DNA of 32,000 nucleotides, from assembly GCA_029864335.1 (NCBI GenBank), contig JAOTTS010000002.1:84671-116670 (forward strand). Reading direction: 5' to 3'. The notes below the pieces were generated by a model. That model was given only the letters and a program-made list of their open reading frames with translations, ran no database searches and was not told where the DNA came from. Source of the DNA: Nitrosopumilus sp. (GTDB lineage: Archaea; Thermoproteota; Nitrososphaeria; Nitrososphaerales; Nitrosopumilaceae). This document shows, piece after piece, positions 1 to 32,000 of the stretch. Position 1 is the stretch's first letter; every line of letters begins with the position of its first letter. The translations under genes were made by a program, and so were the position numbers.

Positions 1-314
1 ATCCAGACAAATTATCTCCTCGATTAGTATTGGATTCTACTCCTAGTATTGATAAAGAATATCTATACAACATGGTTAAACAAAAATTTGAAAATGATGG
101 AAACATAGATTCAGTAGATATATTATTGGAGGCAACTTCAAAAGATAGTTCAGTTATTGTTAGAACAAAATATGTAGGCTGTGAAATAGATCAATATTGG
201 TTAGGTACAAATATTCCTGACACTCAAGCCCAAGATTTAAAATCAAACAGTATGGAATACTATGAACAATTCTTTTTTAAATGTGAAAATTATTCTGTTA
301 ATCCTGATTTTTAA
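1..314 (+). CDS. hypothetical protein, probably 5'-partial
   Basis: The track ORF 30..314 starts at a TTG. The same frame stays open back to nt 3, so the real start may lie upstream of the window. No recognisable motif. Confidence 0.4.
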   Translation, partial: PDKLSPRLVLDSTPSIDKEYLYNMVKQKFENDGNIDSVDILLEATSKDSSVIVRTKYVGCEIDQYWLGTNIPDTQAQDLKSNSMEYYEQFFFKCENYSVNPDF

Positions 315-385
315 TATCTTGACAATTTTTACTAGACAAGTATTGGTTAGTTAATTTTTTACACACTCAATACTCTGATATATTT

Positions 386-430
386 ACAGAGTTTTTTACA
401 AAGTTTTTTGTAGAGTTTTTTGCAGAGTGA
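386..430. repeat. 12-nt tandem repeat with three phased T6 runs (acagagtttttt / acaaagtttttt / gtagagtttttt / gcagagtga)
   Basis: Read directly, with units starting at 386, 398, 410 and 422. It lies about 70 nt after the upstream + ORF stop and about 160 nt before the TPR gene. It may be a set of stacked oligo-T archaeal terminators or a regulatory element. Confidence 0.75.
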
Positions 431-588
431 TTGAATTGAATGATGATATACTCTGAATCAGCAAAAAATATAAAAATCATATTTTATACCATTATCCCAA
501 AAAATAACCAGACCCAAACTCAAGCGATCTATGCTCATGATATTTTGTTGACAAAACCTACATTATTAACAAAATATCATCAGACATT

Positions 589-1086
589 GTGAGTAATGAA
601 ATAGATGAGATGCTGGAACAAGCCTTTGAGTACGCCGATGAGGAAAAATTTGATGATGCCCTTAGACTATATGATTTAGCCCTAAAAAAAGAGCCTGAAA
701 ACATTAACGCATTGGTAGACAAAGGCGTGACCCTACAAAACATGGGACGAATTAAACAAGCAATCAGATCATATGACAAGGCACTTTTGATTTCCCCCAA
801 TTTCCTTGATGCCTTATTGAATAAGGGCGCTGCATTACATTCAGTTCAAAAATATCTTGAAGCAATAGAATGCTATGATACTGCATTAAAGATTGACAAA
901 AAATGTGCTATGGCACTTGCTTACAAAGGACTTTCGTTAGGTGAAATGGGAAAACTACAAGATGCCCTAAAACATTTCAAAAAAGCACTTTCTATTGACA
1001 AACATTTTGACTTGGCAAATATCTCAAAGGATATTGCCCAAGATCTACTAAAATCCATTAAAGAAAAGAAATCTAAAACACAGTAA
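589..1086 (+). CDS. TPR repeat protein
   Basis: Four consecutive 34-aa units have TPR spacing (ALRLYDLALKKEPENINALVDKG, AIRSYDKALLISPNFLDALLNKG, AIECYDTALKIDKKCAMALAYKG, ALKHFKKALSIDKHF). The track start is GTG and an ATG lies 7 codons downstream. Confidence 0.8.
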   Translation: MSNEIDEMLEQAFEYADEEKFDDALRLYDLALKKEPENINALVDKGVTLQNMGRIKQAIRSYDKALLISPNFLDALLNKGAALHSVQKYLEAIECYDTALKIDKKCAMALAYKGLSLGEMGKLQDALKHFKKALSIDKHFDLANISKDIAQDLLKSIKEKKSKTQ

Positions 1087-1246
1087 CATCACCTGGAGCC
1101 GGTTGCCTTTTAATGTCTTTTTCATGGGATTCTAAAGATTCTTTATGCTTTAATTTTTGATGCTCCCTTAATTTCTCGATGTTTTCAAAACCCTCATGAC
1201 ACAAGTAACATTTTGGTTTGTGCTCATCAACTAGTGGGAGTACCAT
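1073..1246 (-). CDS. small C2H2 zinc-finger protein (57 aa, below the track threshold)
   Basis: Hand translation gives MVLPLVDEHKPKCYLCHEGFENIEKLREHQKLKHKESLESHEKDIKRQPAPGDVTVF, which has a C-x2-C-x12-H-x4-H pattern. It has an ATG start and overlaps the convergent TPR gene end by 14 nt. Confidence 0.5.
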   Translation of the reverse strand: MVLPLVDEHKPKCYLCHEGFENIEKLREHQKLKHKESLESHEKDIKRQPAPGDVTVF

Positions 1247-1320
1247 AATAATGCTGGATTTCAGTATTACTTATTTCTTGAGACTATAAGGAATATATCA
1301 TGATGGTGATATGACATATC

Positions 1321-2418
1321 ATGTTAGAGCAACTAGTTGGAGATTCTCAAGTATTAGATCATGCAATAGCAGGAGAGGAACTGTCATACAAAGATGGTCT
1401 TGAATTGATGAATTATGACAATCAACACATTCTTGCAGCAGTTGCAGATAATACCCGAAAAAAACTAGTTGGAGATACAGTCACTTTTGCAGCGTCATAT
1501 TACATGAATTACACAAATGTTTGTACTGCAAGCTGCCAAATGTGTGCTTTTTATCGAAAAGAAGGTGCAGATGATGCATATACTCTAACTCCTCAAGAAA
1601 TTCAACAAAGAGTAAGTATTGCAGAACAGATGGGCGCAACTGAAGTTCACATAGTAGGAGGATTCCATCCAACATTACCGTTGGAATATTATGAAGATAT
1701 GATGAAAGTAATCAAAAAGAATCATCCTCAACTAAACATCAAAGCACTTACCGCAGCTGAGATTTACTTTTTATCAAAATTGACAAAAAATTCCACAAAA
1801 GAAATTCTATCTCGTCTTAAATCTGCTGGACTTGATTCAATGCCAGGTGGAGGTGCTGAACTATTTCATCCTGAAATTCGAGATAAGATTGTAAGAGGAA
1901 AATGTACAGGTCAACAATGGCTCGATGTAATTGAAGAAGCGCATAATATGGGAATTCAAAGTAATGTTACAATGCTATATGGGCATATCGAAAAACCAGA
2001 ACACATCGTTGATCATTTAATTAAAATCCGTGAATTACAAAAAAAGACCAATGGCTTCATTACATTAATTCCGTTAAAGTTCAGCTTGGATAATACTGAA
2101 TTGGAGCAACAACATTTAGTGAACAATGAATGCTCATCATTATATGATTTGAAGATAATTGCACTTTCAAGACTAATGCTTGCAAATGTCTTAAACAATA
2201 TCTCTGTTTATTGGGTTGCATATGGTAAGAAACTGGCACAAGTTGCATTATCAAATGGCGGAAGTGATTTGGTTGGAACTGCATTTTCTGAGGAAATTTA
2301 TCGTGCAGCAGGAAAACCTACAGCATCATCTGTGGAAGAATTGGCTACTATGGTAAAAGAAATTGGACGTTCTCCTGCACAGAGAAATACTCACTTTGGA
2401 ATCCTAAAACAATTCTAG
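1321..2418 (+). CDS. radical SAM enzyme of the CofH/MqnC/MqnE group (futalosine-pathway menaquinone biosynthesis)
   Basis: It has a CxxxCxxC cluster (CTASCQMCAF), is 365 aa long, and has a TIM-barrel-type layout with GGSDLVGT near the C-terminus. An MqnA/D-family gene lies 2 kb away. I cannot distinguish MqnC from MqnE by eye. Confidence 0.8.
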   Translation: MLEQLVGDSQVLDHAIAGEELSYKDGLELMNYDNQHILAAVADNTRKKLVGDTVTFAASYYMNYTNVCTASCQMCAFYRKEGADDAYTLTPQEIQQRVSIAEQMGATEVHIVGGFHPTLPLEYYEDMMKVIKKNHPQLNIKALTAAEIYFLSKLTKNSTKEILSRLKSAGLDSMPGGGAELFHPEIRDKIVRGKCTGQQWLDVIEEAHNMGIQSNVTMLYGHIEKPEHIVDHLIKIRELQKKTNGFITLIPLKFSLDNTELEQQHLVNNECSSLYDLKIIALSRLMLANVLNNISVYWVAYGKKLAQVALSNGGSDLVGTAFSEEIYRAAGKPTASSVEELATMVKEIGRSPAQRNTHFGILKQF

Positions 2419-2473
2419 TTTTTATGCTTTGAAAAAATTTAACACTTTTTAGATACAGTGCCTTGCCTTAAGT

Positions 2474-2872
2474 ATGGAAAAATATGAAAAATTACTAAAT
2501 ATGTTAATGGATTTTAATTCTGATATACGATTTGCAGCAGTTTGTGATAAAAATGGAGAAATTCTCTGGAATAGTAAACGTACCAATGTAAGAAATATGG
2601 TACCCTTGAGTGATACAAAAAAGACTCTTCAACGAGCCGTAAGTGCTTGGGAAGAACGCTCAAAAATTGCAGATATAGTTGGAAGAGGGATGTATGTAAT
2701 TGCAGCTTATGAAAAAATAAAGAGGATAACTATTCCGTTAGACAATAAACATATTTTGTTTATCAGCATAGATAATCCCCCATTAAGATCTACAAATAAG
2801 AAGAGTTATGGACATTTAGTTGAAATGGGAAAAATAATGTCTATTGTTGATTTCGTAAATTCTGCAAACTAA
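2474..2872 (+). CDS. small Roadblock/LC7-like protein, paralog 1 of 4 in this window
   Basis: It has an N-terminal helix, then a hairpin IRFAAVCDKNGEILW, then later GMYVIAAYEKIKRITIPLDNKHILFISID. The same architecture is seen at 12225..12662, 22285..22683 and 26492..26893. The fold assignment is inference. Confidence 0.65.
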   Translation: MEKYEKLLNMLMDFNSDIRFAAVCDKNGEILWNSKRTNVRNMVPLSDTKKTLQRAVSAWEERSKIADIVGRGMYVIAAYEKIKRITIPLDNKHILFISIDNPPLRSTNKKSYGHLVEMGKIMSIVDFVNSAN

Positions 2873-2883
2873 ATAACTCTTAA

Positions 2884-3192
2884 TTATTTTTCCATGTATT
2901 TCTTCATAGAATCAAGTTTTTCTTCCATCTTGAGATGTTTGTCTCTTCTTGAATCAATTTTTATTACAACTTCAACTCTAGCAATCCCAAGATTGTGAAC
3001 TACGTTCATCATTGTTTTTGTTGCGCTATTAATTACATCAATATTGTCTGACTCCAAAATTGTCCCCATAGGATTAATTTGATATCTCAAATTATCGACA
3101 TTTTGAATCGATTCTATTGCCTTTGCAATGTAAAAACTGGCACTAGTAGTCTTAGTTGCCATAGGGTATATGGAAATTTCAGCTTGAATCAA
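2884..3192 (-). CDS. MTH1187/YkoF-family (DUF77) thiamine-binding-like protein
   Basis: This 102-aa protein has AEISIYPM...SFYIAKAIE...RYQINPMGTILE...IKIDSRRDK, which is colinear with the MTH1187 family pattern (AELTVIPLG...YEISGMGTLLE...KIDDRRD). Confidence 0.85.
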   Translation of the reverse strand: MIQAEISIYPMATKTTSASFYIAKAIESIQNVDNLRYQINPMGTILESDNIDVINSATKTMMNVVHNLGIARVEVVIKIDSRRDKHLKMEEKLDSMKKYMEK

Positions 3193-3255
3193 GATTGATT
3201 TTATACTCTTATTTTCATAATTATATCTTCTATTTGATTAATAGTGAGAAATTGA

Positions 3256-3366
3256 TTATGGTGTTGGTTTGATAGCTTTAGATTCTCTATCGCGTTTACA
3301 AAAACTACAATACTCCTCTGATGAATTTCTACTAATTGGAGTTAGGCAATCATGACAATACTTCAT
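3256..3366 (-). CDS. Zn-ribbon mini-protein (36 aa)
   Basis: Hand translation gives MKYCHDCLTPISRNSSEEYCSFCKRDRESKAIKPTP, which has two CxxC pairs and an ATG start. Confidence 0.4.
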   Translation of the reverse strand: MKYCHDCLTPISRNSSEEYCSFCKRDRESKAIKPTP

Positions 3367-3464
3367 GCATATTGTAGATTAATCTAGTATATTAGGTAAC
3401 TAATTCTGAATTCTAATGATTTTTTATTAAATTGTTAATACCGATAGATTTCCTCTAAACATTG

Positions 3465-3620
3465 ATGATTCATAAAATTCGTTATTTTGAATCCAAACAG
3501 CTATCTGAAGGAGTTTATCTTCAAGATGTTGTTAATGACTTTCTATCCAAAAAAGGTGATAGTATAATTGCCGTTTTGCCTGTTATGGAGAGTGCCTTGT
3601 TAGTCCACTATATGGAATAA
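3465..3620 (+). CDS. hypothetical small protein (51 aa)
   Basis: Hand translation gives MIHKIRYFESKQLSEGVYLQDVVNDFLSKKGDSIIAVLPVMESALLVHYME. Its composition is protein-like. No motif. Confidence 0.3.
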   Translation: MIHKIRYFESKQLSEGVYLQDVVNDFLSKKGDSIIAVLPVMESALLVHYME

Positions 3621-3765
3621 CCTTCTATTTTTTTATCTAATTTCAAAAACAATTAATCCACTGTTGGTAAAAATTATATGATCTTGGTAAATGATTAGTT
3701 ACTTATAGAACTGCCCTCCTTTAATGAAAAGATGAGAATATCTTACTGGGACTTAGAAACTAAAA

Positions 3766-3879
3766 ATGATTAAAGAAAAATGTGATAGATGCGGTTCACC
3801 CTTAGGAACTGAAAGCAGAAAAACTAAACAAAGATTTTGTGGTAATTGTAAAAAGAAATTTGAATTATATCGAAAATAA
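3766..3879 (+). CDS. Zn-ribbon mini-protein (37 aa)
   Basis: Hand translation gives MIKEKCDRCGSPLGTESRKTKQRFCGNCKKKFELYRK, which has two CxxC pairs and a basic tail. Confidence 0.45.
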   Translation: MIKEKCDRCGSPLGTESRKTKQRFCGNCKKKFELYRK

Positions 3880-3891
3880 TGTTTATTTAGA

Positions 3892-4170
3892 TTATTCGGC
3901 GGGCTTTTTTTCTTTTCTTTTAACACTGTCTTTTTTTCTTCTGGCACCAAAACTAATCAATACCAGCAAAAATCCAATACCAATTAGCATTCCAGCTAAT
4001 GTATTATAGTCTTGATTTTCTTGCTGTGCAATTAGCAGATCCACTATCTCCTCTTCAGTCATTCCTGCCTGACCTGCAGGCATTGTTGCACTGATATTTA
4101 TCACCAATATTGTACCGACAATTATCATTGCAAGACCTCCTGCTAGTATTCTTTTATCAACTAGAACCAT
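3892..4170 (-). CDS. small membrane protein
   Basis: There are two hydrophobic segments (LAGGLAMIIVGTILVINI and LAGMLIGIGFLLVLISFG) and a basic C-terminal tail. The overlapping 3753..3950 ORF looks spurious. Confidence 0.55.
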   Translation of the reverse strand: MVLVDKRILAGGLAMIIVGTILVINISATMPAGQAGMTEEEIVDLLIAQQENQDYNTLAGMLIGIGFLLVLISFGARRKKDSVKRKEKKPAE

Positions 4171-4218
4171 TTGATAACACTAGTTATGGTTTCACCATAT
4201 ATTAGGCATTTTCTTATT

Positions 4219-4509
4219 CTAGAATCCTTCAGGTGGTTTTTGAACAAAAACATTGCAAACAAGTACATCTGTTTTTGAATCTCTGTATTGAACATTACAT
4301 GACACAAACTTCCCTTTCAATGCACGCTCTAGATCTTCTTTTGTAGTTTCTCCATATTGAGGTTGATCAGGATCATCAATTTTTCCAATCATTATTTTTT
4401 CAATCTTGCCATATTCTTCCTGATTATCTTTTCGTGTGTGACTAACAAGTAATTCAAATACGTTGTTTGTTAGGATCCCAATTACGGCTCCACCAATCCC
4501 GTCTCCCAT
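4219..4509 (-). CDS. hypothetical protein
   Basis: A 96-aa ORF with typical composition and an ATG start. No motif recognised. Confidence 0.55.
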   Translation of the reverse strand: MGDGIGGAVIGILTNNVFELLVSHTRKDNQEEYGKIEKIMIGKIDDPDQPQYGETTKEDLERALKGKFVSCNVQYRDSKTDVLVCNVFVQKPPEGF

Positions 4510-4535
4510 GTTTTGAAAATTTTTTTGTTCTATAA

Positions 4536-5363
4536 TTACTTGGTGGCTATACTGAGTTCAAAGTCTGGAACCAATTTTTTCTCTTTAGCCATCTCAAAGA
4601 GTCTCTTGATTGATTCTTCTCCAAGAACTCCCATATTTACTGTTACTTGGTTGACATACATTTTTACAAACTTTTCAATCAAATCACGTGGTTTTCCTCT
4701 GGAATACTGCATTGCATATTCTATAGCATTATCAAAATTCTCTAAACCAAACTCTATTGATGATTGGAGATATTTGTCAAACTTTACAATTGTTTCCATG
4801 CCTAGGTATGTTCTCATAACATTGATTCCAAGTGGAACTGGTAGTCCGTTTGTTGTCTTGTCCCACCATTCACCAACATCCAAAATTTTGACGTTACCTT
4901 CTTGTTCATATGATAATTGAGTTTCATGAATTACCAACCCTGCGTCAACCTTGCCTGAATTTACTGCTTCTGGAATGTCACTAAAATTCATCTCAACATA
5001 ATCAAATTTTCCAATCATTAACTGAAGTAGTAAAAATGCAGATGTCATTTTTCCAGGAATTGCAATTTTACATTTTTTTAATTCATCAATTGATTTTTGC
5101 TCTCTTGCTGTAACAATTGGACCATATCCTATTCCAAAACTTCCACCACTTCTCAATATAGTATATCCTGGAATGTACGCACATGCATGAACTGACACTG
5201 CTGTGACATCAAGTTCTGGATCTGTTGCCTTTCGATTTAATTTCTCAATATCTTCAATAACGTGATTTACTTTAAAGTCTGGAGATGGAACTTTGCCTGT
5301 AAACATTCCATAAAACATGAATGCATCATCAGAGTCAGGAGTGTGACCTACAGAAATTTCCAT
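4536..5363 (-). CDS. MqnA/MqnD-family menaquinone (futalosine pathway) biosynthesis protein
   Basis: It has the N-terminal GHTPDSDDAFMFYGM motif, is 275 aa long, and has the periplasmic-binding-protein-like layout typical of the MqnA/MqnD family. The antisense ORF 4513..4920 is rejected. Confidence 0.8.
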   Translation of the reverse strand: MEISVGHTPDSDDAFMFYGMFTGKVPSPDFKVNHVIEDIEKLNRKATDPELDVTAVSVHACAYIPGYTILRSGGSFGIGYGPIVTAREQKSIDELKKCKIAIPGKMTSAFLLLQLMIGKFDYVEMNFSDIPEAVNSGKVDAGLVIHETQLSYEQEGNVKILDVGEWWDKTTNGLPVPLGINVMRTYLGMETIVKFDKYLQSSIEFGLENFDNAIEYAMQYSRGKPRDLIEKFVKMYVNQVTVNMGVLGEESIKRLFEMAKEKKLVPDFELSIATK

Positions 5364-5447
5364 GTTTATTTCCTAAATTCTCGTAATAAATACCAAAACC
5401 TAACGTTGAATCGTTTTTCTAATATATGTCTGAAATAACTTATCATT

Positions 5448-6353
5448 ATGAATTCAATTGAAGCATATGAAAAAGACATTGAATATCAATTGAATTTCTT
5501 AAAATCTTTTAAAAAACAAAAAACTATTTCTCAAAATCTTCAAAAAAATATTTTGTTTACTGGAAGTGGCGATTCACTTATGTCTTCAATGTTGGCCGAA
5601 TCGTTTTCCGATGGAATTGTAAAAGCAATGGATCCACTAGATTTGTATTCAAATAAGGAACTTGTAAAATCCAAACATGTCTATTTTGTATCAATATCTG
5701 GAAATACTATTACTAACATTAAGGTTGCAAAGATTGCAAAAAATGCAACTGCGATAACATCTAATCCTAACAGTAAATTGGCAAAGGTATCTGATGAAAC
5801 AATTTTGCTTGTCTATCCAAATAGTGGTGTATTCACTGCTGGCAGTATCTCATTTTTAGAAAGTACGCTCACGTGTATTTCTTTGGTCAGAAAGATAGTG
5901 ATTCCAAAAAATGGCAAATTATTCTTTAAAGCAAAATCTGATACAAACAGAGTAAAAATTTCAAAAAGACTGTTTATTTTGGGAAATATGTATACTTACC
6001 CATTAGCAATGTATTGTGCTGCAAAATTTTATGAAATTTTAGGCTATGATGCGCATTATTGTAGAATAGAACAATTCTCTCACATGGAATTGTTTTCTAC
6101 CAAAAAAGGTGACACTGTAATAATTTTTGAGGAGAAAAACTCTCACAATAAACATCTTGTAAAAAACCTCCAAAAAATTGGCATAAATGTAATCCATCCT
6201 GATGTTCCATCTGACAAGATACCTCAAATTATTTACTTCACATTTTTCTCCCAACTTCTTTCTCTAAACGAGGCAAAAAAGAAAAAGAAGAACGATTGCC
6301 ATTTTGTTACTGCAGATAAAATTCGAAATGTTTCAAACCAAATGATCTATTGA
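5448..6353 (+). CDS. SIS-domain protein (phosphosugar isomerase/binding family)
   Basis: It has ILFTGSGDSLMSS (GxGxS-type loop) and VYFVSISGNTITN (SxSGxT), which are characteristic of SIS domains. It is 301 aa long. Confidence 0.7.
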   Translation: MNSIEAYEKDIEYQLNFLKSFKKQKTISQNLQKNILFTGSGDSLMSSMLAESFSDGIVKAMDPLDLYSNKELVKSKHVYFVSISGNTITNIKVAKIAKNATAITSNPNSKLAKVSDETILLVYPNSGVFTAGSISFLESTLTCISLVRKIVIPKNGKLFFKAKSDTNRVKISKRLFILGNMYTYPLAMYCAAKFYEILGYDAHYCRIEQFSHMELFSTKKGDTVIIFEEKNSHNKHLVKNLQKIGINVIHPDVPSDKIPQIIYFTFFSQLLSLNEAKKKKKNDCHFVTADKIRNVSNQMIY

Positions 6354-6401
6354 TCTTTTACAAGGCTAAGGTTTAATACCTGAATCTTAGGGTCTGCGAA
6401 T

Positions 6402-8594
6402 ATGGTGAAATTCAAGTCAACAGGGGAAGTTCTAAAAATTATCAAGAACAAAGACCAAATCCGTAACTTTGGTGTCATTGCTCACGTTGACCATGGAAAG
6501 ACTACAATGAGTGATAGCCTTTTGGCAAACTCTGGAATTATTGCACCATCTGCTGCTGGAAAAGCTTTGGCAATGGACTTTGACAAAGAAGAACAAGCAA
6601 GAGGAATTACAATTTATCAAGCAAACGTTACTTTACACTTTACAAAAAATGATAAAGAATATGTTATAAACATGATTGATACGCCTGGACACGTAGATTT
6701 TAGTGGAAGGGTAATTCGAAGCCTTAGGGCAATTGATGGTGCAGTAGTAGTTTGTGATGCCGTCGAAGGTATTATGACTCAAACAGAAACTGTAACTAGA
6801 ATGGCTCTGGAAGAACGTGTAAAACCAGTTTTGTTTATCAATAAAGTTGATAGACTCATCAAAGAACTAAGATTAACTCCTGAAAAAATGCAGCAACAAT
6901 TAGCAGATGTCGTATCTAACTTTAATCAATTAATTGACACATATGCAGAACCAGAATACAAAGAAAAATGGAAAGTATCAATTCAGGATGCTAGCGTAAC
7001 ATTTGGCTCTGCAAAGGATAGATGGGCAATTAATCTTGATTTGATGAAAGAGCGAGGAATTTCATTTAAAGATGTGATTGATGCATATCAGAATGAAAAA
7101 GTTGATGAACTTGTAGAAAAGGCACCTCTAGCTGATGCAGTACTTGGAATGGTTGTAAAACATCATCCTGCACCACATGAAGCAGTGAAATATAGAATTC
7201 CACAAATTTGGAAAGGTGATTTAGATTCAGATGTTGGAAAAGCATTACTTGCATGTAGTGATGATGGTCCAACAATCATGATGATTGTAAACATGGTATT
7301 AGATCCAGCAGCAGGACCTGTAGCAATTGGTAGACTCTTTTCTGGTAAAATTAAAGACGGACAAACAATTAACATTATTGATTCAAAAAGAGAGGGACGT
7401 GTACAATCTGTCAATTTCTTTATGGGAAACCAAAGAGAACAAGTAGGCGAACTTGGGGCTGGAAATATTCCTGCATTACTTGGATTAACCGAAGCAAGAG
7501 CAGGGAACACATTATCTTCAGTTAAAGGCATTCCAATGTTTGAAGGCGTTCACTATGTTTCAGAACCTGTTGTTCAAATTGCAATAGAACCAAAACATCC
7601 TAAAGACTTACCCAAACTTGTTGAAATTCTCAAACAATTAACCATTGAGGATCCAAACCTTATTGTAAAAATTGATGAGGAAAGTGGCGAAACAATTGTT
7701 GCCGGAATGGGCGTTTTACATCTTGATGTTGCAACTCATAGAATCCAAGATGCAAAATGTGAAATTATAACATCTGAGCCTTTGATTAACTATAGGGAAA
7801 CAGTAAAGGGAGGATGTGAACCAATTATGGCAAAATCTCCAAACAGACACAATAAAATTTTCATGAAAGTAGAACCACTAGAGCCTGAAATCGCTCACAT
7901 GCTAAGAACTGGAGAAATCAGTGATATGAAAGACAAGAAGATTGTTGCAGAACTACTAAAGAAAGCTGGATGGGATACTGATACAATTAAGAGAGTTATG
8001 AAATTTGATTCTCGTGGCAATGTTTTGATTAACGGAACAAAAGGCGTGCAGTTTGTACAAGAATCAACTGATTCTATAAATTCTGGATTTGAAGAAGTCA
8101 TGAAAGAAGGACCTCTATGTAAAGAACAGATGAGGGATTGCAAGTTTATCTTTACTCACTTTGTACCCCATGAAGATACGGCACACAGAGGACTCTCTCA
8201 ACTAGGCCCTGCTTCTAGAAGAGCATGTATGGGTGCTTTGTTAACTGCAGGAACTGCTGTTTTAGAACCAACTTTGGCTATCGAGGTTCGTGTTCCTACT
8301 GATTTGGTTGGAAATGTTGCAACTGTTCTTTCTGGGAAGAGAGGTAAAGTTCTTGACATGTCTCAAAAAGGTGCCTCAAGTATCATTACAGGTGAGATTC
8401 CAGCTTCTGAGACATTCACACTATCTGAAGAGATGAGAGGCCAAACAGCAGGACGCGCAACATGGAATACTTCCTTTAAGGAATGGACCGAAGTTCCAAA
8501 ATCCATGTTAGGGCCAGCAGTAGCTGAGATTAGAAAGAGAAAAGGATTGGCACCAGACCCACCAGGTATTAACGAGTTTATCGACAAAGAGTAA
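6402..8594 (+). CDS. fusA: translation elongation factor aEF-2
   Basis: It has G1 AHVDHGKTT, G3 DTPGHVDF, G4 NKVDR and the domain IV loop HEDTAHRG (diphthamide His context). It is 730 aa long. Confidence 0.97.
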   Translation: MVKFKSTGEVLKIIKNKDQIRNFGVIAHVDHGKTTMSDSLLANSGIIAPSAAGKALAMDFDKEEQARGITIYQANVTLHFTKNDKEYVINMIDTPGHVDFSGRVIRSLRAIDGAVVVCDAVEGIMTQTETVTRMALEERVKPVLFINKVDRLIKELRLTPEKMQQQLADVVSNFNQLIDTYAEPEYKEKWKVSIQDASVTFGSAKDRWAINLDLMKERGISFKDVIDAYQNEKVDELVEKAPLADAVLGMVVKHHPAPHEAVKYRIPQIWKGDLDSDVGKALLACSDDGPTIMMIVNMVLDPAAGPVAIGRLFSGKIKDGQTINIIDSKREGRVQSVNFFMGNQREQVGELGAGNIPALLGLTEARAGNTLSSVKGIPMFEGVHYVSEPVVQIAIEPKHPKDLPKLVEILKQLTIEDPNLIVKIDEESGETIVAGMGVLHLDVATHRIQDAKCEIITSEPLINYRETVKGGCEPIMAKSPNRHNKIFMKVEPLEPEIAHMLRTGEISDMKDKKIVAELLKKAGWDTDTIKRVMKFDSRGNVLINGTKGVQFVQESTDSINSGFEEVMKEGPLCKEQMRDCKFIFTHFVPHEDTAHRGLSQLGPASRRACMGALLTAGTAVLEPTLAIEVRVPTDLVGNVATVLSGKRGKVLDMSQKGASSIITGEIPASETFTLSEEMRGQTAGRATWNTSFKEWTEVPKSMLGPAVAEIRKRKGLAPDPPGINEFIDKE

Positions 8595-8676
8595 AAAGGG
8601 AGAGCCCCCCTCGCAGGCGTAAATTTGTGTCGCTTTTAGAATGGACTAGGTAAGTACGTAGGTTATGATTTGTTAG
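8565..8676 (+). repeat. aEF-2 3'-end/downstream repeat, copy 1 (native copy)
   Basis: tttatcgacaaagagtaaaaag (8577-8598) and the following ~77 nt recur at 22065-22162 (-), 24729-~24800 (+) and 25872-25931 (-). Confidence 0.9.
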
Positions 8677-9409
8677 AGAATAAATTAGAATATGTTTTAA
8701 TAAAATTCAATCCAATAATTCTTTTCTTTTGAAATGAATCAGATTTTATTTCGTTTGAAATATCATCCTTTTCCTTTGAGAATTCATCACGGAGTTTTTT
8801 TACATCTGGACTCTCCTTTCCTTGATTAATTTGAAATTGATAATAAGTATGAAGAAATCCATAAAAAATACTTGTTGTAGTAATTCTTTCTAAATATGCT
8901 AAAGCCTTTGTTTGTTTTGTGTTTGGAGTAACGTACAGCGTAGGATTGTGATATCGCATATGAAAGGAATCTTTTTTAATTTCATTAAGAAATTGGAAGT
9001 TTTTTAAAATACTAGAGTTTTTCATTTTAGCAGAGTCATAATCTTTTGTAAATGGTTTGTAACCCAATTTAGCCATATTATTCTTAGTAAAATTATAGAA
9101 TTCAGGACCTATCTTAGACATTCTTTCTGTTGAATCTATGTATGGCCCTTGTAATTTTCTTGTATGTGTTTTGGATTTTGAAAGTTTGTTCCATTCTTTT
9201 TTAGTTAAAATTTCATTGTTGATTATTTTTTCTAAAACTAATTTCATTTTAGATAATTCTTCATGTGCTAAAACACTTAACGATAATGCAATTGGATATT
9301 TATTATTATTATAAAGAATTTCACTTGCTTCTAATAAGGATTGAATGTGTTCTTTACAAACTTTAAGATCATTATGAAGATTTCTAGGATTATCTTTTTG
9401 ATTATTCAA
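8663..9409 (-). CDS. hypothetical protein, AbiV/HEPN-like helical N-terminus (tentative)
   Basis: This 248-aa ORF has LLEASEILYNNNKYPIALSLSVLAHEELSKMKLV followed by KTHTRKL. That resembles the AbiV-family pattern (A..L..g.y..A..La.lA.EE.gK ... H..K). It starts 9 nt downstream of the PolB remnant on the same strand. Confidence 0.4.
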   Translation of the reverse strand: MNNQKDNPRNLHNDLKVCKEHIQSLLEASEILYNNNKYPIALSLSVLAHEELSKMKLVLEKIINNEILTKKEWNKLSKSKTHTRKLQGPYIDSTERMSKIGPEFYNFTKNNMAKLGYKPFTKDYDSAKMKNSSILKNFQFLNEIKKDSFHMRYHNPTLYVTPNTKQTKALAYLERITTTSIFYGFLHTYYQFQINQGKESPDVKKLRDEFSKEKDDISNEIKSDSFQKKRIIGLNFIKTYSNLFSNKS

Positions 9410-9418
9410 TTTTTTAAA

Positions 9419-10237
9419 TTAAATTGATGCTTTATTAAAATGATTTAAAGACAAAGGCAACGATTCATTCATAATTTTATCCTCAATAGATTTGATTTTA
9501 CCCATCCACAACCGCTTTCTATCTCCATTCAAATTAACTTCCTTGGTTTTTGGTTTTATTATGCCAACATCTGAAATTTTATTCTGAATAATTGCTTGTA
9601 TTAGTGACTGACTCTTTTTTTCAATGAATTTTATGAATAATCTCCCTCTTCGCTCTACTGTATCTAGATGCTCGATATCTTTTTTCTTTAATTTGCCTAG
9701 ACCGCGTTGCTTCCATGAACCATTAAATCTGTAAAATCCATTTTGGAGATAATACACATCATCTGCACTTTTCTCAAATGAAAACTCGCCTAGAGTGGTA
9801 GAATTTACGCCTAAATACTTAGTAGTGCACACAGAATCTGTAGCAAAGGCCACCACATCTTTTTCAATATCATGTTTACGCACAAAATTATACAGTTGAG
9901 CACGACAAAAGCCAGTGATAAAGGCAAAAATCACAGGATTAAACAAATTTCCAATTTCATGATTCACACTTTGTCCTGTCTTACCATATATGGAATTCAG
10001 AATTATCTTAATTGGTAACTGTAAAGGATCTTTTCGTTCCTTTAGTTCCATTCTTTTCTGATATAGATTCTGAATAAATTCACGGTATGGATAAATATCA
10101 GAATTTGTAATGAACTGGTATCCTTCAAGAATCCTGTAGAAGGTTGTTCTTTCGCAGGCTTGAAGTTCTTGCAATATGACGTATGTTTCAAATTCTTCTG
10201 ATGAATTCGGAGACCAAGTGTAACAATGTGAATACAT
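9419..10237 (-). pseudogene. 5'-truncated protein-primed family-B DNA polymerase (palm/thumb part only)
   Basis: KIILNSIYGKTGQ is motif B (KxxxNSxYG). VVAFATDSV is motif C (DTDS with the first Asp replaced by Ala). LGEFSFEKSADDVYYLQNGFY resembles the phi29-type KxY region. The ORF begins around where motif A should be, with stops immediately upstream. The exonuclease domain and motif A are absent. Confidence 0.8.
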
Positions 10238-10278
10238 AACTAATAAAGCCTAATTTTATTTATGGATGATTGTAAAAA

Positions 10279-10818
10279 TTGCATGGACCAGAATTTCTTT
10301 CAAATCCAACGATACCAATTATTTTAATTCTTGGAGCAGGAATTTTTCTCTATCTCAGTGTTAAAAATGGCAATACAGTACGAAGTGTCAGAAAAATTAA
10401 TGGTGCGGAGATATTAGATACAAGCTATGAATGGATCTATTTTACTGGGTTTATAGGACTCATAGCAATCGGGATTCATCTACTTGCAGAATATAATTTG
10501 CATTGGTACGATGTAACTCCAATAGATCGTTTCACTCATGCAATTTCAGGTATGGCAATAACTGCAATTGTTTTGAATTTTAATTTAACAAGTCAGAGAA
10601 AATTCTATTATACTATTGCAATTGCAGCTTCATGGATAGCATTCATAGGGTGGGAACTCTTTGAATCAGTTTTTGTTTATTTGAACCCAGATGGATTTAT
10701 AGAAATTAGCAATTGGGATACTGCAGTAGATCTATGGATTGATTTTCTTGGAGGATTATCAATTTGCTTTTTATGTGATGAACTAACGGAATGGCCTGAA
10801 GAAACTAGACAGAAGTAA
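10279..10818 (+). CDS. polytopic membrane protein, unknown function
   Basis: There are four to five hydrophobic helices (IPIILILGAGIFLYL, IYFTGFIGLIAIGIHLL, AISGMAITAIVLNF, YYTIAIAASWIAFIGW, LWIDFLGGLSICFL). The start is TTG in the track. Confidence 0.6.
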   Translation: MHGPEFLSNPTIPIILILGAGIFLYLSVKNGNTVRSVRKINGAEILDTSYEWIYFTGFIGLIAIGIHLLAEYNLHWYDVTPIDRFTHAISGMAITAIVLNFNLTSQRKFYYTIAIAASWIAFIGWELFESVFVYLNPDGFIEISNWDTAVDLWIDFLGGLSICFLCDELTEWPEETRQK

Positions 10819-11088
10819 AAATACTATGGTTCCTCCTTTTTGGAGAAAAATTTTGGTTTTATTTAGCACAATAAAGATCAAATACCATATTCACGCATTA
10901 AATTACATGAGAAGATTCTGGATTGTTATTCCATGATTTTACATTAACTTTTGATATCAATTATTTTTTAATATTTTAGAAAAATAAAATAGGATTATGG
11001 ATTCATCTGTATTTTTAATAACACAATACATAACTTGATATCATGAGCTAACAAGCTACAAGAAATAAGACCATGGGTCATAATAACT

Positions 11089-11352
11089 GTGTTTAAAGAA
11101 AACACAAATCCAAATGATCTGCAAAGAATATCTCCACAGATTCAAAATTTAGTAGATGAGTGGCAAACTCAAGGAAAGATGATTTGGTCTGGTGTATTCA
11201 GTGATAATGCCACAAGCATGACAGTCTTTGAGGGAACAGAACAAGAAGCAAATGAATTTTACAACAAATACGACAGAATCTGCTCTGGAATATTGCAATA
11301 TTCAATGTATCAATGGGATGCAATGCCAATCCTCTCAGTCTTATCTAAGTAA
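11089..11352 (+). CDS. hypothetical protein (87 aa)
   Basis: The ORF has a GTG start and protein-like composition. It is the first gene of a same-strand string of mini-ORFs. Confidence 0.5.
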   Translation: MFKENTNPNDLQRISPQIQNLVDEWQTQGKMIWSGVFSDNATSMTVFEGTEQEANEFYNKYDRICSGILQYSMYQWDAMPILSVLSK

Positions 11353-11378
11353 TCTGTAGGAGTTTTCTTTTTTTGAAT

Positions 11379-11501
11379 ATGCTAAAAAACGAATTGTGTA
11401 GAATTTGTGGTTGTGAAATACGTGAATACAAAAAATGCTCAGAATACCATCTGATTATCTCTACCGTATGCAAGTGCTGTGAGAACATACAAGAAATTTA
11501 A
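11379..11501 (+). CDS. Cys-rich Zn-ribbon mini-protein (40 aa)
   Basis: Hand translation gives MLKNELCRICGCEIREYKKCSEYHLIISTVCKCCENIQEI. Confidence 0.4.
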   Translation: MLKNELCRICGCEIREYKKCSEYHLIISTVCKCCENIQEI

Positions 11502-11610
11502 ATACATCACTATGAAGTAAAATGAATAATTTCCAAACATAAAACAAGATGTTAGATTAGTAACATGAAATTATGACGCTGTTTTAATTTCTGTATGGTT
11601 AAAACAAATC

Positions 11611-11736
11611 ATGCCTCTTGGAGTATCTGTCAGATATTGTAGTGATTGTGGCAAAGTCTTTTCTTATTATGTTATAAAAAATTCAAAATTGTGCTCAAAT
11701 TGTAGAAATCTGCCTGTATCACGCCATACAAAATGA
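11611..11736 (+). CDS. Zn-ribbon mini-protein (41 aa)
   Basis: Hand translation gives MPLGVSVRYCSDCGKVFSYYVIKNSKLCSNCRNLPVSRHTK. Its stop overlaps the next ATG (ATGA). Confidence 0.45.
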   Translation: MPLGVSVRYCSDCGKVFSYYVIKNSKLCSNCRNLPVSRHTK

Positions 11737-11905
11737 CTTGCCGAGGAATTTGTGAACGGTACAGGTCAGAGAAGAACGGGTATTCGGATAATGCTAAAAG
11801 ATGTACCTCTTGTAACGTATACCTGTTGTATGGAGGGATAAATGTTCATGCTGTAACTCTCATCTAAGATTCAAACGTAAAGCCAAGTTTCACAATTCAA
11901 ACTAG
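11733..11905 (+). pseudogene. four-Cys Zn-ribbon gene split by a frameshift
   Basis: Frame 0 reads MTCRGICERYRSEKNGYSDNAKRCTSCNVYLLYGGINVHAVTLI*. The second knuckle, KCSCCNSHLRFKRKAKFHNSN*, continues in another frame from about nt 11839, and that frame has no start codon of its own. Confidence 0.5.
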
Positions 11906-12084
11906 ATGGTAAAAATTGCTAGTGGTTTTTTCCAGTTTGGCTTCAGAATAGGCTTGAACTTGTACCAGAACGCATCCAAGATAAATGTAAGAGATCGTTT
12001 CTTGCAAAATCTGCCAAAAAATCTTCAAGAATTATTAACTATGATCAAATCTTCCATCTGCATCAAAATTGCATGGATTCCATC

Positions 12085-12225
12085 TTAAAAGCAATTGAAA
12101 TGAAATCGTTCAATTGGTTTGTAGTAACATTTAGAACAAATGTTCTGAACTGTATCTTTACATTGTGCACAAATAGTATATTCTGTAAGCATGTTACCAC
12201 ATTTTCTGCAGCTCTCATCAGGCAT
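12085..12225 (-). CDS. Zn-ribbon mini-protein (46 aa), translationally coupled to the upstream Roadblock-like gene
   Basis: Hand translation gives MPDESCRKCGNMLTEYTICAQCKDTVQNICSKCYYKPIERFHFNCF. Its ATG overlaps the stop of 12225..12662 (TAATG). Confidence 0.5.
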   Translation of the reverse strand: MPDESCRKCGNMLTEYTICAQCKDTVQNICSKCYYKPIERFHFNCF

Positions 12226-12662
12226 TATATCACCTTTGTACTAACATAACTCAAACAAAAACTTGAAATCAAAGAAAATAATTTATCCGATACTTGTTTA
12301 ATATCTATATCTGCTTTTGATATAACCAACAATATTTCATCATCTAAGGGATAGACAAATTCTACAAGTGATTTTCTCAGCGTTACTGTATTTCTAAAGA
12401 AACTTAATTTGTTATCAAATTCCTTTATCATTGTTGTTTGCAATGTACGTTGCATCGATATCATTTCTAATTCCTGAACAGAAATATGATTCAAATTTTC
12501 ATTGTTGTTAAATTTACTATCTATAATTCTACCATTTTTATTTACTATTGCTACCAGATTGATATCCTTATTTATCAAACAAATAATCTTGCATAATTCT
12601 GATCTTTCTGATGCCCGTTTAAGAGAATTGGTTATCATATTTATATCTCCATATTGAAGCAT
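12225..12662 (-). CDS. small Roadblock/LC7-like protein, paralog 2
   Basis: It has INLVAIVNKNGRIIDS and later FRNTVTLRKSLVEFVYPLDDEILLVISKAD, the same layout as the other three paralogs. Confidence 0.65.
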   Translation of the reverse strand: MLQYGDINMITNSLKRASERSELCKIICLINKDINLVAIVNKNGRIIDSKFNNNENLNHISVQELEMISMQRTLQTTMIKEFDNKLSFFRNTVTLRKSLVEFVYPLDDEILLVISKADIDIKQVSDKLFSLISSFCLSYVSTKVI

Positions 12663-12838
12663 TTATGTATCCTGTTAACATTATTAACAAAGTTAACTCT
12701 TGATATTTCACCACATCAAACAATATTCATTGGACCTCATTATGATTACAAACATTTCTTGAGGAATTGGCTCGTTGTGATTGTACAATGCGACTCATCA
12801 TCCAATAGTATCCAATCGCCATGTCTTGAGAAAGGAAA

Positions 12839-13018
12839 TTAATCCTCATGGATTAATACCTCGTCATCTGAGAATATCCAGGATAGACCTCTTATATCTT
12901 CCCAAGAAAATTTGGAAGATTCTGCTTGCATAGAAGATTTCGTCGTTTCTTCTACAGGATTGCTTTCAATCTGAGTTTTCAAGTATGGATGTTCACTCTC
13001 AATAATATTTTGATTCAT
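12839..13018 (-). CDS. acidic hypothetical mini-protein (59 aa)
   Basis: Hand translation gives MNQNIIESEHPYLKTQIESNPVEETTKSSMQAESSKFSWEDIRGLSWIFSDDEVLIHED. It is one codon below the track threshold. Confidence 0.3.
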   Translation of the reverse strand: MNQNIIESEHPYLKTQIESNPVEETTKSSMQAESSKFSWEDIRGLSWIFSDDEVLIHED

Positions 13019-13805
13019 GCTTCTGATTAGGCATGTTTTTTATATCAACACATCATTCCTATTGCGGCATGCCTGATTTTTCATTTATTATATATAGAGG
13101 GATTATCATGTACGCTGATTTGTTAACACAAAAAAATTCTAATATGTAGAATAGTATTGTTTGAAATAGATTTTTAATTATTATTCTTTTTCTAAAAACT
13201 TTTAATTTTACACCTTGAACCTTAAGGCCAAAAACGGCAGTACTTTGGCGACAGATTCAACACTTACCAGTCTTACAAAATAGTATTTACATGACACTGA
13301 TGATTGATTCGTGATAGTTTTAAATAAATTTTGTAAAACAAAACAATGAATGGTTCTAACTTTGAGCACTCACATTTCTCGACGTTAAAGTGTGGTTGTA
13401 CAATTAATACAATTTCAGGAGAATTATTTCAAGAATGTATCCCTCACCAACAAGCAAATTTTACAAAGTAGCGATTTAATTTTAACTGTAATTCTTCTTT
13501 TTGTTTTTTCCATACATTTTCATTTTAAAACTAAAATTCTGCAAAATTATATTGCTATTTGCACTGATTGGTTTAGTTAATCATTTCACCATGTCTAAAA
13601 TTTCACAAAGGATTGAGTTTGTCTATCGGACATACCGTGATCATCTTATGAAACCATACATACATAAGAACCCCTGGATGATGCCCTAGAAGTATATATC
13701 TGCCTCTAACTCACTTTCAACCTTCTGTGAATTTATACACAGAATCATGTCATGAACTTAGATGTTAAATATAATTGAACTTTTTCTGTACTCTACTTTT
13801 TCATA

Positions 13806-15062
13806 TCATAAACAGATTTTTCTTATACCATAAATTACAACAGATGGTGCAACAAAGTACATCCCAATATTCAATATAATCACACCAATTCCATATCCTA
13901 AGACCTCTTCATCAGAGTCCATATCAACATAATTTAGAACAGATAGGGAAGTGATCAATGGAGTCAATATTATTTTGACAGTTTCCTTGAAAATTGGATT
14001 TTCACGCTCATAGTCTGCTATAACTGGGCTAAATAAGTAGTAAAAACTATTGAATGATTGCATAAATGCGGATCCTGGTTCTGTTTTCAACAAGTGTTCA
14101 TCTCTTAGCTCCCTAAGTTGTTGTACTTGGGGAGCAAGCTCAGAGGCAAATGTTGCAGTGGCAATAAGGCAACCACCTCCCTCTGACGAATCTTGAATTG
14201 GTTCTTTTTGTTCCTCGTCTATTTTAATTTCCTCTTGAATTGGTTCTTTTTGTTCCTCGTCTATTTTAATTTCCTCTTGAATTGGTTCTTTTTGTTGTGT
14301 AGATTCAGACGCCTTTATCTGATGTTCAAGTTTTCCAATTAATCCCTTTACTTGACGAATTTTTTCAGAATCATACCCTAAACTCAGTAGTCTTTCTTCA
14401 AACTCATCTTCTGAAATTATTCCTTCCTTAAACTGGTTAATAATAATATCATCAGGATCTTGGAGTTTTTGTTCTTGGAAATATGTTTCCTCATGTACTG
14501 TAAAAATCAAGGTTTTTTTTATATCGTAAACTTTTGAGTGCTGTATGCCCCACCCGAATTTTATTTTATATTCACCAGGGGGTTGGTTTTTATCAATGCA
14601 TACGTTGCCATATCTTTGAATTGTTTTTTCATTAATTTTAAGATCACAAACAGACTCCATCCCGCCATCAATTACGATTGGTTTGGGATTTGTTTTTCCA
14701 AATAATGTAAAAGTTATTGTCTTAGATTCAAGCTTGTCTCCATTTACTTCCTCAAATGAATATAATACAACACAGTTTTCACCTGCACAGTTATGTGGCA
14801 CATTACTTCCAAATGCAGACAAAAATGGTAAATAAACAAAAAATTCTATTCTTGGATCAATATTTTTTGGTACAGATGGTATGTCTGTAACCTCAATTTC
14901 AATATGGGTTCCAGGCTGACCGGATGTAGGACTTATTGTTATTGTAGGCATGCCAAGTCCTATTGCAGTCGAATCAAAATCTGATTGACCATAGGTATCT
15001 GAAAAGTTTGAAAACGAAGATAAAAAAACCAATAAAAAGATAATAAAGAAATTTTTTAACAA
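13806..15062 (-). CDS. secreted protein with a C-terminal GGGCLIATATF...APQVQQLR membrane-anchored domain (CFI-box-like)
   Basis: There is an N-terminal signal peptide (FFIIFLLVFLSSFSNFS), an ectodomain of about 250 aa and an acidic repeat linker. The conserved C-terminal domain GGGCLIATATFASELAPQVQQLRELRDEHLL...FYYLFSPVIADYERENP carries two hydrophobic helices. Confidence 0.8.
   Translation of the reverse strand: MLKNFFIIFLLVFLSSFSNFSDTYGQSDFDSTAIGLGMPTITISPTSGQPGTHIEIEVTDIPSVPKNIDPRIEFFVYLPFLSAFGSNVPHNCAGENCVVLYSFEEVNGDKLESKTITFTLFGKTNPKPIVIDGGMESVCDLKINEKTIQRYGNVCIDKNQPPGEYKIKFGWGIQHSKVYDIKKTLIFTVHEETYFQEQKLQDPDDIIINQFKEGIISEDEFEERLLSLGYDSEKIRQVKGLIGKLEHQIKASESTQQKEPIQEEIKIDEEQKEPIQEEIKIDEEQKEPIQDSSEGGGCLIATATFASELAPQVQQLRELRDEHLLKTEPGSAFMQSFNSFYYLFSPVIADYERENPIFKETVKIILTPLITSLSVLNYVDMDSDEEVLGYGIGVIILNIGMYFVAPSVVIYGIRKICL
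14191..14296. repeat. perfect 42-bp in-frame tandem repeat, 2.5 copies
   Basis: The unit tcttgaattggttctttttgttcctcgtctattttaatttcc occurs at 14191-14232 and 14233-14274, with a 22-nt partial third copy. It encodes (EPIQEEIKIDEEQK)n in the 418-aa protein. Confidence 0.9.
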
Positions 15063-15288
15063 GTTATTGACTTCTTGAGTTTTGTTTATATTTAACTCTC
15101 ATTAAAGTTTTCGTTTCCTACAGCACAAATCGTAGCACACCGTTCTGAAGTAAAAATATTTTTGAATTTTATTTATTGCTGGATATATAAGAGAACATGA
15201 TAGAAATACTCTGGACAAAAATCTTATGTCCGTAATGAATAGTCATAATCATAATTTTAAAATAAAAAAATTGAGGGTTTTTATTTTA

Positions 15289-15579
15289 TTAATATTTCAA
15301 TTTCAAACTTTTCATCAAATTTTGAAATCTCTCAAGTTCTTCAAAAAATGATCTGCCCTTTTCTGTCAAAATAAAAAGTCTATTTTTTTCATCTGTAGTC
15401 TTTTTCATTAATTCTGCCTCGATTAATTTGTTACATTTATCTACAGCAGCATAATGTGACAGATTGGCCTTCCGCGATATCGCGGATATAATTATACCAT
15501 TTTGTCCCTCCTCACGTGTGACGGTGAGAATATCACTTAAGATGCCCATTTCAGACCTATATGTGCACTTTAAACTCAT
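15289..15579 (-). CDS. winged-helix DNA-binding protein (putative transcription regulator)
   Basis: This 96-aa ORF has ILSDILTVT...IIISAISRKANLSHYAAVDKCNKLIEAELM...RLFILTEKG, a typical wHTH layout. It is divergent from the histidine kinase gene. Confidence 0.65.
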   Translation of the reverse strand: MSLKCTYRSEMGILSDILTVTREEGQNGIIISAISRKANLSHYAAVDKCNKLIEAELMKKTTDEKNRLFILTEKGRSFFEELERFQNLMKSLKLKY

Positions 15580-15671
15580 TATGATTGATTTTCATCTTTT
15601 GTTATAATACAATTCTTTTAACTTTGCGGGGTGCTTTTCACTTAAATTATGACTTTATTTCAAACTAATAG

Positions 15672-17549
15672 TTGAGATTTAGACTTGTTCATATCTTAAT
15701 TATTGGAATGCTTATCATATCCATTACTTATGCTGTTCAAAGTTTTATTACATTTCAGGCAAATACTGAACAACTCACAGAATCTGTTGCACTAAAAAAT
15801 GAATCAATTGCCACAAACATCATACAGGTTTTTAATTTTAATTTAGATGAAAGAATTAGTGATTTTAAATCATTAGAAAAAAATAACGATATTAGACAAA
15901 TTCTAAAATTCTCAAATGAGGAATTTTCAATGATTCCTAACATTGATAAATTTATGGAAGAAAAAGCATTTTCGAATGAAAATTTTAATCGTCATCTTCC
16001 ATTTCTTACTCAAGTAGTAGAAAAAAAATACCAAAATGATCTAATTGACATCATTAACCGTTACGAACAAAGTTATGAATTTAATTCTCTTGATGAATTT
16101 TTAGTAACTAATGCATATGGCGCAAACATAGTAACCATTTCAGGAAAAGTGGGCTATATCCAACTAGATCAAGAGTGGTGGCAAATAACCAAATCTAAGG
16201 GACTTTATGTCGGCGATATAGAATATTTTGAAAAGTATTCAGACTACTTTATACCAATTGGAATTAGAATTTCTGATGAGAATCAAAAGTTTATTGGAGC
16301 GGTGCATGTTTTAATTAAATTAAAGGATTTGATATCAGAATTTGCAAATACCTCCGACATACTTAAAGAACAAAATAAGGAAATATCTTTACTTGATAAA
16401 AATGGTAGAATCATCTATTCAGATGGATTTGTATTTGATCAGGATCTTAAAATTTCCTATCTTAAAGAATTGAATCAACTGTCAGGCAATTTAGTTGGAT
16501 TAGACAATTATGAAAATTCTGTAATTGCTTTTGCAAAATCGGAAAATTTGGATACTAGTGGATTAAATTGGATAGCTATAATTGAACAAAACAAATCCGA
16601 TATTATTGCTGACATTAGTGATTCTAGAAACTCTATAATATTTCCATCTATAATTGGAATCTCAATAACGATAATAATTGGAATCATCATCACCCTCTTT
16701 GTTTCAAGTCCTCTCGGAAAATTAGCTCATCTTTCTTCAGAAATAGCAAGAGGTAATTTCGATGTCCGTGCAGAAAATACTCAAATTCATGAAATTGGCT
16801 CCATATCAGATTCATTTAACGATATGGTACAATCACTAAAGAAACTAATCCAAACAGAAAAAGAACTTGTCGAAGTTAAGATTAAGATGCGAAACGAACG
16901 TCTTACTGCACTAGGTGAATTTTCCGCAAGTATGGCACACGATATGAGAAATCCTCTTGCAATTATCAAAACTTCTCTTGATGCTCTGAAAATAAAATTC
17001 AAGGGACAGGATGAAAAGATTGACAGATTACTTTCTAACATGGATATAGGCATATCTAGAATGTCTCATCAGATAAAAGATGTATTGGATTATGTGAGAA
17101 TAACTCCAGTAAACATTACTGATGTTAATCTAAATAAAATCATCAAATATGCCATAGAATCACTCGAGATTCCAAAAAATATATCTATAAAATTACCCGA
17201 TAATGACATTATTATAAAATGCGATGTAAAAAAAATGGAAATTGTTTTGATTAATTTAATTCTTAATGCCATTCAGGCAATTGGAAAAAATGTAGGAAAT
17301 ATTACAGTTAATTCCAAAGAGATGTACAATCATTATGAGATTGAAATTCAAAATACGGGAGAGTCAATATCTGATTCTCTTTTAGAGAAAATTTTCGAGC
17401 CTTTACTTACAACCAAATACCAAGGAACTGGGTTGGGTTTGTCTACATGCAAAAACATAATTGAACAACATGGAGGGAAAATTTCAGCCAGGAACAACCC
17501 AACAACATTTAGAATAATATTTCCTAAGGAAGTTAAAAGAGACTTTTAG
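15672..17549 (+). CDS. sensor histidine kinase (TM, ~300-aa extracytoplasmic sensor, TM, HAMP-like, HisKA, HATPase_c)
   Basis: It has the H-box SASMAHDMRNPL, the N-box LINLILNAIQA and the G-boxes IQNTGESI and GTGLGLS. The two TM segments are ILIIGMLIISITYAV and FPSIIGISITIIIGIIITLFV. The start is TTG. Confidence 0.9.
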   Translation: MRFRLVHILIIGMLIISITYAVQSFITFQANTEQLTESVALKNESIATNIIQVFNFNLDERISDFKSLEKNNDIRQILKFSNEEFSMIPNIDKFMEEKAFSNENFNRHLPFLTQVVEKKYQNDLIDIINRYEQSYEFNSLDEFLVTNAYGANIVTISGKVGYIQLDQEWWQITKSKGLYVGDIEYFEKYSDYFIPIGIRISDENQKFIGAVHVLIKLKDLISEFANTSDILKEQNKEISLLDKNGRIIYSDGFVFDQDLKISYLKELNQLSGNLVGLDNYENSVIAFAKSENLDTSGLNWIAIIEQNKSDIIADISDSRNSIIFPSIIGISITIIIGIIITLFVSSPLGKLAHLSSEIARGNFDVRAENTQIHEIGSISDSFNDMVQSLKKLIQTEKELVEVKIKMRNERLTALGEFSASMAHDMRNPLAIIKTSLDALKIKFKGQDEKIDRLLSNMDIGISRMSHQIKDVLDYVRITPVNITDVNLNKIIKYAIESLEIPKNISIKLPDNDIIIKCDVKKMEIVLINLILNAIQAIGKNVGNITVNSKEMYNHYEIEIQNTGESISDSLLEKIFEPLLTTKYQGTGLGLSTCKNIIEQHGGKISARNNPTTFRIIFPKEVKRDF

Positions 17550-17592
17550 AAGATCCAATAAATACATAAACCTCTTAATATATTAAGAAAAC

Positions 17593-17964
17593 TTGCCTTC
17601 TACTGGACTAATTCTAATTGTTGATGATGATTTACCTTTACTGGAAAATACTGCCTACATGATTGAAACATTAGGATATGAAGTGATAACTGCAAAGGAT
17701 GGGATTGAAGCCGTTGAAGTATACAAAGCTGCACATCCAGCCCTTACACTAATGGACATAAAGATGCCTAAACTAGATGGCTATGGTGCATTTTTCAAAA
17801 TCAAAGAATTTGATTCTAATGCAAAAATTGTTTTAATTACTGCATATACATTAGATGAGAAAAAACATCTAAAGGCACAAAGCATGTCGCTTTTAGACAC
17901 TATTGAAAAACCATACGACATAGAGCGTCTTGAGAAAATTATATGTAAATTTGTGGATTTATAA
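17593..17964 (+). CDS. single-domain response regulator (CheY-like receiver)
   Basis: It has LIVDDD, the phospho-acceptor context LTLMDIKMPKLDG, and VLITAY. There is no output domain. Confidence 0.85.
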   Translation: MPSTGLILIVDDDLPLLENTAYMIETLGYEVITAKDGIEAVEVYKAAHPALTLMDIKMPKLDGYGAFFKIKEFDSNAKIVLITAYTLDEKKHLKAQSMSLLDTIEKPYDIERLEKIICKFVDL

Positions 17965-18813
17965 TTTTTTTATCTTTTTTACCATGTTAAATCTATTTTC
18001 ATAAAAAGCAGTCACCTCATCAAGAAAGTTTTGATACCATTCTCGTAATTCTTTATCTTTTTTTGTAAATAGTTTTTGCCATTGATCATATTCAACAGAT
18101 GATTTTTTATTTGAAGTGGGAATTAAAAGCTGAGTGAAATACCAACATGAAATTTGCTCTGCTAGATCTTCCTCCGCCATATGCTCAAAGTAATCTAGGT
18201 ATTTTGATGACAGATAATTCAATATCTCATAAACGGGTAACTTGGAAACCTTGATTGTATGTATGTTATCTAGAAATAATCCTTTTGCAAGTACTCTAAT
18301 TCGATATACATCATTTCCAATTACAGACTTTAAATAATCCCATTTGCCAAAAACCCAAGGAAGAATAAGGGCATATTTTTCTGCCATCCTATCAATTTCT
18401 CTGTTTGTAAGATCTAACACATCTAAACAATATAGCACTCCATTCACTGAAAGACGATAAATATTGGCAGATCCTCTCAGGTTACTTTTACCGTCTATGA
18501 CAACCAGACCAACTTCAAGAATTCCAGGAGAAAATTTTCCTCTGTCTTTTCTTCCCACCAAAAGCTTCCGGTATTGTTTTTCCTTGGCCCTAACTTTTGA
18601 TGTATCATTTACTAAATCTACTTTTGCCATTCCCCATGTAGTAAGCGACCCATTTGTAGCTAAAATATGGAGCATTCTCTGAATATTTTCATGGTGTTTG
18701 GGAATACTTTTTTTCCTATAAGAGAATTCACCGTATAGCCTCCTTGCTGTTGGACGTGTATACACCTTGTAAGCATAAAGATTACCCATAGTTCCAGTTT
18801 TTGTAAATGTCAA
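17959..18813 (-). CDS. hypothetical protein (284 aa), possible N-terminal wHTH
   Basis: A long ORF with an ATG start. The segment NIQRMLHILATNGSLTTWGMAK looks HTH-like. Nothing else was recognised. Confidence 0.6.
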   Translation of the reverse strand: MTFTKTGTMGNLYAYKVYTRPTARRLYGEFSYRKKSIPKHHENIQRMLHILATNGSLTTWGMAKVDLVNDTSKVRAKEKQYRKLLVGRKDRGKFSPGILEVGLVVIDGKSNLRGSANIYRLSVNGVLYCLDVLDLTNREIDRMAEKYALILPWVFGKWDYLKSVIGNDVYRIRVLAKGLFLDNIHTIKVSKLPVYEILNYLSSKYLDYFEHMAEEDLAEQISCWYFTQLLIPTSNKKSSVEYDQWQKLFTKKDKELREWYQNFLDEVTAFYENRFNMVKKIKKL

Positions 18814-18945
18814 TCTAGATCTCAGAAAGTTTTATACTATAATACCTTTAAACATAATTTCTATTTTATTTAGGTAGCAAACAACATAGATACTATGAAA
18901 CATTAAAAAAATAATTTTGCATTTTTTACAATTTTTTAAACTAAA

Positions 18946-19041
18946 TTCCACGTGGGTCCACTAATTACCCTCTAAACTATATCCCCCGTACAACGTGCAT
19001 GGGGATATAGTTAGATGGATGGTTTCTGGACCCACGTGGAA
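18946..19041. promoter_or_regulatory. nested perfect inverted repeats carrying two CCACGTGG palindromes
   Basis: The outer arms are ttccacgtgggtcca (18946-18960) and tggacccacgtggaa (19027-19041), a perfect 15 bp match. The inner hairpin is ctatatcccc (18977-18986) and ggggatatag (19001-19010) with a 14-nt loop. It sits in the divergent intergenic region, 47 nt upstream of the FMN reductase start. Confidence 0.6.
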
Positions 19042-19087
19042 CTCTGAAAAAATATAACCAAGTTCAATTGATTTTGCACAAGAGAAG

Positions 19088-19672
19088 ATGAGTCTAAAAA
19101 TATTAGGTGTAGCATCCAGTATGCGAGAAACGTCCTACAGCACGCAAGTTCTAAAACTAGCACTAGAAAAAGCAGAGAAGAATGGCGCAGAAACAAGAAT
19201 GTTGGATTTACGAGAATTACAATTACCCATGTATCATCCCGAACAAAACAATTCACCAGAACTTGACAAAGTTACAGAGCATGTAAAATGGGCAGATGCA
19301 TTTATTCTGGCATCTCCGGATTATCATGGTTCCATGTCAGGAGTAATGAAAAACTTTTTGGATTTTTTCTGGTCTGATTTTGCAGGAAAAACCTTTGGTT
19401 ACATCTGTGCATCACATGAAAAAGGCCTTACAGTCATGGACCAGATAAGAACAGCAGTAAGACAATGTTATGGATGGAGTATGCCCTATGGTGTATCTGT
19501 AAACTCTGACCAAGACTTTGACAAACAAGGTAACATAACCAACGAAAATATCATCCCCCGTATCGAAACACTTGGCAGGGACTTGACTGCGTATGGAAGT
19601 CTGATCACAGAACAATACAAAAAAGATCTGCAAAGTGAAGAGTCCAATACATTTGCTGCTCGTTATCGATGA
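19088..19672 (+). CDS. NAD(P)H-dependent FMN reductase family oxidoreductase
   Basis: It has the flavodoxin-like N-terminus KILGVASSMRETSYSTQVLKLALE, plus DAFILASPDYHGSMSGVMKNFLD, typical of the FMN_red family. Confidence 0.8.
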   Translation: MSLKILGVASSMRETSYSTQVLKLALEKAEKNGAETRMLDLRELQLPMYHPEQNNSPELDKVTEHVKWADAFILASPDYHGSMSGVMKNFLDFFWSDFAGKTFGYICASHEKGLTVMDQIRTAVRQCYGWSMPYGVSVNSDQDFDKQGNITNENIIPRIETLGRDLTAYGSLITEQYKKDLQSEESNTFAARYR

Positions 19673-19709
19673 AAAATTAATTATAAACATACGATTCCAA
19701 GTTTATCAC

Positions 19710-19991
19710 ATGCGCAAGGAATTTGTAATAAAAAGAATTGATGCATCGCCTGATGGTTCACCTTACGTGATAATCTCATTAACCTCTTCAAAAGATTTTC
19801 AAGAGGGAAACAAACCTCAATCCCAATTTGATCCTTCAAAAATGATGGACCCTGCCAAAATGGGAGACATGGCAAAAGATCTAAACAAGATGCTTTTAGG
19901 TATGGGAGGAATGATGTCTGGAGGAACATCATTAAAGCTTGACATGCATGAATACAAAGAGGTGAATCTTTCTGTAGGGGACATGCTGTAA
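19710..19991 (+). CDS. hypothetical protein (93 aa from the internal ATG)
   Basis: MRKEFVIKRIDASPDGSPYVIISL...KLDMHEYKEVNLSVGDML has natural composition and A/T third positions. It conflicts with the antisense ORF 19681..20196, whose overlapping part is Cys/Leu-rich and looks non-coding. Confidence 0.45.
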   Translation: MRKEFVIKRIDASPDGSPYVIISLTSSKDFQEGNKPQSQFDPSKMMDPAKMGDMAKDLNKMLLGMGGMMSGGTSLKLDMHEYKEVNLSVGDML

Positions 19992-20374
19992 ATGTAATTG
20001 GCTCATTGATTTGATATGAGATGTCCACATCCAAATCCCCTTTTGTTCCACTGACCATCTGTTTTTCGGGAATTGTGGTGTCTGAATATTCAGTAGTGCT
20101 CTGGTTTGTTAAAAGACCAAAAAACATTATTCCTACAGCAGTACTTGATGCAATAGATACAAACATCACATGTTTAATTTCCCTTTTTCTTCTCAATCAA
20201 CTCCAATAATTATCAAAAGTCTAGTTTTCATTTTTTCTCCCAATTTAACTATCTAACCCACGAATACCCTCTAGGCTCAGGAGTGCAAGAAGATACACAT
20301 GCATAGTTTTCTGGAGCATTAGGGGAAATAATACGGGGGTCTACACATCACATCAGTTAAAGACCAAATACATA

Positions 20375-20581
20375 ATGTCTTCACATGATTTTGCTGCAGG
20401 CAACATCGGAATTAATTCAGGACAGGCAAGATTCCTCAATATTGTGTATGGCCCAGGTCAAGGATATGGAAACTATGTTGATTTTCAATATGACCCATCA
20501 AAAGAATATGCTCTTTTAATTGATGAGCCATTTGGAAGTGTAGAAATTCCACTTGAACTAACTAGTAAAATCCTGCATTGA
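20375..20581 (+). CDS. hypothetical protein (68 aa)
   Basis: An ATG ORF with protein-like composition. No motif. Confidence 0.4.
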   Translation: MSSHDFAAGNIGINSGQARFLNIVYGPGQGYGNYVDFQYDPSKEYALLIDEPFGSVEIPLELTSKILH

Positions 20582-20848
20582 AGGATTTTTTATTTTTCCA
20601 AACTGATTTGCGCACTGGTCTTATTTTGAGATACACTATTGCAATTACTGGTATATTGATAGGATGTACCAAACATGTTATCAAATAATTATTACTATTT
20701 ACAAATGAAGATGCAATACGACAAAAAGGCTGTCTCTCTTGAAAGTTCCTTACAAGTCACCTTGAGGATCATTCGTCCCGACAGAGATTCAACGCCAATA
20801 AAATGATACGTCCTTACATAACACAATGCTTGCAATGTCCAATGGTTT

Positions 20849-21296
20849 TTATTCTGATTCATATGTGGTTTTTGGATTTTTTAGATTTTGCTGGTAATAG
20901 TCTTCAATATTCATCAGTATGTCCAGATAACCCTTCTTTGTCCAAGATTTGCTTTCCTGATCAAAGGAATATCCTTGCTGCATAATCTCTGACTGGCGTT
21001 TAATTACAAGACCGTCAATGAATTTAGCACATTTCTCATCAACTGTTTTTCCACTCATTATTTCATCCATTGTGTTTTGTAAACATTCGGGGCCAAGTTT
21101 TTTGCTATGGTCTTCATGACAATATCCTGTATGAGTGATTAAGTTGTCAAAATAGTCAAGAAGGATTTGAGAATTTACATTTCTTACACAGGGAAAGTAA
21201 GGAAATTCCCAAGGGGTTGTTGATTGCTCCCGCAACTTCAGTCAAAACGGGATTTTCGGTTAACTCGTGGCATCCATCACATAATCCAATCATCAT
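20849..21296 (-). pseudogene. Zn-ribbon-containing gene apparently split by a frameshift
   Basis: The ATG ORF 21296->21156 reads MMIGLCDGCHELTENPVLTEVAGAINNPLGISLLSLCKKCKFSNPS* (two CxxC pairs). It overlaps out of frame with the 128-aa track ORF (20849..21235), which has only a TTG start and reads coding-like from SQILLDYFDN onward. Confidence 0.4.
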
Positions 21297-21482
21297 AATT
21301 CAATACAAAATAAAAGGAAATAAGCTCTACTAAGCTATTGTACTAAAAATTAAACTCACTTGATTTTTCATTTTTGAAGTCTATCTAGATGGATTCTGTA
21401 CCATTTAGAAAATGTTTTGGCACATTTACACCTAATAATCAATATAATTCTTAGATTTGTTTTTGTAATTGATTCAGTCTTT

Positions 21483-21935
21483 CTAGTTGTTTACGATTGG
21501 GTTCTCATATTTTACAATTGGTTCTGATGGAATCATAGCTGATGTAAAATTTATTTTTGTTGGCAAATCCTCTAGTGCTTTTATCACTGTACTGCGTTTT
21601 ACTGGTTTTTTTAGGTGTGAGTATAATCCTTCCTTTTTCCATTCGTCTAATTCAATGTTGTTAAAATCAACAGATGAAAACAAAAAAACATTTGTTTTTT
21701 CGAACACATGATTTTCTTGAAGAAGGGTCAAAATTTGCTTTCCATCAAAATCATCTAATGGTGCGTCAACAAAAACTGCATTATATGATTCATTTTTAAG
21801 ATGTTCTACTCCTTCTTTGAATGTAGTTTCAGTAGTAACAAAAAAGCCTTTTACCCGTAATATTTTTGCAAATACACTCACAAGTGCAGGATTGTCATCA
21901 ATGATTAAAATTCTCATGATTTGGGTATTGGACAT
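21483..21935 (-). CDS. single-domain response regulator (receiver) with a short C-terminal extension
   Basis: It has RILIIDDNPALVSVFAKIL and AVFVDAPLDDFDG, a receiver fold pattern. It is 150 aa long. Confidence 0.75.
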   Translation of the reverse strand: MSNTQIMRILIIDDNPALVSVFAKILRVKGFFVTTETTFKEGVEHLKNESYNAVFVDAPLDDFDGKQILTLLQENHVFEKTNVFLFSSVDFNNIELDEWKKEGLYSHLKKPVKRSTVIKALEDLPTKINFTSAMIPSEPIVKYENPIVNN

Positions 21936-22064
21936 TTAAATTTTTGATTCATTTTTATTATTTAATTAGTTCTACTCTTTTCTACGTCTTTTTGTTTAGG
22001 AATTTATTTAAATCCATTTTTCCATATTACATTACTATGTGAATATTGATGATAAACACTTTCC

Positions 22065-22174
22065 AACAAATCATAGCCTAAGTAATTACCTAGTCAATTC
22101 TAAAAGCGACACAAATTTACGCCTAAGAGCCGGGCTTTCCCTTTTTATTCTTTGTCGATAAAAATAAAAATCCC
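22065..22174 (-). repeat. aEF-2 3'-end/downstream repeat, copy 2 (inverted)
   Basis: The reverse complement of 22065-22162 aligns without gaps to 8577-8674, with about 88/98 identical by my count and a perfect 26-nt block. Further in, it reads ...GIFIFIDKE* against the native ...GINEFIDKE*. Confidence 0.9.
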
Positions 22175-22284
22175 CCATGTTAGGTATGAATTTCTGACGC
22201 TTCTCGTAAAGTTTAAGATTTGAAAATGAATCTAGACAAGGTAGACAAAAAAAGAATAGTGTGTACAGAATTATCAGGAAATGG

Positions 22285-22683
22285 TTAGATAGTTGATTTG
22301 ATTGCATTTGAGATAAATTCTTTGTCTATAAATTTTATTTTTTGAGCAGCGACTTTTACTTCTTCAGGAGTAATAGATTTCTCCAAAGTAAGATAAATTG
22401 TAATCATTGGCAAGTATAGAATCATTTGCTGCATTTTTTCTCTAGTGATATGAATATAGTCTGTTTTCCCATAGGCATCATCAAAGTGTTCTCTGGTATG
22501 TCGTCTTAGATTAAGCTGATTGTAAAACTTAATTCTGTCAGGATCAGGTTCAATTGGTTTAGATGCGGCTGAAGATTGGTCAAGCAAGACATTTCCCTCC
22601 AAATCTATTAGACCTTGATGAACGATTTTTGGATCAGTTTTGAAAACCTCCGCTGCTAATTGTTCAACTTTTTTGGATATCAA
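22285..22683 (-). CDS. small Roadblock/LC7-like protein, paralog 3
   Basis: It has IVHQGLIDLEGNVLLD and later DYIHITREKMQQMILYLPMITIYLTLEKS, the same layout as the other paralogs. The start is TTG in the track. Confidence 0.55.
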   Translation of the reverse strand: MISKKVEQLAAEVFKTDPKIVHQGLIDLEGNVLLDQSSAASKPIEPDPDRIKFYNQLNLRRHTREHFDDAYGKTDYIHITREKMQQMILYLPMITIYLTLEKSITPEEVKVAAQKIKFIDKEFISNAIKSTI

Positions 22684-22789
22684 CAGTTTTAATATTAGTT
22701 AATTTTATAAAAACTTATCACAGTTCACAATCTTCTTTAAGTTAAAAAATAATTTTTGTCATAATCCTTAAAGATTTTGAAATTATTTT

Positions 22790-23068
22790 GTGACTTGGAT
22801 TTCCATCTTTGAGATTACATCAAAGGATTTTGAGAAAGATTTGAAATTACTAAAGGATATCTTTGAACTATTTGAAAAACAGATTCATTTCAAAGATGGA
22901 TACAAGTTTAGCTCAGAAGCTCAATTTGGAATGGGCTGGTGATTTTACACTGTTTACATCAAGATTGGATTTATCAAAGAGCTAGTCACATATAATCACA
23001 CCCTAAACTCCAAATCAAAAGATGAATGTGCAATTCTAAAGATTATTGAAGACTCTAAAATTACATAA
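22790..23068 (+). pseudogene. 92-codon ORF interrupted by one in-frame TGA
   Basis: The frame reads VTWISIFEITSKDFEKDLKLLKDIFELFEKQIHFKDGYKFSSEAQFGMGW*FYTVYIKIGFIKELVTYNHTLNSKSKDECAILKIIEDSKIT*. The only interruption is the TGA at 22940-22942. The start is GTG only. Confidence 0.3.
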
Positions 23069-23171
23069 AAGTACTACTAGAGTCAAATTTCATGGTAAAA
23101 AACCAATCTTTGCCAGATACTGGTCTTGGCTAATGAGATGATTTACAGACTTAATTTTCAGAGTTTAGAAT

Positions 23172-23357
23172 CTAAGAATTAATGAATACCTTTGAGTTTG
23201 ATACGGTCATAATCACTGCCATTTTAATCGGTACATTCTCTTTTTTTGAAATATCTAGCATTTCATTATGATGTTCTTCTTTCAAATGCTTTAGTAATTC
23301 TTCTTCAATGTCATTACGTTTGTAATTACAAGATGGAAAGACACAGTTGAAATTCAA
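23172..23357 (-). CDS. small C2H2-like zinc-finger protein (61 aa)
   Basis: CVFPSCNYKRNDIEEELLKHLKEEHH has C-x4-C-x13-H-x4-H spacing. The start is TTG. Confidence 0.4.
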   Translation of the reverse strand: MNFNCVFPSCNYKRNDIEEELLKHLKEEHHNEMLDISKKENVPIKMAVIMTVSNSKVFINS

Positions 23358-23534
23358 TAATTACAATCCAACCTAGTCTATTTTTAAGAATTTGGGTAAT
23401 TCTCACTATGTTTAGCAATAGATATACGGTTCTTTGTGGAAAGATTCTAGAACAAGACGGTTGATGGTGGGTTTGTCTAGCTGAAAAGCATTATTATCAA
23501 GTAGAATGAGTTTAAAATCTTCTAATTGCAACAA

Positions 23535-23960
23535 TCACACTTGTAAAAATACTAGATACATCATGTCATTTAGTATAATTAATGAAATCCCATATCCTAA
23601 AACTTCTCTTTCTGAATTCATATCTACATAATTCAAAATTGAAATGCTGGAAATCATGGGAGTGATTGCAATTTTTACTGCTTTCTCAAAATAGAGGGTT
23701 TTCACGCTCATAATCAGCAATGATGGTAAAAATGAATAGTAGAAATCATTGAAATATGTCATAAAACTAGATCCTGATTCTGTGTTTAGCAGTTTATTGT
23801 CTCTGATTTTTTGGAGTTGCTGTACTTGTGGTGCTAACTCTGAACCAAAGGTTGCAGTAGCAATAAGACATCCGCCTCCATTGTCAGCTCCAAAACCAGA
23901 AGCACAATCGTCATTAATCAGAACATCTCTAAATTGTTCTTCAGTTGTTCCTTGAGACAT
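23535..23960 (-). pseudogene. truncated paralog of the CFI-box-like C-terminal domain (no signal peptide or ectodomain), with an internal frame-scrambled patch
   Basis: GGGCLIATATFGSELAPQVQQLQKIRDNKLL...FYYSF is colinear with the C-terminus of 13806..15062. The expected IIADYERENPLF is readable only in another frame, and the annotated frame reads PSLLIMSVKTLYF there. The last ~10 aa are missing. Confidence 0.65.
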
Positions 23961-24322
23961 TATTTCTTGATTCTGAATTGCAACAAGGGACAGATAACCA
24001 TCTTGTGTTGTTTTTTGTATTTTTGTGCCAAAATCTCCTTACGGTCAATAAATGACTCACATTTGAAAATGACACTAGAATCACCACTCCCATCTATTTC
24101 AGTAAAATCAAAACTAGATGACTGTAGTGCACCTGACCATTGAGTGTCAGAAAACATCAATAGTTTTGCTTGATTTTCAGGTATCTTTGATTTTAATTCT
24201 GCCTAAATTATTTTCTCATTTGTTGTGATTTGGTTTGTGTATTCTCTTGAGAGAAAAGTTGGTTAGAAGAAAGGGCGTAAATTAACAATATGCTTAAGTT
24301 CGTAATTGTTGCAGAAAAGTAA

Positions 24323-24580
24323 TTGAAAATAACTGAAATTAATGTAGATGATAGTCAAACTGGATATTATTGGCTACAAATTTTTGTAAAGAACCAAAAA
24401 GAAGCATTTTCATTAAGAAGACAGATATTCGAAGACCAAGATATCAGAGAAAGACTGCATGTAGCCATAAAACAAAGCCAAGAAACAGTAACTAACTCTT
24501 CAATTGAATTGGAAATAATACTGCACAACATGATCATAGAAAAACTTGGATTAATCCTTGATGGAAAAAAAGAGATTTAG
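24323..24580 (+). CDS. hypothetical protein (85 aa)
   Basis: The ORF has a TTG start and plausible composition. No motif. Confidence 0.35.
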   Translation: MKITEINVDDSQTGYYWLQIFVKNQKEAFSLRRQIFEDQDIRERLHVAIKQSQETVTNSSIELEIILHNMIIEKLGLILDGKKEI

Positions 24581-24728
24581 ATTCTAAACTCTTTGTTTTC
24601 CCATACAATACTCTTCTAAATTCTGAATCACAATCTTAGATATGGCAATTTCCTGAACTGACTTTAATCCTTCTTTGGTTTTCTTTCCATGTTTAAACTC
24701 ATACTTTTTTTCTTGTTGAAACTGTCTT

Positions 24729-24800
24729 TTTGTTGACAAAGAGAAAAAAGGGAAAGCCCGGCTCTTCCAAGCGTGGAAATACGATATAATTTAGATTATG
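24729..24800 (+). repeat. aEF-2 3'-end/downstream repeat, copy 3 (direct, degenerate)
   Basis: tttgttgacaaagagaaaaaagggaaagcccggctctt matches the other copies. The block at 24745-24766 is 22/22 identical to copy 2. The stop codon is lost (reads FVDKEKKG). The distal part matches only weakly (gcgtggaaat, ttagatt). Confidence 0.8.
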
Positions 24801-24912
24801 ATCTACCTGTCACATAAGTAATATACAAAATGGATGAAACAACAAGGGAAATGCCAATGATTATTGCTAATTCTTTTCTTGAAAATACACTTGCTCTATA
24901 ACTCACTATCAT
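24796..24912 (-). CDS. single-TM mini-protein (38 aa)
   Basis: Hand translation gives MIVSYRASVFSRKELAIIIGISLVVSSILYITYVTGRS. Confidence 0.3.
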   Translation of the reverse strand: MIVSYRASVFSRKELAIIIGISLVVSSILYITYVTGRS

Positions 24913-24950
24913 GCTGTAAGAATAATGAACTTAAGCATTTTGATAATTAT

Positions 24951-25076
24951 CTATCCTTTCTTATCTTTCTCTAATTCTTCTATTTTCAATTCAAGTTCTT
25001 TTACTTTTTTCCTTAATTCGATATTTTCATCTCTCAATGAATCAATCTCTCTTTGATGTAATTCATTTAGATCCAT
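24951..25076 (-). CDS. coiled-coil mini-protein (41 aa)
   Basis: Hand translation gives MDLNELHQREIDSLRDENIELRKKVKELELKIEELEKDKKG, which has heptad-like spacing. Confidence 0.35.
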   Translation of the reverse strand: MDLNELHQREIDSLRDENIELRKKVKELELKIEELEKDKKG

Positions 25077-25156
25077 AAATTTTCTGCAAGAATTTCAAAT
25101 TTAAGATTGTTGGTGTTAGGAGTTTAATAGTTTTAAAAGAGTTTAATCTAATCATA

Positions 25157-25747
25157 TCATTTTCTGCTTTTCATAATTTTATCAAATGCAATTTTAACTG
25201 AAATGAGCATTTTTTCTGCATATTTTGGTTCATTGGGATTTTTGTCTGGATGCCATTTTAAAATTAAACGTCTGTATGCTTCTTTGATTTGTTTATCTGT
25301 AGAATTCTCCGATACCCCTAACAAACTGTAGTGTATTGCAATGTCTGGTTCTTCAAATGTTTGCTCTGTTTTTTGATAACTTTTTTTGTACTTGTTTTGA
25401 TTTCTCTGCCAAAACTCTCTTTTGAATAGTGATACGATGTATCTCTGATGTGTCTGCGATTCTTCTGTGGAAATGTTTATCCAGTGAGCCTGCTCAAACT
25501 CTTGAATTATTTTATCAAATTCATCATCAGAAATTCTGGATTGGCTTGTTTGAAAAGTTTCTTCTTGTGGAACATAGTCTTGTCGCTCTCTAAATCTTCT
25601 AAAATCACTCTCAAATGATTTTTGCTTTTTTAATCGTCGAATTGCCTGACAATCCCTACAGATAAACTCATCAGAATTTTCTGGGTGAGGCCACAAATCA
25701 ATTCTATCAAATGATCCTTTACAGTCTGAGCATGTGTTCGCCAACAT
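25157..25747 (-). CDS. J-domain protein with an N-terminal Zn ribbon
   Basis: The C-terminal J domain is [42 protein letters not shown], with the HPD motif. The N-terminus has CSDC...CRDC. Confidence 0.85.
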
Positions 25748-25871
25748 TGAGTTTGTTCTTTACTTTTCTTTTTGATGTTTTGTTAATTTTTTCTTTTCAG
25801 ATTTTTTATCAGTTATGGGGTTTGAATTTCGTTTTAACAAATCTTCAGTAAATAATACCATCGTTCTACAT

Positions 25872-25945
25872 TAGTCAATCTGGAAAATTTACGCACAAAA
25901 GGTGGCTGTCTTTTTACTCTTTGTCGATAAAAATGGCATCACATG
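25872..25945 (-). repeat. aEF-2 3'-end/downstream repeat, copy 4 (inverted, shortened)
   Basis: The reverse complement of 25910-25931 is 22/22 identical to 8577-8598. The inner blocks gcgtaaattt and agattgacta are retained. The coding side reads ...IFIDKE*. Confidence 0.85.
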
Positions 25946-26000
25946 TTTTGTGAGGGAAAATATGCTGTGCTGTCGTAATGCTTTTCGTTAAGATCACATT

Positions 26001-26378
26001 ATGAGAAATATGAAAAAAGATCTTGTTATTGGAATGGGTGTTGCAATTCCAGTAGTATTTCTTATGATTTTCATTGGAGGGGGAGGATATTTAGATTTTG
26101 AATTTGAAAAAGAATATGGAAAAATCAACATGAACCCTGAATTATCTCAATGTGAAATACTGACAAATCAAATGATCCAAGCAAGAAACGACATGAAACA
26201 ATATGCTCTTAATCCAAACCAATTCTCTTCAGAAGATGCTGAAAAAATCAACAATGAGTATCAAAATGAATTGAATCGAATAACCAAAGAATTCAGCCTA
26301 AAAGGGTGTGATAAAAACTTGGATGAATGGATGACTCCTGAAATAACTCAAAGAGTAATAGACCAAACTGGAGGTTAA
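26001..26378 (+). CDS. membrane-anchored hypothetical protein (125 aa)
   Basis: It has an N-terminal TM segment (LVIGMGVAIPVVFLMIFIGGGG) followed by a polar domain. Confidence 0.55.
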   Translation: MRNMKKDLVIGMGVAIPVVFLMIFIGGGGYLDFEFEKEYGKINMNPELSQCEILTNQMIQARNDMKQYALNPNQFSSEDAEKINNEYQNELNRITKEFSLKGCDKNLDEWMTPEITQRVIDQTGG

Positions 26379-26491
26379 TTAACTGAGGAAAAAAGAATCA
26401 TTACAACATAAAATTCCTCAAGGGTTACGGACATTACATCTCTGTAAAGAAATTCAAAATAAAACTTTTTAGTATTTTTAGGATTGTTATT

Positions 26492-26893
26492 TTATGGTTG
26501 TATATCTGGAAGAGCAGTAAATGCAGAATTAACTTTCTGTATTATTTTCTCTACATTAACATCTCTTTCTGCAGAAATCAAAATCAAGTATTCCTTTGTA
26601 GGAATACTTATCATGGTAACTTTTCCTCTTCTTGAGGCTATGTAATCTATTGGACCTAGTTCAGTATCAAAATCTTTTCTCATCAGGTATTCCAGAGTTA
26701 ACTGGACATACATAATGTGATTTTCTCGATCTCCTAGATAGGATGTTATTCCTTCTTTAAAACCACCTGCTATATGCTTGCCCATGTTGTTAAGAACTCC
26801 CACAAACCTAATTTTTTCAATTGCAAGAATTTTCTTACAAGATTCTTCTAAAGCCTGTTTTTCTATTGTCAAATCCTGCATATTATATACCAA
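26492..26893 (-). CDS. small Roadblock/LC7-like protein, paralog 4
   Basis: It has IRFVGVLNNMGKHIAGG and later DYIASRRGKVTMISIPTKEYLILISAERD, the same layout as the other paralogs. Confidence 0.65.
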   Translation of the reverse strand: MVYNMQDLTIEKQALEESCKKILAIEKIRFVGVLNNMGKHIAGGFKEGITSYLGDRENHIMYVQLTLEYLMRKDFDTELGPIDYIASRRGKVTMISIPTKEYLILISAERDVNVEKIIQKVNSAFTALPDIQP

Positions 26894-27239
26894 ACAGTAT
26901 TAATATGTAATTTTGATCAATGTCTGGTAATTTTTACGTTCTTGTATTATTGGATTGTTTCTAATTTTATTTGTAAATGATTGATGAATCTAAAATGCAT
27001 ACACGAAGAGGTTTTAGTTGGGAAGGATTGAAAGTATGGAGGGTAAAATTTTAAATGAGTCGATGTTATTGTCGTTAATTTTTTTTATAAAAATAAAAAA
27101 TTAATTATTCTAATTTAGTTTAGTTAATCATTCATGAATTTTTTTAATCTTTCATAGTTTGGATGTGTAACTTCATGTAATCTATCATGTGTGAATGATA
27201 CCAAATATTATGATCTTTTAATTCACATTCTAATTCTTT

Positions 27240-27521
27240 TTATATTATTTTTGAAGTAAACTCAAATATTTTTAAAGCATCATTACTAGCATCATTCATT
27301 CCTTTAGAATAGTGGTGAAGATATTTTCTATGAATTTCCTTCACATCATTAAACAAAGATTTCGTTTCGTCATCTATCATGCCAATTTTGTTTAAAACAA
27401 TGACTCGTCTTTCTTGACTCATTCTCTTAAAGGTACTTCCAAAAATATCTTTTTGAGAGTCATCTAACACGTAGATAAATAGGAAAAACAATAAGCGCCA
27501 AAAGAAGAGACAGTCCCCCAA
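27240..27521 (-). CDS. hypothetical protein (true start possibly the internal Met at 27422)
   Basis: The C-terminal ~60 aa (MSQERRVIVLNKIGMIDDETKSLFNDVKEIHRKYLHHYSKG...) look coding. The N-terminal part overlaps the next ORF out of frame. Confidence 0.4.
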   Translation of the reverse strand: MGDCLFFWRLLFFLFIYVLDDSQKDIFGSTFKRMSQERRVIVLNKIGMIDDETKSLFNDVKEIHRKYLHHYSKGMNDASNDALKIFEFTSKII

Positions 27522-27645
27522 ATGGAATATCTCTTAATAATTCTACATCCGGATATAAAATTATTAGGGCAATCCAGAGAATTCCAAAAATTACTGAGGT
27601 TATTACAACTATTTTCAAAATTTTTTGTATTATTTGAAGTTCCAT
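27460..27645 (-). CDS. two-TM mini membrane protein (61 aa)
   Basis: It has the hydrophobic segments IVVITSVIFGILWIALIIL and GGLSLLLALIVFPIYL, and an ATG start. Confidence 0.45.
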   Translation of the reverse strand: MELQIIQKILKIVVITSVIFGILWIALIILYPDVELLRDIPFGGLSLLLALIVFPIYLRVR

Positions 27646-27675
27646 TTGACTAGCATGTAATGACTTTCAGCATGA
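27645..27675 (+). repeat. possible degenerate partial copy (inner part only) of the aEF-2-flank repeat
   Basis: ttgactag + cat + gtaatgactt ... atgat compares with copy 2 (rc) ttgactaggtaattacttaggctatgat. That is 8/8, then 9/10 after a 3-nt gap. The match is short and the call is weak. Confidence 0.3.
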
Positions 27676-28117
27676 TCATAAAAATTTTCCAACAAACCGA
27701 CTAACGTTATACCGCAAGTCATGTCGTGTTTTCACGTTCAGAAGGGGTAGTTCAAAACCTTTCCTGAATGTATCTTCACCTGAAACACCTACAGAAGTTC
27801 ATCCCATTCTTTTTACCATTGAAAACAATGGAATATCGTTTGACTGTCACCACAATATACCATATATTCAAATGAAATAGGTCTTTCCTCATGTGGAATG
27901 AAGTTATTCAAAGTATGGGGCCCTCTGTAACTCTGTAGATATAATTTCTTGTTTATTGCAAACAAAAATTTTGTTTTTTTAGTAAATATCACAATCGATT
28001 TTATGGAATTGAACTCAAAAGAAGAGAATTCTTTTTATTTTTCTAAATTTACCTGACAATATTGCCAATTCTACCTTACTAGATAACATTAGTAAAATAA
28101 TTGATTAAACAAATCAA

Positions 28118-29563
28118 TTGAACTCAGATCAAGTATTACAAACTATTAAAGATGAAAATGTCTCATTCATTGACTTTTGGTTTGTAGATATTTTTGGAGA
28201 ACTTCATAATGTTGGAATGCCCGTCTATGCAATTGATAAAAATAGTTTTGTAAATGGTCTTGAAAAATTAGATGCTAGTTCCATTGTTGGATTCAAATCT
28301 GTAAATAACTCTGATATGATTTTAATGCCAGATCCAAATTCATTTAAAATTCTCCCAAATGATTATGATCCTGGTAATAGAAAAAATGCAAGAATATTTT
28401 GCGATCTTTATGATGGTAACACAAACAAAGAATCAAGATATAATCGAGATTCAAGGGGTATTGCACGTAAAGCATCCGAGAAACTCAAAGAATTTGGATT
28501 AACTCACACTAATTGGGGTCCTGAGATAGAGTTTTTTGTCTTTGATGCAATCAATGTTTACCCATCTCCTTATGCTGCAACCCATTCTGGTGGTGGCTCT
28601 GGATATTCCATAGAGTCTAAAGAATCACCTTGGGCAAAAGGGAACGTAAGTACTGCAATAGATATCAAAGAAGGATACTATCCATCACAACCAAAAGATA
28701 CTCTAAATAGTTTTCGAAAAGATGTATGTGATGATTTATACAACTATTTTGGAATAAAAATTGAAGCTGAACATCATGAAGTAGCAACATCAGGTCAATG
28801 TGAAATTAATTTAGTTTATGATGAAATGATTGCAATGGCAGATAACGTAATTGCAGTTAAAAATTTAGTAAAGGTTAAAGCTAAAAGAAAAAATAAAGTT
28901 GCCACTTTTATGCCAAAACCAATTTTTGGTGATAATGCATCAGCAATGCATACTCATCAAAGCTTGTGGAATGAAAAAACAAATGTAATGTACGATCATG
29001 ATGATGAAATGGCACAGATGAGTCAAACTGGAAGATATTACATCGGCGGAATTTTAAATCATGCAAAAGCTTTATGTGCAATCTCAAATCCCACAACAAA
29101 TTCTTACAAACGACTTGTTCCTGGTTTTGAAGCACCTGTAAACGTTTGTTGGGGCTTGGCAAATAGATCTACTGCAATCAGAGTTCCAATGTATAATCGA
29201 AATCAAGAAAAAAGCAAGAGAATTGAATATCGTGTGCCTGATCCAACTGCAAATATCTATCTTTTAGAATCTGCATTGTTATTGGCAGGATTAGATGGAA
29301 TCAAAAATAAGATTGATCCTGGCGATCCTGTTGAAGAAAACGTATACAAACTTTCTTCAGAAAAGAAACGAGAATACCATATTGGAACTTTGCCAGTATC
29401 ATTGAAAGGTGCACTTGATTCACTTACTAGTGATTCAAAATTCTTAGAGGAAGTTTTCACAAAAGATTTTCTTGATGCATACTCAGAACTAAAATACAAA
29501 GAATACACTTCCTTTGCACAAACTCCTACAGCTTGGGAAGTATCGATGTATGCTGATGCATAA
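28118..29563 (+). CDS. glnA: glutamine synthetase, type I
   Basis: It has FMPKPIFGDNASAMHTHQSLW, NSYKRLVPGFEAP and RIEYRVPDPTANIYL, plus an N-terminal beta-grasp region VSFIDFWFVDIFGELH. It is 481 aa long, with a TTG start in the track. Confidence 0.95.
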   Translation: MNSDQVLQTIKDENVSFIDFWFVDIFGELHNVGMPVYAIDKNSFVNGLEKLDASSIVGFKSVNNSDMILMPDPNSFKILPNDYDPGNRKNARIFCDLYDGNTNKESRYNRDSRGIARKASEKLKEFGLTHTNWGPEIEFFVFDAINVYPSPYAATHSGGGSGYSIESKESPWAKGNVSTAIDIKEGYYPSQPKDTLNSFRKDVCDDLYNYFGIKIEAEHHEVATSGQCEINLVYDEMIAMADNVIAVKNLVKVKAKRKNKVATFMPKPIFGDNASAMHTHQSLWNEKTNVMYDHDDEMAQMSQTGRYYIGGILNHAKALCAISNPTTNSYKRLVPGFEAPVNVCWGLANRSTAIRVPMYNRNQEKSKRIEYRVPDPTANIYLLESALLLAGLDGIKNKIDPGDPVEENVYKLSSEKKREYHIGTLPVSLKGALDSLTSDSKFLEEVFTKDFLDAYSELKYKEYTSFAQTPTAWEVSMYADA

Positions 29564-29570
29564 TTATTAG

Positions 29571-29578
29571 TTTTTTTT
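29571..29578 (+). terminator. oligo-T (T8) tract 8 nt after the glnA stop
   Basis: tttttttt was read directly. Oligo-T tracts are the usual archaeal intrinsic termination signal. Confidence 0.45.
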
Positions 29579-29644
29579 GTATAAATATTGCAATATCTTT
29601 AAGGATAATTGGGCTCACTCTCATTCTTCCCGTTAAGAATAAAG

Positions 29645-29700
29645 CAAATCATACCTAGTTTAGAGGCGTGTCAAACTTTTTGTATCGTTCACTTTCCAGG
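29645..29700 (-). repeat. possible heavily decayed copy of the aEF-2-end repeat
   Basis: The reverse complement reads cctggaaagtgaacgatacaaaaagtttgacacgcctctaaactaggtatgatttg. Shared blocks are aaaaag, gacacgcc (copy 4 has gacagcc), actagg and tatgatttg (9/9 with copies 1 and 2). Several deletions must be assumed. The call is weak. Confidence 0.3.
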
Positions 29701-30144
29701 CGAACTCATACCTTCATACTATGAATCACTCACTAAAACTAAAAACGGTTCAAGCCTCTAGTGACAAATCTTTCATTGCTAAAAACAGGTAATAATAAAC
29801 AAAGATTATTTGGAAATTGGAATGCTCAATTTGTATTACACATTTATGATTTGTCTTTCGATAGAAAAATTTTGATGAGTTTTTTTCTGTTTGTTTATTA
29901 TCGAATACTTGATAATGATAGTACTGATTGGAAGGATTGATTTCCTATTACTGCAGGATGATCTTTCATTAAATTTTTCAATGAAAAGTAACAGAATCTG
30001 CCCAAAAATAGAATGCTAAATTAATTCTGAGAAAATAATCCTATTTTGTTTTGATTCAATTCTTTATATTTTTTTAAAAATTCTCTTGTAACAACATACA
30101 ACAAATTACGAAATCTTGGACATCTGTTTTGTGTTCTTGTAAAT

Positions 30145-30945
30145 TTAGTGTTGTTTTAATTTCTTAGCAAGTTCTGCTTCAATGTACATCTTTGCACTGA
30201 TTGCAGACATGATAAGGTATTCATTGCCAAAGTTTTTTGCAACCATCTTCATTGCTTTTTTTACAATCTCTTCTTTTTGTTCATCATTAATTTCTTTCTC
30301 CCTTACATACAACAAAGCAGAATCTACTGCAAGGGGCACAAATTCAGCAAGTAAGTTTCTGGCTCTTTGTGCAGATTCTTTTTTGCTTTCAGACAAAGTT
30401 CGCTCGATTAATGAGTCTAGATTTTCGATTAGCATATTTCGTGTAGTTTTTGTAAATTCGTCAGATTTGACCTCAATCAAAAGTTGTGACTTTACATTTT
30501 GAAAAATCTCTTTTCCTAATTTTGGTGGCATTTTTCCTTTAGCAAGCTCTTCACGGTATTCGGGATTTTCCATGAATTGTTTGAAAACATACCTGCTTTG
30601 GTTTTCAACAAAGGACTTGGTAGAGTTTACAAAATATTCCTCAGCTTCGGCACTTATCTGCAATCCTTTCTTTCTTGCAAAACTAATACCCATAGATACA
30701 GCTCCTGCCACAATAGGCCCAACTGTAGAAAGCAGCTGTTCCAAAATATTCTGTAAAAATAGATCCATAGGCTTGGCACAATACGTCTCAGTTCCATTTG
30801 AGTCAAAACATTTTACGGATAATTCACTTGAAGATTGAGCAAAAACATTGTTGATTACATTAAATGTTCCAAATGAAATTAGAACAATAGATGCCAGTAA
30901 AATGCCCTTGTTGACAACCTGATCTTTTTTTATTACGTTACGCAT
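30145..30945 (-). CDS. signal-anchored hypothetical protein (266 aa)
   Basis: It has an N-terminal hydrophobic segment (GILLASIVLISFGTFNVI), a second one (VGPIVAGAVSMGISF), and then a helical K/E-rich domain. Confidence 0.65.
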   Translation of the reverse strand: MRNVIKKDQVVNKGILLASIVLISFGTFNVINNVFAQSSSELSVKCFDSNGTETYCAKPMDLFLQNILEQLLSTVGPIVAGAVSMGISFARKKGLQISAEAEEYFVNSTKSFVENQSRYVFKQFMENPEYREELAKGKMPPKLGKEIFQNVKSQLLIEVKSDEFTKTTRNMLIENLDSLIERTLSESKKESAQRARNLLAEFVPLAVDSALLYVREKEINDEQKEEIVKKAMKMVAKNFGNEYLIMSAISAKMYIEAELAKKLKQH

Positions 30946-30954
30946 TTCCCAGTA

Positions 30955-31203
30955 CTAGATAAGGCCTTCTTTTGCCAGTTTTTCTTTTCGTGTTTGAAAT
31001 ACCTCCAAGTTTTTCTCAGCCTTTGCAATCCCCTGCTTCATTCTTGCAATCTGAGTTTCAAATCCAGGAAGTTTGTATTTTTTGTACTGCATGGCTTTAG
31101 CAAGTTCCTTTTTCTTCATAGTGAGATTTGTTTGGCAGAAGCGAATCTGGGCATTGATTTGTCTCCGAGTTCCAGTTTTGGCACGATCACTGTGTTTACT
31201 CAT
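30955..31203 (-). CDS. basic coiled-coil hypothetical protein (82 aa)
   Basis: An ATG ORF located 9 nt upstream of the next minus-strand gene. It is K/R-rich and helical. Confidence 0.5.
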   Translation of the reverse strand: MSKHSDRAKTGTRRQINAQIRFCQTNLTMKKKELAKAMQYKKYKLPGFETQIARMKQGIAKAEKNLEVFQTRKEKLAKEGLI

Positions 31204-31550
31204 TACAAGTACTATGTACAGTAACTTAAAACTGTTAATTTGACTGTCTCTTCATACATGACAATCTATTTGAATAATCTTAAGTTTTTAATTTTAGGTT
31301 AAAAAACATTAAACCATCTGAGTTTGATCAAAAAATATCAATGTCCTGGGTTTAGGTGATTATTAGTCCTGTTTTTTATAATTTTTACAAGAGATCTATA
31401 TTGTGATATTTTTTGATGTAAAATTTTCCTCAAGTTCTTAAAATCAATCACTAAATGACCTTTTCTGATAAAAACAGTGACAAACTTTCAAAAATTATTT
31501 TATACTATTCTTATATTAAGCAAAAATATCAAGATTATACAGTAGAGAAA

Positions 31551-32000
31551 ATGCAAGAATTAACTATTGAAGAAACCATCGATAGAATAGATCAGTTAAT
31601 TGATACTGGTAGAGGCGATCCAAGTAGATTAGATAATATTCGAGAATATTTAAGAAACAACAAAAGACTATTTACTTCTGATAGACTCTATGTTGAAAAA
31701 TTATTGGATTCTTCTATTAACTTTACACGTAAAGAATCTCCACAGAATCCACTTTTACCTCACGTAAAAAAACTAATTGATTCTGGTTTTGGAGATCATG
31801 GACGACTTCAATTCATTTATAATGCATTGTTACAAGGCAAATCTCTGTATCAATCTGATCATAATTATGTTCAAAGAAAATTAAATGAAATACCAAATAA
31901 TTCTACTAATACACATATTGATAAAAAAATCACCATAGAACAAACTGATAGACAAAATCTTTCCTCACAAGAAATTGCGGAAACAAAAGATATGGTGTCT
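31551..32000 (+). CDS. hypothetical protein, 3'-partial, with an internal ~40-aa repeat
   Basis: The ATG at 31551 opens a frame that runs to the window end (150 codons), so it is absent from the track. The repeat units are IDQLIDTGRGDPSRLDNIREYLRNNKRLFTSDRLYVEKLL and VKKLIDSGFGDHGRLQFIYNALLQGKSLYQSDHNYVQRKL. Confidence 0.55.
   Translation, partial: MQELTIEETIDRIDQLIDTGRGDPSRLDNIREYLRNNKRLFTSDRLYVEKLLDSSINFTRKESPQNPLLPHVKKLIDSGFGDHGRLQFIYNALLQGKSLYQSDHNYVQRKLNEIPNNSTNTHIDKKITIEQTDRQNLSSQEIAETKDMVS

Follow-up and report, generated by a model that had tools for sequence, protein, structure and literature searches.

Family-1 casposons are Cas1-dependent transposons that encode a protein-primed polymerase and, as casposase, a Cas1 homologue lacking an HTH domain. 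They have been described in Nitrosopumilus as NitAR1-C1, NitAR2-C1 and NitSJ-C1 (Krupovic 2014, PMC4046053; Wang 2021, PMC8464041), and the 3' end of the ef-2 gene is the published target of this family (PMC4046053, PMC6563490, PMC8464041). In N. koreensis the target has been defined experimentally as a leader ending in TTT followed by the target-site duplication (TSD) ATTGATAAAGAGT (PMC8464041). Several casposons may occupy one such site: NitNF5-C1/C2 lie in tandem at ef-2 of Ca. N. adriaticus NF5 (Krupovic 2019, PMC6563490) and tandem family-2 casposons are found in Methanosarcina (Krupovic 2016, PMC4779613), whilst in Methanosarcina mazei solo terminal inverted repeats (TIRs) persist as remnants, with the ends remaining at the ancestral site and the body of the element lost (PMC4779613). 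Here, we have analysed a stretch of 32,000 nucleotides from Nitrosopumilus sp. (GCA_029864335.1 JAOTTS010000002.1:84671-116670), referred to as the window, alongside related loci from other genomes that were compared with it (designated by L-numbers). The window is a decayed multi-element casposon array at the known Nitrosopumilus ef-2 hot spot: the kind of element is already known, and the arrangement with reversed joints is a new structural variant.

Results

A previous reading of the window from its sequence alone (the sequence-only reading) had reported that the coding end of aEF-2 and its flank occur four times in alternating orientation. Comparison of the window with itself on both strands recovers all of these copies, with the reported positions and the + - + - order reproduced: the 22-mer TTTATCGACAAAGAGTAAAAAG has four matches when up to three mismatches are allowed, against 0.00 expected from 100 shuffles. 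Copies 1 and 2 (8577-8677 and 22062-22162) form an inverted pair of 101 nt, for which the reported ungapped match of about 88/98 becomes 90/101 identical positions (~89%) on recounting; the perfect block within it, given as 26 nt, is present and has a true length of 28 nt (8615-8642). A second inverted pair joins 22125-22164 and 24727-24766 (40 nt, 90% identity), and here the 22-nt block common to copies 2 and 3 was again found, 24745-24766 being the reverse complement of 22125-22146 with no mismatch. The identity of 22/22 stated for copy 4 also stands, with 25910-25931 and 8577-8598 forming an inverted pair. The weaker similarity claimed for the coding side of copy 2 (GIFIFIDKE*) was not upheld: the 30 nt flanking the arms of copies 1 and 2 match at 9/30 positions, which is chance level, the similarity ends at TTT, and the sequence found there in copy 2 is the terminal repeat of another casposon (B1, Table 1).

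The repeated unit is a family-1 casposon integration joint, consisting of a TTT leader, a 13-bp TSD and a casposon terminal repeat. The target takes in the codons F I D K E with which the aEF-2 reading frame closes, together with base 1 of the stop codon, and at junction J1 the two A's needed to complete TAA are the outermost bases of the casposon end; leader and TSD at 8577-8592 are both homologous to the NitAR1 target. The aEF-2 codons noted earlier within the repeat are indeed present, as the TTT leader and TSD rather than as a captured piece of coding sequence. Four-way alignment places the TSD outside the casposon end, and in the same relative order, in 4/4 copies, with the target-site units running + - + - along the window. 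Two of the joints, J2 (22147-22159) and J4 (25916-25928), are internal end/TSD/end joints that are reversed relative to ef-2 and each bounded by casposon ends on both sides, and the segments 8593-22146 and 24745-25915 are flanked by inverted rather than direct TSD copies.

Table 1. Features of the casposon array; positions are counted from the first nucleotide of the window.
Feature	Position	Strand	Evidence and remarks
aEF-2 gene, 730 aa	6402..8594	+	ORF; EF-G/EF-2 Pfam domains in identical protein
Junction J1: TTT leader (8577-8579) and 13-bp target-site unit T = ATCGACAAAGAGT (8580-8592)	8577..8592	+	Sequence
Terminal repeat A1, AAAAAGGGAGAGCCCCCC...ATGATTTGTTAGAGAA	8593..8677	+	Matches repeats directly after ef-2 in L001, L012, L006, L008
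HEPN/AbiV-family gene, cargo of ef-2-proximal casposon remnant	8663..9409	-	Pfam PF18728, 7e-17
Protein-primed PolB fragment, N-terminal part missing	9419..10237	-	PF03175, 3e-7
~11.8 kb of non-casposon genes between A1 and A2, cargo or host DNA	10240..22061		Pfam
Terminal repeat A2, partner of A1	22062..22146	-	Inverted pairing with A1
Reversed target-site unit T* = ATCGACAAAGAAT, centre of junction J2 (A2 / T* / B1)	22147..22159	-	12/13 to T
Terminal repeat B1, AAAAATAAAAATCCCCCATGTTAGGTATGAATTTCTGACG...	22160..22225	+	90.6% over 64 nt to both repeats of 3-kb L028 element, E=3e-18
ORF X, 85 aa, convergent with cas1 fragment	24323..24580	+	
cas1 (casposase) C-terminal fragment, residues 289-330 of 334	24605..24730	-	tblastn with L042 Cas1: 71%, 3e-15
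Junction J3: TTT and degenerate target-site unit T' = GTTGACAAAGAGA	24729..24744	+	10/13
Terminal repeat A3	24745..24830	+	First 22 nt as in A2; orthologous repeat in L159
DnaJ-domain ORF between A3 and A4	25157..25747	-	PF00226, 9e-15; 90% identical protein in L159
Terminal repeat A4, AAAAAGACAGCCACC...CCAGATTGACTAA	25818..25915	-	Resembles L031 and L114 repeats
Reversed target-site unit T, centre of junction J4 (A4 / T / C1)	25916..25928	-	13/13 (22/22 with flanks)
Terminal repeat C1, AAAAATGGCATC...GTCGTAATGCTTTTCGTTAAGATC, cas1-proximal end	25929..26000	+	Subterminal part matches L021 repeat; L159 orthologous block 89.9%
cas1 N-terminal fragment, residues 5-33, inward from C1	26387..26473	+	tblastn: 72%, 5e-8
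Terminal repeat D, decayed tip	27678..27770	-	Matches subterminal parts of L015 and L008 repeats; by eye like L006 and L012

The window contains at least seven casposon ends, which fall into several types (A1-A4, B1, C1 and D; Table 1), and these seven match the ends of ef-2-adjacent elements in other genomes. Only copies 1 and 2 provide a matched pair (A1/A2, 90/101 including T), and the window is not the pair of adjacent transposons with separate TIRs that had been proposed earlier. A3 and A4 are unlike end types. No target-site unit is recognisable beside end D, which is probably the right edge of the array. The casposon nature of the repeats at the aEF-2 3' end, which the sequence-only reading had suggested, is supported by the ends, the PolB and cas1 fragments and the published target.

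Concerning the genes of the array, no intact casposase gene was detected in the window by tblastn with the L042 Cas1, the search returning only two cas1 fragments in opposite orientations, the C-terminal one abutting T'; these two stumps may derive from two different genes. The same cas1 truncation is seen in L159, where it adjoins a DUF6659 gene. The PolB fragment corresponds to residues 335-594, that is to the C-terminal 260 residues only (57% to the L042 PolB, 1.5e-91, tblastn). The window thus holds neither the intact Cas1 nor the complete PolB of an autonomous family-1 casposon, and ends and TSD copies remain at the family target without a complete element. A Pfam search of 20 ORFs lying at 8.6-26.9 kb found no recombinase domain and no integrase. 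The N. ureiphilus casposon L213 likewise carries an AbiV gene, there next to cas1. The genes between PolB fragment and A2 encode, according to Pfam, a histidine kinase, two response regulators, an FMN reductase, a wHTH protein and a repeat protein, and in 80 other genomes no homologues of them were found at a distance of up to 10 kb from ef-2. Homologues of ORF X in L028, L035 and L043 are encoded on the strand opposite to ef-2, ~100 nt beyond its end, and ORF X is therefore inverted relative to ef-2 in the window.

The site is polymorphic, as a check for insertion polymorphism at aEF-2 reveals: L001, from the same population, is 99.9% identical over window positions 1-8629 and carries a different casposon variant beyond, and the ef-2 site is empty in many genomes. 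Intact relatives show the layout leader-TSD-TIR ... TIR-TSD with direct TSDs, as in L042 (with PolB and Cas1) and NitAR1-C1 in L088, and direct TSDs with the same layout are found in L028, L134, L151 and L202. A reversed TSD downstream of ef-2 also occurs elsewhere (L021, L197, L156 and L003); direct TSDs are commoner (9 loci), and reversed TSDs make up about one third of informative joints. About 15 informative loci underlie the statistics given here. Comparison of L159 with the window reveals the same A3-DnaJ (92.6%) and C1-g125 (89.9%) blocks, joined differently: in L159 they lie in the opposite relative orientation and the TSDs are all direct.

Discussion

The two back-to-front joints are unusual, and the simplest account of them is that neighbouring elements were inverted. 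Our main reading, to which we assign a probability of roughly 0.55, is that the + - + - joints stem from stacked, decayed family-1 casposons of which neighbouring pairs were inverted or re-inserted as a unit; of the three readings offered earlier, repeated integration followed by inversions is the best fit. The casposase cuts with a 13-bp stagger around ATCGACAAAGAGT, 3' of the TTT leader, and repair leaves the inserted element with a copy of the 13 bp at each end. Every casposon end begins with AAAAA(G/T), which on the ef-2 side completes the TAA stop and at the far end of the element supplies, as its complement, a new TTT leader: each insertion restores a usable target, and casposons hence pile up. 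The window contains at least four element remnants (8593-22146, 22160-about 24730, 24745-25915 and 25929-about 27770). Two pairs of neighbouring elements, each with a TSD between its members, would then have been flipped as blocks between forward-facing TSD copies, either through excision of the pair at its outer ends and re-insertion as a composite in the other orientation, or through recombination of the outer ends in place; later deletions would have removed cas1, PolB and some of the ends.

The + - + - order of the target-site units fits two flipped pairs separated by the forward T', and the opposed cas1 fragments, the inverted ORF X and the rejoined L159 blocks point in the same direction. 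Against block inversion stand the second remnant, which lacks a right end and whose cas1 stump abuts T', the lack of a recognisable forward TSD beyond end D, and the fact that no other contig yielded the same pair un-flipped. Furthermore, the outer ends of each supposed pair differ in type and have only ~6-15 terminal bases in common, which makes them a poor substrate for homologous recombination. That neighbouring casposons and their intervening TSD were mobilised as one composite, or inverted by casposase acting on the outermost ends, is a narrower proposal that we consider possible but doubtful: T', expected to be a recent TSD copy under the composite model, is the most diverged (10/13), whilst the one inside joint J4 has no mismatch (22/22). 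To our knowledge, casposon excision has never been demonstrated experimentally. If composite mobilisation were true, the reversed internal TSD would be a fossil record of casposon re-mobilisation and the first genomic evidence for excision and re-insertion of a family-1 casposon, and arrays could move as blocks together with captured host genes.

A flip confined to the TSD would leave an otherwise ordinary tandem array: the facing ends, being inverted repeats of one another, would form a hairpin with the 13-bp TSD in its loop, and the loop would be inverted by a double template switch or by recombination between the stems. Small hairpin-loop inversions are known in plastid DNA, and the reversed TSDs of the window, together with those of L156 and L197, lie exactly between two facing casposon ends. 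Reversed TSDs match the local ef-2 TSD as well as direct ones do (13/13 at J4, L156 and L197; 12/13 at J2 and L021), their frequency is high, and if the orthologous ends A3 and C1 are taken as reference, the TSD points one way in L159 and the other way in the window. However, J2 and J4 offer only poor stems, with TTTTT/AAAAA as the sole perfect stretch, the reversed TSD of L003 has no second casposon end directly after it and so lacks a facing end on one side, and neither the inverted ORF X nor the opposed cas1 stumps are explained. In the ef-2 frame, moreover, 4/4 reversed mixed-type joints have an AAAAAG-type end, then rcT, then an AAAAAT-type end, and so mirror the order that direct joints usually show (3/4). 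Inversion of the whole joint predicts this and a 13-bp flip alone does not, although the test is weak (Fisher p=0.14). On balance, we regard a TSD-only flip as unlikely.

Intramolecular replicative transposition, as for IS26 and Mu, is likewise improbable. A resident casposon would attack the ef-2 target in the same molecule, leaving an inverted duplicate of the element, inverted intervening DNA and new TSDs that are reverse complementary. Such a process would generate reverse-complement TSDs in one step as recent copies of the local target, which fits the 22/22 at J4, and would invert intervening host DNA, which fits ORF X; the tips of A2 and A3 are identical over 22 nt in opposite orientation, and casposons, which bring a polymerase of their own, have been proposed to move replicatively (PMC4046053). 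One event, however, predicts + - - + with two inverted copies of the element, whereas the window shows + - + - and its units have only short end fragments in common; A3/A4 and C1/D are of unlike types, and several extra events would be required.

We think it very unlikely that the TSD forms part of the inverted repeat itself, either with ends that include the ef-2 tail (as target mimic or captured gene end) or with a left joint copied in inverted form as a linear, protein-primed replicon underwent fold-back replication or panhandle repair. The constant order of TSD and end in all four copies would agree with this, as would the units of 9 nt of ef-2 leader, TSD and AAAAAG-type end found away from ef-2 in L129, L092, L159 and L214, and TIRs often overlap TSDs according to Krupovic 2014 (PMC4046053). 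Opposed to it are the direct TSDs outside the TIR in the intact L042, L088, L028, L134 and L214, the first four of which also tell against the earlier idea of a casposase that recognises a TIR-like sequence in aEF-2. In addition, doubled TSDs would be expected after integration and none is seen at the four joints of the window, and what follows each reversed TSD is the end of a further casposon and no ef-2 sequence.

The chance that the ~13.4-13.6-kb segment between copies 1 and 2 is currently invertible through its 101-nt arms, as also suggested from the sequence, appears slight. The segment is flanked by the ~89% identical inverted repeat and assemblies do break at copy 1 (L002 stops at 8598, L084 begins near 8715), but these breaks are explained by strain polymorphism directly after the 22-mer, as in L001. 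Five independent, near-identical contigs (99.6-99.98%) share a single orientation across J2-J4, one of them covering, in the order of the window, everything between about 8715 and the right flank; no inversion isomer was found among the five, although a rare isomer could escape assemblies, and the ORFs scanned include no invertase or integrase. Least probable of all are tyrosine-recombinase att sites or a generic intergenic repeat with no casposon link: casposon target sites are also used by other mobile elements (PMC4779613) and pseudo-leader units (..AAGTGTRRACGARTTT followed by the TSD) could be the attR of another ef-2-targeting element, but there is no integrase among the ORFs scanned, the repeats are inverted and not direct, the unit has family-1 casposon ends and adjoins PolB and cas1 remnants, and across 1.3 Mb of related loci its strong matches are located at ef-2 or downstream of it, contrary to the dispersed repeat that the sequence-only reading had named as a test.

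As a decayed array in which neighbouring pairs were probably inverted, the locus shares with NitAR1-C1, NitAR2-C1 and NitSJ-C1 the ef-2 3' target, the homologous 13-bp TSD with TTT leader and terminal repeats of the form AAAAAKNGAANNCCCCCC...; whereas these elements encode a protein-primed PolB and a compact Cas1 and have direct TSDs, the window holds several elements with only fragments of cas1 and polB, and two of its TSD copies are reversed. Tn7-type elements stack site-specifically at attTn7 into an island, and for IS26 reverse-complement target duplications are a signature of intramolecular events: the window resembles both, with unrelated enzymes, and we know of no demonstration of either mechanism for casposons. 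As in NitNF5-C1/C2 and the Methanosarcina tandems, one target has been reused to give TSD-separated arrays in which some elements are inactivated; those arrays have been drawn with direct TSDs, however, whilst the internal TSDs of the window alternate in orientation, and the window is far more decayed and carries ~12 kb of non-casposon genes. Compared with the solo TIRs of M. mazei, the remnants described here belong to family 1, are many in one locus and have kept their TSDs in both orientations.

Target site and canonical casposon layout

The repeat around the end of the aEF-2 gene was recovered in a repeat search of the window as inverted pairs at 8577–8677/22062–22162 (101 nt, 89%), 22125–22164/24727–24766 (40 nt, 90%) and 8577–8598/25910–25931 (22/22), and the 22-mer TTTATCGACAAAGAGTAAAAAG, with up to 3 mismatches allowed, matched four times in the window in the order + - + - (0 expected in shuffles). 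Together with a four-way alignment, these results bear out the four alternating copies described in an earlier sequence-only reading; on recount, copies 1 and 2 are identical at 90 of 101 positions with a perfect 28-nt block at 8615–8642, and the 22-nt block common to copies 2 and 3 was reproduced. The interpretation placed on these copies is supported in part: insertion of family-1 casposons at the aEF-2 3' end, as put forward there, agrees with reports of this position as their known integration site (PMC4046053, PMC6563490), whereas the ef-2 coding similarity claimed beyond copy 2 (GIFIFIDKE*) is not upheld. What lies there is end B1 of another casposon; just outside the repeat, copies 1 and 2 agree at 9 of 30 positions, no more than chance would give, which rules out coding similarity outside the target-site duplication (TSD).

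Biochemical dissection of the N. koreensis element target has shown that it must contain a leader, which can be as short as TTT, with the 13-bp TSD ATTGATAAAGAGT behind it (PMC8464041). Judged by sequence, the window string TTT-ATCGACAAAGAGT-AAAAAG is the homologue of this target, and the DNA behind it (AAAAAGGGAGAGCCCCCC...) belongs to a casposon terminal repeat. Similar terminal-repeat sequence lies 3' of ef-2 in many of the 80 related genomes fetched, and the empty site that the sequence-only reading proposed to look for is present in others. The intact element at locus L042 carries PolB (PF03175, 1e-28) and Cas1 (PF01867, 2e-42) between two terminal repeats flanked by two direct, identical TSDs; NitAR1-C1 of Ca. 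N. koreensis (L088) has the same canonical layout. Every casposon end starts AAAAA: on the ef-2 side this completes the TAA stop codon, and at the far end its complement serves as the TTT leader for the next TSD, which accounts for the formation of arrays. That the two end types are the two different ends of every element is ruled out, since both ends are of the same type in NitAR1-C1 and the L028 element and one of each type occurs in L042. The DNA after the right-hand TSD of NitAR1-C1 (L088 17548–17600, AAAAAGGCAGTCCCCCCTCCTTACG...) is a relic casposon end, as is that in L042; biochemical work on the natural N. koreensis target has hence had old casposon DNA on its "spacer" side, and the adjoining relic end explains why the direct repeat appears to be 22 bp long.

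Contents of the island

Casposon ends in the window were located by searching with terminal repeats from other genomes, which gave seven ends, with only A1 and A2 forming a matched pair. For cas1, which the sequence-only reading proposed to look for across the genome, the window yielded two stumps. That the repeats are casposon target units and the locus a casposon array is close to certain; from the seven ends and the PolB and cas1 fragments, we therefore read the locus as an array, now decayed, to which at least four casposon-derived units contribute and which has no functional casposase. In base composition the island does not differ from its flanks, and a search for casposase relatives in viral contigs returned no match.

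Casposon ends, target-site duplications and coding features of the island in the window
Feature	Position	Strand	Remark
aEF-2 ORF	6402–8594		
TSD copy T	8580–8592	+	
End A1	starts 8593	+	
AbiV/HEPN gene	8663–9409		adjoins ef-2
PolB fragment, protein-primed			adjoins ef-2; only C-terminal 260 residues
End A2	starts 22146	-	
TSD copy T*	22147–22159	-	
End B1	starts 22160	+	90.6% over 64 nt to L028 element, E=3e-18
ORF X	24323–24580		
cas1 stump, residues 289–330	24605–24730	-	tblastn with L042 casposase
TSD copy T'	24732–24744	+	degenerate
End A3	starts 24745	+	
End A4	starts 25915	-	
TSD copy T	25916–25928	-	
End C1	starts 25929	+	
cas1 stump, residues 5–33	26387–26473	+	tblastn with L042 casposase
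End D	about 27678–27770	-	decayed

Defence-type cargo occurs in family-1 casposons and their remnants: AbiV/HEPN is present in the window and in N. ureiphilus, the N. oxyclinae casposon carries a nucleotide cyclase with a PycTM-like effector and that of N. adriaticus an OLD-family nuclease, the places being window 8663–9409, L213 11016–11660, L212 11772–12994 and L089 19331–21014. Perfect 42-nt tandem repeats encoding EEIKIDEEQKEPIQ lie at window 14191–14316 within ORF 13806–15062, whose product is a protein of secreted type, 418 aa long. The last ~125 residues of this protein (GGGCLIATATF.SELAPQVQQL...) are found again in the 141-aa ORF 23535–23960 and in L068, L074 and L077, with no Pfam match. 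A strong palindrome (18946–19041; 41-nt arms, 78% complementary, 14-nt loop) occupies the divergent intergenic region between ORF 17959–18813 and an FMN-reductase gene. The zinc-ribbon-like N-terminal part of a 196-aa DnaJ-domain ORF gives a weak tblastn match (25370–25654, minus strand; 28% identity, E=0.011) to residues 9–114 of L042 PolB and might be what is left of the polymerase/terminal-protein region, joined to a J domain. At 24588–24596, where the cas1 stump has its last codons and immediately behind the stop of ORF X, ACTCTTTGT matches 9/13 of the reversed TSD, probably by chance.

Reversed TSD joints

In a canonical casposon array every TSD copy is direct, whereas two copies in the window are reversed, each lying between two facing ends: A2-T*-B1 and A4-T-C1. 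On sequence grounds, these are complete tandem joints lying backwards. Amongst informative loci, defined as those with ef-2 plus a second good TSD on the same contig, nine have direct TSDs (L039, L042, L088, L101, L116, L134, L151, L162 and L202) and a reversed TSD is also found in L021, L197, L156 and L003; reversed joints make up roughly one third of this small sample. Another five casposase loci, taken from complete genomes, yielded no additional informative pair of TSDs. The L003 joint, from the closest species, is not orthologous to that of the window, the resemblance extending over only 12 nt. In their similarity to the local ef-2 TSD, reversed and direct copies do not differ. In the ef-2 frame, each of the four reversed mixed-type joints has its AAAAAG-type end before the reversed TSD and its AAAAAT-type end after it, which mirrors the direct joint seen most often (3/4; Fisher p=0.14, small numbers): such mirrored flanks are predicted by inversion of the whole joint.

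Proposed inversion of element pairs and its alternatives

We favour, with a probability of about 0.55, a casposon array in which, we infer, neighbouring pairs have been inverted. The + - + - pattern would arise if, on two occasions, a pair of adjacent elements had been reversed together with the TSD inside it while the TSDs on either side stayed forward, in the layout L-T-{A1..A2 / rcT* / B1..}-T'-{A3..A4 / rcT / C1..D}. A pair could have been excised at its outermost ends and re-inserted as a composite in random orientation, which is plausible given the tolerance of family-1 casposase for long substrates and for ends that vary (PMC8464041); alternatively, the outer ends of the pair could have recombined in place. 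Deletions after that would account for the loss of one end, of half of PolB and of most of cas1. The weak points of pair inversion are that the first pair is without a right boundary, that no TSD follows end D, that T' is the most diverged TSD copy and that few loci are available for comparison; an un-flipped version of the same pair was not found in the contigs compared.

That a hairpin loop let just the 13 bp flip is unlikely, and IS26-like replicative transposition within one molecule is unlikely to the same degree. Readings in which the TSD is an intrinsic part of the ends, or was copied by fold-back, appear improbable; an element carrying one TSD along on excision and panhandle copying of the TSD are both ruled out, given that the doubled TSDs they predict are absent. 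The invertible segment proposed in the sequence-only reading is, as an active system, still harder to sustain: the arrangement from 14.3–22.6 kb onward is common to five contigs (99.6–99.98% identity), including MAG contig JAOTWD010000024.1, one of them is collinear with the window from ~8715 to the right flank, and exact-protein look-ups among these five found no isomer other than that of the window. Att sites unrelated to casposons can be dismissed as hardly credible.

Variation at the ef-2 hot spot

Two contigs are 99.9% identical to the window upstream, L001 over 1–8629 and L002 over 1–8598. Beyond 8629, L001 carries another casposon variant (PolB with 77% nucleotide identity), and L002 stops exactly where the 22-mer ends. 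The different continuation in L001 means that the ef-2 site is polymorphic within one population, a kind of variation whose absence the sequence-only reading had named as refuting. This population is present in samples of San Francisco Bay type (JGI 3300022226; ENA ERZ27296398). Short-read assemblies break repeatedly at or just after the ef-2 target (L002 end 8598, L084 start ~8715, JAOTWD010000024.1 start ~10084, L001 end in PolB), consistent with co-existing strains differing in their first casposon remnant. In L086, otherwise 99.8% identical, the first 126 nt are unrelated to the window (join at 21169) and reflect either chimerism where the contig ends or a junction of another kind.

Almost nothing downstream of ef-2 is common to the island and the 80 other genomes. 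The metagenomic relative L159 has both the A3-DnaJ block (92.6%) and the C1-g125-cas1 stump-DUF6659 block (89.9%), joined otherwise than in the window, with A3 facing C1 across a single TSD and all TSDs direct; rearrangement of these pieces thus separates the lineages. Compared with its place beside ef-2 in L028, L035 and L043, ORF X is inverted and, because a convergent gene regularly follows cas1, may belong to casposon cargo and not to the host. That ORF X and its 3' flank are native ef-2 downstream DNA with a reversed TSD is ruled out, as homology ends at most 17 nt past the stop.

Units with an ef-2 leader and no upstream ef-2 gene were seen at L129 1422(-), L092 3490(-), L159 3680(-) and L214 19530(-), each comprising an 8–9 nt leader (AACGAGTTT or ACGAATTT), a TSD and an AAAAAG-type end; ..AAGTGTR precedes three of them, and the pseudo-leader of the L214 and L159 arrays is ..AAGTGTRRACGARTTT. 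The L214 unit is the site of a complete casposon with direct TSDs, and there is no ef-2 within 10 kb of it. Such units could have arisen as the attR of a different element that targets ef-2, through duplication of a longer (22-bp) stretch, or when a large inversion displaced an array.

Comparison with known casposon systems

CRISPR adaptation modules presumably descend from casposons, whose integration has been reconstituted in vitro. The present locus offers a view of the ef-2 hot spot at a stage when it has been used many times: elements have stacked up and decayed into a hypervariable island with defence-type and regulatory cargo, differing even between cells whose upstream 8.6 kb are 99.9% identical. 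Reversed TSD joints provide a testable signature separating composite mobilisation, in-place inversion and hairpin-loop flipping; should they be simple rearrangement debris, the locus would be an ordinary, if rich, case of a known phenomenon. Shared-TSD tandem arrays, solo TIRs, insertion in either orientation and partial TIR/TSD overlap have already been described (PMC6563490, PMC4779613, PMC4046053), and neither reversed internal TSDs nor composite movement was found in the casposon literature compared. The kind of element is thus already known, and the reversed-joint arrangement is new as a structural variant of it.

Follow-up and report, generated by a model that had tools for sequence, protein, structure and literature searches.

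We found that the 272-codon open reading frame (ORF) behind the aEF-2 gene of a Nitrosopumilus sp. is, with a probability of roughly 0.85, a non-functional pseudogene stub of the protein-primed DNA polymerase (PolB) of a family-1 casposon that had integrated at the canonical aEF-2 target. We assign the remnant to this family because full-length relatives of the polymerase adjoin Cas1, TIRs and aEF-2 in other Nitrosopumilaceae. The whole stretch of DNA analysed, hereafter the window, comprises 32,000 nt (GCA_029864335.1, contig JAOTTS010000002.1, positions 84,671 to 116,670 of the forward strand), and the features that bear on the remnant are collected in Table 1. The source casposon would have integrated in the last codons of aEF-2 by means of its Cas1-type casposase. 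What is left of it would be the target and TIR (8577-8677), a cargo gene of the AbiV type and the PolB tail, up to at least position 10921, the N-terminal 57% of PolB, the terminal-protein and small genes and the casposase having been deleted. Because it lacks a casposase, a complete PolB and direct flanking repeats, the locus is by definition not a casposon; it is an ordinary relic, another instance of an already known kind of element.

Table 1. Coordinates of the casposon-derived and neighbouring features in the window
Feature	Position	Strand	Remarks
aEF-2 gene, family-1 casposon target	6402..8594	+	730-aa ORF
att A, 22-bp target sequence TTT-ATCGACAAAGAGT-AAAAAG	8577..8598	+	spans the aEF-2 stop codon
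Casposon TIR, aEF-2-proximal end, ~79 nt	8599..8677	+	C-run and inner TTTGTT motif
AbiV-type HEPN gene, cargo of the casposon remnant	8663..9409	-	248 aa; apparently intact
Truncated protein-primed PolB ORF	9419..10237	-	272 aa; homology 9422-10201
DUF2238 membrane-protein gene	10279..10818	+	abuts the PolB truncation point
Promoter region and first five codons (ATGAGAAGATTCTGG) of a casposon-internal small gene	10870..10921	+	homology ends after codon 5
Inverted junction of two former tandem casposons	22062..22200	-	TIR, att B and second TIR tip
Casposase (Cas1) C-terminal fragment	24590..24730	-	~42-47 aa; cut off exactly at att C
att C and 17 nt of TIR	24729..24767	+	target copy 24729-24750, 3 mismatches
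att D and degenerate TIR on the spacer side	25860..25931	-	25910-25931 exact 22-mer, inverted
Casposase (Cas1) N-terminal stub	26387..26473	+	29 aa; on the leader side of att D
Second PolB stub, last ~33 codons	26994..27092	+	adjoins DUF6659 gene (26492-26893)

The truncated polymerase and its casposon relatives

The Pfam family DNA_pol_B_2, which groups 'organellar and viral' DNA polymerases of the protein-primed type, matched the ORF above its gathering cut-off (E=3.1e-7, 30.1 bits; cut-off 25.8), with ORF residues 34-92 aligned to profile positions 334-391 of 468. Full-length PolB relatives gave E~1e-28 against the same profile. When 5.8 billion proteins were searched, 245 relatives came up, nearly all of them from Nitrosopumilus and other Thaumarchaeota and at identities of at most 78%, and a scan of species-representative genomes returned 23 PolB loci. 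A 460-aa query was covered mostly or wholly in seven of the 23; the frame is open over 593-628 codons in five of these (L007, L008, L009, L011 and L012) and is broken by a stop or a frameshift in L010 and L017. In the alignment the full-length relatives measure 591-605 aa, and the protein starts with MAES.PVTD.

When aligned with these relatives, the ORF was seen to retain motif B (KIILNSIYGKTGQ) and motif C (FATDS), and its LQNGFY region is conserved too. ExoI (AIDTET), ExoII (FFYNLSYDAE), ExoIII (YCIxDC) and motif A (YDINSAYP) are absent, so that only B and C are left of the catalytic set of ExoI-III, A, B and C. The alignable part of the ORF begins at residue 13 (window ~10201), opposite residue ~338 of the ~594 of a complete protein, and the ORF represents the C-terminal 43% of PolB (residues ~338-594). 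Its first 12 codons are junction sequence, and an in-frame TAG lies five codons 5′ of its start. No N-terminal half of PolB was found in the 32 kb by tblastn with full-length relatives. Together, the profile match and the restricted alignment bear out the original prediction of a 5′-truncated protein-primed PolB with these motifs, a stop codon just upstream, and the exonuclease half and one catalytic Asp motif gone. Two of its positions need correction: the truncation breakpoint lies at ~10201-10204 and not at 10238-10278, and homology sets in ~45-50 residues past motif A and not at about motif A itself. The motif C variant to which it had drawn attention (FATDSV) is present, but 'ATDS' replaces 'DTDS' in every member of the family, intact ones included, and is therefore a trait of the whole family and not a sign of decay.

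Because the exonuclease domain and the motif A aspartate are missing, the fragment cannot polymerise. At conserved columns it deviates in 4 of 77 positions as compared with a median of 2%, a mild excess; given this and the open frame, the stub may still be expressed or keep a residual role. An AlphaFold2 model of the fragment, built with 20 homologues, was of low confidence (pLDDT 59, pTM 0.41), and a Foldseek search of the PDB with this model yielded only noise (best E=0.37); for both reasons we make no structural claim. Searches of the PDB sequences with the fragment (phmmer) and with the family profile (hmmsearch) gave nothing usable. We suggest that such ORFs be annotated as casposon PolB pseudogenes and not as 'DNA polymerase'.

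Two loci carry intact casposons with this polymerase. In L009 the order is aEF-2, target, TIR, a 426-aa cargo gene, PolB, small genes, Cas1, TIR and target; the element is bounded by AGAATCCCCCCATTTCGTGCG at one end and by the inverted copy of this sequence at the other, both ends adjoin TTTATCGACAGAGAGTAAAAA(T/G), which is directly oriented at each of them, and its PolB is 57% identical to the stub over the part that they share. L008 has a casposon in the other orientation, with Cas1 closest to aEF-2, and then a second, inverted casposon. In both loci the PolB family (57-69% identical) is accompanied by Cas1, by ~20-nt perfect TIRs, by direct repeats of the target and by aEF-2, and Cas1 matched Pfam Cas_Cas1 (E=1.6e-42 in L009, and 1.2e-44) and TIGR00287 (E=4e-41). 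The casposon type proposed for the ORF is thereby upheld. It might be argued that the fragment derives from another element with a protein-primed PolB, such as a spindle-shaped thaumarchaeal virus, a provirus or a pipolin, and came to lie beside aEF-2 by chance: archaeal viruses do carry protein-primed PolBs, and the closest phage or virus records (His1, His2 and the Acidianus bottle-shaped viruses) match the stub at 23-36% identity. We regard this origin as very improbable, since relatives at 57-74% identity are linked to Cas1 or located at casposon target sites, a casposon target and TIR bound the stub, there are no capsid or integrase genes among the ORFs scanned, and the 27-mer that contains the target has no match in viral contigs.

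Target site, cargo and casposon debris

Nitrosopumilus family-1 casposons carry a protein-primed PolB and insert in the 3′-distal part of aEF-2, leaving the gene unaltered (PMC4046053), and ef-2 is the commonest target of the family, with tandem insertions and with a HEPN nuclease in one element (PMC6563490). The stub had been placed directly behind aEF-2, which is correct; this position, however, is not incidental but the documented family-1 target (PMC4046053, PMC6563490). The window aEF-2 is 89-94% identical to the genes that flank the intact casposons in L008 and L009, and the identical gene in L030, a conspecific contig, is on record with GTP_EFTU/EFG Pfam families. Att A is made up of a 3-nt leader, a duplicated 13-bp core (8580-8592) and AAAAAG. 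It corresponds to the 22-bp repeat of the N. koreensis element, in which the true duplication is 13 bp (ATTGATAAAGAGT), the TTT leader is needed and the 3′ end of the TIR is TTCTA (PMC8464041). The same 22-mer flanks the intact casposons of L008 and L009 as direct repeats, and the window holds four copies versus 0 expected.

The target overlaps the stop codon of aEF-2, the TIR follows directly and the gene is intact. This TIR, although mutated at its tip (GGGAGAG, not TAGAAT), aligns with those of the intact casposons and with a TIR consensus of ~70-80 nt that was drawn from 105 metagenome sites; 8599-8677 is thus a TIR of the family-1 type. An inverted copy, 89% complementary to it, lies at 22062-22140 and may once have been the other end of one element. 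An exact 27-nt probe, consisting of the last aEF-2 codons and the target, occurs in at least 120 metagenome sites. Downstream sequence of 30 nt or more was available for 120 sites, and in 105 of them the C-run TIR stood directly after the target. All six PolB matches near such sites were C-terminal pieces on the convergent strand, and 11 of 12 Cas1 matches were N-terminal and pointed inward, several of them being short stubs on contigs that continue for kilobases. Thus, it is the TIR-proximal gene end that is found beside the target, whichever the orientation of the casposon, and the window stub conforms to this rule.

A tyrosine-integrase attachment site was also considered as a model for the repeated aEF-2 tail. 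It was rejected, as the intact casposons of L008 and L009 have true TIRs with direct repeats, and as the model requires aEF-2 ends that lead into non-TIR DNA to be equally numerous, which is not the case in the metagenome sample. The 32-kb window has no tRNA genes and no Rfam families, which excludes tRNA-type attachment sites and known RNAs. Its G+C content is uniform, with no compositional signal of an island.

Abortive-infection proteins of the AbiV type are known from lactococcal AbiV. The cargo gene, which begins 9 nt past the stub and is co-directional with it, matched Pfam HEPN_AbiV (E=7e-17, 62.4 bits; cut-off 27.1), NCBIfam AbiV_defense TIGR04498 (E=1.7e-13, 51.1 bits; cut-off 27) and PADLOC AbiV (E=7.5e-8). 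Its product aligns over the full length with the ~240-260-aa family and keeps all six family invariants (E50, E51, K54, W73, H82 and K145). An exhaustive search of 1.84 billion cluster representatives found no other protein more than 32% identical to it, and a word-indexed protein search returned only the self-match. The gene is therefore like the AbiV family (Pfam PF18728, TIGR04498) in its whole-length match and invariant residues and differs from it in this low identity, in being archaeal and in being borne by a casposon. Abortive-infection activity is predicted from sequence, and the gene is probably functional; together with the still-intact target site, it is likely to make up the active parts of the locus today. 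The slot between the 3′ end of PolB and the TIR holds a HEPN protein in L007 and a 426-aa unknown protein in L009. In the second casposon of L008, a TIR-domain protein is encoded just past the gene that follows PolB; this domain is of the Toll/interleukin-1-receptor type and is unrelated to the casposon terminal repeats. No intact casposon with the AbiV cargo of the window was found.

On the other side of the stub, Pfam DUF2238 is recorded for the identical membrane protein, and no homologue was found in the other casposon loci. The gene is possibly a casposon-borne variable gene, since it lies between two casposon-derived pieces. The second of these, the small-gene fragment, is 84-90% identical to L008 7155-7205, L010 8837-8885 and L006 4317-4369, all of which adjoin Cas1, and its order and orientation are those expected for a casposon with a minus-strand PolB. 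The remnant therefore extends to at least 10921. Only this promoter and five codons of one gene represent the conserved small genes upstream of PolB, of which family 1 has three or four; between the stub and the fragment, ~1.9 kb have been lost, with the N-terminal half of PolB and the terminal-protein and small genes. Cas1, expected beyond 10921, is missing. The 11 kb at 10.9-22 kb, with genes for a histidine kinase, two response regulators and an FMN reductase, may either have come in as casposon cargo or be host DNA that became trapped.

Two or three additional casposons at the least, which had used this site too, have left debris at 22-27 kb. The inverted junction consists of a TIR (22062-22140), att B (22141-22162, 1 mismatch) and a TIR tip (22163-~22200) with a C-run at 22172-22176. 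This is the layout of the tandem junctions at L008 11034-11055 and L009 3921-3942, but reversed relative to aEF-2, and its TIR and target form a 101-nt inverted repeat with those behind aEF-2 (8577-8677 versus 22062-22162, 89%). Contrary to the claim that no Cas1-like ORF is recognisable in the 32 kb, there are two Cas1 fragments, at 24590-24730 and 26387-26473, and no intact Cas1 ORF. By tblastn, the first (24730-24605, minus strand) is 71% identical to residues 289-330 of L009 Cas1 (E=3e-15); the second is 72% identical to residues 5-33 (E=5e-8) and has blastn matches in L007, L008 and L009. The mismatches of att C include both end positions of the target, A1 and T13, which are essential in vitro (PMC8464041); att A and att D are intact. 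The block of PolB tail and DUF6659 is found directly behind aEF-2 in a related genome (L025), in the opposite orientation, and a large segment has therefore been inverted in the lineage of the window. To the right of the second PolB stub, the expected target copy is at best a degenerate trace, with a C-run at 27515-27519. The AbiV-type HEPN cargo, the target and TIR at the aEF-2 stop, the three further target copies and the second PolB stub had all gone unrecognised in the original prediction.

The target copies alternate in orientation (+, -, +, -), and none of the remnants is now flanked by a direct pair. The region is a rearranged graveyard of several casposons. We infer that the alternating copies need at least two inversions of casposon pairs, plus deletions, with no unique order derivable from them. 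The inversions would have arisen through recombination between outer TIRs or through re-insertion of a composite of two casposons. A single inversion between the 101-nt repeats was discarded as an explanation, for it cannot itself yield inverted target copies.

Exchange of the cargo cassette within the population

The conspecific contig L030 is 99.9% identical to the window over 1-8629 and diverges from it from the first TIR base onward, having a different TIR. In place of AbiV it carries an unrelated 168-aa gene on the other strand, followed by a PolB tail that is ~77% identical; from 10083 to the end of the contig at 10209, identity is again 100%. Two further contigs (L033 and L034) have the L030 allele, then the identical truncation junction and DUF2238, and continue to 20861, being 97-98% identical to the window overall over 9431-20861. 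As far as 8598, all three match the window at 99.9% identity, and within 8599-10082 they are unrelated or ~77% identical. The left boundary of this segment is the casposase integration point and its right boundary is inside PolB. Strains of this population thus differ by the replacement, as one cassette, of everything between the integration point and mid-PolB (8599-10082). A third haplotype (L031) shares the TIR, AbiV and PolB tail of the window up to ~9870/9871 and has other sequence beyond, and there are therefore crossovers at more than one point.

Both alleles have a 272-codon ORF. Between them, a single synonymous difference, without any change of amino acid, is seen in codons 1-52, whereas codons 53-272 have a dS of ~1.7 and a dN/dS of 0.12. 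These rates argue for two polymerase genes that diverged under purifying selection and are each joined to the same old stub. The 3′ part of PolB (9419-10082) belongs to the exchangeable cassette, and the 5′ part (10083-10204) is an older stub common to all strains. No selection is needed to keep the frame of the stub open, since the greater part of the stub is a recent copy of a working gene. The deletion or rearrangement junction proposed earlier stands as a junction, the same PolB truncation being present in at least four independent assemblies; it belongs, however, to a population-level mosaic and is not the product of a simple deletion.

We considered whether the junctions could be artefacts, i.e., chimeric joins at repeated casposon sequences of a metagenome-assembled contig. 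Casposon regions are known to break assemblies (PMC4779613), and contigs L030, L035 and L036 end or begin within the stub, the last two exactly at 10083. However, the PolB/DUF2238 junction and the whole layout of 10083-31935 were found again, at 98-100% identity, in contigs from several samples and assemblers (L033, L034 and L037-L041), with L037-L041 covering 11440-31935 at 99.8-100%, inverted target copies included. Moreover, the contigs break where the polymorphic cassette has its boundary, which is what strain variation predicts. An artefact is accordingly given hardly any credence.

A further possibility is that the truncated PolB was domesticated, its palm/thumb fragment being kept either as part of a two-gene defence module with AbiV or as the source of promoter and translation signals for AbiV. 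The ORF is open, is co-directional with AbiV and leaves a gap of only 9 nt; it shows few changes at conserved columns, an A/T-rich TATA-like stretch occurs ~20 nt upstream of its ATG, and many PolB tails of 180-290 aa are found on long contigs. Against this, the partner is inconstant, as conspecific strains pair the stub with the unrelated 168-aa gene on the other strand, and truncation points are scattered in other genomes (P0018 residues 168-350). Copying from intact genes in the recent past accounts for the open frame, the fragment lacks the aspartate of motif A as well as every Exo motif, the stub is not matched by PADLOC, and, at 32% G+C, TATA-like strings occur frequently. We consider domestication very unlikely. 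The stub is instead a mosaic pseudogene that serves as a homology arm for cargo exchange.

On the simplest reading of the exchange, a new casposon would integrate at the intact target beside the old stub and in the same orientation. Recombination between the new PolB and the stub would then remove both the old TIR and cargo and, from the newcomer, the 5′ part of PolB, the small genes and Cas1. Transfer of an allele between strains, through crossovers in aEF-2 and in the stub, would be equivalent. By acting as a recombination arm, the PolB stub would allow a candidate abortive-infection gene to be swapped between ammonia-oxidising archaea that are otherwise 99.9% identical, and cargo exchange of this kind ties casposons to the dynamics of defence islands. 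Exchange of a cassette via a PolB stub is not described in the casposon papers cited here (PMC4046053, PMC4779613, PMC6563490, PMC8464041); only this exchange and the dispersed target-plus-TIR units discussed below go beyond them.

It is conceivable, if rather doubtful, that stubs behind aEF-2 form a permanent landing pad, in which an intact target lies at one end and a PolB (or Cas1) stub provides the homology arm at the other. Such a pad would catch the TIR-proximal cargo of each incoming casposon and discard the remainder, and defence genes such as AbiV could then be swapped between strains with no resident casposase. A related and equally tentative proposal, perhaps of wider import, is that a target-carrying unit of ~100 nt has been dispersed to many non-aEF-2 sites in the chromosomes of Nitrosopumilaceae; it comprises the final 13+3 nt of aEF-2, the 13-bp core of the target and the whole TIR. 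If so, casposons, or their ends, would carry a portable copy of their own target.

Relation to known elements

The locus is a clean and well-bounded case of the fate of a self-synthesising transposon, in which the site stays usable, relics accumulate and invert, and the gene ends adjacent to the TIR survive. It is closest to the family-1 casposons NitAR1-C1, NitSJ-C1, NitAR2-C1 and NitNF5-C1/C2 (PMC4046053, PMC6563490), with which it shares the PolB family, insertion in the 3′ end of aEF-2, the 22-bp repeat with its 13-bp core, the TIRs (whose tip is normally TAGAA), re-use of the site and nuclease/HEPN cargo. Unlike them, the window has no intact casposase, terminal-protein gene or small conserved genes and only 43% of PolB; its TIR tip is mutated, and its target copies alternate, whereas theirs are direct repeats.

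Relics at a re-used specific site are also found in Methanosarcina, where solo-TIRs and inactivated tandem copies of casposons are known (PMC4779613), and in M. psychrophilus, which has a decaying second casposon (PMC4046053). There, too, the remnants are reduced to TIRs or gene fragments, and inversion through TIR recombination has been discussed for them. These elements differ in belonging to families 2 and 4, in having an RNA-primed PolB and in using tRNA or intergenic sites. Finally, Tn7 islands at attTn7 behind glmS (PMC4046053, PMC4779613) resemble the locus in that a site-specific transposon inserts behind an essential conserved gene and tandem copies, some of them dead, form a variable island; the transposition machinery of Tn7, however, is unrelated and comes without a self-encoded polymerase.

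The dispersed target-plus-TIR unit

We compared the metagenome sites that match exactly the 27-mer formed by the last aEF-2 codons and the family-1 casposon target and that are preceded by 90 nt or more of sequence (n = 113, from loci L042-L161). Only eight of them were true aEF-2 ends. In the other 105, the upstream DNA was unrelated and the neighbours were housekeeping genes, e.g. a cobalamin operon, methylmalonyl-CoA mutase, ribE, transketolase and LeuRS. At the 27-mer sites, the conserved stretch begins about 7 nt 5' of AACGAG and extends across the entire casposon terminal inverted repeat (TIR); the resulting unit, in which a 13-nt leader accompanies the TIR, has sharp edges and a length of about 100-107 nt. 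Beside the dispersed unit, both a second target copy and casposon genes were usually absent, and several metagenome contigs carried two copies of the unit each. No match to the 27-mer was found in viral contigs. The dispersed target-plus-TIR unit may be a portable casposon target.

Features of the window and of the comparison loci
Feature	Sequence	Position (strand)	Description
Short-ORF cluster	window	11373-12225	41-46 aa; CxxC pairs abundant; zinc-ribbon-like
Perfect 42-nt tandem repeats	window	14191-14296	inside ORF 13806-15062(-)
Inverted repeat (hairpin)	window	18946-19041	41-nt arms, 78% complementary; 14-nt loop
DUF6659-type paralogues (3)	window	12225-12662(-); 22285-22683(-); 26492-26893(-)
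DUF6659-type homologues	L025; L001; L019; L093	9477-9881; 1330-1698; 2712-3095; 474-872
Target units, metagenome	L116; L118; L093	~11589; ~9904; ~307
Target units, further loci	L003-L005/L014	11166-11187
Target units, further loci	L013, L016, L021, L022
PolB fragments (3)	OZ252092 (L006/L018)	6016-6276; 7548-7919; 10001-10639	Nitrosopumilus chromosome
TIR-domain protein	L008	12561-13598(-)	Toll/interleukin-1-receptor type
HEPN protein	L007	9429-10301(-)

Casposon debris and probable junction proteins

The PolB fragments of chromosome OZ252092 lie in mixed orientations, all inside 5 kb, and are adjoined by phage-tail-tube-like genes. The chromosome also holds a segment that matches window positions 25926-26459 at 86% identity. 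This region is a second rearranged casposon graveyard, away from aEF-2. Two called proteins recovered with the window PolB ORF, P0112 and P0119, join a PolB tail to a non-PolB part, which resembles a tyrosine recombinase at the N-terminus of P0112 and is a PF01902 domain (diphthamide-synthase-like ATP-binding) in P0119. Both are probably junction ORFs formed at other truncation points.

Short ORFs and repeats in the window

The cluster of short CxxC-rich ORFs lies just past the casposon small-gene stub, and Pfam gives weak hints for these ORFs, nothing stronger. The tandem repeat runs to about 2.5 copies, with two complete units followed by the initial 22 nt of a third, and encodes EEQKEPIQEEIKID units within a secreted-looking protein of 418 aa. 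The C-terminal ~120 aa of this protein (the GGCLIATA... segment) are duplicated in a 141-aa ORF that sits within casposon debris (23535-23960(-)), and are also present in comparison locus L010. The hairpin is intergenic, upstream of an FMN-reductase gene, and has no Rfam match.

Cargo and candidate cargo genes

Two of the three DUF6659-type paralogues of the window directly adjoin casposon TIR or PolB debris, and the homologues in other loci adjoin PolB stubs or target units. Genes of this type may recur as casposon cargo, or they may form a family associated with the site. The intact casposons of the relatives L008 and L007 carry defence-type cargo close to the PolB 3' end. The Toll/interleukin-1-receptor-type protein of L008 matches TIR_2 and the CAP12/Pycsar-effector TIR and, weakly, the Thoeris ThsB-like TIR.
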